Positions 1-64,000 of a stretch of 64,000 nt of DNA are shown here, one piece after another. The DNA is taken from assembly GCA_963719505.1 (NCBI GenBank), contig CAVRCF010000002.1, positions 373,323-437,322 on the forward strand, in the 5' to 3' direction. The notes beneath the pieces were generated by a model. The model was not told where the DNA came from and did not search any database. It saw only the letters and a program-made list of their open reading frames with translations. The translations under genes were made by a program, and so were the position numbers. This DNA is from Halobacteriovoraceae bacterium. Its GTDB lineage: Bacteria; Bdellovibrionota; Bacteriovoracia; Bacteriovoracales; Bacteriovoracaceae. Each line of letters begins with the position of its first letter. Positions within the stretch are counted from its first letter, which is position 1.

Positions 1-375
1 ACTACGGGAGACATTAAAGAGCATCGCTGGACGTTTCAACATACTCAGTCCTTTATGAGTTCTGAGTCATCAAAGCTGTCCAGCCGTACTAGATTAGAAT
101 ACCGAAATAATGAAGATAGTGACGACGACTCTTGGCGCTTTAGATATTTATTGAGGTTTGATAAAAATGCTGGGGTTTTCTGGAATGAAGTCTTTCTAAA
201 TTTTACAGATGAAGAAGGTGCAGATCATCAAGCTTTCGAGAGAAACCGACTTTTTATAGGAAGAGGATTGGAGCTTTTTGATTCTAAAGTTGAATATGGT
301 TACTTAAATCAATATGTCCCAAGACAGGATACTTCGATCATTGAACATATCGCTGTTGTCTATTTTTTCATGTAG
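1..375 (+). CDS. DUF2490-like outer-membrane beta-barrel protein (5' partial)
   Basis: Frame is open from base 1 (TTGDIKEHRWTFQH...). Motifs RTRLEYR, WRFRY, NEVFLN, FERNRLFIG and EYGYLNQ are typical of DUF2490. Confidence 0.7.
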   Translation, partial: TTGDIKEHRWTFQHTQSFMSSESSKLSSRTRLEYRNNEDSDDDSWRFRYLLRFDKNAGVFWNEVFLNFTDEEGADHQAFERNRLFIGRGLELFDSKVEYGYLNQYVPRQDTSIIEHIAVVYFFM

Positions 376-387
376 AGGAGAATTAAT

Positions 388-702
388 ATGGAAATGATTC
401 CCGTTTTTATGATCGTAAATTTAGAAATTAATGATGCTGAAGAATATAAAATTTATGAAAAAGGCTTTTTTCCATTATTAAAGAAATATGGAGGATCCTT
501 TGTCACTTATGACGATAACCCCATTCATATGGAGGGGGAGAGTCCAAGACCTGGGCGTATGATTATTTTTAAGTTTCCATCTGAGCAAGCTGGTAAAGAT
601 TGGTTTGCCGACAGTGATTATAAAAAATTGTCTGAACATCGAAGGGCTGGAACCAAAATGAATTTTTTAACTATGGTCCACGGTCTCCCACCTAGAAATT
701 AG
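388..702 (+). CDS. DUF1330 domain protein
   Basis: Y..LKKYGG, EGE, FPS..A..W..S.Y...HR pattern; GAGGAG RBS upstream. Confidence 0.8.
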   Translation: MEMIPVFMIVNLEINDAEEYKIYEKGFFPLLKKYGGSFVTYDDNPIHMEGESPRPGRMIIFKFPSEQAGKDWFADSDYKKLSEHRRAGTKMNFLTMVHGLPPRN

Positions 703-1151
703 TAGCTAATAAGTATTTGAATGACTCTTACAATTAGAAAGATGGGAATCAAGAAAATAAAAATGCCAAGAAATCCAATGAAGAGATTATTGATCCAGCT
801 TTTTGCAACAATACCTTTTTCTTTGCGTGAATATTCGCTAACTAATCTATAGTTCATCTCATTTGACTTCCAAACAAAATCAAAAATATCTCCAAAAATT
901 GGAATCATTCCAATAAGCTGGTCAATGATGATATTGAGTGCCATGCGAATAATAATAATTTTAGGAATATTGAGATTTGTTGCGCGAATGAGTATATAGC
1001 TTCCAAGACCTGTCGTGATAAGATCACCAAATCCAGGTATAAGGCCAATAAGACCATCAAAACCAAACTTAATACCAAAAGGCCCTTGAAATTTTGTATC
1101 TAACCATTTTGAGATAATCTCTATGTCTTTGATATCATTTGATTTACTCAT
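699..1151 (-). CDS. DUF4112 membrane protein
   Basis: FGFDGLIGLIPGFGD and IPIFGDIFDFVWKSN motifs. Confidence 0.85.
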   Translation of the reverse strand: MSKSNDIKDIEIISKWLDTKFQGPFGIKFGFDGLIGLIPGFGDLITTGLGSYILIRATNLNIPKIIIIRMALNIIIDQLIGMIPIFGDIFDFVWKSNEMNYRLVSEYSRKEKGIVAKSWINNLFIGFLGIFIFLIPIFLIVRVIQILISY

Positions 1152-1255
1152 TACAAACCTCTTTCAATTTTAAATGCCCAAATTCATTGAGATTTTCCAT
1201 TTAGATAAATAGCTTACTGTTAATATGCTATAATTGCCAAGTTAAAGGAGAGCTT

Positions 1256-2314
1256 ATGATTGATCTTGTCGTTGGTCCGCCACTTTTAAATAATACATCA
1301 ACTCAACATATCGAAGATATCTTTGAAGGGATCTCTCTTTTTGAAGCAAAGAAGTTCAACCTTATTGTCTTTAATTTAGCAGATGTTATTTTGAATGAAA
1401 GAGATGTCTCTCGACTCAAAAAATTAGTCAGTAGTCGCAAGTCAAATTGTATTTTTATCTCGACTCAAAAAGACGTTCAAAACTTTGATGAGATGGAATT
1501 TGTCCAAAGCTTTGCGCCAGAGCATATAGATTTATACATAGATGACTCTATTAAAGAACTTCAAAGAAGAAGTGACTTAAAAAATAAATACTTGGAGCAG
1601 TCTAAACAAAAACGGTCCATCCCTTTCTATATTCTTGGAACTTTACTGCTTATAGAGCCTCTTATCAAAGTTATCTTTTTGAAGATAGATACGGGCTTCA
1701 GCTTTGGGAAAGTTTTTGAAGTCGTCACAAGTATTGATGACCCTCTAAAGTTCATTGAGTTTTGGGTCCTCTTTCCCATGGCGGGATTAGCACTTTTAAA
1801 GCCTGCAGCTATAAGCTTATTTGTGTTCGCTACCGTTCAACTCTACTCGGTCTATAGTTATGTTAATTACGAAAAGTTTACGTGGCCTTTTGTACAGGAA
1901 AATCCTCATATTAGTAGTGCTCTTTTACTTTGCTTAAACCTTGGGATTTTGGCATTCTTTCTTATTCCAGAAAACAGGAAGCCTTATATCTTTAAGGCCA
2001 AAGAACTGTTTAGAAAAAATAAAAGAATCAACTGCCTTTTGCGTGCAACAGCCAAATTTGATGGAGGTCATTTGGAGGTTGAGGTTCTTAATCTTTCTGA
2101 GACCGGTCTGATGGCTTCAACAAAAAAGAAGGTTGGTCATGGCGAGAAAATAATTATTTGTATTGATGATGTAAAACTGCACGGAGAGATTGTAAGGGTC
2201 TCTAAAGCGGGTGATTTTTATCAATACGGTATTTTATTTAAAGGGAGAAATTCTGAGGCTGGAAAACTTATCAAAAAACTAGAACAGGGGCAGACAATCA
2301 ATTCAGTCGCGTGA
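1256..2314 (+). CDS. Membrane protein with C-terminal PilZ (c-di-GMP-binding) domain
   Basis: About four hydrophobic segments, then RKNKR (RxxxR) and NLSETG ([D/N]xSxxG) PilZ motifs. Confidence 0.7.
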   Translation: MIDLVVGPPLLNNTSTQHIEDIFEGISLFEAKKFNLIVFNLADVILNERDVSRLKKLVSSRKSNCIFISTQKDVQNFDEMEFVQSFAPEHIDLYIDDSIKELQRRSDLKNKYLEQSKQKRSIPFYILGTLLLIEPLIKVIFLKIDTGFSFGKVFEVVTSIDDPLKFIEFWVLFPMAGLALLKPAAISLFVFATVQLYSVYSYVNYEKFTWPFVQENPHISSALLLCLNLGILAFFLIPENRKPYIFKAKELFRKNKRINCLLRATAKFDGGHLEVEVLNLSETGLMASTKKKVGHGEKIIICIDDVKLHGEIVRVSKAGDFYQYGILFKGRNSEAGKLIKKLEQGQTINSVA

Positions 2315-2325
2315 TATAAATAGAT

Positions 2326-2805
2326 ATGACAAATAATGATGTGCTGCGAAGACTCAGATATACCCTCGATTACGGCGACCAACAGATGATGGAAGTCTTT
2401 TCTTTGGCCGACAAAGAAGTGTCGAGGGAATTACTTAGCAATTGGTTAAAGAAAGACGATCATGATGACTACCAAGCTCTCAAAGACGTGGATTTGGCCA
2501 CTTTTCTCAATGGACTGATAAATGAGCTCAGAGGCTCTAAAGATGGTGAAAAGCCAGCTGCTGAAACCGAGTTAAATAATAATATTATTCTTAGAAAACT
2601 GATGATTGCCTTCACTTTAAAATCAGACGATGTCCTTAAAATTCTTGATATTGCCGATCTTAGGGTTAGCAAGCCCGAATTAAGTGCATTTTTTAGAAAG
2701 CCAGGTCATAAACACTATAGACCTTGCAAGGATCAAATCCTTCGAAATTTCCTGACAGGTTTACAATTAAAACTAAGAGATCAAGACGAAATCACTCCAA
2801 GTTAA
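2326..2805 (+). CDS. DUF1456 (YehS) family protein
   Basis: MTNNDVLRRLRY start, NNIILRKL, and ELSAFFRKPGHKHYRPCKDQILRNFL. Confidence 0.9.
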   Translation: MTNNDVLRRLRYTLDYGDQQMMEVFSLADKEVSRELLSNWLKKDDHDDYQALKDVDLATFLNGLINELRGSKDGEKPAAETELNNNIILRKLMIAFTLKSDDVLKILDIADLRVSKPELSAFFRKPGHKHYRPCKDQILRNFLTGLQLKLRDQDEITPS

Positions 2806-2872
2806 TTGACTGGGGATAAACGCCCTTGATATAACATATCTATGCAATCGATGAAATTAAATTCACTGGTTT

Positions 2873-3271
2873 TTGGTTGTTCTGGCCATCAGCTTTATAG
2901 CAATGCTTGGCAGTCTCTTTTTTAGTGAAGTTATGAGCTATACACCTTGTGTTTTGTGCTGGTATCAAAGAATCGCCTTATATCCACTGGTGTTTATCTT
3001 TTTAGTTGGATCTTTTCAAACGCCCCGCGCGACTTTTATGTTTTCCGCCCCACTTGTCTGTACCGGATGGATCATTGCCTTATATCATAATCTTCTTCAC
3101 TACGGCATTGTCCCTGAGTCAGCTTCTCCTTGTGTCTCTGGTGTGCCCTGTTCGACAGTTTACATCAACTGGTTTGGCTTTATAACAATCCCACTACTGT
3201 CTCTTATCGCTTTTAGTCTTATAGGATTCTTACTCATTTTGTTAAATAGGAAATACACTTATGAAAAATAA
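2873..3271 (+). CDS. dsbB: Disulfide bond formation protein DsbB/BdbC
   Basis: PCVLCWYQR motif, a second Cys pair and TM helices. The true start may be slightly upstream (out-of-frame ATG at 2842). Confidence 0.85.
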   Translation: MVVLAISFIAMLGSLFFSEVMSYTPCVLCWYQRIALYPLVFIFLVGSFQTPRATFMFSAPLVCTGWIIALYHNLLHYGIVPESASPCVSGVPCSTVYINWFGFITIPLLSLIAFSLIGFLLILLNRKYTYEK

Positions 3272-3914
3272 AATTGCTATTTTTGGAGCTAGTGCTCTTG
3301 CACTCGTTATTCTATTCATCTTGGGGGCGCGAGCTTACAAAAAGGGACAAATGGAAGCTTATAGTTTCTTGGCCATTGGTAATTCTGAAGTTTTTGTCAG
3401 GGCTCATTCTCCGATCTATGGTCAAAAAGAGGCTAAAGTTTATATCACTGAGTTCTTGGATCCTGAGTGTGAGAGTTGTCGAAGGTTCTATCCAGAGGTG
3501 AAGGAGCTTTTAAATAAGTACCAAGGAAAAGTTCAGCTCGCGGTAAGATATGCAACCTTCCATAAAAACTCAGAGCTGGCAGTTCGTGCTTTAGAAGCCG
3601 CTAAGATGCAAGGAAAGTATTGGGAGTCTCTTAGTCTTCTCTTTGAAAAACAACCAGAGTGGGGCAATCATCAAAATCCAAAACCAGAGTTAATATTTGT
3701 TTATCTCAAGGAGTTAGGGCTAGATATTGAGCGCTTAAAAACGGATATGCAAAGAGACGAGATCAATAAAATTTTAATGATTGATGAGCAAGATATGATT
3801 AAGCTTGGAGTGCGTGGAACTCCAACATTTTTTGTCAACGGAAGGCCTCTTGAAAGTTTTGGTATGGAGTTCTTAGAAAAAGCCGTAAACGAAGAAATTG
3901 ACAAGCTCTACTGA
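3261..3914 (+). CDS. dsbA: DsbA/BdbD-family thiol-disulfide oxidoreductase
   Basis: N-terminal TM, EFLDPECESC (CxxC) and GVRGTPTFFVNG; overlaps dsbB. Confidence 0.85.
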   Translation: MKNKIAIFGASALALVILFILGARAYKKGQMEAYSFLAIGNSEVFVRAHSPIYGQKEAKVYITEFLDPECESCRRFYPEVKELLNKYQGKVQLAVRYATFHKNSELAVRALEAAKMQGKYWESLSLLFEKQPEWGNHQNPKPELIFVYLKELGLDIERLKTDMQRDEINKILMIDEQDMIKLGVRGTPTFFVNGRPLESFGMEFLEKAVNEEIDKLY

Positions 3915-3949
3915 GAAGGTAAAGCGGCAATCAGTTTCTTGGAGAGTGT

Positions 3950-4330
3950 ATGAGAAAGCTATTCATTTTATTTTTTATTCTTGGTTTTAGTGGGGAGAGA
4001 GACTTAAAGAAAGGATCTAACCTTTTGATCGAAAATGACGAGATCTTGAGAGTTGATTGTCTCGATGAACTTTGTATTGATAAAAAAGAATCTCATTACA
4101 CTGATATGCAAATTAATGATCTTTTGTTACGGCGATTCTCATTTGAAATTGAGTCTCTAGATAAATTGATTATAGATAATCCAAAGAATGAAACTCTGTT
4201 CCAAAAAAGAGAGAAGCTTCTAAAATACAAAGAGGCAAACCTGCCCAAAAGGGTTAGGGCTGAAATTTTAAATAAAGAAGATCTTGAGTTTAGAAGTTAT
4301 ATCTTTGCCGCGACAGATTCGCTAGATTAA
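3950..4330 (+). CDS. Hypothetical protein with signal-like N-terminus
   Basis: ORF with GGAGA RBS; no recognised motif. Confidence 0.5.
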   Translation: MRKLFILFFILGFSGERDLKKGSNLLIENDEILRVDCLDELCIDKKESHYTDMQINDLLLRRFSFEIESLDKLIIDNPKNETLFQKREKLLKYKEANLPKRVRAEILNKEDLEFRSYIFAATDSLD

Positions 4331-4331
4331 G

Positions 4332-4688
4332 ATGAGCTTCACAATGAGAGTCTTTATTCTTATGACAGGACTGATCTTTATGAGTAATAGTGAGCAACTT
4401 GAAAAATACCATTGGAAAAAGAGAATTATTCTTTTAACATATTCAGATGTATCGAATAAGAAAGTCCTTGAACAAAGAAAGATATTTGAGCAAACTCCTG
4501 GTGAAAATAAAGAGAGAAAGCTTATTCTCATTGAAAAAGTGAAAGAAGATATCGAGTTTAAATTAGATCTTATTGGGTTAGATGGTGGGGTGAAGAAGAG
4601 CTTCAAAAATATTGTTCCGATGAAAGATCTTTTTAAAATAATAGATTCCATGCCGATGAGGGCCAGTGAATTAAAAAAGCCCCGCTAA
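4332..4688 (+). CDS. DUF4174 domain protein
   Basis: YHWKKRIILL, LIGLDGGVK and IDSMPMR motifs. Confidence 0.8.
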   Translation: MSFTMRVFILMTGLIFMSNSEQLEKYHWKKRIILLTYSDVSNKKVLEQRKIFEQTPGENKERKLILIEKVKEDIEFKLDLIGLDGGVKKSFKNIVPMKDLFKIIDSMPMRASELKKPR

Positions 4689-4701
4689 TACGAGGCTCTT
4701 T
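4675..4701. terminator. Probable bidirectional intrinsic terminator
   Basis: Imperfect hairpin AAAGCCCCG..CGAGGCTCTTT between convergent genes. Confidence 0.5.
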
Positions 4702-4724
4702 GACTTTATTAATTTGTATTGATC

Positions 4725-5246
4725 TTAGTTTCCACCCATATAAATTTCTGGCTCATAAGTAGACTCAGAAACAAATAACCTATTGGCGATGTAAACAAAT
4801 GCCACTGCACTAAGAAGAAATATTGAAGCATCTAAAACACCACTACCTGTTGTAAGGGAGAAGTTTGCACCTTCTCCAATAAGAGCTTCACTCATTAATT
4901 CTGGACTTGCCAAGAATAATTCAAGATCCTCTGGTGAAGACGTCTCTAAAACTCTCAAGTATGCTTCTCTCGTTTCTGACTGAGGTATTTGCTCAATAAG
5001 GATGTTGAAGCTCTTGATAAGCTCTTCAGTTGAGGAAGCCTCAACAACGGCACGAATCTCTTGCTTCATTTGAGCTAGAGTCTTCGCCTTAAACTGATCA
5101 TCATGGGCCATTGGATGGCTCGTTAGCATATAGTCAAACTTCTCTAAGGTCTGGTTTAGGTTGAGGTCTGTATTTGCATATGGCTGTGCTAATGCACTTA
5201 CAGAGAAAAATGCTGACAAAATAAATGATTTAACTGAACTGATCAT
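4725..5246 (-). CDS. Secreted/membrane-anchored hypothetical protein (paralog of 5274-6032)
   Basis: Signal peptide ending ALA-QPY, GEGANF motif, C-terminal TM segment. Confidence 0.65.
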   Translation of the reverse strand: MISSVKSFILSAFFSVSALAQPYANTDLNLNQTLEKFDYMLTSHPMAHDDQFKAKTLAQMKQEIRAVVEASSTEELIKSFNILIEQIPQSETREAYLRVLETSSPEDLELFLASPELMSEALIGEGANFSLTTGSGVLDASIFLLSAVAFVYIANRLFVSESTYEPEIYMGGN

Positions 5247-5273
5247 AATTTTTCCTTCTATATTGATATTAAA

Positions 5274-6032
5274 CTATTTCTTTTTTGATCTATAAGATGC
5301 AACACCAGTACAAGAACCTTCATTTCCTTGGACTGAGTTTCCATTTTGAGTCGTATAAGTGTAGCGCTCAAAGCTATAAAGGAATCCAAAGAATTCACAT
5401 GTATCAGGTCTTGGGGATTCTGACTCGCATCTCATTTTTGCATCTGCTTTCATATTATTTCTCTCAGCAGAAGAAACATATTGGTTAAAAGTGTAATCCG
5501 CACAGTAAGGAACGTCCTGAATAGTAACAGGGTAACTAGCAAATCGAGGTCTATTTGATTTTACAATCGCATTAATCATGACAAAAAGAATAAGGCCCGT
5601 CATGATGATATAAGTAGCAACGATCAAGGGTTCATCTGTGATGAGAGCAAAGTTTGCACCCTCACCAGCTAAAGCGTCATTCATAAGTGCCGGGGCACTG
5701 ATAAAAGCGAGGAGCTCTTCTTGAGTTGAGTTTTTTAGGACTTTTAAGTAGGCTTCTCTTTTAGAACGCTGAGGAATTTTTGCGATAATTTGTTCAAAAC
5801 TCTCTTTTACTTCTTCTTCAGATGAACGAGATAAAGAGGCACTCAATTCCTCTTTATACTTTTTCAAATTTTCATTTTGAAAGCTATCTTCGTGTGCTTG
5901 AGGGTGAGCGGTAAGAATATAATCGTACTTCTTTACGATGGCACTCGGAGATAAATTTATCTGAGAGTAGGGTTGTGCTAACGCTGTAAAAGAGAAGGTT
6001 AGCATGAGTATTAGAGCTGAAAGAGATCTCAT
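5274..6032 (-). CDS. Secreted/membrane-anchored hypothetical protein with Cys-containing C-terminal domain
   Basis: Start placed at ATG 6032 (AAGGA RBS). Same ALAQPY...DY.LT.HP.AH...GEGANF-TM core as its neighbour. Confidence 0.65.
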   Translation of the reverse strand: MRSLSALILMLTFSFTALAQPYSQINLSPSAIVKKYDYILTAHPQAHEDSFQNENLKKYKEELSASLSRSSEEEVKESFEQIIAKIPQRSKREAYLKVLKNSTQEELLAFISAPALMNDALAGEGANFALITDEPLIVATYIIMTGLILFVMINAIVKSNRPRFASYPVTIQDVPYCADYTFNQYVSSAERNNMKADAKMRCESESPRPDTCEFFGFLYSFERYTYTTQNGNSVQGNEGSCTGVASYRSKKK

Positions 6033-6114
6033 TGTAGTTCCTTTGTTAATAATTTTTTCAATTGATAACACAGAAAGTCATGTTTTGAGACCAAAGCTAT
6101 AATTTTTGTAAAAT

Positions 6115-7272
6115 CTATATCCCTCTATTATTGAGAAGAATACTTGTTTCAACTCCATATTCAGGAAAAAATTCCCAGAAAAGGGCCGGAAGACCTTCTC
6201 TTATATTCGTATCGACACTGAGACCTTTTCTCATTTCAAAAAGACGTTTTTGGACAAAGGTATCTCCTTCATACTTAGAGATATATCTTTCTACATCGTG
6301 AAGAACGGAAAGAACAAAGTCTGTACCGACTCCCAGTTTTGTATCGAGGTTGAGATCAAAGGCGATCTTATTGATTGCCGATCGTGACTTGGCAAGCTTT
6401 CCATAGTCTCCAAGTTCATGTGCAAGCTGATCGATACCACTTACTTTGGTCGCAAAGTAGTCGGCAAAGCCCTCAAGGATTGAACTATTAACCTCAGGTG
6501 CTACTGAATCGCTCATCGCATAGTGTGAGTATTCGTGGTACATGACTTCAGGTACAAATGAGGCATCGAAGTAGAACTCTTTGCCAAGGAAAAGGCTTGC
6601 GAGCTCTGGAACAGCAACCCTAATAAAGGAATCAATCAGAAAGTTTGTTAAAAGAGTTTTCCCTGAAGTCTCTAAAGATCCAGAGATATCACTTGAAACG
6701 GAAGCATTCAAAGCTGTGAAAATGAGAACATCAGTGTCTATATTTGATCTTCTTGGCAATGAGTCTCTAAGCATTTTCTTATATTTTTTTCTAAATTCTT
6801 TGGTAATTGCTATCTTTTTAACAGGTCTAAACCAAATTTCATTTCCCCATGGTTCAATCCCAAACATAGCATCCCCTGTACCTGCTGCAATAGTTGTAGC
6901 ATTATTAAAGACAGGAGAGACCTGAGGGTTTTGGAAGTGAAATCTTTTATGATAAGCATTTTGGATATCAACTCTGATAATAAGTTGTTCCGTTTGAGGT
7001 TTTCCCAAAGTTTCAAAGTACTTTCTGGCAATATCAAGATGATATAAAATCGTCGCTGACTTTCGAAGAAGCTTTTCATCAGTTGTCTTTATCACCTCGT
7101 CAGTTGTTCCTTTAACGAGTTTAAAAAACGGAGTCTCAAAATAAAGATCTTCTTTAAGATTTTCTAATGTTACTTTCCTTGGGATAAGTTTATCTTTTTC
7201 TCCTCGAACAATAACCTGAGTTTCGAAGGAGAAGGCTGAAAATGAGAGGATGATTAAAAAAATTATTCTCAT
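6115..7272 (-). CDS. Secreted zinc metallopeptidase-like protein (gluzincin)
   Basis: Signal peptide; VMYHEYSH (HExxH) plus downstream EGFAD third-ligand motif. Confidence 0.65.
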   Translation of the reverse strand: MRIIFLIILSFSAFSFETQVIVRGEKDKLIPRKVTLENLKEDLYFETPFFKLVKGTTDEVIKTTDEKLLRKSATILYHLDIARKYFETLGKPQTEQLIIRVDIQNAYHKRFHFQNPQVSPVFNNATTIAAGTGDAMFGIEPWGNEIWFRPVKKIAITKEFRKKYKKMLRDSLPRRSNIDTDVLIFTALNASVSSDISGSLETSGKTLLTNFLIDSFIRVAVPELASLFLGKEFYFDASFVPEVMYHEYSHYAMSDSVAPEVNSSILEGFADYFATKVSGIDQLAHELGDYGKLAKSRSAINKIAFDLNLDTKLGVGTDFVLSVLHDVERYISKYEGDTFVQKRLFEMRKGLSVDTNIREGLPALFWEFFPEYGVETSILLNNRGI

Positions 7273-8492
7273 AACTTCTGCTCACAGTTTCCATAGAAAA
7301 GATCATGCTCAAATGAGGGATCTTTTACTTCTTTTTTATTAATTTTCCCATCGAGAATAGAAATTCCAATCGAGTAACCTATACCGACAACGGGACCAGC
7401 AACAGCTGCAACAAGAAAATCGAGTCTTTGAAGAAATGAGACAGACTTTTGCCAAAAGTTTTTCTTAACTGTTTTTTTCTCTAAGAGGCTTAATCCATTG
7501 AGCTCTTTTTCATCGACCTGGTTTGTTTGATAACCTAAAGTCATGAGGTCTCTATAGTCAAAGTTTGCACCTCTAAAGTAGTCTTTTTGTAACAGGAGGT
7601 TCTTCTCTTTTTTGTATAATTTTAGCGCGAGTCTTATCTGCTCTGTATGGGTGAGTTGAATCCTCTCATTAACAATACCTTCTTTTGCAGAAAAGATGAG
7701 TTCAGACTTATGAGAGTTAAAACGCATGGTCATTTTATTGAGGAGATTGTTCATCTCTTTGATTTGAATGAGTGAGAAGTTATTAAAAAGTTTATACCTT
7801 CTGCTTTTTTGACCTTTGTCTCTTTGTGCGAGATGAAAGCTTGTCACAGTGTCGTTCATTTCTAATTGATTCTCTAAAAGCCAAGCCCTTTTTTCCTGAT
7901 AGTCTTTAACCTTTAAAAGAGACGACTCATTATCCGAGATGATTCTAACAGTCTCTATGAGATGGTATTCATTTTGAGAAATAAATCCCGATTCATAAGC
8001 GAACTGATTAAGCCTTTGATAGATATTTTCATCATCACCTTGGAGGACAATCTTCTCTTTAAACTCGACCCACTTATCAGACAGACAGCCATTAGAAAAT
8101 ATCGCTCTATAGTTTCTCTTTAATACATCTGTTCTTTGTATGGATAGTTTTGTCTCTCCTGCAAGCGCAGATCTCTTGAAGGCCTGTGCATAGGAATAGA
8201 AAATATCGGCTTCTACTTCGTCAATAAAACCTAATTTATGAGCTTTAATAACGGCAAAGGGGATGCTTTTTTTGTTGAGAGAGGAAAGGCTTGAGATGAC
8301 ATCAATCTCACAAGACTTCATGCCATGAGAGAAACTAGCTTTTAGACTCTCTGTTGAATAAATGTTTTCAACTTTGGTAAACTCTTTTTCTAGCTTTCGT
8401 TGTCGGAATTGTGTCTCCAACCAAACGGTTGGGGTATTGGCGAAAACACCAAAGCTCATGATTGAAAGAATTATAAAACAGCTAAATTTCAT
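7269..8492 (-). CDS. Secreted hypothetical protein with C-terminal Gly-rich hydrophobic segment
   Basis: Signal peptide; LVAAVAGPVVGIGYSIGISIL near the C-terminus; 4-bp overlap with the peptidase gene. Confidence 0.6.
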   Translation of the reverse strand: MKFSCFIILSIMSFGVFANTPTVWLETQFRQRKLEKEFTKVENIYSTESLKASFSHGMKSCEIDVISSLSSLNKKSIPFAVIKAHKLGFIDEVEADIFYSYAQAFKRSALAGETKLSIQRTDVLKRNYRAIFSNGCLSDKWVEFKEKIVLQGDDENIYQRLNQFAYESGFISQNEYHLIETVRIISDNESSLLKVKDYQEKRAWLLENQLEMNDTVTSFHLAQRDKGQKSRRYKLFNNFSLIQIKEMNNLLNKMTMRFNSHKSELIFSAKEGIVNERIQLTHTEQIRLALKLYKKEKNLLLQKDYFRGANFDYRDLMTLGYQTNQVDEKELNGLSLLEKKTVKKNFWQKSVSFLQRLDFLVAAVAGPVVGIGYSIGISILDGKINKKEVKDPSFEHDLFYGNCEQKL

Positions 8493-8554
8493 AAGACTAT
8501 TCTATCTTTTAGGCGGAGAATTTACTCTTTCGTTGAAGAAGTTTCAATGGGGTG

Positions 8555-9863
8555 TATAAAGATTCGACAATTATGTCCTATCCTTATTTCCCAGCGAAAA
8601 TGTCCTACTTAACGCATTAATATTACAATACTCAGGTAATCAAACCTGAGGTGTTAAATGGGAAAAATAAGCATGGATGCTAAACAAATGAAGCTTTATA
8701 GACTCGCCTGTGAAGTCTTAGCCGGAAAAATTTCTATTAAAGAATTTTCCATCATATCTAAAAAGTCATATCGCCAGTCTCAACGTATTATTAAGAATGT
8801 TGAGACTCATGACTTCATAGGAGTCATACATAAAAATTCTGGTGTTGCTCCAGTAAATAAAACTTCTGAAAGACTAGAAGCTTTGATCGTAGATCTTCTA
8901 ACTTATAAGTATGTTGGATTTAATCTCACTCACTTTAACGAAATGTTAATTAAAAATGAAAACATTAAAATTTCAAAGTCTTCACTTCATCGAATTGCAA
9001 CTAAACACAATCTTGTAAAAGCTCCAAGAAGAGCGAAGAGAAGATCTTTCAAGCCTAGAGCCAGAGTCCCTCAAGAAGGTATGCTCGTGCAGTTCGATGG
9101 AAGCCATCACCCTTGGTTTGGTAATCACAAATCGGACTTAATTGCAGCAATCGACGATGCAACCGGAAAGATTTTAGCAGCAGAGTTTTTTTACGGAGAG
9201 AAGTCGATGCATTCGATGAAAGTTATCAAGGAAGTAATTGATAAAAATGGAATTCCAGAAGCCTTCTACATGGATCAAGCAGGGATTTATGGAAAGGTAG
9301 ATCGAGACTGGGAATCTCAGATCTCAAGAGCCTTTGATCAGGTTAATATTAACTTAATTCTTGCAAGCTCTCCACAAGCTAAAGGACGAGTAGAGCGTCT
9401 CTTTAGGACTCTACAAGATCGACTGGTAGCGGAGCTTTCGTTTTATAAAATAGAAACTTTGGAAGAGGCAAATGACTATTTGAGAACAACTTTTATAGAA
9501 GCTTTTAATAAGCAGTTCTCGGTAGAGTCGCAAAGCTTCGATACAGCTTACAGGAAAAATGTTTTTGGAAATTTAGACAGAGTTTTTTGTAAAAAAGAGA
9601 GAAGAAAAATTGGAGTTGGAAACGTATTTTCTTTCGAAGCAATTACTTGGTTGATAGACGAAAAGTTTTGCTATCGAGGTCGCGAAGTGAATATAAATAC
9701 CCATCTTGATGGCAGTCAGAGCTTTGATATTATGGGTAAAGAAATATATCCAATAGTGTTCAACACAAAGAGGATTTATGACTATAAAAAGCGAGCAATA
9801 TGACACACAAGGTAGGACATAATCGCTGGGATATTAACCGGACATAGTCGCTGGGATTCAACA
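8555..9863 (+). mobile_element. IS1202-family (ISNCY) insertion sequence, 1309 bp, 17-bp target duplication
   Basis: GAAGTTTCAATGGGGTG at 8538-8554 and 9864-9880. Each end carries two inverted ..ATGTCC repeats; right end ...CAACA. The left boundary could be 2 bp earlier (TGT). Confidence 0.85.
8658..9803 (+). CDS. ISNCY/IS1202-family DDE transposase
   Basis: N-terminal HTH; LVQFDGS.H.W, IDDATG, YMD and SPQAKGRVERLFRTLQDRL integrase-core motifs. Confidence 0.9.
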   Translation: MGKISMDAKQMKLYRLACEVLAGKISIKEFSIISKKSYRQSQRIIKNVETHDFIGVIHKNSGVAPVNKTSERLEALIVDLLTYKYVGFNLTHFNEMLIKNENIKISKSSLHRIATKHNLVKAPRRAKRRSFKPRARVPQEGMLVQFDGSHHPWFGNHKSDLIAAIDDATGKILAAEFFYGEKSMHSMKVIKEVIDKNGIPEAFYMDQAGIYGKVDRDWESQISRAFDQVNINLILASSPQAKGRVERLFRTLQDRLVAELSFYKIETLEEANDYLRTTFIEAFNKQFSVESQSFDTAYRKNVFGNLDRVFCKKERRKIGVGNVFSFEAITWLIDEKFCYRGREVNINTHLDGSQSFDIMGKEIYPIVFNTKRIYDYKKRAI

Positions 9864-9878
9864 GAAGTTTCAATGGGG

Positions 9879-9895
9879 TGTCTATTTTTTAGACA
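9879..9895. promoter_or_regulatory. Palindrome TGTCTA-TTTTT-TAGACA (IS target motif)
   Basis: Perfect 6-bp inverted repeat with 5-bp spacer, overlapping the end of the target duplication. Confidence 0.55.
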
Positions 9896-9897
9896 CT

Positions 9898-11097
9898 TTA
9901 CTTTTCACTGGGCTCGTAGCGATTTTCAACACTTGGCCTCACCCTTAGGCTTGCTAGAAAGGGGACTTGAAAAGTTAGGCTCAGTCTGTCTCGATGATCT
10001 ATTTGTTTTAGGGCCAGATCCCAGGGTGATGTAAAATCAATGGCTCTAGATGTTTTAATTCCCTTTCTAAAATGAAGTTCAAAGCTACTCTCTAGTTCTA
10101 AGCTGGCCAAGAAGATATCAAATTCGGTCCCAACTGATAGACCAAATCGAACCTCATTGAGCTTAAATAAACCCCTGTTTTGTTCTGCACGGTCTGCTGT
10201 TTTAAGAATGCTTAAAAATGGGATCGTTAACGAACTCATATTGAGTTTTTTAAGAATATCAGCTTTACGTGTCTTCGTATATTCTACTAAAAAACCCGAG
10301 CCTGCAGATAAGGAGGCAAATTTGATATCTCCGCTGATATTTAGATCAAAAGAGGCTCTTAGACGATAGAGGTTATAGCCGGTTTCCCTTTTAATTTCAT
10401 TTTCATCGACTTTGGAAATCTTTTTAAATAGTTTATCTACAAGCTCACTTTGTCTCGAGGATTCCTTCTCCTTTGAAGGTGTAATTTTAAATCTAAACCT
10501 AATTCTTTTGTCGTAGCCCACTTTTAAAAAATCTAATATTCCAAGATCAAAAGAGAAATAATAGTTTCTCCAAAAGCTATTTATCTGCCACCCATTGGGC
10601 GGGGTGATGGAGCTCATTGTTTTAGCAAAAGTACTTATTTTTTTGGCATCTTTGTGGAGAGTTTTTAAAATTTTTCTTCTCACTGACGGTTTTATTGAAT
10701 TCCAATCAACTTGAGATTTCAACTGCTCGACCAGATCCAATTTAAGTTTCTGTTGTTCATCCTGAGTTACGGATAGGGTTTTCATGGTCTTCGGAGTATC
10801 TGTTTCTTTTCTCCAAATGAACTCAACTGATTTTGAAAATCCAGTTGAGAAAATGCCAATGCCACCTTGGCCACTTATTCCAATAGAGGCATCAATCCGT
10901 TCAAGGTTGTCGTATTTTCTATTTGCCTTGTCGATAATCCCCTCGTAAGCCTTAATGATAGACTCGATTTTCTCAGGGGCATAGACTTGAGAATCCTCTT
11001 TTAATAAGGTCTTTTTTCCAATCCAAGATAAAGGAATATCTTGGGCGTGAAGACAAAAAGAAAAGGCGAGGAGACTTAAAATGAAGAGATTTTTCAT
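9898..11097 (-). CDS. Secreted protein with about five amphipathic beta-hairpin repeats
   Basis: Signal peptide; repeated ~35-aa units such as LFKLNEVRFGLSVGTEFDIFLASLELESSFELHFRK. Confidence 0.6.
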   Translation of the reverse strand: MKNLFILSLLAFSFCLHAQDIPLSWIGKKTLLKEDSQVYAPEKIESIIKAYEGIIDKANRKYDNLERIDASIGISGQGGIGIFSTGFSKSVEFIWRKETDTPKTMKTLSVTQDEQQKLKLDLVEQLKSQVDWNSIKPSVRRKILKTLHKDAKKISTFAKTMSSITPPNGWQINSFWRNYYFSFDLGILDFLKVGYDKRIRFRFKITPSKEKESSRQSELVDKLFKKISKVDENEIKRETGYNLYRLRASFDLNISGDIKFASLSAGSGFLVEYTKTRKADILKKLNMSSLTIPFLSILKTADRAEQNRGLFKLNEVRFGLSVGTEFDIFLASLELESSFELHFRKGIKTSRAIDFTSPWDLALKQIDHRDRLSLTFQVPFLASLRVRPSVENRYEPSEK

Positions 11098-11375
11098 TTG
11101 TCATTCTCCGGATAAAAACGAAATTCTATCGCAGTTTCAATGCCTTTATTCCAGCTCCAAAGTCCCGCTTTGGTATCAATACTTAAACCAATGATCCTTT
11201 GAGAAAGGGAGAGTGAATTTTTAAGGGTGCTTTTTTGTCCAATGGATTCATCGAGTGAGTGAAGAATAAGGTTTTCAAAGTCCTGGCTTTCCACCTGTGT
11301 TTTAGGACCAATATAAAGGGTCTGCGCATGGAGCGCACTCGTCATGAGAAAAAAGGCGATAATAGACTTTTTCAT
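11094..11375 (-). CDS. Small secreted protein with a single beta-hairpin unit related to the next gene
   Basis: Signal peptide; YIGPKT versus WIGKKT in the neighbour; GLSIDTKAGLWSWNKGIETAIEFRF; 4-bp overlap. Confidence 0.6.
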   Translation of the reverse strand: MKKSIIAFFLMTSALHAQTLYIGPKTQVESQDFENLILHSLDESIGQKSTLKNSLSLSQRIIGLSIDTKAGLWSWNKGIETAIEFRFYPENDK

Positions 11376-11491
11376 GGGGAAATTTTATAGCTTTCATGAT
11401 CCAAATCAATCAATTAAGAATAAAATGTAATTTTTTCAGATTAAATTCTGCTTAATTTGTCTGTGAACACAATCTTTAAATTTTTAAAAGC

Positions 11492-12433
11492 TTAAACGAG
11501 CTCTTCAACCTCTTTGAAATACTTAAATGTTGTACCGATGTTTGAGGCTATTTTAATATGTTCTTGGGAGTCCATTTTAGTGGTCCACCAAGACTTTCTT
11601 ATGAGAATTTGATCAACAAGGTTTGGGTGGAGTTTAGATATTTCCAAATAAATTTCAGGATCTCTTTGGCCTTCATCACCGATGAGAATCAATTGACCTT
11701 TGTTAACGAGCTTCGAGATCTCTATAAGGTAGTCAAACTTTTGATGATGAGACTTTTTTGACTTTTGTTTGTCTCTTGTATTTTGAAGAAGGATTGGTCC
11801 GTTTGGAAAATCAAATTCAAGAATAAAATCTTTAATCATAGGATAGAGATCCCATGTCGAGCTTGAGACGTATATGATTTTATTTCCTGCTCTTTCTAAA
11901 TTCTGATAAAATTCACTCGCTCCTTCAAAGGAGCTTCTTTTTTTTAAAGGTCTAAATAGAGTTCTCAGTATTAACTTGGTAAGATTGGTCGCTTGAGATT
12001 TTAAAATAGTATCATCGAGATCACTCACAACAAGTTTCGAATCTCGACTCAGAAAATCAATAGGTATGTCTTTGTAGTTCTCATGCCCTTTTATTTTAAA
12101 TTTTAAAACTTTTGATTGGGTTTCTACTTGTAGAGTCTTTTCAATAAATCCTCTTTTTGATGTTTTAAGAATGTGTTTTCTTCCATCAATGAGAAGCTCT
12201 ACCTCTGTTCTTTTCGAACTTCTCGACAAAAAGAGTCGAATAACTTTGAGGATATGGGATGGATGTGAATCCTTTTTAGAGAATTTGATATCGGAATTTG
12301 ATCTTACGATTCTAAGCCTCAAAAAAAGATTTTCACCATTGCTAATACAGGCGTATGTAAGAACCCTTTTAGGTTCTTTTCCTTTGAAGATAGACAAAGT
12401 CTCTCTTAAAAAATGGAGTGCATGATTAAGCAT
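11492..12433 (-). CDS. App1-family phosphatidate phosphatase (DUF2183, HAD-like)
   Basis: VVSDLDDTI, YVSSSTW.LY, FPNGP and LIGDEGQRDPEIY motifs. Confidence 0.8.
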   Translation of the reverse strand: MLNHALHFLRETLSIFKGKEPKRVLTYACISNGENLFLRLRIVRSNSDIKFSKKDSHPSHILKVIRLFLSRSSKRTEVELLIDGRKHILKTSKRGFIEKTLQVETQSKVLKFKIKGHENYKDIPIDFLSRDSKLVVSDLDDTILKSQATNLTKLILRTLFRPLKKRSSFEGASEFYQNLERAGNKIIYVSSSTWDLYPMIKDFILEFDFPNGPILLQNTRDKQKSKKSHHQKFDYLIEISKLVNKGQLILIGDEGQRDPEIYLEISKLHPNLVDQILIRKSWWTTKMDSQEHIKIASNIGTTFKYFKEVEELV

Positions 12434-12692
12434 TTTTACCTCTTTGTTGATTTGTCTTTTCTATCTTAACAAATACAGAGAGATATACCTTGTATTGATT
12501 TGCATCAGATGTGTATTTTTTTTCAATAAATACAATATATTTCTATGACGAGGTGCAAGCTATGAAAGTTGACTTTTCTACTGTCTTTTCTCTTCAAAGA
12601 AACAATAAGTTGTAGTGTTTTGTGTTGAATTATTCACAGTACCTTCATGGATTTATGAGATAAAAGGTAAATACCTCCCGTATTATTATTAC

Positions 12693-12818
12693 AAGAGGAA
12701 GAGATCACATCTCTAAACCAGTCTAAGGACTAAACGGCCCGCCTCAAGTAGCTAAAAAATTTTAGCTACATTATCTAAAAAAAGTATTTATCAATACATT
12801 CTAGAATCTCTTCCTCTT
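12693..12818. ncRNA. Putative structured ncRNA, copy 1 (126 nt)
   Basis: 13-bp perfect terminal stem AAGAGGAAGAGAT/ATCTCTTCCTCTT and internal hairpins; no ORF; TATTAT 6 nt upstream on the + strand. Confidence 0.5.
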
Positions 12819-12979
12819 AAGCTTTTTAAAGTTTAAATCTATCGCGCTAGTAGGTGAGTCTTTAGGTCGATTTTGAATAAATTTGGTTTCAATGACTTGT
12901 ATATTTTTGTGTTTAATATTGCACAGAACCTTCATGGATTTATGAGATAAATTGTAAGCACCTCACGTACTATTATTAC

Positions 12980-13105
12980 AAGAGGAAGAGATCACATCTC
13001 TAAACCAGTCTAAGGACTAAATGCCCCACCTCAAGTAGCTAAAAAATTTTAGCTACATTATCTAAAAAAAGTATTTATCAATACATTCTAGAATCTCTTC
13101 CTCTT
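12980..13105. ncRNA. Putative structured ncRNA, copy 2 (126 nt)
   Basis: Three substitutions relative to copy 1; TACTAT 6 nt upstream on the + strand. Confidence 0.5.
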
Positions 13106-13111
13106 AAGCTT

Positions 13112-13567
13112 TTACCAAGAGCCAATATTTTCCATGCTCTGCCATGGCTCGCATATTTTAAGAGAATCACCTTTTTGAAGCAGTTCTATAGAGATACCAT
13201 CAGGAGATTTGATAAAGGCCATGTGTCCATCTCTTGGAGGTCTATTGAGAATAACACCTTGATCCATCAGGTTCTTGCAAAATTCATAAATATTATCTAC
13301 TCTGTAGGCAAGATGACCAAAGTTTCTTCCACCTTGATAGTCCTCAGTGTCACCATTTTCATCAGGCCAGTTATAGGTTAGCTCGAGAAGGGGAGATTTA
13401 CTTGTTTGAGCTTTTTCAAAATTTTCATCATCTGACAGAAAGATCAATGTAAAACGTCCTCTTTCATTCTCTGATCGACTGACTTCTTTGAGGCCAAGCT
13501 TATCACAGTAAAAGTCCAAACTTTTTGTTAGGTTTTTAATTCTTATCATCGTGTGAAGATATTGCAT
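13112..13567 (-). CDS. gloA: Lactoylglutathione lyase (glyoxalase I, VOC family)
   Basis: YLHTMIR, LELTYNW, GRNFGHLAY and RPPRDGHMAF.SPD.ISIELLQ. Confidence 0.9.
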   Translation of the reverse strand: MQYLHTMIRIKNLTKSLDFYCDKLGLKEVSRSENERGRFTLIFLSDDENFEKAQTSKSPLLELTYNWPDENGDTEDYQGGRNFGHLAYRVDNIYEFCKNLMDQGVILNRPPRDGHMAFIKSPDGISIELLQKGDSLKICEPWQSMENIGSW

Positions 13568-13575
13568 GAGAACTC

Positions 13576-14304
13576 CTATAAGTTTTTATATAAAATAAAG
13601 GATCCCATAATAATAAGAAAAATAGCAAATATCTTTTTTAATTTTGCTTGTGGAACTTTTGTATTAAGGATGGCACCTAGGAAAATACCAATAGTTGAGC
13701 AGATTGAAAAAAGGATCATGAGCTTCCAAGGTATATCGACTCTGCCAAGATAGGATAGGAAGCCAAAAATAGAATTAAAGCTAATAATGAAAAGTGATGT
13801 TCCCACAGCTTTTCTCATATCTATTCCGGTAAAGAACATAAGTGCCGGAACGATTAAGAACCCCCCCCCAACGCCGATAATTCCTGTCATGACTCCAACA
13901 AAAATGCCCGATACTGAGATGAGTGGGTAGTTGAGACCTCTGGGGTGGTCATCTATTTCAGCTCTTCCTCGAAACATAAATACTGCGGCAATTATCATAA
14001 TGGCAGAAAAAATGAGAAGTTGTATCTGACCGGTTAAAAATTGACTTAGATAAGATCCAAGATAGGTTCCAGGTACGGCGAACCCTCCAAAGATAAAAGC
14101 AATTTTAAAACTTATGTTTTTATTTTTAAAGTGACCGTACATGCCCATTAAAGCTGTCCAACCAACAATCGCTAAGCTCATTGCAACGGAGACTTTAGGG
14201 TCTACATTAAAGATGTAGACAAGAATGGGGACGGTGAGAATAGATCCACCTCCACCAAGAAGGCCCATTGCCAAACCAGCAAATAAAGCTAAAGCATATC
14301 CCAT
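13576..14304 (-). CDS. TauE/SafE sulfite exporter family permease
   Basis: GLLGGGGSILTVP, GVGGGFLIVPAL and AVGTSL; polytopic membrane protein. Confidence 0.9.
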   Translation of the reverse strand: MGYALALFAGLAMGLLGGGGSILTVPILVYIFNVDPKVSVAMSLAIVGWTALMGMYGHFKNKNISFKIAFIFGGFAVPGTYLGSYLSQFLTGQIQLLIFSAIMIIAAVFMFRGRAEIDDHPRGLNYPLISVSGIFVGVMTGIIGVGGGFLIVPALMFFTGIDMRKAVGTSLFIISFNSIFGFLSYLGRVDIPWKLMILFSICSTIGIFLGAILNTKVPQAKLKKIFAIFLIIMGSFILYKNL

Positions 14305-14353
14305 AATCTTATTCCTTTTCTTTCTATACTAGCTTTTAACCAGCGGCATGTAA

Positions 14354-14367
14354 TTGATAGAGATCAA
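14354..14367. promoter_or_regulatory. Perfect FNR-type box TTGAT-AGAG-ATCAA upstream of the TauE gene
   Basis: Matches TTGAT-N4-ATCAA about 50 bp upstream of the start at 14304. Confidence 0.7.
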
Positions 14368-14972
14368 TGACCAAAGTTTTTTAAGTCTTCTTCACTCAAA
14401 ATATCTATGGATCTTCCATTCTTCTCAATAATCTTGGCTTTTTCTAGTTTTGATATAACTCTTGCCACTGACTCTGGGGTTGTCGATGCGAAATCAGCGA
14501 TGTCTTTACCTTTCCATTTAATTTCGGGATCTTTAATTTTCAAAAAAAGTAAGGCTTCGGCCACTCTCTTAGTTACTGTTTTATCCTGGACTGATGCTAA
14601 ACGAATTTCAGTTTGCGCCAAGTCCCTTGCCAAGGTTTTCATAATCGTTTTTAAAATTTCTGGGCTTTCAGAGCAAAGTTGATCACATGCCTCTTTTGAA
14701 ATGACTTTCACTTTTATATCTGTGAGAGCAAAAGCTGTAGCGTGATGGGGCTCTTGTGCAAAAAAAGAGCGATGACCCATATGATCATTTTCTTTGAAGA
14801 TTCTGAGAAATGTGCTCTTTCCATTTTCTGTATTATAAGAGAGTCCAACAACACCATCAAGGAGATAGTAGACATGGTCTGGAGCATCACCCTCATGGTA
14901 AACAAAAGCGCCTTTAGTTAATACTTTTACTGGAAGAGATGTATCTAACTTGACGATATTACTTAGACTCAA
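14364..14972 (-). CDS. Crp/Fnr-family transcriptional regulator
   Basis: cNMP-binding fold (VYHEGD..HVYYLLDG) and HTH DIADFASTTPESVARVISKL. Confidence 0.9.
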   Translation of the reverse strand: MSLSNIVKLDTSLPVKVLTKGAFVYHEGDAPDHVYYLLDGVVGLSYNTENGKSTFLRIFKENDHMGHRSFFAQEPHHATAFALTDIKVKVISKEACDQLCSESPEILKTIMKTLARDLAQTEIRLASVQDKTVTKRVAEALLFLKIKDPEIKWKGKDIADFASTTPESVARVISKLEKAKIIEKNGRSIDILSEEDLKNFGH

Positions 14973-14992
14973 GTGTTAATCCTTTTACAAAA

Positions 14993-15006
14993 TTGATAGA
15001 GAACAA
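14993..15006. promoter_or_regulatory. FNR-type box TTGAT-AGAG-AACAA in the divergent promoter
   Basis: One mismatch to consensus; same spacer as the box at 14354. Confidence 0.6.
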
Positions 15007-15065
15007 TGTTTTAAATTTGATATTAATATATGATACTGAATGAAAGGACTATTAGGAAATATATT

Positions 15066-15944
15066 ATGACTTTAAAAGTACAACATTTTTTCGACGAAAA
15101 GACTAAAACATTAAGTTATATCGTTTATGATGAAAAGACGTCAGACTGCGTCCTTATTGATCCCGTTTTAGATTATGATCAAGCCTCCTCAAAGATTTCA
15201 AATGAATCAATAAAGGCGGTTAAAAGTTTTATAGCAAAGAAGTCTCTAAAGGTGCATTATATTTTAGAGACTCATGCTCATGCGGATCACCTCTCAGGAG
15301 CTCAGGAATTATTAGAATCTTTTGATCATGCAAAGCTTGTGATTGGAAAAAACATCACAAAGGTTCAAGAAGTTTTTTCTAAAATATACAATTTAAAAAA
15401 CCTAAACCTCAAAGGTGAACAGTTCGATATCTTAGTCGATGAAGACTCTGTTTTGAAAGCCGGAAGCTTTGAGATTAATGTCATCGAAACTCCTGGGCAT
15501 ACGCCAGCTTGCGTCTCTTATCATATAGAAAACCATCTCTTCACAGGAGATGCTCTTTTTATGCCTGACTATGGAACGGGAAGGTGTGACTTTCCAGCAG
15601 GAAGTGCAAAAGACCTTTACCATTCAATACACGAAAAGCTTTATAAACTACCAGATGAAACACAGTTCTACACCTGTCACGATTATCAACCCAACGGAAG
15701 ACAGATGATATACACATCTTCAATCGGTGAGAGTAAAGCTCGTAATATTCAGTTGAAAGACTCTACAACACGTAGTGAGTACATAGAGTTCAGAGAGAAA
15801 AGAGATGCCACTTTGAGCGCACCAACTCTTTTACTTCCAAGTATACAAATAAATATTGATGGAGGCCGTCTTCCCAAAGAAGAAGACAACGGCACCTCTT
15901 ATATAAAAATACCTTTAAACAGAGAGGACGAATATGAACGGTGA
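15066..15944 (+). CDS. Persulfide dioxygenase (ETHE1/Blh-like MBL-fold)
   Basis: IDPVLDYD, ETHAHADH, TPGHTPAC, FMPDYGTGRCDFP and CHDY. Start placed at ATG 15066 (AGGA RBS). Confidence 0.9.
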   Translation: MTLKVQHFFDEKTKTLSYIVYDEKTSDCVLIDPVLDYDQASSKISNESIKAVKSFIAKKSLKVHYILETHAHADHLSGAQELLESFDHAKLVIGKNITKVQEVFSKIYNLKNLNLKGEQFDILVDEDSVLKAGSFEINVIETPGHTPACVSYHIENHLFTGDALFMPDYGTGRCDFPAGSAKDLYHSIHEKLYKLPDETQFYTCHDYQPNGRQMIYTSSIGESKARNIQLKDSTTRSEYIEFREKRDATLSAPTLLLPSIQINIDGGRLPKEEDNGTSYIKIPLNREDEYER

Positions 15945-16353
15945 AATATTATTTCCTCTTATTGGAGGCATTTTAATTGGGTTGGCAGCTAGCCTTGTTC
16001 TTGTCGGTTTAGGAAAAATCACAGGTATAAGTGGTATTTTAGCATCAGCCGTTTTTAATCCAACTCTTAAAGAAAATGTCTGGAAGATTGTTTTTGTCTG
16101 TGGCTTGATTCTTGGTGGACTTTTAATGAGAAGGTTTTATCCCGAACTTTTTAACTATTCCATTTCAACCAATATTCCTCTTGTTATTGCGGCAGGTTTG
16201 TTGGTTGGATTCGGCACCAGGCTTGGAAGTGGATGCACCTCTGGGCACGGGGTTTGCGGTTTACCAAGACTGTCAAAAAGATCCTTAGTCGCGACCCTCA
16301 CTTTCATGGGGAGCGGAATTATAACTGTTCTGATTAAAGGAGCTCTTTCATGA
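15934..16353 (+). CDS. YeeE/YedE sulfur-compound transporter subunit
   Basis: GISG and GTRLGSGCTSGHGVCG..RLS.RS. Confidence 0.9.
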   Translation: MNGEILFPLIGGILIGLAASLVLVGLGKITGISGILASAVFNPTLKENVWKIVFVCGLILGGLLMRRFYPELFNYSISTNIPLVIAAGLLVGFGTRLGSGCTSGHGVCGLPRLSKRSLVATLTFMGSGIITVLIKGALS

Positions 16354-16751
16354 AAAATGTTCTGAGTTTATTTGCAGGGATGATATTTGCCATAGGTCTT
16401 GTCGTATCAGGAATGACAAATCCCGCAAGAGTCATCGGTTTTTTAGATATTTTTGGGCAGTGGGATTATTCCTTGGCCTTTGTCATGGGTGGAGCTGTTG
16501 TTGTTAACTTGGTTCTTTTTCGATGGATTTTAAAAAGAGATCCCATTTTTAATGGTAAACATGATCTTCCGACAAATAAGCTTATCGATAAAAAACTAAT
16601 TATTGGATCAACTTTATTTGGTGTCGGTTGGGGACTTGTTGGAATTTGTCCAGGTCCAAGTATCGTTAATCTCGTCACTGGAAACGTCAGCGCAATCATC
16701 TTTTTTCTCGCAATGATTGCTGGTTTTTTCTTAGAAAAAAAGCTTAATTAA
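16350..16751 (+). CDS. YeeE/YedE-family partner subunit
   Basis: SGMTNP..VIGFLD..G.WD.SL and FGVGWGL.G.CPGP. Confidence 0.9.
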   Translation: MKNVLSLFAGMIFAIGLVVSGMTNPARVIGFLDIFGQWDYSLAFVMGGAVVVNLVLFRWILKRDPIFNGKHDLPTNKLIDKKLIIGSTLFGVGWGLVGICPGPSIVNLVTGNVSAIIFFLAMIAGFFLEKKLN

Positions 16752-18117
16752 ATTCGCCATTTTTCAATTTATCAAAATATCGTTTCGTTTGAACTTTAAG
16801 CTTAGGCAGTAAAAGCCAAATAGCAATGATATTTGGAAACACCATCATCCCGGTCATAATGTCCGAGAAGTCGAGAACTGCTTGAACTTTCCATACTGAT
16901 CCCAGAAAAGCCACGATACAAAAGACAACTTTATAGGGGACGATACCTTTTTCTCCTGTCAGATAGTGAATCGCTGTCTCACCGTAATAAGACCAACTTA
17001 TCAATGTAGAAAAAGCAAATAATGTTGCAGCAACTGGAATAAAGAAATGTCCAAAACCATCTATTACTGTGTCAAAAGCTAGTGCTGTTAAGGGGACACC
17101 AACTAAGTCTGAGCTTTCCCACACGCCTGTTGTGAGAATAACTAAAGCTGTAAGAGTACAGATTGTAACGGTATCGATAAAAGGTCCAAGGAGAGCGACA
17201 ACACCCTCTCTAACTGGCTCTGTCGTTGATGCGGCAGAGTGTGCAATCGCCGCAGATCCCAAGCCCGCTTCATTCGAGAAGCATGCTCTTTTTACTCCTT
17301 GAAGGATGGCCATGTGCATCGTTGCAACAAGTCCTCCCGAGAGTCCTGTATTAGAAAAAGCACTTGTAATAATTAGAGAGATGAGACCAGGGATTTTTTC
17401 ATAGTGAAAAGAGATGACAATAATGCATCCAATAATATAAGTGACGGCCATCACAGGAACAAGAAGACTGGTGACTTTGGCAATTCTGTTAATTCCACCA
17501 ATAATTACAATACCACCTAGAATCATAATCGTTAGACCCGTCACTAGGTGTGGGACGCCAAAGCTTTGATTGAGGATGACCGCTGACTGATTTGTTTGAA
17601 ACATATTGGCAATTCCAAAACTTCCGATAGCGATTGAAAGAGCGTAGAACTTTGCCATTGGCTTGAACTTTTTTCCAAGTCCCAGTTCCATATAGTACAT
17701 TGGTCCACCACGAACAACGCCATTTGGCTCAATTTTTCTAAAGAGAATGGCGAGTGTGGATTCAGCATATTTTGTGGCCATCCCAATAACTCCAGCGACA
17801 ATCATCCAAAATACAGCCCCAGGACCACCATACTTTATAATGATGGCAACGATTCCAATATTTCCTAGACCTATAGTGGCAGAAAGAGCGGTCATAAGTG
17901 CTTGAAAATGAGAAATCTGTCCTGGGTCATCATCTTTATCAAATTTTCCACGAATAACTTGAATCCCGTGGAGAAAGGCTTTTCTTTGAATACCTCCATA
18001 AATACCGCCAAGAATAACGGATAGAAGGAGTCCTGATAAAATTAAAACAATAATTGTAGGAAGTCCCCAAACATAGCTAACTGTAAGGGCCAAAAAGTTT
18101 TCGATAGAAGTCATCAT
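16744..18117 (-). CDS. Alanine/glycine:cation symporter (AGCS family)
   Basis: ISHFQAL..ALSATIG.GNI, GGPGAVFWM, GGPMYY, FSNEAGLGS and DTVTICT.T. Confidence 0.9.
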   Translation of the reverse strand: MMTSIENFLALTVSYVWGLPTIIVLILSGLLLSVILGGIYGGIQRKAFLHGIQVIRGKFDKDDDPGQISHFQALMTALSATIGLGNIGIVAIIIKYGGPGAVFWMIVAGVIGMATKYAESTLAILFRKIEPNGVVRGGPMYYMELGLGKKFKPMAKFYALSIAIGSFGIANMFQTNQSAVILNQSFGVPHLVTGLTIMILGGIVIIGGINRIAKVTSLLVPVMAVTYIIGCIIVISFHYEKIPGLISLIITSAFSNTGLSGGLVATMHMAILQGVKRACFSNEAGLGSAAIAHSAASTTEPVREGVVALLGPFIDTVTICTLTALVILTTGVWESSDLVGVPLTALAFDTVIDGFGHFFIPVAATLFAFSTLISWSYYGETAIHYLTGEKGIVPYKVVFCIVAFLGSVWKVQAVLDFSDIMTGMMVFPNIIAIWLLLPKLKVQTKRYFDKLKNGEFN

Positions 18118-18155
18118 AACTAATAGTGACGCAATAAATTTACATTGTAAAATAG

Positions 18156-19469
18156 CTAGAGGGCCTTGGCGATTCCGCTAGATATATCAAAGCAATTCCA
18201 CTGTAGTATGTCGTTTTTTTGATTTTGGCAGTAGCAAGCGACTAACTGGTCTTTCTCCACTCTCTCACTTGCTGTAGAGCAGTTTTTATTTATATAGTTT
18301 TGAGACAGCTCAATTCCAGAAGATGGAGACATCGGTCCCGAACAAATAAGTTGTGCTAGATTTTTATTTTTTATCCACGTTCCATCAATACAAATTGATT
18401 CGTCTCCTTGGCAGTGTTTAACTTCGCCAATATATTCACTGTAGCATGATTCCCCAGAGGAGCGACTGATAGCATTATTAGTATCCTCAACTGAACACAC
18501 GGCTCCAGAATTAGCCGGAGTGATATTATTTAACTGATCACTCATCTGAGCAACTTTACTAATAGGACTGTAGTCTTTTGTGTAGATACCGTCTTGAAAA
18601 TCTCCGCTTAGGTACTGATCCATAGAGATAAAGTCAATGCCCAGGCACTTTCCCTTTTCGATCAACTCATCCATGACCGTCTTTTGAGTATTATATTTTG
18701 AAGGAAGAGAGTTTATCTCCCTGGTATCATGAAAAAGAGTCATGAAGTTTTTCACTGAACTTTTGCAAATCGATTTTAGTTGATCTTGAATATATTTGTC
18801 TTTATTAGATTCGCTATAGGTTGAACTGGCATCTTTAGAATCTAAGTTCCAGCCAATATGAGACAAATTAAATTCACTTGCCACACTCATAGCCGGACTA
18901 TTGAGGCGATAGTATTTAAGTTTTTCCGCGTAACTCGCTCCTATAATTCTTCTGCCTTGTTCGTCGATCATTGTTTGAATTTCTTTTTTACTAGGGGATA
19001 TTCCTCGACCGTAAGGGAAGCGTAAAAGCGTGTGCTTTTGTTTTTGAAATTTACCATCAGTAAAAGAATTTAAAAGAGAAACACTTTTACCAATTTGATC
19101 ACGTCTTTGTTGATCAGAGTAGCCTACTTCAAGAGAATCACCAACGTAGCGAAGATCGTGACAATTATGATCGTGGACGTGGCTTGAGAGAGTATGCCCC
19201 GAATCTAGCATTGAATTTAAAATAAGTTTTTTTTGTTTAAGGTCACCCTTTTCAAGTTGATGAGTAGAAATAAAAAAAGTCGCTTTTACGTTTTGTCTTT
19301 TTAGTGTTTCGACAATCTTGGGTGTTGTCGTTGTGTTTGGCCCATCATCAAAAGTGAGATGAACTTTTTTATTATCACAACTCTTTATCTCAGAGATGTC
19401 GTTTTTATAAAGATCGCAGTTTTGAGCTGAAGCGATAGAGAAGGGAATAAGAGCAAGAAGAAAAAACAT
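18156..19469 (-). CDS. Secreted polysaccharide (peptidoglycan) deacetylase, CE4, with Cys-rich C-terminus
   Basis: Signal peptide; LTFDDGP, HVHDH, RFPYG and LFHD motifs. Confidence 0.8.
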   Translation of the reverse strand: MFFLLALIPFSIASAQNCDLYKNDISEIKSCDNKKVHLTFDDGPNTTTTPKIVETLKRQNVKATFFISTHQLEKGDLKQKKLILNSMLDSGHTLSSHVHDHNCHDLRYVGDSLEVGYSDQQRRDQIGKSVSLLNSFTDGKFQKQKHTLLRFPYGRGISPSKKEIQTMIDEQGRRIIGASYAEKLKYYRLNSPAMSVASEFNLSHIGWNLDSKDASSTYSESNKDKYIQDQLKSICKSSVKNFMTLFHDTREINSLPSKYNTQKTVMDELIEKGKCLGIDFISMDQYLSGDFQDGIYTKDYSPISKVAQMSDQLNNITPANSGAVCSVEDTNNAISRSSGESCYSEYIGEVKHCQGDESICIDGTWIKNKNLAQLICSGPMSPSSGIELSQNYINKNCSTASERVEKDQLVACYCQNQKNDILQWNCFDISSGIAKAL

Positions 19470-19537
19470 CTGTTTATTATATCAAGGAATTAAAGAGGTT
19501 TTCATGTGAGTAGTATTTGCCACTTGTTGAAAAAAAT

Positions 19538-19563
19538 AAAGCCGAGGTTTTTACCCCGGCTTT
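19538..19563 (-). terminator. Intrinsic terminator
   Basis: AAAGCCGAGGT-TTTT-ACCCCGGCTTT hairpin with an A-tract, just after the stop at 19569. Confidence 0.65.
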
Positions 19564-19568
19564 TGATA

Positions 19569-20516
19569 TTATTGATTTTGTACTGAGATATAGTCAAATA
19601 GGTTGCTATCATCGATATTGATTTCAGAAAATTTTGTTGATCCATAACTTGTTACTAAAGCTCCAATATTATTAGCTTCTGTTTCAGTATGTCTCATTAA
19701 AAGTTTTGTGGCTTTTCTATCATTAGCTATCTTGATACCAACTCCCGCAGATAGTATAGTTGATCTTTTTATAATCACTTCTTCAGCGTCATAAACATGG
19801 ATTCCTTCAGCTGCATTTCCAAGAGTTGAATCTACTATTCTAACCAGTTTTGTATCGTAGATAAAAACCTGTGTTCCATCAATCTGTGCATTAGAAAGAT
19901 CCATATCTTTAATGACAACTTTCTCAGTGGCCTTAAGGTTAAAACCATTCGCAGATCCATCAAAGATGCTATTGTGTTTTTCAAGAATTCTAATCTTTTT
20001 TGCAGAAAGGCTTAGAGCCACTTGTTTTGAATATGAAAAATCTGAATTGATAAATCTTGGAGAATAATCACAGCTTGGGGCATTGACTCGCGCACCATAA
20101 GTATTATGACTGAGATCACTATTTGAAACTCTTAATCTGTCACAAGATTGATCATCTTCAGAATAAAAATCAACTCCCATATACATATCAGTAGCGATAA
20201 CTTTGTTGAGAATCAATTTCTTTACATTATAACCCTCAACCGCTTTGGCCGTTTCGCTTCCTTCTATCTTTACATTTCTTATTCTAATCGTGTCACCTTC
20301 AGCATAGATACCAACTGTCGTGTTTGGAGTGATAATTCTGTGACCATTTCCTTGTAAAATAGCTTCACCTCTCAAAGAGAGTGCTGAGTACCCTGAGTGA
20401 GCTGAACAATCTAGATCTTCAGTCATCTTTACTTCAGTTGTAATAGTGTCTCCGCAGTTAAGTGCGAATGCTGATAGTGAAATTAAATTAAGTGCCGTGA
20501 TAGTAAGTAGTTTCAT
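19569..20516 (-). CDS. Secreted right-handed parallel beta-helix protein
   Basis: Signal peptide, CGDTIT..V..TEDLDC start, repeated G(I/V).(V/I)...N/D beta-helix turns. Confidence 0.7.
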   Translation of the reverse strand: MKLLTITALNLISLSAFALNCGDTITTEVKMTEDLDCSAHSGYSALSLRGEAILQGNGHRIITPNTTVGIYAEGDTIRIRNVKIEGSETAKAVEGYNVKKLILNKVIATDMYMGVDFYSEDDQSCDRLRVSNSDLSHNTYGARVNAPSCDYSPRFINSDFSYSKQVALSLSAKKIRILEKHNSIFDGSANGFNLKATEKVVIKDMDLSNAQIDGTQVFIYDTKLVRIVDSTLGNAAEGIHVYDAEEVIIKRSTILSAGVGIKIANDRKATKLLMRHTETEANNIGALVTSYGSTKFSEINIDDSNLFDYISVQNQ

Positions 20517-20677
20517 TTTTTCCCCTCTCTCAAAAGTTAAATTAAATGTCTTTGTTTCTTTAAGAGCTGCAAGGAGAGGGCCAAAAAGGAAGGTGGCTAA
20601 TTAGTTGAATATTCTTTTATGAAGGAAGAGAAACTGTAAATTTTTTAGGAGCTGTATAGAAACTAGACGATTATGTC

Positions 20678-22427
20678 GTAACTGCTCAATAAAGTGTTCT
20701 TCAAATCTTTAAAAATATTTATTTTGAACTAATCATCAGAAATTGTTTGGCCATCCATCTCTTTTTTGTAAATATATCTCCATGGCATTTGATGAATTAA
20801 AAAACATGGCAATGGGATGGGTAAATACTTGGAATAAAGGCAAACTCAAAAGAAAGTTAAAAGAGACTGCTCAGCGTGCTGTAGACCTTACTATAGAAAA
20901 TTCAGAGTTGGAAAAAAAGAATAGTGAACTCATAGATGAAGTTCGTCGTCTCAAAGGTGAAAAAGAAAAACCTAAAATAAAGCCAACAAATACTAGTGAC
21001 CTAAATCCACCTCCGAAGAAAGAACATAAGAAAAAGTCTAAAAAGAAAGATATCGAAGTTGATGAAGAGATTGAAATTTCTCCAGATAAAAATGAACTCC
21101 CTAAAGACGCTAAATTCATCGGTTCTAGAGATGTTGTGGTCCAAGAAATAGTATTTAATCGCAGAAATATAAAATTCTCTATTAAGAGATATTACTCTGA
21201 AAGTCTTAGTAGAGTTATCGAAGGTGAGATACCTTCAGGTTTCAAGGGCCATCAGTTTGGTCCTAAACTTCGGGCCCACATTCTTTATTTGAATTACAAA
21301 TTAAGAGTTCCCCACGAAAAGATTAGAGAAATGCTCTCTGAGCTAAAAATTGATATTAGTGCTGGAACTATAAATTCAATTCTAAATAACCTGACTGATG
21401 ACTTTCAGGTTGATCTGGAATCCGCAAGACATGCAGGACTAAAAAGAGATTCGAAAGTTCATATCGATGATACTGGGGCGAAAGTTAATGGAGTAAAAGC
21501 TTACACATTTGGAGTAAGCCATAAGTACTTTACTAGCTTCACTACGAGTTTTGAAAAGAATCGTTGGGCATCGGTGGGAGCACTCTTTGGAGGTGAGCAA
21601 AGGTTTATTTTCGATAGAGCTGCAATTGATTTTATTGGTAAGAAACTAAAACGTCCCAAGGTTACAGTATTTTTTAACCTTCTAGAAAAGAAGATAAGTT
21701 TTAGTCGAGAAGAATTAGAGGTCTTTTTTGAAGATTCGACTTTCTCAGATGTAACTAAAAAACAAAAAGATATCGTTAGAACTGCTGGTGCACTTAGTTA
21801 TGCGAACTCTAGAGCGAATGGACCACCAATAAGATTTTTAATCTCAGATGAAGGGACAAATTTTAATGGGCTTCATAGGAACCATCAGCTTTGTTGGGTG
21901 CATGAGATTCGTAAATATAAGCTATGTGAGGTTTTCAAAAGAATAGAGAGTGAAACCCTTGAGAAATTGGTTCGTCAGTGGAGAGCTTTTTATAAGCTCA
22001 TGAAGAGGTACAGGAATAATCCTGACACCGTTAAGAGAATACAGATTCGATCAGAATTTGAGAGGATCACGTCTTTAAAAACATTAGTTAAACCACTGGA
22101 TGCACAGCTTGGAAGAACAAGAAAGAATAGAGATAAACTTTTACTATTTTTGAAATACCCACAACTTCCTCTGGATAATAACCTTTGCGAAAGAGACCTT
22201 CGAGAACGAGTGATAAAAAGAAAAATCTCACTTCAAAACCGCTCATTGAAAGGAATGAAGTCTTGGGACTTGATGCTTTCACTGGCCTCAACTTGTAGAA
22301 AAATAAATTTGAGTTTTTGGCGATATTTAGAAGATCGAATCTCCCAACGAGAAGAAATTCCATACCTGGGCAAGCTAGTTCAAGCTATTTAAATCCTATA
22401 AATTTAAACACAATATTGAGCAGTTAC
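20678..22427 (+). mobile_element. IS66-family element, single-ORF (ISBst12-like), 1750 bp
   Basis: Perfect 14-bp terminal inverted repeats GTAACTGCTCAATA; 8-bp target duplication ATTATGTC (20670-20677 and 22428-22435). Confidence 0.9.
20782..22392 (+). CDS. IS66-family transposase
   Basis: Coiled-coil N-terminus, FGP.LRA, HIDDTG, LISD, HQLCWVH and DNNLCERDLR..V.KRKIS. Start codon uncertain. Confidence 0.9.
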   Translation: MAFDELKNMAMGWVNTWNKGKLKRKLKETAQRAVDLTIENSELEKKNSELIDEVRRLKGEKEKPKIKPTNTSDLNPPPKKEHKKKSKKKDIEVDEEIEISPDKNELPKDAKFIGSRDVVVQEIVFNRRNIKFSIKRYYSESLSRVIEGEIPSGFKGHQFGPKLRAHILYLNYKLRVPHEKIREMLSELKIDISAGTINSILNNLTDDFQVDLESARHAGLKRDSKVHIDDTGAKVNGVKAYTFGVSHKYFTSFTTSFEKNRWASVGALFGGEQRFIFDRAAIDFIGKKLKRPKVTVFFNLLEKKISFSREELEVFFEDSTFSDVTKKQKDIVRTAGALSYANSRANGPPIRFLISDEGTNFNGLHRNHQLCWVHEIRKYKLCEVFKRIESETLEKLVRQWRAFYKLMKRYRNNPDTVKRIQIRSEFERITSLKTLVKPLDAQLGRTRKNRDKLLLFLKYPQLPLDNNLCERDLRERVIKRKISLQNRSLKGMKSWDLMLSLASTCRKINLSFWRYLEDRISQREEIPYLGKLVQAI

Positions 22428-22515
22428 ATTATGTCCTATCCTTATTTCTCAGCGATTATGTCCTATTCAATAATATTTATGTACCCTGATTCCAATCAGT
22501 TATTAGGGGAATTGA

Positions 22516-23679
22516 ATGGGAAAAGTCACTATGTCACAAAAAGAATTGAAGCAGTATCGCCTGGCCATGGATGTTATTGAAGGTAAGTTAACTATAATTT
22601 CCTTCTCTGAACAGATTGGAAAATCGTATCGACAATCTCAGAGAATTATCAATAAAGTTAAGGCCAAGGGTTCGATTGGTGTCTTACATGGAAACATTAA
22701 TCGAACTCCTCACAATAAAACTCCATTCGAAGTTGAAGAAAAAATAGTCTCTCTTCTAAAAAATCAATATCGAAACTTTAATCTAACTCATTTTCGAGAA
22801 AAGATAGAAGAGTATGAGGAAATTAAAATCAAAAAAGATGCACTTCACTCAATTGCTAGGAAACATTGCCTTGTAAAACATCCTAAACGAAGAGGAAGAC
22901 GGTGCCATAAACCAAGAGCAAGACTTCCAAAAGAAGGGATGATGATTCAGTTTGATGGAAGTGATCATACTTGGTTCGGTGATGAAAGAACTGATTTGAT
23001 TGGAGGAATTGATGATGCTACCGGGATTGTTGTTGGTGCTGAATTTTTCTATGGAGAGACGTCAAATAACTCTCTGAAGGTGATTAGGGAGATCGTTGAT
23101 AACTATGGATTGCCAGAAAGTTTCTATATGGACCAAGCAGGTATTTATGGTAAGAAAGAGCGCGAGTGGGAATCACAAATTTCGAGAGCATTTGATCAAA
23201 CAGGAATTCAATTAATCTTAGCAGGTTCTTCTCAAGCAAAGGGAAGAATAGAGAGACTCTGGAGAACATTCCAAGACAGACTGGTAGCGGAGTTAGAATT
23301 TAATCACATAACAAATATTGAAGAAGCCAATTATTACTTAAAAGAGATTTTTATTCCTGCATACAATTTTCAATTCTCAGTCAAAGCCGAAGAAGAAGAA
23401 GAAAAAGCCTGGAGAAAAAATGTTTTTGGAGACCTAGATATTATATTTTGTAAAAAGATTAGGCGAAAAATTATGGTTGGAAATGTATTTAGTTGGGAGA
23501 ATGTGACTTGGGTGTTGGATGAAAAAAGGTGTTTCTATGGACGAGAAATCAATATAAATATTCACCTTGATGGAAGCTACAGCTTCGATGTGATGGGCAG
23601 AAAAGTTCAATGTAAAGTTAGTAATAGGAAAAGATTAAGTGACTATGGTGATAAGTCGAAACACAGAAAAAGCGCTTAA
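22516..23679 (+). CDS. ISNCY/IS1202-family DDE transposase
   Basis: QFDGS.H.W, IDDATG, FYMDQAG and SQAKGRIERLWRTFQDRL; a diverged homolog of 8658-9803. Confidence 0.9.
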   Translation: MGKVTMSQKELKQYRLAMDVIEGKLTIISFSEQIGKSYRQSQRIINKVKAKGSIGVLHGNINRTPHNKTPFEVEEKIVSLLKNQYRNFNLTHFREKIEEYEEIKIKKDALHSIARKHCLVKHPKRRGRRCHKPRARLPKEGMMIQFDGSDHTWFGDERTDLIGGIDDATGIVVGAEFFYGETSNNSLKVIREIVDNYGLPESFYMDQAGIYGKKEREWESQISRAFDQTGIQLILAGSSQAKGRIERLWRTFQDRLVAELEFNHITNIEEANYYLKEIFIPAYNFQFSVKAEEEEEKAWRKNVFGDLDIIFCKKIRRKIMVGNVFSWENVTWVLDEKRCFYGREININIHLDGSYSFDVMGRKVQCKVSNRKRLSDYGDKSKHRKSA

Positions 23680-23751
23680 AGTCTGATAGGACATAATCGC
23701 TCAGAAATTAACCGGACATAATTGCCCAGAAACAACAAATTTTTTAGGAGC

Positions 23752-23768
23752 TGTCTAAAGTTTAGACG
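23752..23768. promoter_or_regulatory. Palindrome TGTCTA-AAGTT-TAGACG (IS target motif)
   Basis: Same motif and same position relative to the target duplication as 9879-9895. Confidence 0.55.
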
Positions 23769-24600
23769 ATTCTAAGCAGTTGGGATCTATATCATCTCTT
23801 TTTTCAAAGCCGCTTTTATCTTTCTTTAATTGGTGAGAGTTTTCCCAGCTAAGACAGCTTATAGCTTTAGAGCGATCTGTATCAGATGGGCCTAAATTTC
23901 TAGGGACATCTTGGGTTTTAAAGAGGCATGTTTCAAAAATCATCGAGGCAATCTTAGTTGTCTTTGAGGTTTTACCAGCATGAGTGCCATGTGAGATTAA
24001 GTTTTCACTGTATCGACTTCCTGTGGGCATATCGGAAAAGTGAATAATCGGTTTAATGATCTCAGGTGAAAAGAAAAGGTATTCATCATTATCATCGATT
24101 TCAGTAAACAAAAGGGAAATTGTTTCATCTCGCTTAACCTTATATAAACCATGACGATCATTTTGTTCGCTGTATGATGCGTAAATTGGATCGTCATCGA
24201 AAGAATCAATAACAAGATCTTCATGCCTGAAATTTATTTTTTTACCAAAAAAATCTCTACGAGTTCCCGATTTACGAATGGTCTCCGGTTCATCGTCTTT
24301 TTGATTTTTTTCATAGATACAGCCTTTTATGTACTGAACGACTGCATACTTCTTTATCACATCTTTGGATGTCACTTCGTACTTTCCTTCAAGGAAGGTT
24401 GTCGCGTAATGAATGGGAGTTGATGAGATGGTGGTATCTGTTTCAAAATCTTTAAAGATTGTTATGGAGAAGCTCTTTAAATCACATGAGTTCGTGACTG
24501 AGCAGTCTTTATTAATAAATGACTTCGTTTCTTGCTCCATCGCTCCAGCAGAAAAAAGGGCGAGAAAGCTTAAAAAGATCAGTATAAAGTAATTTGTCAT
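23755..24600 (-). CDS. Secreted hypothetical protein
   Basis: Signal peptide and several Cys; no recognised family. Confidence 0.6.
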   Translation of the reverse strand: MTNYFILIFLSFLALFSAGAMEQETKSFINKDCSVTNSCDLKSFSITIFKDFETDTTISSTPIHYATTFLEGKYEVTSKDVIKKYAVVQYIKGCIYEKNQKDDEPETIRKSGTRRDFFGKKINFRHEDLVIDSFDDDPIYASYSEQNDRHGLYKVKRDETISLLFTEIDDNDEYLFFSPEIIKPIIHFSDMPTGSRYSENLISHGTHAGKTSKTTKIASMIFETCLFKTQDVPRNLGPSDTDRSKAISCLSWENSHQLKKDKSGFEKRDDIDPNCLESSKL

Positions 24601-24650
24601 AGTTTATGCTATCAAGAGTTTGAAGAGCGTGTAGTTGGATTGGAAAAATT

Positions 24651-24683
24651 TCAGCCACTGTCAAATATTTAGACAGTGGCTGA
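24651..24683 (-). terminator. 12-bp hairpin, terminator-like, enclosing TGTCAA-ATATT-TAGACA
   Basis: TCAGCCACTGTC/GACAGTGGCTGA immediately after the stop at 24690. Confidence 0.6.
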
Positions 24684-24689
24684 GGGCTT

Positions 24690-25118
24690 TTATCTTAAAT
24701 AATCAAAAGAGAATCCACCTATATAGTCTATTCCTGATAGGTTTTGCTCTAAAGAATCAGCCAGCGGAAGATGCCCAGATCTTTTATAAACATCTCCATA
24801 AAATTTAATTTGGTTTGTGCCTTTTAGATAAGTCCCTTTTATGATGATGGTCGATTTAAAAGATTGGAAACTTGTATTAAAGGCAGCGATAAAAATCGTT
24901 TGTCCGTTTTGGTTAAAAGATTTGAATTTTTTCGTTCTCCACTCAAAGTTTGTTCCTGATAGGACAACTTCACCCTGTCCTCTTGAAGGCACATCGAGGA
25001 TAACCTGTCTTGTTGTCAGTTCCCCAGAAGGGAGTTTATAGTAAATCTCACCATCGACAGGTGCTGCAAATGAGTTCAGTGAAAAAGCGTAAGCAAAAAG
25101 TAGAATTAATGTTTTCAT
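24690..25118 (-). CDS. Secreted hypothetical protein
   Basis: Start placed at ATG 25118 (AAGGAG RBS), giving signal peptide MKTLILLFAYAFSLNSFA. Confidence 0.65.
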   Translation of the reverse strand: MKTLILLFAYAFSLNSFAAPVDGEIYYKLPSGELTTRQVILDVPSRGQGEVVLSGTNFEWRTKKFKSFNQNGQTIFIAAFNTSFQSFKSTIIIKGTYLKGTNQIKFYGDVYKRSGHLPLADSLEQNLSGIDYIGGFSFDYLR

Positions 25119-25319
25119 AATGGTCTCCTTGATAAGTTGGTTTAATAATGGAATGGGCATCACAAGTTTTCTATATAAAATTTCTTTGTTGACTAGATGT
25201 CTATTGGCGAGGTGCCCAAAAATCTGAAATTTAGCCATAAACAGCTTAAATGTGTACAGATCTACACTTTTAAAGGGATAATTTTTGATAGAATCTGGAA
25301 AATTATTAAAGGGGTAAGT

Positions 25320-27990
25320 ATGAAAAGTTTAAATACTTTTAAAAGTAAAAAGAAAATTGAAGTTAGTGGTAAAAGTTATCAAATCTTCAGTTTAAAGCAA
25401 GCAGAAGAAAATGGTTTAAAAGACATCTCAAAGCTTCCAAAGTCACTTAAAGTCCTCACTGAAAATCTTTTAAGAAAAGAAGATGAAAAAACGGTAACGA
25501 AATCCGATATAACGGCCATGACGAGTTGGCTGGTAGATAAGAAGTCTAAAACAGAAATAAGCTTTTATCCTTCTCGAGTGATGATGCAAGATTTTACAGG
25601 TGTTCCTGCGGTCGTGGATCTAGCGGCAATGAGAGATGCCATGAAGAATCTAGGGGGAGATCCTCAGAAGATTAATCCTCAAGTTCCCGTTGACCTTGTC
25701 ATTGATCATTCGGTTATGGTTGATAGCTATGGAGATAAAGATTCATTTCAACAAAATGTCGTTTTAGAATTTGAAAGAAATAAAGAGCGGTACGAGTTTT
25801 TAAAATGGGGACAAAATGCCTTTGAAAACTTTAAAGTTGTTCCTCCTGGCACAGGTATCATTCATCAAGTCAATTTAGAGTACACAGGTCAAGTTGTTTG
25901 GACCAAAGATGAAGACGGGGAGGAACTCGCTTATTGCGACTCCCTTGTTGGTACAGATTCTCATACGACAATGATTAACGGTCTTTCTATTCTAGGTTGG
26001 GGAGTCGGTGGTATTGAAGCCGAGGCTGCCATGCTTGGGCAAGCTATAACAATGCTTATTCCTGAAGTTGTAGGATTTAAAATATCGGGAAGACTTACCG
26101 AAGGAACAACGGCTACGGATCTGGTTTTAAGAGTTGTCGAAATGTTAAGACAAAAAAATGTTGTCGGAAAATTTGTTGAATTCTATGGTGACGGCCTTGC
26201 CAACTTAAGTCTTGCCGATAGAGCAACGATAGCAAATATGGCCCCAGAGTACGGTGCGACCATGGGATTTTTCCCCATCGATGAAGAGACTATTCGTTAT
26301 TTAAAATTCACCAACAGAGATCCTCAAAGAGTTGCTCTTGTAGAAGCTTATGCAAAAGAGCAAGGCCTTTGGAGAAATAATGGAGATGAGCCTACATTTA
26401 CCGACTAGTTTAGAATTAGACATGGCCACAGTGGAAGCATCAATTGCAGGACCAAAAAGACCTCAGGATAGAGTTCTTTTAAGTAGTGCCGCTGAAAAAT
26501 TTAGTCATGATTTAGAAAAAACTTTTAAAGTCAAAGATATGAATGCAAAAGTACAAGTTGAAGGCGAAGACTTCTCAATGACTCAAGGTGATGTTGTCAT
26601 AGCGGCGATTACAAGTTGCACCAACACATCGAATCCAAGTGTTATGATTGGTGCTGGCCTCCTCGCTAAAAAAGCGAGAAAACTTGGTTTGACAGTTAAG
26701 CCTTGGGTTAAAACATCATTAGCTCCAGGATCAAAAGTTGTGACAGACTACCTTGTTGAAAGTGGACTGCAAGAGGACTTAGATGCACTGGGCTTTAACT
26801 TAGTTGGGTATGGATGTACGACATGTATTGGAAACTCAGGACCTTTACTTCCAAAGTTTTCCCAGGCAATTCAAAAAGGTGATCTTGTGGTCAACGTCTG
26901 TTCTATCGGGAAATAGAAATTTTGAAGGACGAATCTCTCCAGATGTTAAAGCTAACTATCTCGCTTCACCTCCTTTGGTTGTGGCTTATGCCTTAGCTGG
27001 AAGTATGAAAATAGATATTACTAAAGATGCTCTTGGCAAAGACAAAGATGGTAATGATGTTTTTCTAAAAGACGTGTGGCCAACAGATTTAGAGATAAAA
27101 GAGACGGTGGCCAAAGCCTTAACTCCTGAAATGTTTCAAGCTCGTTATTCGAAATGTCTTTGAGGGAACCAAAGAGTGGCAAGACATAAAGACGAGTAAC
27201 AGGACAAACTTATCAGTGGAATGAGAAGTCTACTTATATTCAAAACCCTCCATTTTTTGAAGGGATGAAAGCATCAGAAGAAAAAGTTAATGACATTCAC
27301 GATGCTAAAGTTGTGGCCATCCTTGCTGACTCGACAACGACAGATCATATTTCGCCTGCTGGAAATATAGCGGCATCCTCTCCCGCTGGGATGTTTCTAA
27401 AAGAAAATGGTGTTGAGCCAAAAGACTTTAACTCTTACGGCTCGAGAAGAGGGAACGATAAAGTCATGACCCGAGGAACCTTTGCCAATATTAGAATTAA
27501 AAATGAAATGCTCGATGGAGTTGAAGGTGGCTACACTTTATTTGATGGCAAGCAGATGTCTATTTACGATGCAGCGATGAAACATAAAGAAAAAGGTAAC
27601 GACTTAGTTGTTGTTGCTGGTAAAGAATATGGTACCGGCTCTTCGAGAGATTGGGCTGCAAAAGGGACAAGACTTCAGGGTATTAGTGCCGTCATCGTTG
27701 AAAGCTTTGAGAGAATCCATAGATCAAACCTCATTGGTATGGGTGTTCTTCCTTTAGAATTCACTAATGGGCAAAGTAGGAAAACTCTAAAACTAGATGG
27801 ATCGGAGAGTTTTAGCATTTCAGGTCTGTCTTCTATGAAGCCTGGGGAGTTAGTCGATTGTAAAATTGAGTTTGCTAATGGTAAATCAGAAACGGTAAAA
27901 CTCAAGTCTAGAATCGATACACAAACGGAACTCGAGTATTATAAAAATGGTGGAATACTTCACTACATGCTTAGAAACTTTATTAAGTAA
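25320..27990 (+). CDS. acnA: Aconitate hydratase A, split by about four frameshifts (likely sequencing errors)
   Basis: Consecutive ORFs carry [58 protein letters not shown] and [13 protein letters not shown]. Confidence 0.9.
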
Positions 27991-28000
27991 GGATAAAAAA

Positions 28001-28579
28001 ATGATTAAATTATTAGTGCTTTTGCTTGTGGCTTCTTGCGCCCATAAAAAAATGGATATCGAAACAACTGGAAAAACAGTTGAGCCTGGCTCGAGTGTTA
28101 CTTTAGGTGGACAAGAAGTTAAGCTTTATAATGAAGGTGGAGTTATAAAAGTGAATAAACCCATCGCAAATTTTATTAAGCCTATTGCAGATCCAAAAAC
28201 TTTTATCGGAAATGTGACTATTATTAATATCGTTCCATCAATCGATACAAAAGTGTGTGAGGAGCAGACCCATATCTTAGGGGAAAGTGACCTCATCTAT
28301 AAAACGATTAAAAGAGTGACTATTAGTCGAGACCTTCCCATGGCCCAAAGTCGTTTTGCCAAAGAGGCTAGTCTAGAAAACATAGTGTACCTCTCCGACT
28401 TCAAGGACTCTTCTTTTGGTAAGAGTTCAGGTCTTTTAATGACTGAAAAAGGTCTTTTAGCCCGTGGCGTAATTGTCACTGACAGAAAAGGAATAATTCG
28501 CTATATGCAGGTTGTACCAGAGGTATCTATACTACCTGACATGAAACAAGCGATAAAATTCGCCAACGACCTTCTCTAG
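28001..28579 (+). CDS. tpx: Thiol peroxidase (Tpx-type peroxiredoxin), predicted lipoprotein
   Basis: VPSIDTKVC, ISRDLPMAQSRF and LARGV; lipobox LVASC after the ATG at 28001 (AAGGA RBS). Confidence 0.8.
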   Translation: MIKLLVLLLVASCAHKKMDIETTGKTVEPGSSVTLGGQEVKLYNEGGVIKVNKPIANFIKPIADPKTFIGNVTIINIVPSIDTKVCEEQTHILGESDLIYKTIKRVTISRDLPMAQSRFAKEASLENIVYLSDFKDSSFGKSSGLLMTEKGLLARGVIVTDRKGIIRYMQVVPEVSILPDMKQAIKFANDLL

Positions 28580-28614
28580 AAATTTAAAATCTGTTTGACG
28601 AGACAAACTTCTGA

Positions 28615-29892
28615 GTGCTAGGCTTAACAATTCTAGCATTTAGGAGTCATTTGAATCTTTTCTTTTTATCCCTCATCGTTTTTTCTTTTTATTCAAAAGT
28701 TTTGGCCAATCCTGTTGATCATTTACTGGGACGGTATATTAAAGATTTTATGCTTGCTCCACCTGCAACTGCGCCTATGGATGATCCTAAAAAATACAGG
28801 CTGGGAAAACTTCTTTTTAGTGAAAAAAAACTCTCATTAATGAATGATAGAAGTTGTCAGTCCTGTCATGACCCGACACTTGGAACAAGTGATGCCTTAC
28901 CATTTTCTTTTGGTACCGATGGGATCACCAATAGAAATAGCCCACACCTGTATAATAAAGGTCATGAAAAGATCAAGCTTCTTTTTTGGGATGGAAGAGT
29001 GAGCTATAATTCCCGTACGAAAACCTATAAAACGCCTGAGCCCCATCTCAACGGAGCAAATCCAAAATATGATTTTATCACCAGTAAAATTGAAAATGTT
29101 TTGGCCATGCAAGCTCTTTTTCCCTTGGTAAATCCAATCGAGATGAGAGGGGAGGTCAACAGTAGTCTCACGAATCTAGAAGTTTGGAAAATGATTGAGA
29201 TAAAAATTTCTAATGATCCAAAATATTCTTTTTGGGATCAAAAAATTGATATTGCCACTATTGCCAATGCTCTTTCCTATTTTCAAAAAATTGAGTTCCA
29301 AGTTAACGACACACCTTTTGATCGATACATTTTGGGTGACTTAAAAGCGTTGGGCCCAAAAGAGAAAAACGGAGCCCTTGTTTTTATGGAGCAAGGAAGA
29401 TGCGTGCGTTGTCACTTTGGTCCTCTTTTGAGTAACCAATTTTTACAAAATATTGGCTCTCCTCAAACTGGAGAAGGTGCAAATACCGACCATGATGATG
29501 AAGGACAATTTGCTTTGACGAGAAATTCAAATCACAAATATGCTTTTCTCAATCAACCCCTTCGAAATGTTGCACTGTCAGCTCCATTTTTTCATAGTGG
29601 AGCTTTCACTTCTATTGAAGAAGTTATCAATCATTACGATGATCCCAAAAAGTCACTCGCCAACTACAATGGAATCACCATGCTAGATACTTATGAATCT
29701 TTATATCCAAGCCCAATATACGTTTTAAAGTCTAGAGTTCTCATTGAAGACAAGTCAAAATTTATCAATAATATTTTGCGCTTTCCACTGAACTTAACTG
29801 ACGACCAAAAAAGAGATCTTGCCTGTTTTGTTAAAAAGTCTCTCACCCAACAGAAGTTTCACTCCAAGCTTGATTTACTTGAGTGTTTTTGA
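28615..29892 (+). CDS. Di-heme cytochrome c peroxidase (CcpA/MauG family)
   Basis: CQSCH and CVRCH; RNSP, FWDGR and LRNVALSAPFFHSG. Start codon uncertain. Confidence 0.85.
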   Translation: MLGLTILAFRSHLNLFFLSLIVFSFYSKVLANPVDHLLGRYIKDFMLAPPATAPMDDPKKYRLGKLLFSEKKLSLMNDRSCQSCHDPTLGTSDALPFSFGTDGITNRNSPHLYNKGHEKIKLLFWDGRVSYNSRTKTYKTPEPHLNGANPKYDFITSKIENVLAMQALFPLVNPIEMRGEVNSSLTNLEVWKMIEIKISNDPKYSFWDQKIDIATIANALSYFQKIEFQVNDTPFDRYILGDLKALGPKEKNGALVFMEQGRCVRCHFGPLLSNQFLQNIGSPQTGEGANTDHDDEGQFALTRNSNHKYAFLNQPLRNVALSAPFFHSGAFTSIEEVINHYDDPKKSLANYNGITMLDTYESLYPSPIYVLKSRVLIEDKSKFINNILRFPLNLTDDQKRDLACFVKKSLTQQKFHSKLDLLECF

Positions 29893-29949
29893 TTTATTTT
29901 TGCTAAAAATTTAAACCGTGATAAAATTTGTTTATATCATGGAGGATAA

Positions 29950-30696
29950 ATGAAAAGGATTTTCATTGCACTATTAATATGTGCTCACGGGGCATATGCA
30001 TCTATGCCAAATCAATACACCCAGTTATTACCATTTGTTCAAGAGTCACCAGATCAAGGGGATGTTGCATCTTGTATGTTCATGGCCACGACAGGATCTA
30101 TCGAGCTTTTGCTAAACCAAAAGTACGATATTCGCTATCCCACAAAAGGTGAGCTATTTGATATTTCTGAAAGGTTTACGATGAATATGAGTGGTACTCG
30201 AGGATCTTCTTGGCATCTTGGAGCTTTATCAAAGTTGAATCAAAATTGGGCCATTGCCGAAAGTGACTTACCCTTTTCAGCTTGGACCGAATCTGGACAG
30301 GTAGATAGATCAATGTGGAGAAGGCCAGCAGATTTTTATAAACTTCCTAGAATGAAAATTGATCACACTTTTAGTGCGAAAAGACTTTTTATTAGAGGAA
30401 AGAAATACGCCAAGTACGTTATTAAGCCCGGGGATATTGACCTTGTGAAAAAAGCATTGGTTGAAAATAACGCACCGGTATTAATTAATTATAACCATAA
30501 TGGATGGTGGCATATGATTAATATCGTAGGATTCGATGATAATGCCAAAGGGGAGTGTACGCATACACCTGAACCTCAATGCACTCAAATGGGTGGCTTT
30601 TATGTAAGAGATTCACTGGGAAAGAGCGTTCATTTAAGATCTTATGACTGGTTTAGAGTTAACGTGAATGCCGCTTTTAGTGTCACTATGAATTAG
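29950..30696 (+). CDS. Secreted papain-like (C1) cysteine peptidase
   Basis: DQGDVASC, WHMINIVGFDD and YVRDSLG; signal peptide. Confidence 0.7.
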   Translation: MKRIFIALLICAHGAYASMPNQYTQLLPFVQESPDQGDVASCMFMATTGSIELLLNQKYDIRYPTKGELFDISERFTMNMSGTRGSSWHLGALSKLNQNWAIAESDLPFSAWTESGQVDRSMWRRPADFYKLPRMKIDHTFSAKRLFIRGKKYAKYVIKPGDIDLVKKALVENNAPVLINYNHNGWWHMINIVGFDDNAKGECTHTPEPQCTQMGGFYVRDSLGKSVHLRSYDWFRVNVNAAFSVTMN

Positions 30697-30766
30697 TATA
30701 GTTATTTTCACATTAACTAAACGTTAAAGAAGTCTTTTATCTCTAGTTGTTTGATAGCTTAGAGAA

Positions 30767-31309
30767 ATGAAAACTAAGCTATCATTTTTACTTTTACTTC
30801 TCTCTTTCGCCGGCTTTTCAGCACCAAAAAATAGTGAGATTTTAATCAATGGCTACTCTGAGTTGTATTCAAACTTTGAAACGATGACGATGTCAGATTT
30901 GATTATCACCTTTAAGTTTGAGTCAGATAAAGTCGAAAAGCTCAGTTCAAAAGTGACATCACTGGGTGAAAAAATGACGAAGGATCTTAAAGCTCTCAAA
31001 AAGAAATCTTCTTGGCTAAAGTTAAATGATGAGGGGCAATCCAAATTTTCAAAAAAAGTTTCTGAAGTTTCTAAAGAAAGAAGAGTGATGGGACTAATGC
31101 CACTGATAGGCAAAGATCAGAAAGCTTTCGAAAGAAGTCTTTTGTTTCTCTACGGCGTTCTTGCTCAGAGTAATATAGATAAAATAAAAGTTTTAAAACA
31201 ATTGGAAACAGACCAGGACAGAATCCAATTCCTAACACTTGCAAATAAGAAACTTCAAGACTTAGACTCACAGGCAAGTACTATGCTTGAAAAATACTAC
31301 TTTCAATAA
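30767..31309 (+). CDS. Secreted alpha-helical hypothetical protein
   Basis: Signal peptide; no recognised motif. Confidence 0.55.
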   Translation: MKTKLSFLLLLLSFAGFSAPKNSEILINGYSELYSNFETMTMSDLIITFKFESDKVEKLSSKVTSLGEKMTKDLKALKKKSSWLKLNDEGQSKFSKKVSEVSKERRVMGLMPLIGKDQKAFERSLLFLYGVLAQSNIDKIKVLKQLETDQDRIQFLTLANKKLQDLDSQASTMLEKYYFQ

Positions 31310-31982
31310 GTCATTTCAGCACTATAACTGCTTAATATCATCATTGATTAGAATCATTCCTTCATGTAACCTTTTCTCTATAATAGAAGTATTAAGTTTT
31401 AAGGACAAATGGGATGGACCAAACACACCTAGTAAGACAGCGAGGATAGATGCAAAGCTTAGAGGCTTATTTCTCTTGTCAGCGGACGGTTGCGCCAAGT
31501 CTTATAGGAAGTTCTTAGAAGGTGTTCAAGAAATACTCTTGAAGTTCTACAGTAAGGGAAGCTTTAAGTTTTCTCCAAGCGATATCGAAGAATTGAGCCA
31601 AGAGGCACTTCTTAAGATTCATCGCTTTAAAGGGTCTTATGATATGAGCTACCCAATAACACCTTGGATATATGCTGTCGCAACAAATGTAGCAAATGAT
31701 AGATTTAAAGAGATTAGTAAAGACTCCAATATAAAAATGTCCTTGAAGTTTGAGGAAGTTGTTGATTCTTTTGAAATTAATATTGCTTTAAAACAAGAGC
31801 TTGAGACTTTATTGGAGAAACTAACTGAGAACCAAAGATATGTTTTACAATTATCTAAAGGTCTAGGTTTTTCAAATAAAGAGGTCTCTTCTCAAACCGG
31901 CATGGGGATATCGGCAATAAAAGTTAGTATTCATAGATCTTTAAAGTTATTGCGTGGGAAAGGTAGAAAGAATGAAAAGTAA
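31287..31982 (+). CDS. ECF RNA polymerase sigma factor (true start probably near 31410)
   Basis: Region 2 DIEELSQEALLKIH...PWIYAVA.N...D; region 4 G.SNKEVS..TG....IKVSIHR. Confidence 0.8.
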   Translation: MKNTTFNKSFQHYNCLISSLIRIIPSCNLFSIIEVLSFKDKWDGPNTPSKTARIDAKLRGLFLLSADGCAKSYRKFLEGVQEILLKFYSKGSFKFSPSDIEELSQEALLKIHRFKGSYDMSYPITPWIYAVATNVANDRFKEISKDSNIKMSLKFEEVVDSFEINIALKQELETLLEKLTENQRYVLQLSKGLGFSNKEVSSQTGMGISAIKVSIHRSLKLLRGKGRKNEK

Positions 31983-32598
31983 TCTTGATTTTCTTGTTAA
32001 AGACGAAAGTCGTTTTAAACCCATGTTAAGGGAGAAGCTTTTCGTTTCAATCTATGTGATCCTCATTCTCGCGACTTACTTCTTATGTGTAACTCTGATT
32101 GATATTAGAAGAGATGATGATCTGACTGCTGGATACTTCTACTTTGAAACTTTTCTCCTCTTTGCTGTTGCTCTCTTTTCAAGTGTCTTAACTTATAGGC
32201 TACTGACTCCAGCAAAAAATATAGGCAACTTGGCAAAACTTTTTTCAGTGTCTTTATTGGCCTATCTTGGTTCACTCCTTTACAGAATTCCTAAGAGCGA
32301 TATGCTAAGCCAATTTTATCTCGAAACTGATATGAGTAGAGGAGGTTGTGGGGTTCTTATAACTATTTTTTCACTATCAAGCTTCTTTGTTCTCTATCAT
32401 TTTGTTCTTAAAAATGGGTATGTTTTCAAAAAAGCTTTATTTAGTTTATCTCTGGCCTGTGCAACTTGCTCAATAGGAGCTATTTCAATGCAGGTCATTT
32501 GTGAGCACGAATCAGTGGCACATGTTCTCGTTTATCATGCACCACCATTCATTGCTTTGGGTTTAATCTTTTTTATTTGGCAAAAACGAACCTCTTAG
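31972..32598 (+). CDS. NrsF/DUF1109-type membrane anti-sigma factor
   Basis: Six TM segments with conserved Cys and C.HES..H...YH, directly after the ECF sigma. Confidence 0.65.
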   Translation: MKSNLDFLVKDESRFKPMLREKLFVSIYVILILATYFLCVTLIDIRRDDDLTAGYFYFETFLLFAVALFSSVLTYRLLTPAKNIGNLAKLFSVSLLAYLGSLLYRIPKSDMLSQFYLETDMSRGGCGVLITIFSLSSFFVLYHFVLKNGYVFKKALFSLSLACATCSIGAISMQVICEHESVAHVLVYHAPPFIALGLIFFIWQKRTS

Positions 32599-32600
32599 TT

Positions 32601-33266
32601 TTACCAAGGAAGTTCTTCTCCATTTGAGTGAAAGAAGTGACCAGAAACCTTATAGTCTAATGACTCCATAACCTTCATTATTCCTACAGCACTTTCTTTT
32701 GGTGTTAAATGACCTGATCCATTGGTCATGTCCGTTTGAACGTAGCCAGGATGGAGAACCGCGACGTTAATTCCATCGCTTTTAAGATCTATACTCAAAC
32801 CTTTACCAGCACAATTGAGGGCACACTTACTCATTCTGTAAGAATATTTATCTCCACTTGTATTGTCTTCAATACTGCCCATTCGTGAACTCATAAGGCC
32901 TATTTTTGACCCCTTGGGAAGAAGGTGTCTAAAAGCATTTACTGTTTTTAGGGGAGCAATAGCATTAACTTCAAATGACTCTGTAAAGTGGTCCCAATTC
33001 ACATCGGAAAACAAATTGTCATCTCTCCAAATTCCTGAAACGTGAAGAAGCATATCAAAACTTTGTCCTTTGAGTTGAGCGGCAATTTTTTCAAGGCTTG
33101 TCACATCACTAACATCGGCTCCTTCGATAACTGTAACATTATCAAGAGCATCGAGATCTTTTGACGATTTTCTGCATAGCGCTGTGACCTCATAATCTTT
33201 GGCATATTCTTTTGTAAGGGCCAGGCCAATTCCTCGATTGCTGCCTACGATCATTATTTTTTTCAT
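32601..33266 (-). CDS. SDR oxidoreductase (CsgA/C-factor-like)
   Basis: GSNRGIG, SSRMGSIEDN, YRMSK and LHPGYVQTDM. Confidence 0.9.
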   Translation of the reverse strand: MKKIMIVGSNRGIGLALTKEYAKDYEVTALCRKSSKDLDALDNVTVIEGADVSDVTSLEKIAAQLKGQSFDMLLHVSGIWRDDNLFSDVNWDHFTESFEVNAIAPLKTVNAFRHLLPKGSKIGLMSSRMGSIEDNTSGDKYSYRMSKCALNCAGKGLSIDLKSDGINVAVLHPGYVQTDMTNGSGHLTPKESAVGIMKVMESLDYKVSGHFFHSNGEELPW

Positions 33267-33352
33267 ATAAACTCCTTTGTTTGAACAATTCTAAACAATT
33301 TCTCTAATATTGTAAGTTTAGTTTTCGTCTTTAAGTATGTTAGTCTGTTCAC

Positions 33353-34138
33353 ATGAAAACTCTCGTTATTCTTATTCCAGGTAACCCAAGCGTCCCAGGG
33401 GTCTATGAACCTTTTATGAGTCAGCTGAGAGACGATTTCAATATCAGTGGAGAGATCGTTACGGAGATACTGCACCATTTAGGACAATGCAATACCAAAG
33501 GTGTGAAGTTACCAAAGATATCTCTAAACCAAGTAATAGAGGATCATAAAAGCTCTATTATTAGGCTTATAAATGAACACAAAGCGCAAAGGGTTTACTT
33601 AGTTTCTCATTCGCTTGGGAGTGCCGTCTCTATTAGTCTCAATGATTTTCTTAAAGAGAGCATTGATAAGTTTTTTATTCTTTGCCCGTTCATGGGACCA
33701 AGTGAGCAAAATATGTCTTATCTAAAGGTGTTTAAAAATCCAATCTCTCGATATGGAATGTCTTTGGGATCAAAAGCTATTCTTTCAAATAGTCATATCT
33801 CAAAAAAATTCTTTTCAAGGTGGTTGGGAGATAACGATCTGAATGATGTTATTATTAATGAAATAAAAAAACCAAACTATATCGATCACTTCTTCTCTTT
33901 AGTGTCGGGCTATTTTGAAGACTTCGAAAGACTCAATGTCAAAGAAGCTGTTCAAAAGCTTGACCCAGAGAAAACATTTTTCATTTTTGCAAAGAATGAT
34001 TTTTGGGTACCAATTGAATATACAAAGCTAATTCCAAAGAATTCGAAGTACGAAGTGTTAGAAGATATCTCTCATGATTTTTGTCTCTTTGATGATCAGT
34101 ATAAAAAGGTGTCTAAAGTTATTTCAAGTCAGATTTAG
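33353..34138 (+). CDS. Alpha/beta hydrolase, LDAH (DUF2305)-like
   Basis: IPGNP...Y..F, SHSLG nucleophile elbow, D.WVP and HDF. Confidence 0.7.
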   Translation: MKTLVILIPGNPSVPGVYEPFMSQLRDDFNISGEIVTEILHHLGQCNTKGVKLPKISLNQVIEDHKSSIIRLINEHKAQRVYLVSHSLGSAVSISLNDFLKESIDKFFILCPFMGPSEQNMSYLKVFKNPISRYGMSLGSKAILSNSHISKKFFSRWLGDNDLNDVIINEIKKPNYIDHFFSLVSGYFEDFERLNVKEAVQKLDPEKTFFIFAKNDFWVPIEYTKLIPKNSKYEVLEDISHDFCLFDDQYKKVSKVISSQI

Positions 34139-34170
34139 AAGTTAAGAAGTATGATTTAAAAGGTTGTTTC

Positions 34171-34635
34171 GTGGAAGATTTATTGCAAAGCCCTTGGCTG
34201 TTAGTTTCATTTATTTTTATTTTTCTTGAGCTTTTTTTCGCAAGAAGGATCTTGTTCTTTTTAGGTGTTGCTTGTCTAGGAGTCGCTCTCACGACTGAGT
34301 ATTTACAACTAAAGAGCTTGGAAAGTGAAATTAAGGTTTTTATAGCCTATAGCCTTTTTTCTTTAGGAGTATTAAGGTATGTCACGAGAAAAATTTCACC
34401 GGTAACAATTATTGAGACGACCTTTAAAAAAGAGTCAAAGCTTTATGGTAAGTACGGCGTGGTGGTAGAAACGATAAAAGTCGCCAAAAAGGGAAGAGTT
34501 AAGATTGGTAAAAGAATTTTCTTAGCGAAAACAAAAGAAAAGTCTGATATCAAAATGGGTGAAGAAATAAAGATCTCCGGCAAAGATAAACGATGCTTTA
34601 TTGTAGAGAGAAATGTCAATCGCGTCTTTATGTAG
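34171..34635 (+). CDS. NfeD-like membrane protein
   Basis: N-terminal TMs (FLEL); C-terminal OB-like LYGKYGVVVETI...GRVKI. Confidence 0.65.
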   Translation: MEDLLQSPWLLVSFIFIFLELFFARRILFFLGVACLGVALTTEYLQLKSLESEIKVFIAYSLFSLGVLRYVTRKISPVTIIETTFKKESKLYGKYGVVVETIKVAKKGRVKIGKRIFLAKTKEKSDIKMGEEIKISGKDKRCFIVERNVNRVFM

Positions 34636-34652
34636 GGCGATCAGTCCTTAAG

Positions 34653-35408
34653 CTATCGCAGGGCTTCTTCTAAAGCCAAAGATGCATTACTTTTATCGTC
34701 CCTATATTTTATAATAATAGGGGTCGAGATTTGAAGTCCTAATTCTTTTCCAAATTTAGTCTTTACAGGCCTTGAACCAGGAACAACCACAGCATTTTCA
34801 GGTATATCAGCACCTCTTTCTAATATTTTCTCGTTAACACAATCATAAACAGCGACAGCTTTAGACAGTGTAACCCCCGGCGCGATCACTGCATTTTTTC
34901 GAACGACAATACCTTCAACAATAACAGAGCCAGCTCCTATAAAAACATTGTCTTCAATAATCACTGGTGCAAGGCCTATTGGCTCTAGCACACCACCTAT
35001 TTGAACTCCTGCTGATAAATGAACATTCTTTCCTATTTGAGCACAACTTCCAACAAGGGCATGGCTATCCACCATGGAACCTTCATCGATAAAGGCACCA
35101 ATATTAACATAAGCCGGCGGCATAATGATAACGCTTGCTTTGACACACGCACCTCTTCGGACACTTGATCCACCTGGTACCAGTCTCACACCATCTTCTA
35201 TTTTGAATTCGCGAGCGGGTAGGTTGTGCTTATCAACAAAGCCTTTGTAGTTTCCAGTGCATCCAGTGTTATTACCATTTTTAAAAACCTCTAAAATACC
35301 TTTTTTGACATCAGTATTGGCACTCCAATTTCCTTCGTGATCTCTAATCGCTGAACGTTGTTCGCCGCTTTCAAGCCTATTGAGAAAATTTTCTATTTCA
35401 GTGCTCAT
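34653..35408 (-). CDS. dapD: Tetrahydrodipicolinate N-succinyltransferase
   Basis: [37 protein letters not shown]. Confidence 0.9.
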
Positions 35409-36289
35409 AATATTTCCTTTTTATACCAGTTGAGAATATTTGTATCTGCCGTCTTTAATGGATCAGTATCTTTGGTTTCCAAAGACGTGAGAGGTAATCT
35501 AAGTGTTGGATGAGAAATAATTCCCTTCAAGTGGAGTAAAACTTTTGTCGGTATAGGATTCGATTGCATAAAGAGTGCATCTATCGCTGGCGCCCATACA
35601 CTTTGGAGGCCTGTGTCTTCTTTATCAAGGGCCAGCTTTACATAATGGGAAGTTTCTTTTGGCCATATATTTCCAGCGACACTTACAAGTCCACTGATAC
35701 CAATTTTGGCTTGATCGACAATTAGCCCATCTTCCCCTGAGAAAATTTTAACATTCCCACAAACGCTTTGGTAAAGTTTAAGCTCTTCCAAGCTGCCACT
35801 GGCTTCTTTTAAAGCCCAAAAGTTTTTGTGATCATTCAGCCTTCTCACCACTTCTTGATGCAGTTTAACTCCTGTTCTGGAGGGGACGTTGTATAGCATT
35901 GTTGGTCGATTAGTGTGATCCAGAAGTTCTTTGAACCAGAGGGTTTGACCCTCTACTCCAGGTTTTGAATAAAGGGGACAAGGCATTAAAAAAGACTTAA
36001 CCTGTTCAAAGTTTTCACAGTAGGATATCCAAGATTTTTGTTCTTTAAGGTTTGCTCCACCAACACCTACCATGAGAGGTGATGTTAAGTTTTGTTGAGA
36101 TGCAAACTCTACTATTTTTTCTCTATCTTCGACAGATAGTGCAAGGGCTTCCCCCGTACTTCCAAGAAGAACAATTCCGTTGCTGGCTTCTTCTTGTCTC
36201 AAAAGAACTTTTGAAAAAGATTGATAGTCTATTGATCCATCTTCTTTCATTGGGGTAATAATTGCTGTCCAAAGGTGCTTCTTAAACAT
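35405..36289 (-). CDS. dapA: 4-hydroxy-tetrahydrodipicolinate synthase
   Basis: [30 protein letters not shown] and NPIP. Confidence 0.9.
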
Positions 36290-36949
36290 TTCTATCCTTT
36301 AAATATTTATCAACGATACTTTCAAAACTATGGAGACCGAATTCCATCGGGACTTGTGAAACCATTTTTGCACACCAAATAGCTCCTTGGGCAAAAAGCT
36401 CTCTATCTTTCGCTTCGTGGATAATAGAAATTTTTTCATTAGTGGTTTCAATATGAGCTTCATGGGTGCCGACTATATCTGCGCGGCGAAAAGACTTTAT
36501 TTCAGCTTTGTTCTCTAACCACTCATTCCATAAAAATGGGCCGTTCCACTTGGAGCATCTTTTTTATCGGTATGATGAGTCTCAGAAATTGTAATAGTTG
36601 GATCTTTCAAAAGGACTAAAAGAGAGTTTATTTGATTTATCGCTTTTCTCACCAGCAGCATTCCTAAAGAAAAGTTTGCGGCAAAAATCCATGTCTTTTT
36701 ATTCTCTTTAATTTTCGTCCTCATCTGTTGGGTCCATTCGATACCAGTTGTACCAATAATAATCGGACAATTTAGAGTGAGAAGTAGATTAAAGTTTTCC
36801 AAAAAACCGCTGGCAGGAATGAAGACAATAAGTGCATCTAGAGGAGTTTTGTTTGTGGGAAGGTTTTGTGAATCATAGACCATTGTTGTGCCAAGCATCT
36901 CAATGACTTTTGCGCCCGTTTTACCTTTTCCAAATACACCTATGTTCAT
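36282..36949 (-). CDS. dapB: 4-hydroxy-tetrahydrodipicolinate reductase, one frameshift near 36539
   Basis: GKGKTG, IGTTG, NFSLG and ETHHTDKKDAPSGTA. Removing one base continues into ...IVGTH...HEAKDRELFAQGA, with a stop overlapping the dapA start. Confidence 0.85.
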
Positions 36950-37111
36950 AAAAATTCCTTCGTCACTATTTTGCCTCAATGAGCGAGTAGCTGTAAAGGG
37001 TTTGTCTTAAGACATTTCTAAATGTGTAGATTTAATCATGAAAGCTAAATTGCTAAATGAATCTTTTATTGGGGATGTCCCGTCTAATAGTCACATATAA
37101 AGGAGAGTTAT

Positions 37112-38194
37112 ATGGATACAATTTTCGAGCCAATACAGATGAAAAGTTTAAACTTTAAAAACAAAGTGGTCATGGCACCAATGACAAGAAGTAGAGCGGA
37201 TAAGTCGGGAAAACCAACAAGTATGATGGCCGATTACTATTCCCAGCGCTGTGGAGCTGGACTTATTATCAGTGAGGCAACGAATATCTCAAAAGAAGCC
37301 TATGGCTATGAGCTAACTCCTGGCATTTTCACCAGTGAGCAGATAGAAGGTTGGAAGGAAGTGACAAAAGCTGTGCACGAAAAAGAGGGAAAAATCTTTT
37401 GCCAATTATGGCATTGTGGAAGAATTTCTCATGATGAACTTCAACCAAACAATGATTTACCGGTGGCTCCAAGTGCCTTAAATCCAGATGCAGAAGCATT
37501 TGTTAATGGCGAAAAGAAAAAGACGCCAACTCCTCGCGCGCTTGAAACAGACGAGATTCCAAGAATTATTGAACAGTATGTTGCAGCTGCAAAAAACGCT
37601 ATTGAAGCTGGGTTTGATGGAGTGGAAGTTCACTCAGCTAACGGCTATCTCCTTCATCAATTTATTTCAGACTCTTCAAACAAAAGAGAAGATCAATATG
37701 GAGGCTCAATCGAAAACCGAAGTCGTTTCACTTTGGATACGGTATCAGCAGTTGCTAAGGCCATTGGGGCGGAAAAAGTGGGAATTCGCCTTGCTCCAGT
37801 TTCTGATTTTAATAATGTGCAAACAAAAGAGCCCCAGAAGGTTTATGAGTATATAGTGGAGAAATTAAATGAATTAGAAATTGGCTATATCCATATTATA
37901 GAAGGAAGAACCCAAGGTGATAGAGATTATCTAGACTTTGATTATCAATCTTTAAAAAAGAAATTTAGTGGGCTCTATATCGGAAATAATAATTATGATC
38001 TAAAATTGGCCAAGAGTAGAATGAGTGAAGGTCGTATCGACATGGTCTGTTTTGGAAGACCTTTTATTGCGAACCCAGATCTTGTGACTCGATTTAAAGA
38101 AAATGCTTCTATGAATGAAGTTGATGAGGATACAATGTATGCTGGCGGAGAGGAAGGATATATTGATTATCCAAAAATGGGAGAAAGAAAATAA
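37112..38194 (+). CDS. Old yellow enzyme / alkene reductase (NemA-like)
   Basis: MAPMTRSRA, QLWHCGRISH, GFDGVEVHSANGYL and FGRPFIANPDL. Confidence 0.9.
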   Translation: MDTIFEPIQMKSLNFKNKVVMAPMTRSRADKSGKPTSMMADYYSQRCGAGLIISEATNISKEAYGYELTPGIFTSEQIEGWKEVTKAVHEKEGKIFCQLWHCGRISHDELQPNNDLPVAPSALNPDAEAFVNGEKKKTPTPRALETDEIPRIIEQYVAAAKNAIEAGFDGVEVHSANGYLLHQFISDSSNKREDQYGGSIENRSRFTLDTVSAVAKAIGAEKVGIRLAPVSDFNNVQTKEPQKVYEYIVEKLNELEIGYIHIIEGRTQGDRDYLDFDYQSLKKKFSGLYIGNNNYDLKLAKSRMSEGRIDMVCFGRPFIANPDLVTRFKENASMNEVDEDTMYAGGEEGYIDYPKMGERK

Positions 38195-39123
38195 TGGGAC
38201 ATTTAAAAAAGGGTTGGTGGCACAATGATGACGTTGCCACAAGTGATGAATCAGGTGCATTTAAAAGAGAAGAAAGTAGCTTTAGAAATTCTATAGAAAG
38301 TGATGGAACGTTCAAGCCAGAAAAGGATCGCTATCACTTATACGTTAGTTACGCTTGTCCATGGGCTCAGAGGACTCTTATTGCCCGAAAAATTAAAGGA
38401 CTTGAAAGTATTATCGGAGTAGGCGTCGTTCACCCAGAAATGTTGGAAAATAGCTGGACTTTCAAGGACGACTTTGAAGGTGCGACAGGGGATGACCTCT
38501 ATGGTTTAAAGTATCTTTATGAACTTTACCAAAAAGCAGAAGAAAATGTGACAACAAAAGTTACTGTACCCGTATTATGGGACAAGAAACTCAAAAAAAT
38601 CGTAAATAACGAATCAAGTGAAATTATAAGAATCTTTAACTCTGGATTCGACTCTCTCGCCCAAGGTGATATAGATCTTTATCCGACTGATTATCAAAAA
38701 GAAATCGATGAAGTTAATGAGCTGGTCTACGAGAATATTAATAACGGAGTTTATAAAACCGGTTTTGCAAAAAATCAAAAAGCTTATGAGGAGTCGTTTA
38801 ACTCATTATTCTCTGCACTCGATAAAATAGAAAGTCGCCTTGAAGGGGCTAATTATTTAGTGGGTGATAGACTTACTGAGGCTGATATCAGATTAGTAAC
38901 AACACTTTTAAGGTTTGATATCGTCTACTTTGGTCATTTTAAATGTAATAAGAAAAGAATAACTGATTACAAAAATATTTCAAGTTACACTCGAAGACTT
39001 TTTGAAATGAATGAGATTAAAGAGACGACAAACTTTGAACATATAAAGAGACATTACTACTATTCTCACGACTTTATAAACCCTTATAGAATCGTTCCTC
39101 TTGGGCCTGAGAAGTTAATATAA
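38194..39123 (+). CDS. yqjG: Glutathionyl-hydroquinone reductase (YqjG-like GST)
   Basis: RYHLYVSYACPWA, VTVPVLWDK, NNESSEI, INNGVYK.GFA and HIKRHYYYSH. Confidence 0.9.
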   Translation: MGHLKKGWWHNDDVATSDESGAFKREESSFRNSIESDGTFKPEKDRYHLYVSYACPWAQRTLIARKIKGLESIIGVGVVHPEMLENSWTFKDDFEGATGDDLYGLKYLYELYQKAEENVTTKVTVPVLWDKKLKKIVNNESSEIIRIFNSGFDSLAQGDIDLYPTDYQKEIDEVNELVYENINNGVYKTGFAKNQKAYEESFNSLFSALDKIESRLEGANYLVGDRLTEADIRLVTTLLRFDIVYFGHFKCNKKRITDYKNISSYTRRLFEMNEIKETTNFEHIKRHYYYSHDFINPYRIVPLGPEKLI

Positions 39124-39129
39124 TTATTA

Positions 39130-40497
39130 ATGATAAAAGCTGACAGAATAGAGACGATTCAAGAAAGAGAAATAAAAGATGAAACTCAATATGTCTTGTA
39201 CATTATGGATAAAGCTCAACGTATACGTGGGAATCAAGCTCTCGCTTTTGCCGTTGATTTAGCAAATAAAGAAGAGAAGAAACTTATTGTTGTTCATTTT
39301 GTAAATTTGGAAAAATCCAACGTCCTACGAGATCGATTTTACTTAGAAGGGTTAAAGGAAGTTTCAGATGCTCTAGAGGAAAAAGGTATTAAATTTTTGA
39401 CTTTCAATCAAGAATACGGAAAGTTAGAGAAGAAAATCAAACGTCGCACCGGCGCTATCGTAACTGATAAAGGATACCTAAAAGAAGATGTCAAAAAAAG
39501 ACAGAGACTTTATAAAAACTGTGAAGTAAGTCTTTTCGAAGTAGAGACGTCTCTTGTTGTACCGCCAAAAGTTGCAACTGATAAAAGAGAATATGCAGCA
39601 AGAACGATTAGACCTAAATTAAAGAAAATATATCAGGGCCATCTCCATTTAGTAAAAATAAATAACGTTAATGCTAAATCTCTAAACGCCCAAGTTTCTG
39701 GTGACTTCGATGTGAGCTTAAAAACCGACAATCTTTTGAAAAAGGTTGGTTACAAAAATGAAGAGGTAAAGAAAAAGCCCTTGTTCACAGGAGGATACAC
39801 ACAAGCCTCCAGCCAATTAACCAGTTTTATAAGAAGCTCTCTCGATTCCTACGCTCAGGAGAGGCAAAATGTTTTATCTGATGATGGACAAAGCTTTTTA
39901 TCCGCCTACCTCGCTTTTGGACAGATATCTCCTATAGAGGTGATTTCTAAAGTTGAAAATGCTAGAGCCGCGAACCATAAGGGAAGAAAAGCTTTTGTGG
40001 AGGAATTACTGACAAGAAGGGAGTTGGCTTTCAATTTTGTCTCTTTTGAATCGAACTACGACGATTTTAATTGCTTGCCAGATTGGTGCGTTAAAACATT
40101 GGACGAGCATAAAAGTGATAAGAGGGAGCCCAAGTACTCTAAAAATGAATTTGATAATGCACAGACTCATGATGACCTTTGGAATTATTGTATGATGAAA
40201 ATCCAAAAGACAGGTTATCTGCACAATGCTCTTAGAATGTATTGGGGAAAAAAGGTCTTGGAATGGGGAAGCTCTCCTAGCTATTCATATAATATCTTAA
40301 TCGAGCTTAATAATAAGTACTTTTTGGATGGAAATGATCCCAACTCCTATACAAATGTTCTCTGGTGCTTCGGTTTACACGATAGAGCTTGGGGAGAAAG
40401 AAAAATTTATGGTAAAGTTAGGTCGCATTCAAAAAAAAGCGCAATGAAAAAGATCGGAAAAGAAGAAGGTCTTGGAAAACTTCAGGAGAATCTATAA
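39130..40497 (+). CDS. Class II CPD DNA photolyase
   Basis: EYAARTIRPK, S.YL.FGQIS, EEL..RREL..NF, RMYWGKK, DGNDPNSY and HDRAWGER.IYGKVR. Confidence 0.85.
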   Translation: MIKADRIETIQEREIKDETQYVLYIMDKAQRIRGNQALAFAVDLANKEEKKLIVVHFVNLEKSNVLRDRFYLEGLKEVSDALEEKGIKFLTFNQEYGKLEKKIKRRTGAIVTDKGYLKEDVKKRQRLYKNCEVSLFEVETSLVVPPKVATDKREYAARTIRPKLKKIYQGHLHLVKINNVNAKSLNAQVSGDFDVSLKTDNLLKKVGYKNEEVKKKPLFTGGYTQASSQLTSFIRSSLDSYAQERQNVLSDDGQSFLSAYLAFGQISPIEVISKVENARAANHKGRKAFVEELLTRRELAFNFVSFESNYDDFNCLPDWCVKTLDEHKSDKREPKYSKNEFDNAQTHDDLWNYCMMKIQKTGYLHNALRMYWGKKVLEWGSSPSYSYNILIELNNKYFLDGNDPNSYTNVLWCFGLHDRAWGERKIYGKVRSHSKKSAMKKIGKEEGLGKLQENL

Positions 40498-41270
40498 TGA
40501 AAGTACTACTTTTAATAAGTCTTTTGTCAACGATGGCAGTGGCAAAAAGTAAAATTCAGTGGCTTGGTCAAGCAGCGACTTTGATCACCACAAATGAGGG
40601 TAAAACAATATTGATTGATCCTTTTATCTATAACAACCCAAAAACGCCAAAAAAGTTTAAGGATGATAAGCTGTATAAAAACATTGATATTGTTCTCATC
40701 ACGCACGGTCATGGAGATCATCTTGGAAGTTTCAAAAAAATAATCGAACTCTCTCCAAAAGCTAAAATTAGCATGAATGCAGATCTTGCAAAAGTGATGA
40801 TGGCAAAAAAACAGTTCGCAAGTGAACGATATATTCCTTTGAATAAATCAGGCAAAATGAATCCCTTCAATGATAAGACTGAGATATCTATGGTCAGAGC
40901 TGAACACAGTTCAGCAGTTGAGCTGGACGGTGGAGTTCACTACGGAGGGGAGCCCGTGGGCTATATTGTTAAGTTTTCAAATGGAAAGACTTTCTATCAT
41001 GCAGGTGACACGGGAGTCTTTGGTGATATGAAACTAATTGGAGAGTACTACGACGTAGATACAGCTTTTATTCCAATCGGTGGTAGTTATACTATGGGAC
41101 CAAAAGAGGCAGCATTTGCTGTGGATAGTCTGATTAAGCCAAAGAGAGTTGTTCCTATTCACTATGGAACCTTTCCTGCTCTAAAGGGAACCCCTGAGCA
41201 ATTTAAATCATTTTTAAAATCAAAAAAGAAACTCAAGGTCATTGAGCCTGGTGAAAGTGTGAGGTTGTAA
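40497..41270 (+). CDS. Metal-dependent hydrolase (UPF0173, MBL fold) with signal peptide
   Basis: IDPF, THGHGDH, YHAGDT, PIGG.YTMGP.EA and PIHYGTFP. Confidence 0.85.
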   Translation: MKVLLLISLLSTMAVAKSKIQWLGQAATLITTNEGKTILIDPFIYNNPKTPKKFKDDKLYKNIDIVLITHGHGDHLGSFKKIIELSPKAKISMNADLAKVMMAKKQFASERYIPLNKSGKMNPFNDKTEISMVRAEHSSAVELDGGVHYGGEPVGYIVKFSNGKTFYHAGDTGVFGDMKLIGEYYDVDTAFIPIGGSYTMGPKEAAFAVDSLIKPKRVVPIHYGTFPALKGTPEQFKSFLKSKKKLKVIEPGESVRL

Positions 41271-41500
41271 TGAAAGAAGAACTACTAAGTGATCAAAAGA
41301 AAAAAGTCATTGATAAAATCATATCGGAGCTTAGTCAGTCAGACCCACAGCTTTACTACACTGATTCAAGTTCAGTTGCATCGATTGTCAAAGACTATAT
41401 CGACGATAAAAAACTAGAGCGTGGGCATTACGAAATGGTCAAGGATATGAGTGCTCATGATATTCAAATGCTCATGAGCTTCAAATCAAACTGTTGCTAA
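41270..41500 (+). CDS. Small hypothetical protein
   Basis: TAATG-coupled to the upstream gene; GAGG RBS. Confidence 0.55.
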   Translation: MKEELLSDQKKKVIDKIISELSQSDPQLYYTDSSSVASIVKDYIDDKKLERGHYEMVKDMSAHDIQMLMSFKSNCC

Positions 41501-44424
41501 ATTCTTTCTCTTAAAATAACGAGACCACTTTCGATTTGAAAATAGTCCCAATGATCTAGTTCGAAAGCTGTCTCAAAGTATGCGCTAGAATCGTCAAGCG
41601 AATAATCTTTGTAGGTATTTGCGATAGTTGTTTGACCTTGCCTAAAATATCTAAATCCTTCACTCTCAGTGAAGTAGAAAATGTCCAAAGCATCAGTTGA
41701 TGTCCCACAGTTTGGCCTGGATGGGATACTAACTTTACAACTCGTTGTAAGTTTAGTTTTATCAAGATCAATGCGAACATTACTTGATACATCGAGCTGG
41801 AAATAATCTTGAACACCCTTTTCGTCAGCTTTTACCCAGCTTGAAAAGTATCCATCAAAGCTATACAGGCTGACATCTTCTTTTGGATTGAGATTATTTA
41901 AATCTACTCCATCAAACAAGAAGTAATTTGTTTTCGAATCTAAATAATCTTCAATTAAAATATTTCCTTGTGTCTCATAAAGATCAAAGTAATTTGTAGA
42001 TGTATAAACTTCTTCTAAAGAGCATCCATTGAGCTTATAAAGTGTTTGTCTTTCTCCTTGCTCGGATGATATTCCTATATAACCATTTGAAAGAATTTCA
42101 TTGATATAGCTTACTTCCTCTACTTTTATTTTGCATGCTGTTGAGTTTGTAAAATTGAAGACGTTTAAATTCTCATTTTCATCAAGGTAGTAGAGACTAT
42201 TACCTTTTCTCTTTGTCGTCACATACTGAGTTGATTCTATCTGGTGTATTTTTAGGACTCCGTTGTCAGTGTAGTATACGTTATAAAATAAACCCGATCT
42301 GTTTGAAAAAACAGAGTCTTCGTTCTTGGTGATTATATATTGACCGACATCAAGATCACTTCCATAACTAGATGATTGCCCTAAGTTAACTGTCTGGTCG
42401 AACTTGAGAGCAGTAACATCGTAGATATTGATCTCCGATTCATATGTATCTGTTGATTGATCAGTCAGTGCTAAGTGGGTTGAGCCGATAGAATTTAAGT
42501 TCATTGAACCGTATTTCAACGTGAGCTGATCCATTACTCCGCCGTACTTATTCATTAGGATGATGGTTTTCTTGTCTTGAACGATCACAAAGCCCAAAAG
42601 CCGATTAACCAAAAGGATTTTCATCTGAGGAGCAAGTGTTACTCTTTTGTTTGTCGTCATATCCACAAAAGACCTTTCAACTAGAAGATGATTTTTATCT
42701 ATTTCAATGATCTTTTTTGCCTTAACCACTTTATCTTTTGTGAGATCTTGTACTTGCTCTCCGCTTCTCGATTCTAAATAAGGTGCAGAAAGAAAATAGG
42801 GAAGTTTCTTCATCTTTTGATTAAGTGCTTTATTACTAAAGTTAATGTTGAATTGCTCTTGTATATAGCTACTTGCTAAAAGGAGCTTGTGTCTATTTTG
42901 AGAATCAAATTTATAAGTATTAAAGTCTTTAAAGTTCTGTGTTCCCTCTGCGCAGTTTGAAGGAGTACAAAAATGACTTAAGGCTATCAGATCGTCTCTT
43001 TTACCAAGAAATGAAATAAAACGTTTCTCTAGTGAAGTTAGCATTGCAGCTCCACTCGTTGCCCATCTTTCTTCAATAGAGTCGTCGGGATGATTAGACA
43101 GAGTGTAGTGGTTAAACATCTGCTCATAAGTCTTTAGTGACTTTACAGTGCCTAAAACTTCAAACGTTTCACTAGATAAATTCTTCTCGAACAGACTTGG
43201 TAGGTGAGGGTCAAAACTTGATAAGTTTTGCGCCAAATCTCGTCCTGTTTTAAAAGCTGCTGTTATTCTTTTATCTCTTGTTGGAGTCGAATGCTCTTCA
43301 TAGTTAAAAGTTCCTTCGCTACAGTCATTCACCTTACAAAAATTATGACCAAGATTGACGACTGCAATTCTTTGGTTCAACATATTTTTAATAGAAGAGA
43401 TGGTTTTAATGACTAATCTTTTGGGATCAAAAGAGATGCCAAGCCTTTTTATAAGAGCAATTGTAAAGCTGTTCTCGCCGTCCAAAAATTCATCCTCATA
43501 CTGTTCTAGAGAATAAAGTGGCATTTTATCTTTGTCGATAAGAGACCATTTCCCATTTTTAAAAACTGGCCACCTCATTCTGAAGAGTCCTCCATAGTCT
43601 CTACCTGTCATACTAGAATCAACCATGACTTCTTCAAAGAGCTTTCTTACTTTTGCAGGAACTGTCGAAGATAGTTTCCAGATTGGAGCCGCTTCTATTT
43701 GATTGTAGTCAATCTTACTAATAATCATCGTATGTCCACCATCAAGGTGAATGGTACCGACAAGAAAGGTCTCTTTTGAAAGCTCGATAGGGTATCCGTC
43801 AATGTTTAACGTGCCAGTGTAAACATGTTTCATGAGATAGTTGAGAGCTGTCGTAAAGAGCTCATCTTCATACCAATTATCCGCGCGTTTTAAATTTAAC
43901 CATTCTTTTTTCATGGACTCATGAGAGAAAATAATATGAGATCCAGCGAGTGTATTGGCAACTGGCAGTGAATTGATTCTGGCATAAATCCATCGCAAGG
44001 CAAATGCCACATCGGCACAATCTGTGGAGAGGTTATATTTTATAAAGAAATCTTCGTTAAACTCCAGCTCAACCCATTTTGAAAATGCTTTTTCCCACTC
44101 TAGGTCCCATTCGTTTTTTGGAGTCCAAAGAACAGCCCTTTTGGTTTCTGATTCTACATTTTCAAATTGCTCTGACTTTAAATTTACAAAATGCTTTGAT
44201 GAAATATAGGATTTTTTGAAAGTGTCTCGGTCTTTCTTGTTGAGAAATATTTTTCTTAAAATTAGGTTCTGTAATTCACCTTTTGGAACTTGAATATGAT
44301 CGACAAAAAATGATCCATTTTCTTCGTAGCTCAAAATAATGTTTTGTGTTTTTACACCATTGAATTTTTGTATGGTTGATGAAAAAACGGGGAAGCAAAG
44401 CATTAGTGCAATTAAAATTTTCAT
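41497..44424 (-). CDS. Large secreted protein: N-terminal papain/NlpC-like Cys-His domain and beta-rich C-terminus
   Basis: Signal peptide; TDCAD and GGHT.II; two C...C.EGT repeats; propeller-like C-terminal half. Confidence 0.55.
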   Translation of the reverse strand: MKILIALMLCFPVFSSTIQKFNGVKTQNIILSYEENGSFFVDHIQVPKGELQNLILRKIFLNKKDRDTFKKSYISSKHFVNLKSEQFENVESETKRAVLWTPKNEWDLEWEKAFSKWVELEFNEDFFIKYNLSTDCADVAFALRWIYARINSLPVANTLAGSHIIFSHESMKKEWLNLKRADNWYEDELFTTALNYLMKHVYTGTLNIDGYPIELSKETFLVGTIHLDGGHTMIISKIDYNQIEAAPIWKLSSTVPAKVRKLFEEVMVDSSMTGRDYGGLFRMRWPVFKNGKWSLIDKDKMPLYSLEQYEDEFLDGENSFTIALIKRLGISFDPKRLVIKTISSIKNMLNQRIAVVNLGHNFCKVNDCSEGTFNYEEHSTPTRDKRITAAFKTGRDLAQNLSSFDPHLPSLFEKNLSSETFEVLGTVKSLKTYEQMFNHYTLSNHPDDSIEERWATSGAAMLTSLEKRFISFLGKRDDLIALSHFCTPSNCAEGTQNFKDFNTYKFDSQNRHKLLLASSYIQEQFNINFSNKALNQKMKKLPYFLSAPYLESRSGEQVQDLTKDKVVKAKKIIEIDKNHLLVERSFVDMTTNKRVTLAPQMKILLVNRLLGFVIVQDKKTIILMNKYGGVMDQLTLKYGSMNLNSIGSTHLALTDQSTDTYESEINIYDVTALKFDQTVNLGQSSSYGSDLDVGQYIITKNEDSVFSNRSGLFYNVYYTDNGVLKIHQIESTQYVTTKRKGNSLYYLDENENLNVFNFTNSTACKIKVEEVSYINEILSNGYIGISSEQGERQTLYKLNGCSLEEVYTSTNYFDLYETQGNILIEDYLDSKTNYFLFDGVDLNNLNPKEDVSLYSFDGYFSSWVKADEKGVQDYFQLDVSSNVRIDLDKTKLTTSCKVSIPSRPNCGTSTDALDIFYFTESEGFRYFRQGQTTIANTYKDYSLDDSSAYFETAFELDHWDYFQIESGLVILRERI

Positions 44425-44527
44425 AAGTCCTCGATGTCATTTAAAGAGGTCTTGTCTAATATTTTTAAATGCTTGTCTTGCTTCCCTGTATTATTTACTT
44501 TGTTAAGTAGTATTTAAGTTAGCGTTT

Positions 44528-44962
44528 TTACTTTAAGAGATTTGCTGTCAGATTAATTTCAGTTTTAAATAACTTACTGATAGGGCAGTTCTCCTTAGCT
44601 TTCGTTGCTAGCTCATGAAAGTTTTTCTCATCAATCTTACCAATTTTCGCATCAAGCTTTAGGTCTATTCTTGAAATACTAAAAGCATCGTCGATTTTTT
44701 CAAGGGTAACAGTGGCTTGTGTATTTAAATCGTCTGCAGTGAAGTCAGACTCAACTAAAATTTTAGAAAATGCCATTGTAAAACAGCTTGCGTGAGCTGC
44801 TCCAATTAACTCCTCTGGATTGGTTCCAGCTTTATCTTCGAATCTAGTATTAAACCCGTATGGTTGATTCTCAAAAGCTCCACTTTGAAGTGAGATCGTT
44901 CCTTTTCCTTCTTTTAACCCTCCTGTCCACTGGGCTTTTGCACTTTTTGTAATTTTCATCAT
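44528..44962 (-). CDS. osmC: OsmC peroxiredoxin
   Basis: W.G.LKEGKG, GTNPEELIGAAHASCF.MA and AKENCPISK. Confidence 0.9.
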   Translation of the reverse strand: MMKITKSAKAQWTGGLKEGKGTISLQSGAFENQPYGFNTRFEDKAGTNPEELIGAAHASCFTMAFSKILVESDFTADDLNTQATVTLEKIDDAFSISRIDLKLDAKIGKIDEKNFHELATKAKENCPISKLFKTEINLTANLLK

Positions 44963-45067
44963 TGCTCCTTGTTGATAGTTTTGATGGTCATTATCACAGA
45001 TACCTTGGAAGAATCACTCTAGGTTTGATATAAAAACTGTGAAGTTATTTTTACAAAAGGAAATAAA

Positions 45068-45571
45068 GTGGAAAGACCTGAGTTTATAAAGAATGTTGAG
45101 AGCCTTGTGTCCAATAGCAGCTTCTCTTATCCTGGAGATAACGAGACATTTGGAACCGGAGCGGCCATCGGTTCACTGTTAGGACTAAAGAAGATCGCTA
45201 TCAATTACGAAATCCTTCAACCTGGAGATAGGACTTCTTGGCCTCATGCCCATAGCGTTGAGGAGGAGTTTATTTACGTCTTAGAGGGGAAACCCGAGGC
45301 TTGGATTAACGGGGAGATATTCCCCTTAATAAGCGGTGATTGTGTTGCACTTCCAGCAGGAACTAATCTGGCCCATAGTGTCCTAAACAATTCACAAGAG
45401 GTGGTAAAGCTAATCGTCGTTGGTCAACAAAAAGTTCTGACCGATAAAATCTACTATCCTCTACATCCTGAGCGAAATCTCCAGATGAAAAAGGATGGGC
45501 ATTTTTGGGACAATAGGCCAAAAGTGCAAATGGGATCTCATGACGGAATGACCAATTTAAAGAGAAAATAG
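45068..45571 (+). CDS. Cupin domain protein
   Basis: PHAHSVEEEFIYVLEG and PAGT..AH. Confidence 0.85.
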   Translation: MERPEFIKNVESLVSNSSFSYPGDNETFGTGAAIGSLLGLKKIAINYEILQPGDRTSWPHAHSVEEEFIYVLEGKPEAWINGEIFPLISGDCVALPAGTNLAHSVLNNSQEVVKLIVVGQQKVLTDKIYYPLHPERNLQMKKDGHFWDNRPKVQMGSHDGMTNLKRK

Positions 45572-45736
45572 AGGATATTTCTACCTAAAAGGGTCAAAAA
45601 TTGCTGATACATGTCTTTGTAATTACGTATTTTTTGTTTATTTCCCTTCTTTTGGTATACTTCCAAGCAGAAAACCGTTACAACATAAGTATCAAATTAA
45701 AAGCATAGGTTGATTTATGCTAAACAAGGAAAATGA

Positions 45737-45931
45737 ATGAACACAGGTAAAGTAAAGTTTTTTAATGAAACAAAAGGTTTCGGTTTTATTACTCCAGACA
45801 ATGGTGACAAAGATCTATTTGTTCACATCTCAGCTGTAGAAAGCGGTGATCTTAGAGATGACGACAAAGTAGAATTTGAAATTGGTGAAGGTCAAAAAGG
45901 ACCTTGTGCAGTTCAAGTTAGAAAAATATAA
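45737..45931 (+). CDS. Cold-shock protein
   Basis: [22 protein letters not shown] and KGPCA. Confidence 0.95.
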
Positions 45932-45960
45932 TTAGTAAAATATATATTTTTTTGTAAGAG

Positions 45961-45988
45961 AAGGGAGTCTAAAGACTCCCTTTTTTTA
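45961..45988 (+). terminator. Intrinsic terminator after the csp gene
   Basis: AAGGGAGTCT/AGACTCCCTT hairpin followed by a T-tract. Confidence 0.85.
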
Positions 45989-46025
45989 TGGGCAATTTTA
46001 AAGGTTTAATGGCGAGGAGAGCAAA

Positions 46026-47021
46026 GTAAAAATTTATGCCGTAGGTGGATCAGTAAGAGATAGACTTTTAGGCCACACTCCAATGGATAAAGATTTTGTT
46101 GTCGTGGACTCATCTCAAAAAGAGCTTGAGAGTTTGGGGTTTATGAAGGTTGGAAAATCCCACGATGTCTATTTGCACCCAAAAACAAAAGAAGAGTATA
46201 CTCTTGCTGTTAATAACTCTCTTTATGAAGAATTACAAAGACGAGACCTAACAATAAACTCAATTGCTGTAGACCAAAAAACTGGTGAGTTCTTCGACCC
46301 TTTGGGTGGAAGAAAAGATATTAGCCTCAAGGTTCTACGTCACAATCCATTTTTCGATACTGACCCTGTAAGAGTTTTGCGTTTGATGAGATTTAAAGCA
46401 AGGCTTGAGGGTTTTAAGGTTGCAGCTCAGACGCAAATTTTTGTAGACGGCCTCTTAAAAAATAGCTCTTTATTTACTGGGATTTCTGAACAGAGAATTT
46501 CGAATGAGCTGATAAAGGGTTTTAATTCTAATGACACGAATAGTTTCATCTCTGAAATTGATAAAAGTCATGTTTTGGATCTTCTTTATCATGAAAAAGT
46601 GAATCTTTCATTAGTTCAAAGCCACTTAGAATTTTCTTTAAATGAAAAAGTGGCATTGTGCTTTTTTCATAATAGGCCTCGAACAATAGAAAACTTTCTT
46701 GAAAAATTCTTGTTCCCAAAAGAGTCTGTCTCACTTTGTTTAGATTTAAAGAGGGTCTTGGATCTAGATATAAAGGATAGTGAAGTAGAGCTTCTTTCAC
46801 TTCTAGAAACGATGAGATGGAGTGAAAGTGATGGGCGTTTTGACCGAGTCCTCAGCTGTCTGGAGAAGATGGGGGAGTTGACAAAAGTCACCGAGCTTGA
46901 AAATGCGAGGAAAGCTTTAAAAGGTATCGATTATAAAGAAGTTATCCAAAATGACGTCCATAAAGATGCCAAAAAGGCTATTGAGATTGCTAAATTTCAA
47001 GCTCTTAGAAGACTTGTCTAG
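46026..47021 (+). CDS. Class II tRNA nucleotidyltransferase (CCA family, short form)
   Basis: Frame extends upstream of the listed ORF: KIYAVGGSVRDRLLG..PMDKDFVVV; also RRDLTINSIA, DPLGG..D and DPVRVLR..RF. Confidence 0.8.
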   Translation, partial: VKIYAVGGSVRDRLLGHTPMDKDFVVVDSSQKELESLGFMKVGKSHDVYLHPKTKEEYTLAVNNSLYEELQRRDLTINSIAVDQKTGEFFDPLGGRKDISLKVLRHNPFFDTDPVRVLRLMRFKARLEGFKVAAQTQIFVDGLLKNSSLFTGISEQRISNELIKGFNSNDTNSFISEIDKSHVLDLLYHEKVNLSLVQSHLEFSLNEKVALCFFHNRPRTIENFLEKFLFPKESVSLCLDLKRVLDLDIKDSEVELLSLLETMRWSESDGRFDRVLSCLEKMGELTKVTELENARKALKGIDYKEVIQNDVHKDAKKAIEIAKFQALRRLV

Positions 47022-47093
47022 ATAGATTTTCCAAACTTGATTTACATCTTTGGTTTTTGGACGTATCACTAGCAAATATTAATATTTAAGGAG

Positions 47094-47519
47094 ATGTTTA
47101 TGAAGTTTTTACTTATTGCTCTTAGCCTTGTTTCGACTTTTGCCTTTGCTAATGAGGGTAACTTGAATATGTATTACACAGGATTTGAAGGCGGAAATAG
47201 AGTTTTCCTTTCATGTGACTATGCAGAGGGACAAACAAGATTTGTTCTCGAAAAACTAGGTGCAAAAAATATTAGAACAAATTGTTTTGGTGGAATTCAG
47301 TTTGGGAGTATGAGTCCAGTTTCACTTAGAGCGACATATTCAACTGATGATTCAAGAGTTGGAGAGATTGTTGATCTTAAAAACTGGAATGGAAACTGCT
47401 TCTTTGAGACAGCTCTGGTAGAGGAGATCCTTAGAGACTTTCCAATTTCAGAACTTTTAAGAGAAAGAGGGCATTGTTTTAGAAATGACTCTTCGTATCA
47501 TTACCAAATAAAATTATAG
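47094..47519 (+). CDS. Secreted hypothetical protein with four Cys
   Basis: Signal peptide; AAGGAG RBS. Confidence 0.6.
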   Translation: MFMKFLLIALSLVSTFAFANEGNLNMYYTGFEGGNRVFLSCDYAEGQTRFVLEKLGAKNIRTNCFGGIQFGSMSPVSLRATYSTDDSRVGEIVDLKNWNGNCFFETALVEEILRDFPISELLRERGHCFRNDSSYHYQIKL

Positions 47520-47529
47520 ATATTCGCAC

Positions 47530-47545
47530 GCCCCTGAAAAGGGGC
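47530..47545 (+). terminator. Probable intrinsic terminator
   Basis: GCCCCT-GAAA-AGGGGC hairpin after the stop. Confidence 0.55.
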
Positions 47546-47647
47546 TTGTGATTAATTTTTCTTAACATCTTTTCTCGTCGTCCTGTGCAAACTTTCACCT
47601 TGAATTTTTTATAAGACAAAGACTGTTTTTTACAATAAATTGTCTCC

Positions 47648-48277
47648 ATGAAATATTTGTTATCTTTGCTAATTCCGTTTTTCTCCGCATGCTCGATTTT
47701 TGGCGTCAATGATACTGAACAGATTCCTTATGAAGTATTACTCTCTGAAGATAAAAAAGAGATAAGATTATATAAACCGTTTATTAAAGCTCAGGTAGAG
47801 CTTCCTGGAAAGATGAATGAATCTAGGGACGATAGTTTTAAAATACTAGCAGACTATATTTTTGGTAAAAATGAGCTTCAGTCAAAGATTTCTATGACAA
47901 GTCCAGTCGTTGTTAAAAGTGATGAACAGAAGAGCAAGAAGATCGCGATGACTTCTCCTGTGATCGTTAATGAGAGTAAGAATAAAACTCAGATGTTTTT
48001 TAAGATGCCAGCTAAGTATACTTTGGAGTCACTCCCAAGGCCAAAAGACAAGAGAATAGAGATCTCCACAGAAGAAGAAAAAATCTATGCTGTCATAACT
48101 TACTCTGGAAGTTGGGATGAGGATGACTTTCAGAAGAAAGAAGAAGAGCTCAAAAGCTGGGTTAATAGTCTTGGGGAGTATAAAGTAGATTCCGTCGCAA
48201 AGTATGCAGGTTACAATCCTCCATGGACACTTCCTTGGTTTAGAAAAAATGAAGTCCTTTTAGAAATATCAAAGTAA
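47648..48277 (+). CDS. SOUL heme-binding family lipoprotein
   Basis: Lipobox FSAC; EIRLY, F..LADYIFG.N, MTSPV twice and YNPPWTLPWFRKNEV. Confidence 0.85.
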   Translation: MKYLLSLLIPFFSACSIFGVNDTEQIPYEVLLSEDKKEIRLYKPFIKAQVELPGKMNESRDDSFKILADYIFGKNELQSKISMTSPVVVKSDEQKSKKIAMTSPVIVNESKNKTQMFFKMPAKYTLESLPRPKDKRIEISTEEEKIYAVITYSGSWDEDDFQKKEEELKSWVNSLGEYKVDSVAKYAGYNPPWTLPWFRKNEVLLEISK

Positions 48278-48359
48278 AATCTAGAAAAATCTGACATCTG
48301 TGTCCATTCGTCATCCTGCGTGATAGTAAATATATAATTACTATTGAGAGGTTGAATTT

Positions 48360-50249
48360 ATGAAAATCGTTTTTATCTTTTTACTTGTTGCGAGTTCCTT
48401 AAACGCTAAGGCTGTATGTGAAAACTATCTAAACTGCTCTTATGAACTTCCTGTCAAAAATAAATTTTTTACCTATTTTAGTTCTCATTCTTTAACTACT
48501 TTAGATAGGAGGATTGACCGTCTTGTTATTGTTGTTCATGGTGCTGGTAGAAACGGAAATGACTATTTTAACGATACAGTCCAGGCAGCAAAAAAGATTG
48601 GTGTTGAGAAAAAGACAATCATTCTTGCTCCGACCTTTCGAAAAGTTACAGATCAGAAAAAGCCTAATGAGATATACTGGGGGAAGAATTGGTTTGAAAA
48701 GTGGAAGTACGGTTACCTCTCTCAAGACGAGACAAAAACGAGCTCTTTTACTATTATTGATTCGTTAGTTAAAAGTGTTGCTCTTTCAGGAACTTTTCCA
48801 AATCTTCGTGAGGTTGTGATCACTGGGCACTCCGCTGGAGGTCAGTTTACACAGAGATACGCTTTTGGAACAGAAATCGATTTAGTCATACCCCAAAAAT
48901 TGACCATTATCCCTTCCAATCCATCTTCTTATTTATATCTTGATGATATCCGCTACACTTTTCAAAATGGAAATTTTGAAAGCTTAGATCAAAGTCAACT
49001 TTGTCATGGTTTTAATGAGTATATCTACGGCCCTAAAAATAGAGCCAAATATCTAGAGAAGTTTGACCTTGAAGCTTTGAGATTGAATTTTAAGCGCAAA
49101 AATCTGGTGTTCTTAATGTCAGAAGAGGATAAAGGTGAAGATAGCTTAGACAGAACATGTGAAGCCATGACACAAGGACAGAATAGGATAGAGAGAGCAC
49201 AAAATTTTTACCACTATTCTAAAAAATTTCTTCCTTCAAAGTCCCATTTGTTTTCAAGTATTCCTCTTATTGGGCACGATCATGTTGCTGTTTATGAATC
49301 TGATCAGGCGAGAGAATTTGTCTTTGGTATCCCATCGGTTAAAGATAGCTCTTACTTATTAAATCGTTACGGATCGATACATGATTTTAACGTTACGACA
49401 CAGACTATATTTACTCTCTTGGGCGGTGGAAAGAATGAAGCTATTGGCCTTTCAAATTTTATCGCTGCCGCTAGAGGCGGAGATCTTCTTATCGTCTCGG
49501 GCAAAGATAGGCTAGAGCACAGATACATATTTGATTTTAATCGTCTTGCACAACAGTCAAACCATAAACTAAATTCAATATCAGTCGTCTCGTTTTTAAA
49601 TAGAACTGCCGCTGAGAAAAAAAATGTTCTCGCTCTCTTAGAAAAAGCTGATGCCATTTTCTTTACAGGCGGAGATCAGTCAAAATATATCGACAGAATC
49701 AAAGGATCATCTTTTCATAAAAAGCTTATCTCAAAGGTTCAAAGTGGTTTGCCAGTTTCTGGTACGAGTGCAGGCCTTGCTATTATGGGAGAGTTTATTT
49801 TTTCAGCTCAAAGGGGTGGGGTGAGTAGTCGCTATGTGTTGCAAAATCCATTGAGTGAAGCTATCTCAATCGAGCACGACTTCTTTTATCATCCATTTTT
49901 AAGCGGTATTATAACGGACACTCATTTTTCTGAAAGACAAAGAGAGGGAAGACTTCTGGGGTTTATGTATAAAACTCTTATGAATTTTAATTTGAAATCT
50001 ATTTTGGGAATCGGGATTGACGAGCAAACAAGTCTGACGATAAACCCTGACAAAACAATTATTGCTTTCGGTAAGGGAGATGTTTTTGTCTACAAAGCTA
50101 ATTCAAACTTGGTCTATCGCCCCAGTCCTCTGAATATGAATTCTATAAAAAGAAAAAGTCTTCAACGTGGAGATGCTTATTTGGATCTTCATTCTTTAAG
50201 TTATGATGATACTCTATCTGTTGTCGATGGCCGAATTAGTTCTCCGTAA
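48360..50249 (+). CDS. Secreted alpha/beta hydrolase fused to a cyanophycinase-like (S51) peptidase
   Basis: N-terminal VVHG and GHSAGGQF; C-terminal L.GGG, FFTGGDQ, GTSAG, DTHFSER.REGR and GIDE.T. Confidence 0.8.
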   Translation: MKIVFIFLLVASSLNAKAVCENYLNCSYELPVKNKFFTYFSSHSLTTLDRRIDRLVIVVHGAGRNGNDYFNDTVQAAKKIGVEKKTIILAPTFRKVTDQKKPNEIYWGKNWFEKWKYGYLSQDETKTSSFTIIDSLVKSVALSGTFPNLREVVITGHSAGGQFTQRYAFGTEIDLVIPQKLTIIPSNPSSYLYLDDIRYTFQNGNFESLDQSQLCHGFNEYIYGPKNRAKYLEKFDLEALRLNFKRKNLVFLMSEEDKGEDSLDRTCEAMTQGQNRIERAQNFYHYSKKFLPSKSHLFSSIPLIGHDHVAVYESDQAREFVFGIPSVKDSSYLLNRYGSIHDFNVTTQTIFTLLGGGKNEAIGLSNFIAAARGGDLLIVSGKDRLEHRYIFDFNRLAQQSNHKLNSISVVSFLNRTAAEKKNVLALLEKADAIFFTGGDQSKYIDRIKGSSFHKKLISKVQSGLPVSGTSAGLAIMGEFIFSAQRGGVSSRYVLQNPLSEAISIEHDFFYHPFLSGIITDTHFSERQREGRLLGFMYKTLMNFNLKSILGIGIDEQTSLTINPDKTIIAFGKGDVFVYKANSNLVYRPSPLNMNSIKRKSLQRGDAYLDLHSLSYDDTLSVVDGRISSP

Positions 50250-50429
50250 TTTTTTGGTATAGTCACCTTTATCTTCAACTCTAATAGGCGGCGCCTCACA
50301 ACCAAAAGGTTCATTTGGGATCTCGTCTACACCCTGTCGATTTGCCTTTATATGCCCATTTTTTGAGCGTTTGAGACCTTTGTTCCTATTTAAACCTTTA
50401 TTTACAAACTTTCGTATGATTCCTAGCAT
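50214..50429 (-). CDS. Small basic hypothetical protein
   Basis: Strong AGGAGG RBS 7 nt before the ATG; no recognised homolog. Confidence 0.4.
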   Translation of the reverse strand: MLGIIRKFVNKGLNRNKGLKRSKNGHIKANRQGVDEIPNEPFGCEAPPIRVEDKGDYTKKLRRTNSAIDNR

Positions 50430-50613
50430 AGCAATTCCTCCTAATTAAGATTTTATAAAAGATATTACTAAAATCAATTAGATATAACCTGTATGTTTAT
50501 ATCTAGACGAGCTCTTAACGAGATATTTACATTTAAAATCTATTTTTCATAATAATTTAGGATATTTGAAGAGATTTCTGCCGATAAGATATAGAATAAT
50601 ATTTGAGGTAAAG

Positions 50614-53049
50614 ATGAGTAAGTTAATAGATGAAAAGCTGCGCTTAGATCTAGTGCAAGAATATGCTATTTTTGAGTCCGGCAGAGACGAAAACTTAGAT
50701 GAACTTGCAAAAACTGCGGCAATTATCTGTGACGCAAAATACGCCTTTATTAGTATCGTTGATGAAAATGTCATTCGTTTTATTTCAAAATTTGGCTTTA
50801 GTTTAAGCGAAGCTATTAGACTTGGTTCAGGCTGTGACCTTGTTATTAAGTCAAAAAAACCATTAATTATTGATGATGTTTCTAAAGTTAAAGCGGGAAT
50901 GCTAAATGATCTTTATACAAAAGATTTAGGGCTTCTTTCTTATGCAGGTATACCTCTTATAACAAAAGAGGGCGTTGCGATTGGGACACTGAGTGTTGCC
51001 GATAGAAAGACGATGGAATTGAGTTCAAATCAAATATTGACACTCGAAACATTTGCCAAGCAGGTCATTCGAAACCTAGAAATTAAAAAATCCAATCTCG
51101 AGCTTCAGCGGATGCAAGGCCAATTTACGGATATTCAAAAAATTTGTAAAACAGGATATTGGGAGCTTGAAGTAGCAACGGGAAAAGTATTTTGGACAAA
51201 AGGTGTTTACGATATTTATGGAGTAAAAGAAGACCAATCATTTGATAAAGATGAGTCTATTGATTTTTATGCGCCCCATGAAAGAGACAAAATCAGCTCA
51301 ATGGTTAGTCGCTCGATTGAAGAGGGAATTGAATTTGAAGATAATTTTGAGTTTCGAGATGCCAAGGGCGTTGATAAATGGGTGAGGTCTAAAGGTCATC
51401 CTGTAAAAAATGATTTAGGTGAAATTTTTAAGCTTGTGGGCGTCTTTCAAGATATTACCAGTATAGTCAATATGGAAGAGAGTCAAAAGTTTATTTTTGA
51501 AACGATGAAAGTTGGAACCTTCAATTGGGATATTAAAAAAAATATCCTCATCTGGGATGATAGTAATTACAATGTTTTCGATGTGAAAAAAGATGACTTC
51601 TCAGGTGCCTACGAAGCATGGGAGAGCAGACTTGATCCCCAGTGGAGGGAATTTGCGACTAATGATCTTCAAGAGGCTTTAGATGGTAAGAAGGAGTTCT
51701 TATCAACTTTTGGAATTGTGGATAGTGATGGAGTAACTCGGTATATTGGAGCTCGTGGGAATATAAAAAGAGATAGTAAAGGCAATCCAATTCATATGAT
51801 CGGAATCAACTGGGATAAAACAGAGGAATACGAAATACTACAGGAACTTGAAAAACAAAAAAAGATTTCCTTTCACCAAGACAAGCTTGCTTCTTTGGGA
51901 TCCCTAGCAGCTGGTGTTGGACATGAGATTAATAATCCGATGGCCATCATTAAGGGTTATTGCGACTTACTAAAATCACAACTTAACAAAAAGACTCTCA
52001 ATGAGGATACTATTGACAAAAGCCTTGGTCATATTGATAACGCTATAGAGCGAGTAACATCAATTGTTAAGGGGCTAAAGAATATTTCTAGGCAAGATGG
52101 GCAAGGGATGGACGACTTTGATGTCAGTGAGCTCTTGCAGGAATCTGTTTTAGCCATTCGTGAAATTTTTGAAAAAGAGGGAATTGATCTAAGCCTAACA
52201 ACACAGGGAAATCCTTTTATTTTGGGAGATAGAGGAAGAATTCAACAAGTCGTTATCAATCTCATAACGAATGCAAAAGATGCTATTGAAAAGAATGAAA
52301 CAAAGAAAATAGAAGTTTCTCTTGAAGTTTCACCAATGGCTTCTGTTATCTTAAAAGTCAAAGACAACGGAAGTGGAATTCCAGATGATATTCAAAGTAA
52401 AGTCTTTGATCCCTTTTTCACATCTAAAGGTGTTAACAAAGGAACTGGTATTGGACTCTCTTTATGCCATCAGATTGTCTCTGATCATGAGGGCCAAATT
52501 AGTTTTGAAACAAACAGTAAAACCGGAACCATATTTAAAATAGAGTTGCCTTTATCCGAAAGAAGAGTTGTAAGGCAACAAGATTCTATCGATAAAAAAC
52601 GAACCCGTGTAGATTCCACCTCTCAAGAAAAGCCCTCCGAGACAGAAAATAATATCAATGAGCAACGAAAAAAGATTCTTGTTGTTGAAGACGAAGTGGC
52701 CATTCAGCACATTCTCAAAGTATTGTTAGAGGACTTAGATTTTGAGGTCGTTCTTTCAGGTGATGGAAAGCAAGCTCTTGAAGAGATCGAAAACAATAGG
52801 GACTCCTATGATTTGGTTCTTTCAGATATTCAGATGCCAAATATGAATGGGATTGAGCTGTTTAAAAGGATACGCGATCTCTCAGGGGAAAGAATTCCTT
52901 ATGTTTTAATGACGGGGGGAGTTTCGTTTGAAGATGAGTCTTTTGCCTCTCAGGTAGATGGACTTATCGCCAAACCTTTTAATAGCGAAACGATAAAAGA
53001 TGTCCTTTATAAAGCTCTTGGTAAAAATGAAAAGTCTTGTGCTTCGTAA
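50614..53049 (+). CDS. Hybrid sensor histidine kinase (GAF-PAS-PAS-HisKA-HATPase-REC)
   Basis: HEINNP, NLITNA.DA, DNGSG, FFTSK..GTGIGL; receiver VVEDE..DIQMP..KPF. Start placed at ATG 50614 (GAGG RBS). Confidence 0.9.
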   Translation: MSKLIDEKLRLDLVQEYAIFESGRDENLDELAKTAAIICDAKYAFISIVDENVIRFISKFGFSLSEAIRLGSGCDLVIKSKKPLIIDDVSKVKAGMLNDLYTKDLGLLSYAGIPLITKEGVAIGTLSVADRKTMELSSNQILTLETFAKQVIRNLEIKKSNLELQRMQGQFTDIQKICKTGYWELEVATGKVFWTKGVYDIYGVKEDQSFDKDESIDFYAPHERDKISSMVSRSIEEGIEFEDNFEFRDAKGVDKWVRSKGHPVKNDLGEIFKLVGVFQDITSIVNMEESQKFIFETMKVGTFNWDIKKNILIWDDSNYNVFDVKKDDFSGAYEAWESRLDPQWREFATNDLQEALDGKKEFLSTFGIVDSDGVTRYIGARGNIKRDSKGNPIHMIGINWDKTEEYEILQELEKQKKISFHQDKLASLGSLAAGVGHEINNPMAIIKGYCDLLKSQLNKKTLNEDTIDKSLGHIDNAIERVTSIVKGLKNISRQDGQGMDDFDVSELLQESVLAIREIFEKEGIDLSLTTQGNPFILGDRGRIQQVVINLITNAKDAIEKNETKKIEVSLEVSPMASVILKVKDNGSGIPDDIQSKVFDPFFTSKGVNKGTGIGLSLCHQIVSDHEGQISFETNSKTGTIFKIELPLSERRVVRQQDSIDKKRTRVDSTSQEKPSETENNINEQRKKILVVEDEVAIQHILKVLLEDLDFEVVLSGDGKQALEEIENNRDSYDLVLSDIQMPNMNGIELFKRIRDLSGERIPYVLMTGGVSFEDESFASQVDGLIAKPFNSETIKDVLYKALGKNEKSCAS

Positions 53050-53073
53050 AAGTCTCTCTTTGATAGGAAATAT

Positions 53074-54147
53074 TTGAAAACTGACCATTTAAAAAGATAC
53101 CCCAACATTCTTGATGATAAGCTCTTGGCTTGGAATGCTGCAGATGAGCTTATGATCAATCATATTAATTCACTAGATCTTATTGATAAGAGAGTCCTCG
53201 TGCTCAACGATAATTTTGGAGCGATAGCTTGTAATATTGAAAGAGCGGAAATTGTTTTCTATTCAGACTCTTTTATCTCCCATCAAGCAGCAAAGAGTAA
53301 TATTGATCGTTCGATTCACTACATCAACGATTTGTCTGAACTTCAAGGTCATTTCGATTTTATTTTTTTACACATTCCAAAAAATTATTCATTTTTAGAA
53401 GATATTTTATGCCAAGTCTCTGGGCATTTGACAAAAGAGTCTAAGCTAATTTGTTGCTCAATGATTAAGCACCTTGCTGGCGGAGCCTTTGATCTCATCA
53501 ATAAGTACTTCGGTAATACAAGCACTAGTTTGGCCCGAAAAAAAGCGCGATTGATTTTCGCTGAATTCGAAAGGGAGCCAGTCCAGTCTCCATATCCTTT
53601 AGAGGTAAATCTTGATGGCTTCGATTTTCCTATTACAAACCATTCAAATGTCTTTAGTCGTGAAAAGCTCGATATAGGCACTCGCTTCTTTCTAGATTTT
53701 ATCCCCCAAGGAATTGAAGGCTCAATTTTAGACTTAGGGTGTGGCAACGGCCTTGTAGGGATAAAGGCCAAGATCATAAATCCAAAAGCTCAAATTATCT
53801 TTTGTGATGAATCAAAAATGGCTTTACTGTCGGCGGCTAAGAACTTTAGTCATATTTCAAAAAATTCTGGTGAGTATATTTGGACCAATTGCTTTGAGGT
53901 CGATACCCCAAAAGAGCTTGATTTGGTTCTGTGTAATCCTCCGTTTCATCAAGGGCACACCATTGGAGACTTTGTTGCCAGACAAATGTTTAGGGATGCT
54001 AAGCGAGCTCTCAAGGCTGGAGGGAAGCTTAGAGTTATTGGCAATAATCATCTTGGGTACCATATTTCCCTAAAAAAGATTTTTGGCAATGTGTCTAAAA
54101 TAGGTCAAAACAAAAAATTTGTCGTTTTGGAGTCCTCTAAAAGGTAA
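53074..54147 (+). CDS. rlmG: 23S rRNA m2G1835 methyltransferase (RlmG-like)
   Basis: AWNAADE, NDNFGA, VFSREKLDIGTR, DLGCGNG and CNPPFHQ. Confidence 0.8.
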   Translation: MKTDHLKRYPNILDDKLLAWNAADELMINHINSLDLIDKRVLVLNDNFGAIACNIERAEIVFYSDSFISHQAAKSNIDRSIHYINDLSELQGHFDFIFLHIPKNYSFLEDILCQVSGHLTKESKLICCSMIKHLAGGAFDLINKYFGNTSTSLARKKARLIFAEFEREPVQSPYPLEVNLDGFDFPITNHSNVFSREKLDIGTRFFLDFIPQGIEGSILDLGCGNGLVGIKAKIINPKAQIIFCDESKMALLSAAKNFSHISKNSGEYIWTNCFEVDTPKELDLVLCNPPFHQGHTIGDFVARQMFRDAKRALKAGGKLRVIGNNHLGYHISLKKIFGNVSKIGQNKKFVVLESSKR

Positions 54148-54225
54148 ATGTGAAGAATAAAACACGGCCAAAAGGCTCGTAAGTATGTATGATGGTCGTG
54201 TTATTAACGGTAGCTTAAAGGTGCC

Positions 54226-54966
54226 ATGAAGAAGTTATTCACTCTAATTTTTACCACCTGTTTTTTGACAGCGAACCTGGCTTTTGCACAAAACGAAGTT
54301 ATTAGCCTCAGAGTTACAGGAGCGCTTGATCAAAAAGACTCTCAGTTTTGTTGGGTGTTCTCAACTCTTACAATTGTAGAGAGTATATTTCTTGAAAGTC
54401 ATCCACAAGTGGACCCTAAAGAAATAAATCTTTCTCGCTGGTACTTTAAAGAGTCAACTGGCTCTGACAAAAATCAAGGGGCCATAATAGATGCCGCAAA
54501 TTTTCATTCTAGAGAAATAGGTTTAGTTAGCGACGCTGATTACTCTAGGTCAGACTCAGGTCAGATAACTCAGACAATATTTTTAGGTGAAAAACTTAGT
54601 CCTTTTGAACTCAGAGAAAAGCTCTTTGGTGGACTCGAGTTTTGGTCTTACGCGATAAGTGATAAAATCTCAGGCTGGAGTGCTCATCCCGATCCTACTG
54701 CAAGGCCTGGAAATCAAGCTTATTTTGTATCTCGATCAGAAATACCAAGAATCATAAAAAACTCATTGGATCAAAGAGCACCAATTGGATACTGGTTTGA
54801 AAGTCATGTGGTCGTCATTTACGGCGCAGAATATGATCAAGAAGGAAAAGCGCTTAAATATCTTATCAAAGATAGTTATCCTCCTTACTTCTATGAAAAG
54901 GATGCGAATGTAGTGCATTCTATTATTAAAACTCTCTCTGGAATATCAAATCTTGAATCACTATGA
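54226..54966 (+). CDS. Secreted papain-like (C1) cysteine peptidase
   Basis: DQKDSQFCWVFS, HVVVIYG and LIKDSY; signal peptide. Confidence 0.7.
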   Translation: MKKLFTLIFTTCFLTANLAFAQNEVISLRVTGALDQKDSQFCWVFSTLTIVESIFLESHPQVDPKEINLSRWYFKESTGSDKNQGAIIDAANFHSREIGLVSDADYSRSDSGQITQTIFLGEKLSPFELREKLFGGLEFWSYAISDKISGWSAHPDPTARPGNQAYFVSRSEIPRIIKNSLDQRAPIGYWFESHVVVIYGAEYDQEGKALKYLIKDSYPPYFYEKDANVVHSIIKTLSGISNLESL

Positions 54967-55334
54967 AGAATAAACACGTAGCCATCATAGGAGCTTCGAG
55001 CGATCCAAAAAGGTTTTCCCATCAGGCACAAGTAAGTTTAAAGGATAACGGCTATAACTGTTTCTTAGTTAATCCTAATCAAAAGAAGATTGATGGTTTT
55101 AAGGTCTATTCAAGCTTTGAACATATACCATCCGACATAGATACGATCACAGTTTATATTAGCCCCTCAAAGCAGAGTTCACTTTTTGAAGACATTAAAA
55201 ATAAAGGGTGTCGCCGAGTCATATTTAATCCCGGCACAGAGAATCCTCATCTCGCCTCACAGTTAAAAGAATTGGGTGTTGAGGTTGTAAATGCTTGCAC
55301 ACTTGTCATGCTTCAAAGTGGTTCATTTGAATAA
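54963..55334 (+). CDS. CoA-binding protein (YccU-like)
   Basis: IIGAS.DP.R, IDTITVY, RVIFNPGTEN and ACTLVML. Confidence 0.9.
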   Translation: MKNKHVAIIGASSDPKRFSHQAQVSLKDNGYNCFLVNPNQKKIDGFKVYSSFEHIPSDIDTITVYISPSKQSSLFEDIKNKGCRRVIFNPGTENPHLASQLKELGVEVVNACTLVMLQSGSFE

Positions 55335-55337
55335 AAG

Positions 55338-55360
55338 CTGGAGGCTTTACGGGCCCCCAG
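55338..55360. terminator. Probable bidirectional terminator
   Basis: CTGGAGGC..GCCCCCAG hairpin between convergent genes. Confidence 0.45.
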
Positions 55361-55365
55361 ATTAT

Positions 55366-55734
55366 CTAAGAGAGAGTCATGGTATCTTCTGAAAAGTTTG
55401 GTATAAGGAATCTGTCTTTTCTCCAAGCCAAAAGCTTCTTATCCATTTTTCGTTCAAGAAGTTTAAATACTGTCAGCGGATCCTTACCTCGGCCTTCAAC
55501 TTGAAAAACTATATCAAAGCAGTTTATCAATAGTTTTGATTGGTAGTATTGCCCCTTTATCTTAAGTTGAAGAAGAGGCGTTGCGACTGAGGGACATCTG
55601 TCCATTAAATGTTCTAATTCTCTTTCAATCGCAAACGTAGTCTTTCTATCTAATAAAACCCCAAATTTGTTTTCTAGGATTTCATCTTTTACTTCACTTT
55701 TCACAACGACCTCCTTGTCCTTGGTATCAAGCAT
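55366..55734 (-). CDS. Hypothetical protein
   Basis: 122-aa ORF overlapping the stop of the upstream gene. Confidence 0.5.
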   Translation of the reverse strand: MLDTKDKEVVVKSEVKDEILENKFGVLLDRKTTFAIERELEHLMDRCPSVATPLLQLKIKGQYYQSKLLINCFDIVFQVEGRGKDPLTVFKLLERKMDKKLLAWRKDRFLIPNFSEDTMTLS

Positions 55735-56098
55735 TATCTCTTGGCTTATGTTCTTGTTGTTTTTCTATTTGTTGTTTTCTATTATTGTGATTGATCGTTT
55801 GAGTCAGAGTAGTTTTACTAGGATCCTCTTTCTTCATGCCATTCATTTGGTTGACTTTTTTTGCAGCCTTGCCTTCGACATTTTTTGAACGATCCTCTGC
55901 TGTCCCTTGAGGGTACTTGTCAAAGCTGTCTCCACTGGATACACCTTGCTCACCGGCAATGGACTCAATCTTTTCTTGATCCTTATCTCCAAATCGCTTT
56001 TTCGAGAAGTTCTCTTTTGATCCCTCCTCGAGATGTTGTGAAGATTGATTGGATTTTCTCTCGTTTAGTCCTTTTTCATTATTATATTTTATAGTCAT
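55727..56098 (-). CDS. Hydrophilic, probably disordered hypothetical protein
   Basis: AGGAGG RBS; rich in K/E/Q/N/S. Confidence 0.55.
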   Translation of the reverse strand: MTIKYNNEKGLNERKSNQSSQHLEEGSKENFSKKRFGDKDQEKIESIAGEQGVSSGDSFDKYPQGTAEDRSKNVEGKAAKKVNQMNGMKKEDPSKTTLTQTINHNNRKQQIEKQQEHKPRDNA

Positions 56099-56353
56099 AA
56101 AAACCTCCTGATAAAATTATCAGTGAGGAGCTAAAAAAAATCTTGGGGAAAAAGTAGAGAATTTGTAAATAAATCTCGACACAAATGAAAGACGTAAAGA
56201 AATATCGTCTTGCCATTAATTGACAAAGTAGGCTCAGATTCCTAAGGGTTGTTAAGGAGATGTGTTTTTTTCTACACAAAGAGTTTGATTGGCCACTGCC
56301 TGTTCATTTAAAGCCTTTCTAATGCTATATTTAAACGAGAAGCATAGGGCGGT

Positions 56354-57133
56354 ATGGACTTTTTAAACAATTCAAAAACAGCAAAATTGATTCGTGATAA
56401 GAATTGGAAAAAGCATCCTTTGGGGCAGCCTCATGATTGGCCTGTCGAGCTTAAAGTTCACCTCTCAAGTCTTTTGTGTCAATCCACACCGGGCGTTATT
56501 TATTTTAGCAAAGAAGCCTACTTCTTTTTTAACGATAATTTTTTAAGTTACCTCGGAGACGGAAGTCATAGTGAAAAAATAGGAATGTCAGGAAAGGAAG
56601 TATGGGGGCAGCTTTGGGATTCAACCACTGGTCATTATTTTGAGCAAGTTTTTTCCGGTGGGGAAAACGTCGACAGAGAAAATGAAAGTATCATGATGCC
56701 TAGAAATGGGAAGGTCGAATTAACTGATTGGAATTTTAGCTTTTCACCACTAAAGAGTTTGCATGGTTCTATTCTTGGGGTGATTGTTAGCTGCAATGAG
56801 ATAACAACAGATATTTTAAATAAACAGAGATTTTCTAATGTCCTTGAAAGCTCATCCGATTTTATTGCAGCAGTTGATAAAGATTTAAAGTATCTTTTTT
56901 TTAATGAAGCTCATCAAGTAGAATACAGTCGATTTTTCAACGTTAACCTTGAGACTGGCTCTCATGTTCTTGAAAAGTTCGAAAGCTATCCAGAAGAAAA
57001 ACTCAAGTTTGAAGGAATTTGGAAGAGAGCTTTAAGTGGTGAAATCTTTACTCTTACAGAAGAGTTTGATCTTCCAGACTCTGAGACCAAGTGTTATCAG
57101 TGTCTGGAAATTCAAATTCTTCCGTTACAGTAA
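56354..57133 (+). CDS. PAS-domain sensor protein, N-terminal part, truncated at the fold-back point
   Basis: IR.K.W..HPLG.P..WP..L and W.Q.W...FSFSP sensor N-terminus, then a PAS domain; the last codons lie in the inversion junction. Confidence 0.75.
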   Translation: MDFLNNSKTAKLIRDKNWKKHPLGQPHDWPVELKVHLSSLLCQSTPGVIYFSKEAYFFFNDNFLSYLGDGSHSEKIGMSGKEVWGQLWDSTTGHYFEQVFSGGENVDRENESIMMPRNGKVELTDWNFSFSPLKSLHGSILGVIVSCNEITTDILNKQRFSNVLESSSDFIAAVDKDLKYLFFNEAHQVEYSRFFNVNLETGSHVLEKFESYPEEKLKFEGIWKRALSGEIFTLTEEFDLPDSETKCYQCLEIQILPLQ

Positions 57134-60100
57134 AAACTTCACCATTTAAAGCTTTCTTCCAAATTACTTCAAATTAGATTTTCTTCTGGAAATTTTTCTA
57201 GTTTTCCAAGAACATGAGATCCAGTCTCAAAGTTAGCGTTAAATAATCGACTAAATTCATTTTGGTGAGCTTCATTAAAAAAAAGATACTTTAAATCTTT
57301 ATCAACTGCGGCAATAAAATCGGATGAGCTTTCAAGGACATTAGAAAATCTCTGTTTATTTAAAATATCTGTTGTCACCTCATTGCAGCTAACAATCACC
57401 CCAAAATAGAACCCTGCAAACTCTTTAGTGGTGAAAAGCTAAAACTGAGATCAGTTAATTCGACCATCCCCATTTCTTGGCATCATAGCACTTTCATTCT
57501 CTATCCACGTTTTCCGCCGGAAAAAACTTGCTCAAAATAATGACCAGTGGTCGAATCCCAAAGCTGCCCCATACTTCTTTTCCTGAAAGTCCCATTTTTT
57601 CACTATGATTTCCCTCTCCGAGGTAGCTTAAAAAACTATCGTTAAAAAAGAAATAGGCTTCTTTGCTAAATCCTCGTGTGGATTGACTTAATCAACTCGA
57701 GAGGTGAACTTTAGCTCAACGGCCGACCCATGAGGCTGCCCTAAAGGATGCTTTTTCCAATTCTTATCACGAATAAATTTTGCTGTTTTTGAATTGTTTA
57801 AAAAGTCCATACCCGCCCCTATGCTTCTCGTTTAAATATAGCATTAGAAAGGTATTCAACAGGCAGTGGCCTATCAAACTCTTTGTGTAGAAAAAAACAC
57901 ATCTCCTTTAACAACCCTTAGGATGCTAAGAGGCCTACTTTGTCAATTAATGGCAAAACGATATTTCTTTTCCTTTCTTTCATTTGTGTCGAGATTTATT
58001 TACAAATTCTCTACTTTTCCCCAAGATTTTTTTTTGATAATTTTATCAGGAGGTTTTTATGACTATAAAATATAATAATGAAAAAGAGAACGAAGAAATC
58101 CAATCAATCTTCACAACATGTCTCGAGGAGGGATCAAAAGAGAACTTCTCGAAAAAGCGATTTGGAGATAAGGATCAAGAAAAGATTGAGTCCATTGCCG
58201 GTGAGCAAGGTGTATCCAGTGGAGACACTTTGACAAGTTACGGGACAGCAGAGGATCGTTCAAAAAATGTCGAACGCCTACAAAGAAGTTCAACCAAATG
58301 AATGGCATGAAGAAAGAAGATCCCAGTAAAACCACTCTGACTCAAACGATGAATCACAATAATAGAAAACAACGAATAGAAAAACAACATAAGCCAAGAG
58401 ATAATACTTGATACGAGGACAAGGAGGTCGTTGTGAAAAGTGAAGTAAAAGATGAAATCCTAGAAAACAAATTTGGGGTTTTATTAGATAGAAAGACTAC
58501 GTTTGCGATTGAAAGAGAATTAGAACATTTAATGGACGGATGTTCCCTCAGTCGGCAAGCGCCTTCTTCAACTTAAGATAAAAGGGCATTGCTTCTTACC
58601 AATCAAAACTATTGATAAACTGCTTTGATATAGTTTTTCAAGTTGAAGCCGAGTAAGGATCCGCTGACAGTATTTAAACTTCTTGAACGAAAAATGGATG
58701 AAGCTTTTGCACTTGGAGAAAAGACATTCCTTATACCAAACTTTTCAGAAGATACCATGACTCTCTCATAGATAATCTGGGGCCCGTAAAGCCTCCAGCT
58801 TTTATTCAAATCAACCACTTTGAAGCATGACAAGTGTGCAAGCATTTAAGAACCTCAACACCCAATTTGTGAGGCGAGATGAGGATTCTCTGTGCCGGGA
58901 TTAAATATGACTCGGCGACACCTTATTTTTAATGTCTTCAAAAAGTGAACTCTGCTTTGAGGGGCTAATATAAACTGTGATCAATGTCGGATGGTATATG
59001 TTCAAAGCTTGAATAGACCTCAAAACCATCAATCTTCTTTTGATTAGATTAGGCTAAAAAAACAGTTATAGCCGTTATCCTTTAAACTTACTTGTGCCTG
59101 ATGGAAAACCTTTTTGGATCGCTCGAAGCTCCTATGATGGCTACGTATGTTATTCTTCATAGTGATTCAAGATTTGATATTCCAGAGAGAGTTTTAATAA
59201 TAGAATGCACTACATTCGCATCCTTTTCATAGAAGTAAGGAGGATAACTATCTTTGATAAGATATTTAAGCGCTTTTCCTTCTTGATCATATTCTGCGCA
59301 TAAATGACGACCACATGACTTTCAAACCAGTATCCAATTGGTGTCTTTTAATCCAATCAGTTTTTTATGATTCTTCGTCTGATCGGGATACAAAATAAGC
59401 TTGGATTTCCAGGCCTTGTAGGATCGGGATGAGCACTCCAGGCCTGAGATTTTATCATCGCGTAGACCAAAACTCAGTCCACTAAAGAACTTTTCTCTAA
59501 GGAAAAAGGACTAGTTTTTCACCTAAAAATATTGTCTGAGTTATATGACCTGAGTCTGACCCAGTAATCAGCGTCGCTAACTAAACCTATTTCTCTAGAA
59601 TGAAAATTTGGCCTGAGTTTTTGTCAGAGCCAGTTGACTCTTTAAAGTACCAGCGAAAAGATTTATTTCCTTAGGGTCCACTTGTGGATGACTTTCAAGA
59701 AATATACTCTCTACAATTGTAAGAGTTGAGAACACCCAACAAAACTGAGAGTCTTTTTGATCAAGCGCTCCTGTAACTCTGAGGCTAATAACTTCGTTTT
59801 GTGCAAAAGCCAGGTTCGCTGTCAAAAAACAGGTGGTAAAAATTAGAATGAATAACTTCTTCATAGCACCTTTAAGCTACCGTTAATAACACGACCATCA
59901 TACATACTTACGAGCCTTTTGGCCGTGTTTTATTCTTCACATTTACCTTTTAGAGGACTCCAAAACGACAAATTTTTTGTTTTGACCTATTTTAGACACA
60001 TTGCCAAAAATCTTTTTAGGGAAATATGGTACCCAAGTGATTATTGCCAAATAACTCTAAGCTTCCCTCCAGCCTTGAGAGCTCGCTTAGCATCCCTAAA

Positions 60101-63100
60101 CATTGTTCTGGCAACAAAAGTGTCCAATGGTGTGCCCTTGATGAGAGACGAAAAGAGAAGCCAAATCGATTTTTTGGGGTATCGACCTCGTCGTTCAATA
60201 TACTCACCCAGAATTTTTTGAAATATGACTAAATTTCTAGCCGCCGACAGTAAAGCCATTTTTGATTCATCACAAAAGATAATTTGAGCTTTTGGATTTA
60301 TGATCTGCGCAGCTTTATCCCTACAAGGCCGTTGCCACACCCTAAAATTGAGCCTTCAATTCCTTGGGGGATAAAATGAGAAAAACGGGGGTCCTTATAT
60401 CGAGCTTTTCACGACTAAAGACATTTGAATGGTTTGTAATAGGAAAATCGAAGGCATCAAGTACCTCTAAGGGATATGGAGACTGGACTGGTTCCTTTTC
60501 GAACTCAGCGAAAATCAATCCGCGCTTTTTTCGCAAAACTAGTCTTGTATTACCGAAGTACTTATTGATGAGATCAAAGGCTCCGCCAGCAAGGTGCTTA
60601 ATCATTGAGCAACAAATTAGCTTGACTCTTTGTCAAATGTGCAGACTTGGCATAAAATATCTTCTAAAAATGAATAATTTTTTGGAATGTGTAAAAAAAT
60701 AAAATCGAAATGACCTGAAGTTCAGACAAATCGTTGATGTAGTGAATCGAACGATCAATATTACTCTTTGCTGCTTGATGGGAGATAAAAGAGTCTGAAT
60801 AGAAAACAATTTCCGCTGCTTTTCAATCTACAAGCTACCGCTCCCGAAATTATCGTTGAGCACGAGGACTCTCTTATCAATAAGATCTAGTGAATTAATA
60901 TGATTGATCATGAGCTTAGTCTGCAGCATTCCAAGCCAAGAGCTTATCATCAAGAATGTTGGGGTATATTTTAAATGGTCGTTTTCAAATATTTCCTATC
61001 AAAGAGAGACTTTACGAAGCACAAGACTTTTCATTTTTACCAAGAGCTTTATAAGGACATCTTTTATCGTTTCGCTATTAAAAGGTTTGGCGATAAGTCC
61101 ATCTACCTGAGAGGCAAAAGACTCATCTTCAAACGAAACTCCCCCCGTCATTAAAACATAAGGAATTCTTTCCCTGAGAGATCGCGTATATTTTAAACAG
61201 CTCAATCCATCCATATTTGGCATCTGAATATCTGAAAGAACCAAATCATAGGAGTCCCTATTGTTTTCGATCTCTTCAAGAGCTTGCTTTCCATCACCTG
61301 AAAGAACGACCTCAAAATCTAAGTCCTCTAACAATACTTTGAGAATGTGCTGAATAGCGACTTTCGTCTTCAACAACAAGAATCTTTTTTCGTTGCTCAT
61401 TGATATTATTTTCTGCTCTCGGAGGGCTTTTCTTGAGAGGTGGAATCTGCACGGGTTCGTTTTATACGATAGAATCTTGTTGCCTTACAACTCTTCTTTC
61501 GGATAAAGGCAACTCTATTTTTAAATATGGTTCCGGTTTTACTGTTTGTTTCAAAACTAATTTGGCCAGTACATAATCAGAGACAATGCGTTTAAGGAAC
61601 TCGCAACAAGTAAAAAGATAAAAACGATTTTCATAAATTCAACCTCTCAATAGTAATTATATATTTACTATCACGCAGGATGACGAATGGACACAGATGT
61701 CAGATTTTTCTAGATTTTACTTTGATATTTCTAAAAGGACTTCATTTTTTCTAAACCAAGGAAGTGTCCATGGAGGATTGTAACCTGCATACTTTGCGAC
61801 GGAATCTACTTTATACTCCCCAAGACTATTAACCCAGCTTTTGAGCTCTTCTTCTTTCTTCTGAAAGCTCCTGGCATCTCAACTTCCAGAGTAAGTTATG
61901 ACAGCATAGATTTTTTCTTCTTCTGTGGAGATCTCTATTCTCTTGTCTTTTGGCCTTGGGAGTGACTCCAAAGTATACTTAGCTGGCATCTTAAAAAACA
62001 TCTGAGTTTATTCTTACTCTCATTAACGATCACAGGAGAAGTCATCGCGATCTTCTTGCTCTTCTGTTCATCACTTTTAACAACGACTGGACTTGTCATA
62101 GAAATCTTTGACTGAAGCTCATTTTTACCAGAAAATATAGTCTGCTAGTATTTTAAAACTATCGTCCCTAGATTCATTCATCTTTCCAGGAAGCTCTACC
62201 TGAGCTTTAATAAACGGTTTATATAATCTTATCTCTTTTTTATCTTCAGAGAGTAATACTTCATAAGGAATCTGTTCAGTATCATTGACGCCAAAAATCG
62301 AGCATGCGGAGAAAAACGGAATTAGCAGAAGAATAACAAATATTTCATGGAGACAATTTATTGTAAAAAACAGTCTTTGTCTTATAAAAAATTCAAGGTG
62401 AAAGTTTGCACAGGACGACGAGAAGATGTTAAGAAAAATTAATCACAAGCCCCTTTTCAGGGGCGTGCGAATATCTATAATTTTATTTGGTAATGATACG
62501 AAGAGTCATTTCTAAAACAATGCCCTCTTTCTCTTAAAAGTTCTGAAATTGGAAAGTCCTAAGGATCTCCTCTACCAGAGCTGTCTCAAAGAAGCAGTTT
62601 CCATTCCAGTTTTTAAGATCAACAATCTCTCCAACTCTTGAATCATCAGTTGAATATGTCGCTCTAAGTGAAACTGGACTCATACTCCCAAACTGAATTC
62701 CACCAAAACAATTTGTTCTAATATTTTTTGCACCTAGTTTTTCGAGAACAAATCTTGTTTGTCCCTCTGCATAGTCACATGAAAGGAAAACTCTATTTCC
62801 GCCTTCAAATCCTGTGTAATACATATTCAAGTTACCCTCATTAGCAAAGGCAAAAGTCGAAACAAGGCTAAGAGCAATAAGTAAAAACTTCATAAACATC
62901 TCCTTAAATATTAATATTTGCTAGTGATACGTCCAAAAACCAAAGATGTAAATCAAGTTTGGAAAATCTATCTAGACAAGTCTTCTAATAGTTTGTAAAT
63001 GAGCACTTGAATAGCCTTTTTGGCATCTTTATGGACGTCATTTGAGTAACTTCTTTATAATCGATACCTTTTAAAGCTTTCCTCGCATTTTCAAGCTCGG

Positions 63101-64000
63101 TGACTTTTGTCAACTCCCCCATCTTCTCCAGACAGCTGAGGACTCGGTCAAAACGCCCATCACTTTCACTCCATCTCATCGTTTCTAGAAGTGAAAGAAG
63201 CTCTACTTCACTATCCTTTATATCTAGATCCAAGACCCTCTTTAAATCTAAACAAAGTGAGACAGACTCTTTTGGGAACAAGAATTTTTCAAGAAAGTTT
63301 TCTATTGCTCGCGGCCCATCGTGAAAAAAGCACAATGCCACTTTTTCATTTAAAGAAAATTCTAAGTGGCTTTGAACTAATGAAAGATTCACTTTTTCAT
63401 GATAAAGAAGATCCAAAACATGACTTTTATCAATTTCAGAGATGAAACTATTCGTGTCATTAGAATTAAAACCCTTTATCAGCTCATTCGAAATTCTCTG
63501 TTCAGAAATCCCAGTAAATAAAGAGCTATTTTTTAAGAGGCCGTCTACAAAAATTTGCGTCTGAGCTGCAACTTTAAAACCCTCAAGCCTTGCTTTAAAT
63601 CTCATCAAACGCAAAACTCTTACAGGGTCAGTATCGAAAAATGGATTGTGACGTAGAACCTTGAGGCTAATATCTTTTCTTCCACCCAAAGGGTCGAAGA
63701 ACTCACCAGTTTTTTGGTCTACAGCAATTGAGTTTATTGTTAGGTCTCGCTGTAAATTTTCTACAATAGAATTATTAACAGCAAGAGTATACTCTTCTCT
63801 TGTTTTTGGGTGCAAATAGACATCGTGGGATTTTCCAACCTTCATAAACCCCAAACTCTCAAGCTCTTTTTGACACGAGTCCACGACAACAAAATCTTTA
63901 TCCATTGGAGTGTCTGTGTAAAAGTCTATCTCTTACTGATCCACCTACGGCATAAATTTTTATTTTGCTCTCCTCGCCATTAAACCTTTAAAATTGACCA
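57095..64000 (-). repeat. Error-rich inverted copy of about 45989-57085 lacking 48407-52473 (probable fold-back artefact)
   Basis: The reverse complement reproduces the PAS gene, C1 peptidase, rlmG, kinase 3' end, SOUL and nucleotidyltransferase genes with dense small indels. Symmetry centre is near 57090. Confidence 0.9.

Follow-up and report, generated by a model that had tools for sequence, protein, structure and literature searches.

The window analysed here, a stretch of 64,000 nucleotides, comes from a predatory marine bacterium in which two related insertion sequences (IS) have landed beside one short host control sequence. The first, IS-A, lies at 8555-9863 on the plus strand (1309 bp; IS1202-family, ISTde1-like) and is present in 5 copies in the genome. 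Its transposase gene (8658-9803, plus strand) encodes 381 aa and matches the model NF033594 with 302.8 bits, for a cut-off of 250. The element is flanked by a 17-bp direct repeat, GAAGTTTCAATGGGGTG, at 8538-8554, with identical bases at 9864-9880. The final TG of the left copy is the host share of a pseudo-palindrome at the left junction, TG/TATA-AAGAT-TCGACA (TGTATAAAGATTCGACA; 8553-8569, plus strand), which is completed by the left tip of IS-A (8555-8569). Further in, at 8570-8605 on the plus strand, are the inner left-end repeats ATTATGTCC (8570-8578) and AAAATGTCC (8597-8605), which have mirror images at the right end, are kept in relatives and are presumed to be transposase binding sites. 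The right tip, TGTTGAATCCCAGCG (9849-9863, minus-strand reading), is a canonical TGT end without the palindrome motif. The landmark of the IS-A target is an intact host palindrome without mismatches, TGTCTATTTTTTAGACA, at 9879-9895, one of the genome's 7 exact sites.

The second element, IS-B, is likewise of the IS1202 family and spans 20655-23737 on the plus strand. It is interrupted after base 23, its first bases (20655-20677) being separated from the remainder (22428-23737) by an IS66-family element; its uninterrupted length is 1325 bp, and the genome holds 8 copies. Its transposase (387 aa; 22516-23679) matches NF033594 with 313.1 bits (cut-off 250). A 16-bp direct repeat, AATTTTTTAGGAGCTG, occupies 20639-20654 and, with identical bases, 23738-23753. 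The left junction reads TG/TATA-GAAAC-TAGACG (TGTATAGAAACTAGACG; 20653-20669, plus strand), again host TG followed by the left tip (20655-20669), and the right tip, TGTTGTTTCTGGGCA, is without the motif. The target landmark is the host palindrome TGTCTAAAGTTTAGACG at 23752-23768, with 1 mismatch and a score of 21.2 on the matrix described below.

IS-B entered the promoter region of a host gene for a beta-helix protein (Pfam PF13229; 19569-20516, minus strand). A putative sigma-54-type promoter, TGGCCCTCTCCTTGCA (20568-20583, minus strand; 10 of 11 consensus positions), would drive this gene, toward which it reads; it is 69 nt away from the left junction of IS-B, and 3.1 kb now separate it from the IS-B target palindrome. 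The left junction thus appears to occupy the place of the original site relative to this promoter. An unoccupied host site, TGTCAAATATTTAGACA, is found at 24659-24675 within a longer inverted repeat, 58 nt upstream of the minus-strand gene at 23755-24600.

GTAA ends and an 8-bp duplication are traits of the IS66 family. The nested element (20678-22427, plus strand; 1750 bp; ends GTAACTGCTCAATA) fits the family on its GTAA-starting ends, on its 8-bp duplication ATTATGTC (20670-20677 and 22428-22435) and on its transposase (Pfam PF03050, DDE_Tnp_IS66; E=3.2e-26). It inserted immediately 3' of the IS-B left tip, so that the second duplication copy forms the first 8 bases of the IS-B remainder. 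Nine full copies are present in the genome, all nine with 8-bp duplications. Pfam returned no match for the IS-A and IS-B transposases. From repeat length and size, we infer that NF033594, named 'ISNCY family transposase', corresponds to the IS1202 group, formerly placed within ISNCY.

Target choice was determined for the 13 IS1202-type copies of this genome. TGTCTA-N5-TAGACA, with at most 2 arm mismatches, is found 14-15 bp past the right end in 11 of 13 (IS-A, 5/5; IS-B, 6/8, one of these sites being an IS-A left-end remnant), for a background of 213 such matches over 3,694,062 genome positions. Direct repeats of 15-17 bp flank 11 of the 13 copies and are absent from 2. The right end is the one turned towards the palindrome, with a 16-17 bp duplication between them that ends in the palindrome's own TG. 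The target consensus is a 17-bp palindrome, TGTCTAAA-N-TTTAGACA, and conservation is limited to these 17 bp, the flanks being unconserved. The palindrome is not obligatory, since the motif is missing beside the clean direct repeats of an IS-B copy (C4:173859) and of the L105/L106 insertion, the right flank of L099 has 5 arm mismatches, and both repeat and motif are absent from another IS-B copy (C1:1060370). Assembled contigs of the sequencing runs yielded two further flanks with the palindrome 14 nt past the right end and one left flank with CG ahead of TATA; no joints or circle junctions were found in them. A DNA search of three same-genus genomes with both window right flanks found no orthologous region, and the pre-insertion state is therefore read from the direct repeats alone. 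The original site survives because the palindrome is cut after its first 2 bp, which are included in the direct repeat. The expectation of the preliminary description that insertion would duplicate rather than destroy the site was thus correct in outcome: the original is intact, and a degenerate second copy is added.

That description had also noted that host TG plus the first 15 IS bases resembles TGTCTA-N5-TAGACA in both elements. Its coordinates and letters are correct, with 2 arm mismatches in each junction, and the arms are indeed kept while the spacers are unlike (AAGAT in IS-A, GAAAC in IS-B). Scanning the window for this motif with at most 2 mismatches gave 7 matches for 2.65 expected, a number reached in 4 of 100 shuffles, and this count by itself is weak. 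A stronger test used a matrix built solely from 9 target sites of other genomes. With IS copies included, the IS-A junction (score, 16.4) ranks within the best 28 and the IS-B junction (13.4) within the best 70 of 3,694,062 genome positions. The right tips TGTTGAATCCCAGCG and TGTTGTTTCTGGGCA score -16 and -19, in agreement with the earlier statement that the right ends lack the motif, although the right end of the second element is actually at 23737, 3.1 kb away. The inner ATGTCC repeats are symmetric as claimed, starting at position 19 of both ends. When TCTAGTTTCTAGACG and TGTTGTTTCTGGGCG are compared, the left tip deviates from the canonical right-end tip at positions 2, 4, 11 and 13, and it is these differences, together with the host TG, that make the left junction resemble the palindrome.

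Several other readings were rejected. The TG might belong to the IS, as part of a canonical TGT end with a 14-bp repeat, but two IS-B copies have AG and CG before TATAG, and the same two bases recur in their right direct repeats. Nor is the 15-bp tip a duplicated piece of the target, as the intact copies in this genome share one tip whatever their site (IS-A, 4/4; IS-B, 7/7 uninterrupted left ends). Recognition of a hairpin or cruciform was ruled out by single-stranded folding: host sites gave -5.3 and -3.2 kcal/mol, and the left junctions, which serve as targets without folding, gave 0 (IS-A) and -0.5 kcal/mol.

We then placed these ends among those of relatives, using a tree of 100 transposases. 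A single 51-row clade (SH-aLRT 98) contains every asymmetric left tip and every palindrome target. Its left tips follow the pattern T[A/C]TA-N5-T.GAC, and 27 of its 29 distinct right flanks have at most 3 mismatches to the palindrome. In the sister clades, the TGT ends are symmetric and the palindrome is absent, the best right flank of a symmetric-end element having 5 mismatches. Among 23 distinct left tips, T1, T3, A4, T10 and C14 are invariant, A13 occurs in 18, G12 in 15 and a base other than G at position 2 in 21. The 18 distinct right tips instead have G2 (18/18), T4 (16/18) and G13 (18/18), with A4 in 2; in the targets (n=35), A4 occurs in 35, T10 in 34, A13 in 34 and C14 in 35. T10, C14 and R15 are conserved in the ordinary ends of the sister clades too, so part of the 'right arm' is inherited and does not reflect mimicry. 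The alignment across the family that had been suggested as a check shows conserved arms around a free spacer. With the trait and palindrome targeting in one clade, and with the junctions reused in register (see below), the earlier proposal of a left end that mimics the host site finds support at the level of sequence.

The likeness might still have no function, inherited end sequence having been reshaped by short-patch conversion of the left junction with the palindrome, which is 1.3 kb off. Such conversion would be helped by the identical 16-bp direct repeats next to the two, and T10, C14 and R15 are common to ordinary ends. Some right-hand sites have IS-like TATAG right after the repeat (C5:220078, L047); the tip of L104 has C at position 2, with A in its site. 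Two copies 99.4% identical over 1319 bp differ solely in their tip, indicating that tips do get replaced. Poor left tips with 4 arm mismatches also exist, such as TATAAATTCTGGTCG, and their elements occur on several contigs. Conversion nevertheless fits badly with a single tip per element despite varied sites (4/4 and 7/7), with A4 in 23/23 left tips but 2/18 right tips, with a single origin of the trait along with palindrome targeting, and with six uses of the junction as a target. We regard this explanation as improbable.

These six independent events comprise two insertions of IS1202-like and four of IS66-like elements. In the former, IS-B sits beside an IS-A remnant, and a second event is L027/L032; IS66-type elements entered the window IS-B and IS-A, and further events are L163 and L091. 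The incoming elements sit in the same register at left junctions as at host sites. Other elements thus accept the left junction as a landing site, and the mimicry works for targeting. IS66-type elements share the landmark more generally, 5 of 9 copies having the motif (at most 2 mismatches) exactly 8 bp from an end. No similarity was detected between the IS1202-type and IS66-type transposases (best E=0.42), and a DNA-binding domain common to both was rejected; the IS66-type transposase could have evolved recognition of the palindrome sequence independently.

The palindrome itself is a host motif, present also in genomes where the IS was not found. It occurs exactly at 7 sites in this genome for 0.42 expected, and its arms were found there at no other spacer. 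Matrix scores of at least 18 are reached by 18 sites (0-2 in controls), and scores of at least 16 by 33 sites. Across the order, 214 of 238 genomes contain the exact palindrome, with up to 17 per genome, for 0-2 with a reversed control. In one genus (g4), the IS-B transposase was detected in none of 29 genomes at E<=1e-30, and up to 15 exact palindromes per genome are still present. Conversely, host palindromes might be relics of the IS, solo left ends alike by descent, and a few sites do read TGTATA... like a left junction (C1:708048, C5:835843). This notion is close to refuted and very improbable in our view, given the distribution across the order and in the genus without a detected transposase, the location of 32 of the 33 sites upstream of a gene, the tie to sigma-54-type promoters and the fact that host sites are better palindromes than any left junction.

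The distance from host site to downstream ORF start has a mode of ~90 nt (9 of 27 at 88-100 nt; 7 of 29 at 84-100 nt in a second count). We searched for sigma-54-type promoters, defined by at least 9 of 11 positions and a distance of at most 130 nt from the site. They were found at 11 of 33 sites here (~1 expected) and, in three other genomes, at 7 of 20 (0.4 expected), the other two thirds of the palindrome sites having none at this threshold. No fixed spacing to a sigma-70 promoter was apparent, as -10-like hexamers showed no preferred distance. Upstream activator sites of sigma-54 enhancer-binding proteins are inverted repeats of the form TGT-N(10-11)-ACA, some 70-150 bp ahead of a GG-N10-GC promoter, and the NifA-type TGT-N10-ACA offers a comparison. 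The host palindrome is thus probably a site for a sigma-54 enhancer-binding protein; as only about one third of the sites have a recognisable promoter, naming the host factor is guesswork based on context. Matches to the sigma-54 activator domain number 14 in the genome, of which 10 reach at least 83 bits. In sets of 20 and 27 downstream genes, Pfam identified proteases, a PLD enzyme, a beta-helix protein, an outer-membrane barrel and many proteins without a family, and no DNA-binding protein that might be a regulator beside its sites. A literature search for the motif found nothing relevant.

Taken together, this clade targets the palindrome in a fixed register, and its left junction reads like the target; we consider it fairly probable that one agent, most likely a host DNA-binding protein, is responsible for positioning at both. 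Under a standard DDE mechanism, the cut that releases the left end and the attack on the target would affect the same bond in the same motif on the same strand (G2/T3), and a single recognition agent would position the transposase on both occasions. That this agent would be a host protein is suggested by the resemblance of the palindrome to a sigma-54 enhancer-binding site and by the use of the same landmark by the unrelated IS66-family element. Such a protein may also bridge the IS end to the target, as the preliminary description proposed. As a side effect, every insertion would leave an operator-like copy at the place of the original, which may keep the neighbouring promoter served. A more specific form of this model is speculative: a sigma-54 enhancer-binding protein on its activator site would mark the landing place for two unrelated transposases, and the left end, a working copy, would recruit the same protein into the transposition complex and later keep the cut-off promoter activated. 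The host AAA+ protein would then be used as Tn7 uses TnsC or Mu uses MuB; the IS1202-type elements here encode no AAA+ partner of their own.

It may be instead that the transposase needs no host protein. Its DNA-binding part would read T[C/A]TA-N5-TAGAC in the target as well as at the left end of its element, the palindrome being a surrogate left end, and the preference of the IS66-type element would be independent. The transposase has to occupy the cleavage site in any case, and this is where the tip is; the cleaved bond is inferred to be equivalent to the attacked one, and specificity tracks a transposase clade of single origin. IS30 and IS911 also insert near look-alikes of their own ends. 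However, the same transposase acts on a right tip unlike the motif, so that tip positions 2-13 are dispensable for end recognition, and an unrelated transposase shares the landmark, from which it keeps a fixed distance of its own (5 of 9 copies here, and also in other genomes). The motif is moreover conserved as a host feature, and a host protein probably occupies the site. Nor does length indicate an extra domain in the clade, its transposases measuring 381-387 aa compared with 387-408 aa for the open frames of sister elements. We therefore hold recognition by the transposase alone to be possible but clearly the less likely option.

A regulatory role of the left tip is compatible with positioning by a host protein. 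The tip would be a working host operator, and its use as a target a by-product; it would either resupply the activator site to the cut-off promoter, lowering the cost to the host, or put the transposase gene under the host regulator. The window IS-B and C1:1060370 each lie between the position of the site and a sigma-54-type promoter (distance, 69-70 nt), so that the junction stands at the place of the original site. In both elements, the left tip ends 88 nt ahead of the transposase ATG, close to the modal distance of host sites. At C3:119788 and C1:9957, however, the promoter is on the far side of the site and there is nothing to restore. No sigma-54 promoter was seen by eye between the left tip and either transposase gene, the distance from end to ATG is similar in sister elements that lack the mimic, and the element pays a real cost when it attracts IS66-type insertions, which disrupt its left end. 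On balance, this role seems rather doubtful.

These elements lend themselves to the question of how a Tn7/Mu-type transposase locates its site without a selector of its own, and the further insertions drawn by the left-end copy are a natural partial test. The findings bear on the questions whether host transcription activators serve mobile elements as landing markers, and whether an element may limit its damage through replacement of the regulatory site that it displaces. They also uncover in predatory bacteria a conserved regulatory motif, probably linked to sigma-54, which precedes proteases, a lipase-type enzyme and many unknown proteins.

The ends described for the IS1202 family start with 5'-TGT and have a second conserved region near position 20; in the available part of that account, T(a/g)T left ends are described for the IS1202 subgroup only, and both ends of the ISTde1 subgroup start with TGT (10.1101/2022.12.17.520857). 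Our elements resemble the ISTde1 subgroup, as far as it is described there, in the 16-17 bp direct repeat (its range of 15-18 bp fits the 15-17 bp of 11/13 copies), the conserved end region around position 20 and the size (1309 and 1325 bp with 381 and 387 aa, compared with 1327 bp and 394 aa for ISTde1). They differ in that the right ends start with TGTTG and the left ends with TAT or TCT, the preceding TG being host DNA.

Within the accessible portions of 10.1101/2022.12.17.520857 and PMC10132070, target choice in the family is known just for the short-repeat ISAba32 subgroup, which inserts beside XerC/XerD sites; these portions contain no mechanism for this targeting, no target for the long-repeat subgroups and no mention of an element end that copies a target. 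The clade described here is a long-repeat one with a sharp target that is copied by one of its ends. ISAba32 elements, so far as described, are alike in using one orientation, a fixed distance and one direct repeat between element and host protein-binding site. They have a 5-6 bp repeat, and their left end faces the XerC arm of a 28-bp Xer site, whereas here the repeat is 16-17 bp and the right end faces a 17-bp palindrome upstream of genes. Repeat length, facing end and the 17-bp block rule out Xer-site targeting of the ISAba32 type.

REP-targeting IS include several unrelated families that land on one host palindrome (PMC1525189; ISPpu9, PMC12288879), and from the parts of these sources at hand they share with our elements a host palindrome as the common landing site. 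REPs are high-copy hairpin repeats, in contrast to the 7 exact and ~30 good copies per genome found here upstream of genes, where a non-hairpin left junction is also accepted. A REP/BIME (>100 copies per genome, stable hairpin) was ruled out, with 7 exact sites, 33 at a score of at least 16 and targeted junctions that do not fold; anatomy and copy number likewise exclude that the palindrome is a Xer site or a REP element. A TnsB-type modelling of the IS1202-family transposase is stated in the available text of PMC10132070.

Our elements share with IS30 and IS911, which insert beside sequences like their own ends, a target that resembles the element end. The targets of IS30 and IS911 are other IS ends or sequences alike by chance, unlike the conserved host motif here; in addition, one end only carries the likeness in our elements, and an unrelated IS shares the target. 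For Tn7 at attTn7, TnsD and TnsC select the site. A TnsB-type transposase, one orientation and a fixed distance from a DNA-bound selector would be common to both systems, but the elements described here encode no selector or AAA+ partner, and their selector, if any, would be a host protein.

The two IS1202-family (ISTde1-like) elements of the window, IS-A and IS-B, encode transposases that passed the NCBIfam model NF033594 at 302.8 and 313.1 bits, respectively (cutoff, 250). IS-A occupies 8555-9863 (1309 bp; transposase gene 8658-9803) between 17-bp direct repeats at 8538-8554 and 9864-9880. IS-B spans 20655-23737 (transposase gene 22516-23679) between 16-bp repeats at 20639-20654 and 23738-23753, and it is split after its base 23 by an IS66-family element at 20678-22427 (1750 bp, single ORF, Pfam PF03050; ends, GTAACTGCTCAATA; 8-bp duplication, ATTATGTC). 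The element size and repeat length tabulated for the ISTde1 subgroup in PMC10132070 (Harmer and Hall) fit both elements. Each end carries two ATGTCC-type inner repeats, the first beginning at position 19, and the left and right ends are unlike only in their outer 15 to 18 bases. Over ~45 bp of the inner left end (8570-8608 and 22436-22474), IS-A and IS-B are near-identical, compared with 66% DNA identity overall, which points to strong constraint or to exchange between the two.

The left junction of each element, composed of the host TG and the first 15 IS bases (left tip), resembles the palindrome TGTCTA-N5-TAGACA. The preliminary description had proposed that this end mimics the host site, and rereading confirmed its letters and positions for both junctions, TGTATAAAGATTCGACA at 8553-8569 (IS-A) and TGTATAGAAACTAGACG at 20653-20669 (IS-B), each with two mismatches to the palindrome. 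In the IS-B copies C4:173859 and C4:103646 of this genome, AG and CG stand before the left tip and again at the end of the right-hand repeat, showing that the TG is host DNA. Statistics from the window alone were weak, with 7 matches at up to two mismatches versus 2.65 expected, a number reached in 4 of 100 shuffles. Using a matrix trained on nine target sites, all from other genomes, the IS-A junction ranked among the best 28 of 3.69 million positions and the IS-B junction among the best 70, with the IS copies included in both counts; the scores of the right tips were -16 and -19.

The genome harbors five copies of IS-A and eight of IS-B, 11 of these 13 with direct repeats of 15 to 17 bp. The palindrome, at no more than two arm mismatches, begins 14 to 15 nt beyond the right end in 11 of the 13 right flanks, against a background of 213 in 3,694,062 genome positions. 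Both exceptions are IS-B copies: C4:173859 lacks the motif but has a clean 15-bp repeat, and C1:1060370 lacks both and is probably rearranged. Orientation is constant, with the right end always facing the palindrome, which is left whole after insertion because the direct repeat takes in its first two bases. An IS occupies four of the seven exact palindromes in the genome. Direct repeats are missing from two IS-B copies (C1:698290-699614 and C1:1060370-1061694). One of them adjoins a 32-bp remnant of an IS-A left end; the other 1.28 kb of that IS-A is gone, implying IS-mediated deletion or recombination.

We gathered relatives from species genomes (6 loci), same-order genomes (29 loci) and metagenome contigs (80), and we built a tree of 100 transposases with a quick IQ-TREE run. 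A single 51-row clade (SH-aLRT 98) contains all asymmetric left tips and all palindrome targets; symmetric TGT... ends are found in its 6-row sister and in every deeper row. Several elements outside the clade have no palindrome beside their clean 16-bp repeats (L038, L040, L120, L124/126, L146, L143, L048 and L159). The left-tip trait and palindrome targeting thus represent one evolutionary origin rather than many. Tips and targets were counted on the clade rows and five partial loci added by judgment (L042, L044, L047, L140 and L147). In this check, which the preliminary description had itself proposed, the family did not refute mimicry, as relatives conserve the left-tip arms and leave the spacer free: in 23 distinct left tips, T1, T3, A4, T10 and C14 are invariant, A13 occurs in 18 and G12 in 15, and all five spacer positions vary. 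Position 2 is A in 10 tips, C in 10, G in 2 and T in 1, and 10 tips start with TCTA, identically to the target. The 35 targets have A4 and C14 without exception and T10 and A13 in 34 cases each, while the 18 distinct right tips all have G2 and G13 and, for 16 of them, T4. The left tip TCTAGTTTCTAGACG and the right tip TGTTGTTTCTGGGCG differ at positions 2, 4, 11 and 13 only. T10, C14 and R15 occur in ordinary ends too and are therefore inherited. Among distinct right flanks of at least 33 nt with a detected right end, each counted once, the palindrome was present at +14/15 with at most three arm mismatches in 27 of 29 (misses, L099 and L105/L106).

Two copies of one IS, L110 and L035, share 99.4% identity over 1319 bp, and a hand comparison of their left tips (333-347 and 1394-1408, respectively) revealed differences at 6 of 15 bases. 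As the sequences printed beside the tips are identical (TCTAGAAACTATACG versus TATAAACTTTAGACG), tips appear to get replaced, and the difference is best explained by such replacement, not by point mutation. Reverse-complement tip cores are also found, both forms being present in the clade (TATAGAAACTAGA and TCTAGTTTCTATA; TATAGTTTCTAGA and TCTAGAAACTATA), which looks as though the 13-bp core can flip. On paper, a flipped tip would result when a nested insertion enters a left junction from its inner side. Exchange between co-resident elements could account for tip replacement and for the likeness of IS-A to IS-B over the inner left end.

The left junction itself functions as a target, having been hit in six independent events. 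In one of them, the right end of an IS-B copy lies 16 nt from the reversed 32-bp remnant of the IS-A left end, in exact register, and another genome has the same arrangement for a related IS (L027, the same as L032). In the remaining events, an IS66-type element lies against a left tip: its 8-bp duplication directly abuts the left tip of the window IS-B and likewise the left tip of the IS-A copy at C2:179994, a 59%-identical IS66-type element is placed in this way in L163, and so is another in the metagenome contig L091. Over ~100 nt on each side of the IS, L027/L032 is nested, with a reversed left tip on both sides and the string TATACAGTTATGAAACGACAG repeated; this copy is devoid of its own 15-bp left tip. 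Five of the nine IS66-type copies of the genome have an end that lies exactly 8 bp from the motif (up to two mismatches). Of the other four, one has the motif with four mismatches, one adjoins another 16-bp palindrome (TGT...ACA), and two show nothing of the kind. The same picture, with host sites used, was seen for IS66-type relatives elsewhere (L167 and L086). A search for similarity between the IS1202-type and IS66-type transposases found none. As single strands, host sites can form hairpins (-5.3 and -3.2 kcal/mol), whereas the left junctions (0 and -0.5 kcal/mol) fold no better than shuffles. Since these non-folding junctions serve as targets, we rejected the hairpin as the recognized feature; it is therefore duplex sequence that is read.

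The palindrome is a host motif and not a chance occurrence. Its seven exact copies compare with 0.42 expected, and none was found in the genome with spacers of 0 to 4 or 6 to 11. At matrix scores of at least 18, there were 18 sites, versus 0 to 2 in controls (shifted spacers, rearranged halves and Markov-3 genomes). Of 238 genomes in the order, 214 contain exact TGTCTAAA-N-TTTAGACA sites, at most 17 per genome, compared with 0 to 2 for the reversed pattern. One genus of the order has up to 15 palindromes per genome, even though a search of its draft genomes with the IS-B transposase as the query found no relative at E ≤ 1e-30 (0 of 29). The top sites are intergenic in 30 of 34 cases (crude ORF call, ≥100 aa), and 32 of 33 are upstream of at least one gene, only one being between convergent genes. 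A sigma-54-type promoter (TGGCAC-N5-TTGCW, at least 9 of 11 positions, GG and G fixed) reads away from the site, 25 to 113 nt off, at 11 of 33 sites here versus about 1 expected, two thirds of the sites having none at this threshold, and at 7 of 20 exact sites in three other genomes (G001, G003 and G004) versus 0.4 expected. The sigma-54 activator domain has 14 matches in the genome, 10 of them at ≥83 bits. Genes downstream of the sites code for trypsin-, subtilase- and Clp-type proteases, a PLD enzyme, a beta-helix protein, an outer-membrane barrel and many proteins without a family. We infer that one enhancer-binding protein probably uses the palindrome, comparable to a NifA-type activator site, as its upstream activator site. 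A free site at 24659-24675, between the stop of gene 24690-25238 (minus strand) and the start of gene 23755-24600 (minus strand), sits within a longer perfect inverted repeat, 24652-24682 (cagccac...gtggctg). A possible third half-site or promoter element is a TTTACA or TGTAAA hexamer that often lies 6 to 14 nt from the palindrome, e.g., ctgtaaattttttaggagc before 23752.

One such promoter, TGGCCCTCTCCTTGCA (20568-20583, minus strand), lies 69 nt from the IS-B left junction and points toward gene 19569-20516. Before insertion, the palindrome now at 23752-23768 occupied today's junction position, 20653-20669, centered ~100 nt upstream of the likely start of that gene. Insertion of IS-B between palindrome and promoter thus shifted the real site by 3.1 kb and left a 2-mismatch copy in its former place. 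The IS-B copy C1:1060370 shares this layout, its junction and promoter being 70 nt apart; for two further copies, the promoter is on the far side of the site, and no match was found beside the window IS-A. The left-junction copy may have a regulatory or compensating role, which could coexist with reading of the motif by a host protein or by the transposase alone.

Register and orientation of insertion are fixed, a left tip copying the target is specific to the clade, and the copy is used as a target. The mimic has a visible cost, as it attracts insertions that break the left end, and therefore some benefit must maintain it. By a standard DDE mechanism, a bottom-strand cut between host G and IS T would generate the left-end 3'-OH, which would attack the G2-T3 bond of the target palindrome on the bottom strand, so that the same bond of the same motif would serve in both reactions; the right end would attack the opposite strand, 16 bp away. 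A single recognition agent on the motif would then place the catalytic domain for both end cleavage and target attack. A strong rival is that the transposase alone reads the motif. We favor a host protein as the likely agent, because the motif is a conserved host site, because an unrelated transposase also makes use of it, at a fixed distance of its own, and because the IS transposase copes with a right tip unlike the motif, which suggests that the special bases of the left tip are unneeded for end recognition as such.

IS30 and IS911 use targets resembling their own ends, and Tn7 has a target selector. In the literature on the ISTde1 subgroup, we found neither palindrome targeting nor end mimicry; flanks in the supplementary tables of Siguier et al. 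and of Harmer and Hall might bear on it. Passages of the preprint by Siguier et al. (10.1101/2022.12.17.520857) describe ISTde1-type ends as starting with TGT on both sides and Xer-type sites as targeted by the 5-bp subgroup only. The nearest known system also belongs to the IS1202 family: members of the ISAba32 subgroup insert beside Xer sites. They differ from IS-A and IS-B in repeat length, in the site used and in which of their ends is turned toward it.

Follow-up and report, generated by a model that had tools for sequence, protein, structure and literature searches.

A clade of IS1202-family insertion sequences found at a fixed distance from a palindrome that resembles their own left end

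Two insertion sequences in a stretch of 64,000 nucleotides from a Halobacteriovoraceae bacterium (the window), labelled IS1 and IS2 here, each lie next to a copy of the same palindrome. The first-pass annotation took this coincidence for an unfamiliar site-targeting rule, acting through direct recognition of the site or through a host protein bound to it. The locus thus raises two questions: does such a rule hold outside these two insertions, and what might read the site?

Two elements beside the same palindrome

The positions and sequences given in the first-pass annotation were confirmed. The features of the locus are as follows.

8538..8554, + strand: left target duplication of IS1, 17 bp, GAAGTTTCAATGGGGTG (sequence match)
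8555..9863, + strand: IS1, IS1202-family element (ISTde1-type), 1309 bp
8555-8578: left end of IS1, TATAAAGATTCGACAATTATGTCC
8594-8607 and 9813-9826: inner copies of the GCGAnnATGTCCTA repeat of IS1, one per end
8658..9803, + strand: IS1 transposase, 381 aa
9840-9863: right end of IS1, terminating ...TTCAACA
9864..9880, + strand: right target duplication of IS1
9879..9895: target palindrome 1, TGTCTA-TTTTT-TAGACA (TGTCTATTTTTTAGACA), 12/12 arm bases
20639..20654, + strand: left target duplication of IS2, 16 bp, AATTTTTTAGGAGCTG (sequence match)
20655..23737, + strand: IS2, second element of the IS1202 family (left tip TATAGAAACTAGACGATTATGTC; about 1325 bp excluding the nested insertion), left end interrupted
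20678..22427, + strand: nested IS66-family element inside the left end of IS2, with ends GTAACTGCTCAATA.../...TATTGAGCAGTTAC
20670-20677 and 22428-22435: 8-bp duplication ATTATGTC of the nested element
20743-22392: single ORF of the nested element, 549 aa
22516..23679, + strand: IS2 transposase, 387 aa
23714-23737: right end of IS2
23738..23753, + strand: right target duplication of IS2
23752..23768: target palindrome 2, TGTCTA-AAGTT-TAGACG (TGTCTAAAGTTTAGACG), 11/12 arm bases
24653..24681, - strand: terminator-like hairpin AGCCACTGTC...GACAGTGGCT followed by a T-run, which reads as the terminator of ORF 24690-25238

Both elements belong to the IS1202 family and, judged by duplication length and size, are of the ISTde1 type. 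Their transposases, 59% identical, score 302.8 and 313.1 bits on the NCBIfam model NF033594 (ISNCY family transposase; cut-off, 250). Their duplications fall within the 15-17 bp range of the ISTde1 subgroup, and at 381-387 aa and 1309 bp they come near the size given for ISTde1 (394 aa, 1327 bp) in PMC10132070. Residues D147, D166, D167, D206, E246 and Q253 of the IS1 transposase are invariant in 66 aligned sequences. A structural model of this protein (pLDDT 93) comprises two N-terminal three-helix bundles (8-56 and 71-116), an RNase H fold (144-287) and beta-barrel strands (312-369). The PDB structures closest to the model are the TnsB, IstA and MuA transpososomes (E 8e-16 to 8e-10); a PDB search with the sequence alone gave no match. 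According to Harmer et al., the IS1202 family has this same TnsB-like architecture, with two N-terminal HTH bundles, an RNase H fold and a beta-barrel. Inside IS1, no other ORF of at least 80 aa was found on the transposase strand. Relatives of more than 50% identity are few and fragmentary among 1.84 billion representative proteins, and the clade is small and so far confined to Bdellovibrionota.

The duplications are perfect, with two matches each in the window (GAAGTTTCAATGGGGTG, 0.02 expected; AATTTTTTAGGAGCTG, 0.14 expected), and the right copies of both end in the first TG of a palindrome TGTCTA-N5-TAGAC(A/G). Those of IS2 are 3.1 kb apart because the nested IS66-family element splits its left end, where it interrupts the outer (putative) transposase-binding repeat. 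The exact direct repeats are 19 bp (IS1) and 18 bp (IS2), longer than the duplications, since one base per side is shared by chance with the element tips; the TG plus the next T can therefore be assigned either to the duplication or to the left tip. Elements of the IS1202 family have ends of the form 5'-TGT ... ACA-3'. Right ends terminate in ...ACA in 7/7 copies of the clade (defined below). In the register common to both ends (18 nt before ATGTCC), the left end begins with TAT; for it to begin with TGT, the final two bases of the duplication must be counted as element. A truncated copy (L011) has TC instead of TG preceding TATA. GCGAnnATGTCCTA-like repeats occur twice per end in IS1 and IS2 and also at most ends in loci L001-L006, in agreement with the family trait of an additional inner copy of part of the terminal repeat close to each end. 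The ATTATGTCC core, of which each element has four copies, is the likeliest main predicted binding site.

As had been reported, a minus-strand ORF has its 3' end at each of the two window palindromes; the stop codon is 2 bp away in the first case and within the motif itself in the second (ORF 23755-24600). For the pattern TGTCTANNNNNTAGACR, allowing at most one mismatch, the window holds 4 places with a total of 7 strand-matches, for 0.44 expected.

Recurrence of the motif at a fixed offset

A scan of genome contigs matched at least 591 stretches, at least 11 of which were confirmed. The window's own genome is absent among the matches listed, so more copies probably exist. Five different elements from four Bdellovibrionota MAGs, taken among the matches listed, made up the further sample. 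Counts out of seven refer to these and the window pair, i.e. to the elements of the IS1 clade whose right flank could be located. They leave aside a decayed copy with atypical tips (L007), one with no recognisable ends (L008), one whose contig stops before the right end (L009), one of which only the first 95 aa are present (L011) and, as a clade insertion site, L006.

The motif was found at a fixed offset, and on the right-end side only, in 7/7 clade elements, the window pair and five among the matches listed: it begins 16 bp (in IS1, 17 bp) past the ...ACA of the right end. The seven targets match 12, 11, 11, 11, 10, 10 and 9 of the 12 arm bases. Perfect duplications border five of the elements (17 bp in IS1, 16 in IS2, 16 in L001, 15 in L002 and 16 in L004). 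All seven transposases are intact, with pairwise identities of 51-84%, and the flanks are different in all seven insertions. The comparison of flanks of homologous copies, which the first-pass annotation had proposed, thus bears out its rule in 5/5 further independent insertions among the matches listed. The targeting rule is real and holds well beyond the window; seven insertion events underlie it.

No motif was found in the left flanks, where the only matches are junctions with the left end itself; a symmetric counterpart left of the duplication was accordingly rejected. Beside that other copy of the duplication, the left end occupies the palindrome's place. With the right end joined upstream of the site at a distance of 16 bp (in IS1, 17 bp), the duplication ends in the site's TG.

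A steering of insertions to gene ends, also put forward in the first-pass annotation, did not survive the larger sample: only 4/7 sites are close to the 3' end of an ORF that converges on them, another two lie upstream of a co-directional ORF, and one is unclear. The proteins encoded in the flanks gave no BLASTP match among themselves at 1e-3 and belong to mixed Pfam families. A common neighbour gene or regulon was dismissed, the neighbours of the sites having no common family or function.

We considered the possibility that there is no targeting at all, the pattern being due to chance, to the survivorship of neutral intergenic insertions, to a relic end or to a part of the element. In its favour, each of the seven sites falls between genes or covers a stop codon, and the stop codons that the motif holds on both strands bias it against coding sequence. 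Yet the five flanks examined after the motif had been defined all match at least 9/12 arm bases at the offset, for a background of 4.8e-4 (81 of 169,924 plus-strand positions), and selection for intergenic positions cannot yield a motif of 12 bases whose distance and orientation are constant. The motif is also too rare for the objection that two matches might be expected by chance: places with at most one arm mismatch number 5, four of which are occupied targets, for 0.33 expected in 170,084 bp. Furthermore, what separates the right end from the motif is 16/17 bp of duplicated flank, no two copies of which are alike; the element therefore does not bring the motif with it. With the argument against a relic end given below, an absence of targeting is scarcely credible.

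The statement that the motif is unlike dif/xrs also held. No dif-like site was found within 100 bp of any of 14 flanks, and the best matches to the dif consensus (10-13/22) were no better than the background (mean 11.7), so that a dif, xrs or Xer site was discarded as the target.

Another explanation would be that the transposase recognises a cruciform or hairpin formed by the palindrome, in the manner of REP- or hairpin-targeting elements. REP palindromes are known IS targets (PMC1525189), and both window sites fold as single strands better than shuffled sequences (z = -5.3 for 9879-9895 and -2.3 for 23752-23768). This is, however, true of only two of five sites, those of L001, L002 and L004 (z = -0.35, -0.37 and +0.11) folding no better than shuffles. 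In addition, no compensatory changes for arm mismatches were found across the target sites, the stems are 6 bp and AT-rich, and the enzyme is a DDE transposase, which works on duplex DNA. Pairing potential not being kept across sites, we rejected a conserved hairpin or REP-type target and regard structural recognition as very improbable.

Likeness of the target to the left end

The tip of the element's left end, TG|TATA-N5-TAGACG, resembles the target TGTCTA-N5-TAGAC(A/G) in exact register. Compared with their own targets, the seven left ends show 11, 13, 10, 10, 8, 13 and 7 identities out of 18, for a null mean of about 5 (single-site P = 0.004, 1e-4, 0.013, 0.012, 0.1, 1.7e-4 and 0.19). As the left ends are one motif and the targets another, these seven tests amount to about one comparison, for which we estimate a combined P of about 1e-3 to 1e-4. 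Judged by sequence, the target thus reads as a mimic of the left end, a point that the first-pass annotation had missed.

The likeness has limits, and these count against a reading of the site as a left end. Target and left end are alike over the first 15 bp only, and the target lacks the ATTATGTCC core. At position 2 of the site, C is found in 6/7 targets and A in none, but all left ends carry A there, so that the optimal target and the most faithful copy of the left end are not the same sequence. A likeness that ends after about 15-18 bp, together with a consistent difference at position 2, indicates that the site is not a decayed end. With C at position 2 paired with G at position 12, the consensus of the sites forms a perfect 6-5-6 palindrome and exceeds the left end in symmetry.

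A natural arrangement of the same kind was found at locus L006. There, exactly 16 bp separate the right end of a sister element (50-53% identity to the transposases of the window) from the genuine left end of another family member (35% identical), which lies downstream. The two score 330.8 and 312 bits on NF033594, and the pair is bracketed by a 16-bp direct repeat. The spacer between them differs in sequence from this outer repeat, so the order of events has to be inferred, with movement as a composite; the contig is short and, per its title, of low coverage.

The mimicry does not extend to the family as a whole. Seven distant relatives (31-40% identical), namely L010 from Planctomycetia and six plasmid-borne elements from Vibrio, Pseudoalteromonas, Shewanella and Paenibacillus, all have clear 16-18-bp duplications. 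Mimicry of the left end was absent in six of these seven, only L012 being similar (11/18), and a family-wide rule that the target mimics the left end was abandoned for this reason.

The geometry of right end, spacer and left end points to recognition by the transposase. Our preferred reading, which we consider probable, is that this ISTde1-type clade of Bdellovibrionota integrates in a site- and orientation-specific manner, its transposase reading the site as a pseudo-left end. The TnsB/MuA/IstA-like DDE transposase, which has two N-terminal helical DNA-binding bundles, would bind the site. The reaction would reuse the geometry reported for circle formation by ISKpn21, of the same family: the right end attacks a point in the flank that is one duplication-length away from the left end, on its outer side. 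The left end would be joined precisely where the pseudo-end has its tip. The product (right end, 16/17 bp, pseudo-left end) would correspond to the junction of an IS circle or of a tandem, and the oriented end-targeting of IS30 and IS911 would be a parallel. According to bioRxiv 10.1101/2022.12.17.520857, circles of ISKpn21 hold the left flank between the ends, which implies that the right end attacks the left flank. The palindrome is closer to perfect in the site, with C for A at position 2, than in the left end, which suggests that the site is bound by two copies of the TAGAC-reading domain.

Candidate readers of the site and comparison with known systems

The palindrome could equally well be explained by a dimer, and we considered the possibility that a host DNA-binding protein, probably dimeric, sits on TGTCTA-N5-TAGACA and recruits or positions the transposase; it could also bind the left end as a cofactor. 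The perfect 6-5-6 symmetry, greater than that of the left end, agrees with this, as do the location of all seven sites between genes or over a stop codon and the lack of the rule in distant relatives from other phyla, which fits a lineage-specific factor. Against it, no candidate host protein is known for the 17-mer.

The dispersed host site that the first-pass annotation had envisaged would leave free copies, yet these are at or below chance: there are 3 unoccupied places with at most two mismatches in 170 kb, for 6.8 expected for all places, though the sample is biased and, the loci having been chosen for carrying an element, gives a poor estimate of how many unoccupied sites a genome has. 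The sole good free copy, at 24659-24675 with one mismatch, is part of the stem of the terminator-like hairpin (24653..24681). It had been a candidate for the second site of a cassette, about 900 bp from the IS2 site, and was set aside as the middle of a 10-bp-stem terminator hairpin with its T-run. Besides the diversity of neighbouring genes, a host protein alone leaves unexplained both the match to the left end in register with the cleavage point and the L006 junction with a real left end. We regard this explanation as unlikely, if by no means negligible, and recognition by the transposase itself as the better supported.

The host-protein idea has a precedent in the family, since XerC has been proposed as the host factor at dif-like sites for the ISAba32 subgroup, whose members would use a protein-bound site (PMC10132070; bioRxiv 10.1101/2022.12.17.520857). 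This subgroup (ISAjo2, ISAba71, ISKpn21) likewise matches NF033594, with the D-DD-D-E-Q residues, the same order of folds and a single ORF, and it also inserts in an oriented manner with a recognised site one duplication-length from one end, so that site and duplication adjoin. It differs from the window clade in its target (xrs/pdif/dif, 11-6-11, versus a 6-5-6 palindrome), its duplication (5-6 bp versus 16-17 bp) and the side on which the site lies (left end versus right end); a site resembling its own left end is a feature of the window clade, unlike the ISAba32 subgroup. In their accessible parts, the two papers in which the IS1202 family was defined report targeting only in the 5-bp-duplication subgroup and none for long-duplication members (PMC10132070; bioRxiv 10.1101/2022.12.17.520857). 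Against this accessible literature, a targeting rule for the long-duplication branch is new.

IS30 combines hot-spot and end targeting and yields only oriented IRL-IRR junctions (PMC9333248). It resembles the window clade in its preference for a near-palindrome and/or an end, its strict orientation and its copy-out-paste-in context (PMC9333248). Its transposase is of another family: no IS30-family match was found in NCBIfam for either window transposase (E up to 0.01). Furthermore, the IS30 spacer and duplication are 2 bp, versus 16-17 bp here, and its hot spots and ends are separate target classes, whereas the hot spot of the window clade is itself left-end-like. IS911, of the IS3 family, is not of the same family as the window elements and has a spacer of 3-4 bp. 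It reportedly inserts beside end-like sequences with a left/right end bias (work attributed to Rousseau et al. 2008). IS911 insertion beside end-like sequences is mentioned in PMC9333248.

Tn7, at attTn7, and the CRISPR-associated transposons are the closest in structure, through TnsB (E 8e-16 to 5e-10). They share with the window elements several binding repeats per end and a one-sided, oriented insertion at a fixed distance from a sequence that is recognised. In contrast, Tn7 uses the helpers TnsC and TnsD and makes a duplication of 5 bp rather than 16-17 bp, while IS1 has no TnsC, TnsD or IstB-like gene among ORFs of at least 80 aa on the transposase strand.

The seven elements supply independent data and a defined 17-bp address for the long-duplication branch. 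The rule predicts element positions, accounts for pairs arranged head to tail and is of use in placing the boundaries of elements. It reaches only a modest distance, since the clade is small and found so far only in Bdellovibrionota, predatory bacteria. If the transposase reads the site itself, this would be a compact, helper-free, orientation-specific integration system and an example of target choice evolving from end recognition.

More tentatively, and with somewhat less confidence than doubt, we propose that a single 381-aa DDE transposase, with neither helper nor guide RNA, might read a 15-17-bp address like its left tip and insert at one bond in one orientation. The long-duplication IS1202 branch would have evolved this homing from the synapsis of circle formation, and the duplication would double as the spacer of a junction promoter. 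The putative junction promoter itself is a weak idea and not evidence: its -35-like element, at the right-end tip, matches only 3-4/6 positions, and its -10-like element, TATA(A/G)N at the left tip, matches 4-5/6 in 7/7 copies.

Two IS1202-family elements and their insertion sites

IS1 and IS2, the two IS1202-family elements of the window, each lie between direct repeats, and IS2 carries a further element in its left end.

8555-9863: IS1; perfect 17-bp duplication GAAGTTTCAATGGGGTG on both sides (8538-8554 and 9864-9880)
20655-23737: IS2; duplication AATTTTTTAGGAGCTG on both sides (20639-20654 and 23738-23753)
20678-22427: IS66-family element nested in IS2; single 549-aa ORF (20743-22392) matching PF03050
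9879-9895: target of IS1, TGTCTA-TTTTT-TAGACA
23752-23768: target of IS2, TGTCTA-AAGTT-TAGACG

Both targets lie directly beyond the right-hand duplication and have its last TG in common. The transposases of IS1 (381 aa) and IS2 (387 aa) are 59% identical, and both pass the cut-off of 250 bits of the NCBIfam model NF033594 ('ISNCY family transposase'), with 302.8 and 313.1 bits, respectively. Six residues (D147, D166, D167, D206, E246 and Q253) are invariant across an alignment of 66 family members, in agreement with the D-DD-D-E-Q(+7) signature of the IS1202 family in the accessible text of Siguier et al. (bioRxiv 10.1101/2022.12.17.520857). An AlphaFold model of the transposase (pLDDT 93) predicts two N-terminal three-helix bundles, an RNase H fold and a beta-barrel, the architecture also described for the ISAjo2 transposase (Harmer et al., PMC10132070, accessible text); the top PDB matches of the model are the TnsB, IstA and MuA transpososomes. 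Each element end holds two copies of a GCGAttATGTCCTA-like repeat, as described for the IS1202 family. Since the duplications measure 16-17 bp and the length is about 1.3 kb, IS1 and IS2 are ISTde1-type members. The nested IS66-family element (termini GTAACTGCTCAATA... and ...TATTGAGCAGTTAC, 8-bp duplication ATTATGTC) splits the left end of IS2 and parts its tip from the first transposase-binding repeat, so that IS2 is probably no longer mobile.

With at most one mismatch, the target motif gives seven strand-matches at four places in the 64-kb window, against 0.44 expected. Besides the two targets, these places comprise the point where the IS2 duplication meets the element's own left end (20653-20669) and a free copy at 24659-24675. 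We rejected the free copy as a further target-type site: it is the centre of a longer hairpin with 10-bp stems (AGCCACTGTC/GACAGTGGCT) followed by a minus-strand T-run, an ordinary terminator.

Other features were noted near these sites.

8493-8554 plus 9881-9897, minus strand: intergenic region before the arrival of IS1; the palindrome stood 5 bp upstream of a promoter-like TTGAAA-17 bp-TAAATT (judged by eye) preceding ORF 7269-8492, from which IS1 now parts it
24653-24681: terminator-like hairpin downstream of the minus-strand ORF 24690-25238, holding a one-mismatch motif copy without insertion
25197-27990: aconitase gene in four consecutive ORFs (Pfam profile positions 10-276, 279-426 and 429-463, then the C-terminal domain), either a pseudogene or the result of assembly indel errors

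The motif at a fixed offset in other genomes

A scan of species-representative genomes returned at least 11 loci with relatives. At least seven of them, all in Bdellovibrionota MAGs among the matches listed, hold relatives that are 52-61% identical, and both the ends and the right flank could be read in five (L001-L005). Four loci were unusable, owing to decay (L007), a lack of recognisable ends (L008), truncation at a contig end (L009) or the presence of the first 95 aa only (L011).

Right flanks of the five readable relatives (the colon marks the joining point; TG ends the duplication)
L001: perfect 16-bp duplication; TG:TCTA-GAATT-TTGACA
L002: perfect 15-bp duplication; TG:TCTA-AACTG-TAGTCA
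L003: clear ends, two flanks differing; TG:TTTA-AAAAT-TTGACA
L004: perfect 16-bp duplication; TG:TCAA-AAAGT-TAGACG
L005: clear ends, two flanks differing; TG:TCAA-AAAAA-TCAACA

Unlike flanks, as in L003 and L005, have also been described in the IS1202-family papers and put down there to recombination between copies. When the five flanks were aligned on the right end, the motif started 16 bp past ...ACA in every case. Counting IS1 and IS2, the motif is found at this offset (17 bp in IS1) and in the same orientation in 7/7 elements, with 12, 11, 11, 11, 10, 10 and 9 of the 12 arm bases matching. All seven transposases are intact and 51-84% identical pairwise, so these are seven different elements at seven different insertion sites. 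The shared insertion rule that the first-pass annotation had proposed from IS1 and IS2 therefore extends to all five further readable flanks.

We considered the possibility that these matches arose by chance. In a background of 170,084 bp (the window with L001-L008 and L011), an arm match of at least 9/12 occurs at only 81 of 169,924 plus-strand positions (4.8e-4). The five new flanks, which constitute an independent test because they were examined after the motif had been defined, all pass at one fixed offset. Over the same background, motifs with at most one mismatch on either strand occupy five places against 0.33 expected from 30 Markov shuffles, a rarity that argues against a motif so frequent that two matches would be expected. 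With at most two mismatches there are 14 places against 6.8 expected. Six of these are occupied targets, five are formed at the elements' own left-end junctions, and no more than three are free. These counts and the shuffle comparison indicate that the motif is rare and that its free copies are not enriched.

Other readings of the site were rejected. Within 100 bp of any of the 14 flanks, the best match to the dif consensus (C arm-6 nt-D arm, as printed in PMC10132070) is 10-13 of 22, against a background mean of 11.7, and the site is indeed, as first noted, not dif/xrs-like. Single-strand folding beats shuffles for IS1 (z -5.3) and IS2 (z -2.3), and the sites of L001, L002 and L004 fold no better than shuffles (z -0.35, -0.37 and +0.11); with three of five folded sites equal to shuffles and arm mismatches uncompensated, a conserved hairpin was discarded. 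A link to one gene family was discarded as well, the flanking proteins having no BLASTP match in common and unrelated Pfam domains. The proposed steering to gene ends did not stand: only 4/7 motifs lie close to a convergent ORF's stop (one at 2 bp, one overlapping it, one at 58 bp and one at 126 bp) and 2/7 lie upstream of a co-directional ORF, the seventh case being ambiguous. All seven sites are intergenic, which is partly expected because the motif holds stop codons on both strands.

Likeness of the target to the left end

The left ends of the clade read TG:TATA-N5-T(A/C/G)G(A/T)C(G/A)-ATTATGTCC, where TG is the end of the duplication. Compared base for base from the joining point, left end and own target agree at 11, 13, 10, 10, 8, 13 and 7 of 18 positions (null mean about 5), the agreement lying at positions 1, 3, 4 and 10-15. 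The right end agrees more weakly with the target, at about 6 of 10 informative positions by our own count. Since the left ends are mutually homologous and one motif is common to the targets, the seven tests count as about one comparison, and we estimate that the likeness exceeds chance at P about 1e-3 to 1e-4. The sole consistent difference is at position 2, which is A in every left end, C in 6/7 targets and A in none; the target is therefore a better palindrome than the left end.

Offset, orientation, motif, rarity and left-end likeness are observations. What reads the site is our inference: from the likeness and the geometry set out below, the site is most likely bound by the transposase itself, as a pseudo-left end. 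DDE transposases are established to act by 5'-staggered attack, which here gives two joins. The 3' end of the right end is linked 16-17 bp upstream of the site to the top strand, and that of the left end to the bottom strand at ...TAGA^CA, the exact tip of the pseudo-end, adjoining the CA that also borders the real left end. This yields right end-16/17 bp-pseudo-left end. Of the two helical bundles of the transposase, one is the probable reader of TAGAC in both palindrome arms. Should the transposase read duplex sequence, the unoccupied motif copy in the hairpin at 24653-24681 is a natural test site. Oriented end-targeting by IS911 is similar to this proposed mechanism. That of IS30 (PMC9333248, accessible text) works likewise. 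Circles of ISKpn21, from the same family, carry the left flank between the ends (bioRxiv 10.1101/2022.12.17.520857), so that the flank is attacked by the right end at a distance of one duplication-length beyond the left end; the geometry is the same as here, except that here a look-alike replaces the left end.

Both the palindrome and the C at position 2 would be accounted for at least equally well by a dimeric host protein reading the site, and such a protein is the favoured idea for the Xer-site-targeting relatives. Three points speak against it: free sites, which the dispersed host site envisaged in the first-pass annotation would call for, are not enriched (three places in 170,084 bp, with 6.8 expected for all places), the neighbouring genes are unrelated, and target and left end align in exact register.

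In L006 a real left end stands in this arrangement: the right end of a sister element, 50-53% identical to the transposases of the window, reads ...TTTAACA, and the left end of a different family member (TGAAAAATGACATCG...) starts exactly 16 bp beyond.

355-2793 and 2810-4265 of L006: head-to-tail pair, 35% identical, 16 bp apart

Because a 16-bp direct repeat, GTCCCTATTCTTTATT, flanks the two elements jointly, the pair may have moved as a composite. The first element also holds a 186-aa passenger ORF (1912-2472), whose likeness to IS200/IS605 and REP-associated tyrosine transposases is weak and falls below the cut-off.

There are two weaker ideas, neither of which is evidence for the main claim. 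The duplication lengths reported for the IS1202 family (5-6, 15-17 and 27-28 bp; bioRxiv 10.1101/2022.12.17.520857) step, in our view, by about one helical turn, which would put both attacked phosphates on the same DNA face. In all 7/7 copies the left tip, TATA(A/G)N, resembles a -10 element (4-5 of 6), and the right-end tip, (T/A)CAACA, is weakly -35-like (3-4 of 6); at a right end-16/17 bp-left end junction the two would stand at promoter spacing. A2 of the left end would be the key A of the -10 hexamer, a possible reason for the left end itself not being a perfect palindrome.

Reach and novelty of the rule

Seven more distant relatives (31-40% identical) were assessed, one (L010) belonging to Planctomycetia and six carried by plasmids of Vibrio, Pseudoalteromonas, Shewanella and Paenibacillus, each with a clear duplication of 16-18 bp. 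In 6/7, the right flank matches the own left end at 2-8 of 18 positions; since these six lack the likeness, the rule is one of this clade rather than of the subgroup at large. The exception is L012 (Vibrio halioticoli plasmid, 1341-3140; right flank TGTCATTTCCACAGTCTT, left end TGTGATCACCAAGGGATT), with 11 of 18 (P 0.002), which as a single case could be chance. The clade has few members: of 1.84 billion representative proteins, only four, all fragmentary, are at least 55% identical, and 517 family members were found at E <=1e-30.

In the accessible text of Siguier et al. (bioRxiv 10.1101/2022.12.17.520857), targeting of xrs is restricted to the 5-bp subgroup, and in that of Harmer et al. (PMC10132070), no conserved target was found for longer-duplication elements, independent examples being lacking. 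Our search of the accessible IS1202-family and ISTde1 literature, including the preprint of Siguier et al. and the article of Harmer et al., found no target description for long-duplication members. We conclude that the target rule, unrecognised when first noted, is real and, as far as that literature goes, previously unreported. Site-specific IS1202-family insertion sequences and end-like targeting are known; what is new is the target rule of this clade within those kinds.

On two plasmids, an IS1202-family element lies beside an IS481-family element.

L013 (Pseudoalteromonas plasmid): 144-1349 and 1342-3121; IS481-family element complete
L014 (Shewanella plasmid): about 1191-1349 and 1342-3125; IS481-family element an 80%-identical remnant

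The left end of the 16/17-bp-duplication element lies 8-9 bp outside the IS481-family right end, ...CTAGTACA. Each duplication begins 8 bp inside the IS481-family end and runs on into a flank of its own, which suggests two independent events; they may represent a second, different kind of end-targeting in the IS1202 family.

Follow-up and report, generated by a model that had tools for sequence, protein, structure and literature searches.

The DNA examined, hereafter the window, is a 64,000-nt stretch from a Halobacteriovoraceae bacterium, and it holds two closely similar elements within one 678-nt intergenic spacer (12434-13111). The genes on both sides are encoded on the minus strand and include: (i) on the left, an APP1-like phosphatidate phosphatase of 313 aa (11492-12433; PF09949, E = 8.8e-38), and (ii) on the right, a glyoxalase I (lactoylglutathione lyase-like) of 151 aa (13112-13567). 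Adjoining the elements is a sulfur-handling cluster (13576-16751) of a TauE-like exporter, a Crp/Fnr-type regulator, a Blh-like sulfur transferase/dioxygenase and two YeeE/YedE-like membrane proteins; the gene of the Crp-family regulator is 1.3 kb from the elements. ISNCY transposase genes at 8658-9803 and 22516-23679 bracket the locus, which is an accessory region. The ISNCY-family insertion sequences of the window (8552-9899 and approximately 22428-23770) are of different subfamilies, are about 66% identical and belong to types with five near-identical and about eight copies in the genome, respectively. Relatives of the APP1-like gene are not found in 40 relatives, and 95 pattern matches to it in metagenome contigs yielded no confirmed case. 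Same-genus homologues of the glyoxalase share 52-55% identity with it and reside in a different gene context, with no such element downstream. The genome has a G+C content of 36.8% and is 83.5% complete in five contigs. Farther along the window, the gene for aconitase apparently occupies three consecutive ORFs (25197-26408, 26350-26916 and 27265-27990), which suggests frameshifts, a pseudogene or indel errors of the assembly; the split may also partly account for the completeness value of this five-contig genome. The window also includes a region of about 2.8 kb (57134-59918) with short frames only, none of 90 aa or more, and no Rfam match.

The elements are part of a larger duplicated unit. 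A repeat search finds one direct-repeat family, a 224-nt unit present twice on the plus strand (unit A, 12603-12826; unit B, 12890-13113) with 92% identity and a start-to-start spacing of 287 nt. Each unit is composed of a 90-nt left flank, a 126-nt core (core A, 12693-12818; core B, 12980-13105) and a kept 8-nt tail, AAGCTTTT (12819-12826 and 13106-13113), with the last two bases of unit B overlapping the glyoxalase stop codon on the opposite strand. The 63-nt spacer between the units (12827-12889) resembles neither outer flank (shuffle P = 0.75 and 0.15); thus, a simple 287-nt tandem duplication is rejected, and the repeat is instead a 224-nt module with sharp ends. As the flanks and the spacer differ between copies, the pair is also not an assembly duplicate. 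Both copies have TATTAC at the left and AAGCTT at the right, and no target-site duplication is present, in agreement with an earlier note on this DNA that was made from the sequence alone.

The two units have diverged unevenly. Of the 90 nt of left flank, 16 are changed between the copies, compared to 3 of the 126 nt of core (Fisher p = 1.1e-4), and the better conservation of the core reported in the earlier note is thus upheld. The selection that the note read from this contrast is less secure, as the identity of the core extends to 61 of the 64 unpaired bases and fits recent gene conversion equally well. Gene conversion is central to an alternative, slightly less probable than the interpretation preferred below, in which the elements are a palindromic DNA module without RNA function, left over from a horizontally acquired or formerly mobile segment, duplicated locally and homogenised in the core. 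A core that is almost identical, linkers included, and an accessory location flanked by ISNCY transposase genes, among neighbour genes without synteny in relatives, are consistent with such a history. Gene conversion does not explain, however, why the identical tract is the structural unit, nor does it explain a separate, perfectly kept block of 24 nt in the diverged flank (12641-12664; copy B, 12928-12951), which lies 29 to 52 nt upstream of the core (P = 0.029 for 24 identical bases in a row, given 16 differences in 81 nt of flank). The flank, moreover, retains 82% identity where the spacer is fully diverged, which suggests that the flank is also under constraint.

The cores are predicted to fold into a multi-branched structure of four helices. 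Alignment confirms the coordinates and sequences of the two 126-nt cores first described in the note, which are identical at 123 of 126 positions and differ only at 12735, 12737 and 12741 (CGGCCCG versus TGCCCCA). In core A, the closing helix P1 (12693-12705/12806-12818) encloses P2 (12720-12723/12728-12731), P3 (12748-12757/12760-12769) and P4 (12784-12788/12793-12797), and core B has the same four helices. The arms of the 13-bp closing stem are 100% complementary and 100 nt apart in each copy by inverted-repeat search, and the internal hairpins AGTC-TAAG-GACT, a 10-bp hairpin with an AA loop and GTATT-TATC-AATAC all read back exactly as the note had given them. Perfect 13-bp inverted repeats with a spacing of 60-140 nt occur at 17 loci in the genome, and such a repeat is by itself not rare; the unusual part is the nesting of three further perfect hairpins inside the 13-bp stem. 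The same genome-wide count brought up, outside the window, a long perfect inverted repeat on contig C4 (21981-22125), with arms of at least about 40 nt that are about 60 nt apart. The alternative hairpin AGAGAT-CAC-ATCTCT (12700-12714; copy B, 12987-13001), which would compete with P1, also reads back exactly. The conformational switch that the note considered possible has this 6-bp hairpin as its sole basis.

The stems are built of Watson-Crick pairs throughout (32 of 32, with no G-U pair) and, thus, both strands can fold, a property that the DNA-level module readily accommodates. The plus strand has a predicted fold of -35.5 kcal/mol (z = -6.5) and the minus strand a predicted fold of -41.7 kcal/mol (z = -4.6), with none of 200 shuffles as stable in either case. 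The earlier note held that extra G-U pairs favour the minus strand, which stands with regard to energy but not with regard to the shape of the fold. In the plus-strand models, the two copies share one four-helix shape (mean pairing probability per helix 0.82-0.97), which bears out the multi-branch fold of the note, and the variable patch between P2 and P3 is exposed (12735-12741 in copy A, mean unpaired probability 0.74; 13022-13028 in copy B, 0.92). By contrast, P2 pairs with a probability of just 0.29 and 0.12 in the minus-strand models, where the patch has an unpaired probability of no more than 0.34 and local pairing is predicted to vary from copy to copy. As the minus-strand fold is copy-dependent and buries the patch, the plus strand is favoured, albeit weakly and from modelled structures.

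Three random substitutions would cluster inside 7 nt with a probability of 0.006, and all three fall at unpaired positions (chance P = 0.13). The end bases of the patch switch jointly between the copies (C..G to T..A), which could reflect compensation on a small scale or mere chance. Both versions are small quasi-palindromes as read from the sequence. If the elements are a DNA-level module, this feature would agree with an origin of the 3-nt change in one recent clustered mutation, such as a template switch in a quasi-palindrome. If the elements instead encode RNAs, the patch would be an exposed segment in which the siblings diverge.

Coding potential and several known classes of repeated element were considered. 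The note reported no ORF, which holds in that no frame is kept in both copies, although short frames do occur. These include a 44-aa minus-strand frame of copy B (12801-12935), of which copy A retains just four codons, and small plus-strand frames in which the differences between copies are all non-synonymous. The note had named a match to a miniature element (MITE) among the results that would speak against its reading. Terminal inverted repeats of 13 nt (100% complementary) are indeed present, but there is no target-site duplication and, by searches of the genome itself, just two adjacent copies; derivation from the nearby ISNCY element is also rejected, as the 13-mer has no resemblance to the ends of that element. 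The low copy number, the missing target-site duplication and the unrelated insertion-sequence ends likewise weigh against a formerly mobile palindromic module. The elements are similar to MITE/ERIC-like units in size (about 126 bp, compared to about 127 bp for ERIC), inverted-repeat ends, large palindromic fold and intergenic location, yet differ in being two adjacent copies that were duplicated with 90 nt of flank and have no family elsewhere.

Integron attC sites and their integrase-less clusters share with the elements a repeated imperfect palindrome of about 120-130 nt that lies directly downstream of a small accessory gene in one orientation. The attC consensus includes R''/R' boxes (RYYYAAC ... 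GTTRRRY) with an unpaired spacer and extrahelical bases. The elements have none of these features; they end in AAGAGG.../...CCTCTT, are closed by a perfect 13-bp stem, were duplicated together with their flank, and are found in a window with no integrase, so that the assignment to attC is rejected. A retron is rejected, as the window ORFs that were scanned include no reverse transcriptase and the 313-aa neighbour encodes a phosphatase. Tandem direct repeats that encode an sRNA are also typical of type I toxin-antitoxin systems such as Sib/Ibs and Ldr/Rdl of E. coli, which the elements resemble in being direct repeats, set in tandem between genes and measuring a few hundred bases. By contrast to these systems, neither strand of the elements has a small hydrophobic ORF common to the two copies, and this class is rejected as well.

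Relatives of the elements were sought widely. Rfam 15 gives no match for the whole window at gathering thresholds, a check that the note had proposed, and in sensitive mode (12300-13300, E up to 10) gives four chance matches to snoRNA models (15.5-19.2 bits compared to thresholds of 43-80). ARAGORN finds no tRNA or tmRNA gene in the window, and the putative RNA of the note still matches no recognised family. Searches of the genome itself recover two copies only, whether by blastn (word size 7) and a second sequence search, by nhmmer --max (next best E = 0.48) or by a covariance model (next best 23 bits). In 236 other genomes of the family, blastn gives no match at E <= 1e-4, and among 200 of these, 18 have mere A+T-rich fragments of 20-49 nt (E >= 3.7e-4). 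The covariance model built from the two cores has its best match in 150 family genomes at 29.2 bits (E = 0.0036), inside an ORF, and in three same-genus genomes at 24.1 bits, across two ORFs; both are rejected as chance. No conserved counterpart, and hence no covariation, was seen in related genomes by blastn or the covariance model, the kinds of search that the note had proposed. A 14-nt match to P3 on contig C5, within a period-27 repeat, is also rejected as chance, as it falls in a lysine/alanine-rich protein repeat. The corresponding gene (C5:288400-288850, outside the window) encodes a histone H1-like protein with repeats of about nine residues (..KKVAKKATKK..).

Collections beyond the family are similarly negative. 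An exact 22-mer of the elements is not found in viral contigs, the pattern P2-patch(N7)-P3 is not found in genome and metagenome contig collections, and plasmid and phage collections have no match. Closing arms separated by a gap of 85-115 nt were sought in collections that include 185,579 species genomes, and the six genome loci and one viral locus recovered have unrelated interiors; two of these, from Prochlorococcus, resemble each other only. The lack of a homologue in the family genomes and collections searched is what would be expected of a local palindromic duplicate and argues against a conserved RNA, while the recovery of unrelated chance matches alone in the closing-arm scan also goes against a once-mobile module.

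Signals for transcription are suggestive on the plus strand. Moving toward the core, the left flank has the kept 24-nt block, then six changes in 19 nt, and from 12684 onward no further difference, through a TATTAT box and into the core, an order that reads like a plus-strand promoter region. The 24-nt block is a candidate promoter or regulator site, and it has no other site at up to four mismatches. The -10-like sequence, TATTATTAT in copy A (12681-12689) and TACTATTAT in copy B (12968-12976), lies 4 to 12 nt upstream of the core. The note took a -10-like hexamer to favour the plus strand; the box is indeed present upstream of both cores, but it is below the threshold of a consensus scan. A sigma-70 consensus scan of both strands finds no promoter for the elements, and relaxed scanning of the plus strand gives a best match of 8/12 (GAGATA-18-TATTAT) in copy A and 7/12 in copy B. 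Motifs of the ECF-like and sigma-54 types gave no convincing site. The FliA consensus, TTAAG-N16-CCGATA (PMC3627812), also gave no convincing site. The right end of the repeat falls exactly at a T-run past P1, within the kept tail, which is a possible U-tract for termination after P1; at a distance of 4 nt from P1, a helix with 100 nt inside it, the run is non-canonical as an intrinsic terminator. A terminator scan of the plus strand finds no terminator-like site at the elements. The lack of consensus promoters and terminators counts in favour of DNA without RNA function.

Features of the minus strand point to a second, unlikely alternative, in which the elements are structures in the mRNA of a neighbouring gene. 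They would act either as a 3' UTR stabiliser or terminator of a glyoxalase-TauE-Crp operon or as a tandem riboswitch-like leader upstream of the APP1-like gene. Both neighbours are encoded on the minus strand, core B begins 6 nt past the glyoxalase stop codon in minus-strand reading, and the minus strand has the more stable fold. A terminator scan of this strand finds a hairpin with a T-rich tail (12698 to 12674) that overlaps the P1 arm (the 3' arm in minus sense) and, in the leader version, this arm would alternate between P1 and the downstream hairpin with its U-rich tail. Relaxed scanning also detects a 9/12 promoter-like match inside the core of both copies. By contrast, the terminator-like hairpin is degraded in copy B, where it has gained a U-U mismatch and lost most of the tail U residues. 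The disfavoured P2 and the copy-dependent pairing of the patch further count against an RNA of this strand, as do the lack of any Rfam riboswitch or leader match, the missing relatives of the APP1-like gene in the 40 relatives and the metagenome scan, and the same-genus glyoxalase gene with no such element downstream.

A function in double-stranded DNA is highly improbable. Here the elements would be a palindromic operator array for a protein such as the nearby Crp/Fnr-type regulator, or the 100-bp segment would be inverted by a site-specific recombinase acting at the 13-bp repeats. The perfect palindromes of the elements include GTATT-N4-AATAC and a 22-bp palindrome, the former having the GTA-N8-TAC form of NtcA-type sites, and a Crp-family regulator gene is close by. 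This operator idea leans on a consensus form and on palindromes so short that chance often produces them, and it leaves the nested closing stem unexplained. Inversion is suggested by the perfect 13-bp inverted repeats that flank 100 bp; however, no recombinase gene is found in the 64-kb window, and the segment has no above-threshold promoter-like site, only the relaxed minus-strand match.

The interpretation preferred here, tentatively and with a likelihood short of even, is that the two units are paralogous sRNA genes of the plus strand (sibling sRNAs), each encoding an RNA of about 130 nt. Two highly similar non-coding paralogues occur in one genome, which is one of the traits of sibling trans-acting sRNAs. 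The contrast in divergence between core (3/126) and flank (16/90), with three clustered changes that are all at unpaired positions, is consistent with selection on a structured transcript. The modelled folds also point to this strand, in that the plus-strand z score of -6.5 surpasses that of -4.6 for the minus strand and the helices have pairing probabilities of 0.82-0.97 where P2 falls to 0.29 and 0.12 on the opposite strand. The promoter-like pattern of the flank, the end of the repeat at a T-run and the lack of a conserved ORF likewise suggest independent non-coding genes, for which the 678-nt spacer is roomy enough. Tandem siblings that keep their ends and diverge in an inner segment are also an established pattern, as with OmrA/OmrB and PrrF1/PrrF2 (PMC4211561). 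Against sibling sRNAs are the lack of a consensus sigma-70 promoter on the plus strand, the non-canonical terminator, and stems without G-U pairs joined by near-identical linkers, which suit a recently formed or homogenised palindrome of DNA better than an RNA long under selection. The lack of a homologue in three same-genus genomes, 236 family genomes or large collections also argues against this reading, as does Hfq, which is not found in the 83.5%-complete genome; CsrA is present. Thus, of the duplicated small-RNA genes put forward in the note, the non-coding nature, the lack of an Rfam family, the kept core and the plus-strand fold are retained, while relatives, a consensus promoter and a canonical terminator are not found. 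The sibling-sRNA interpretation is plausible but unproven, with the DNA-level module and, after it, the minus-strand mRNA element not far behind in probability, and the pair appears to be an orphan.

If the elements are sibling sRNAs, each copy would be controlled by its own upstream region, formed of the kept 24-nt block and a -10-like box (TAYTAT/TATTAT). The starts would lie at or close to 12693 and 12980, roughly where P1 begins, and the RNA would end at the kept AAGCUUUU tail that directly follows the 13-bp terminal helix. While the RNA is being made, its 5' arm may first pair with the nearby AUCUCU and then be displaced from it by the distal 13-nt arm, to give a mature four-helix scaffold in which P1 closes P2, P3 and P4. 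The base-pairing seed is proposed to be the C-rich single-stranded linker, which reads AAA, then CGGCCCG or UGCCCCA, then CCUCAAG. The kept CCUC would pair in trans with GAGG-type ribosome-binding sites, while the differing 7-nt patch may direct each sibling to partly different targets.

Predicted targets do not stand out. Seed duplex energies computed against 3,517 crude translation-start regions have minima within the range of shuffled seeds, and a 13-mer scan for seed complementarity finds nothing above shuffled seeds. A minus-strand duplex match of -30.2 kcal/mol, a value without shuffle control, is in a coding region whose start is uncertain. The sRNAs RsaE/RoxS, LhrC and CcsR pair with ribosome-binding sites through seeds that are C-rich and single-stranded. 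Similarly to these sRNAs, the elements have a C-rich CCUC stretch, predicted to be unpaired, between hairpins in an A+T-rich genome (36.8% G+C). Differences include one C-rich stretch per element RNA, no enrichment of targets and no homology.

Tandem sibling sRNAs are the closest parallel. OmrA/OmrB of E. coli are tandem siblings with kept ends and a divergent middle, PrrF1/PrrF2 are also tandem, and the promoter regions of siblings differ from each other (PMC4211561). Like these pairs of E. coli and P. aeruginosa and like AbcR1/AbcR2 of Agrobacterium, the elements are two similar non-coding units set head to tail in one intergenic region with their own upstream regions and, like OmrA/OmrB, they keep their ends and diverge in an inner segment. 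Unlike known tandem siblings, the elements have no sequence or Rfam relation to other sRNAs, no canonical terminator hairpin and no orthologues in the genomes searched, and no Hfq is found in their genome. The putative RNA of the elements would also be distinct in being closed by an end-to-end helix of 13 bp. It is very unlikely that these differences mark a new class of structured RNA with the two elements as its sole members so far; such a class would have a rigid four-helix scaffold with an end-to-end closing helix and a hypervariable C-rich loop as exchangeable specificity determinant, each copy being aimed at its own target, and would have arisen on or been acquired by the accessory island of a predatory bacterium.

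A full-text literature search finds no described regulatory RNA for the marine predatory bacteria of this group, with a transcriptome study of Bdellovibrio bacteriovorus as the sole related match. If the elements are a homogenised palindromic duplicate, they are a small example of perfect multi-hairpin DNA that persists in an accessory region and a caution against inferring function from structure and duplication. If the sRNA reading is true, the elements add to an already known kind, the sibling sRNAs, as a pair without known relatives. Verified as such, the pair would offer a first way into the post-transcriptional control of this lineage and be a clean case of siblings that differ in a 7-nt seed patch alone.
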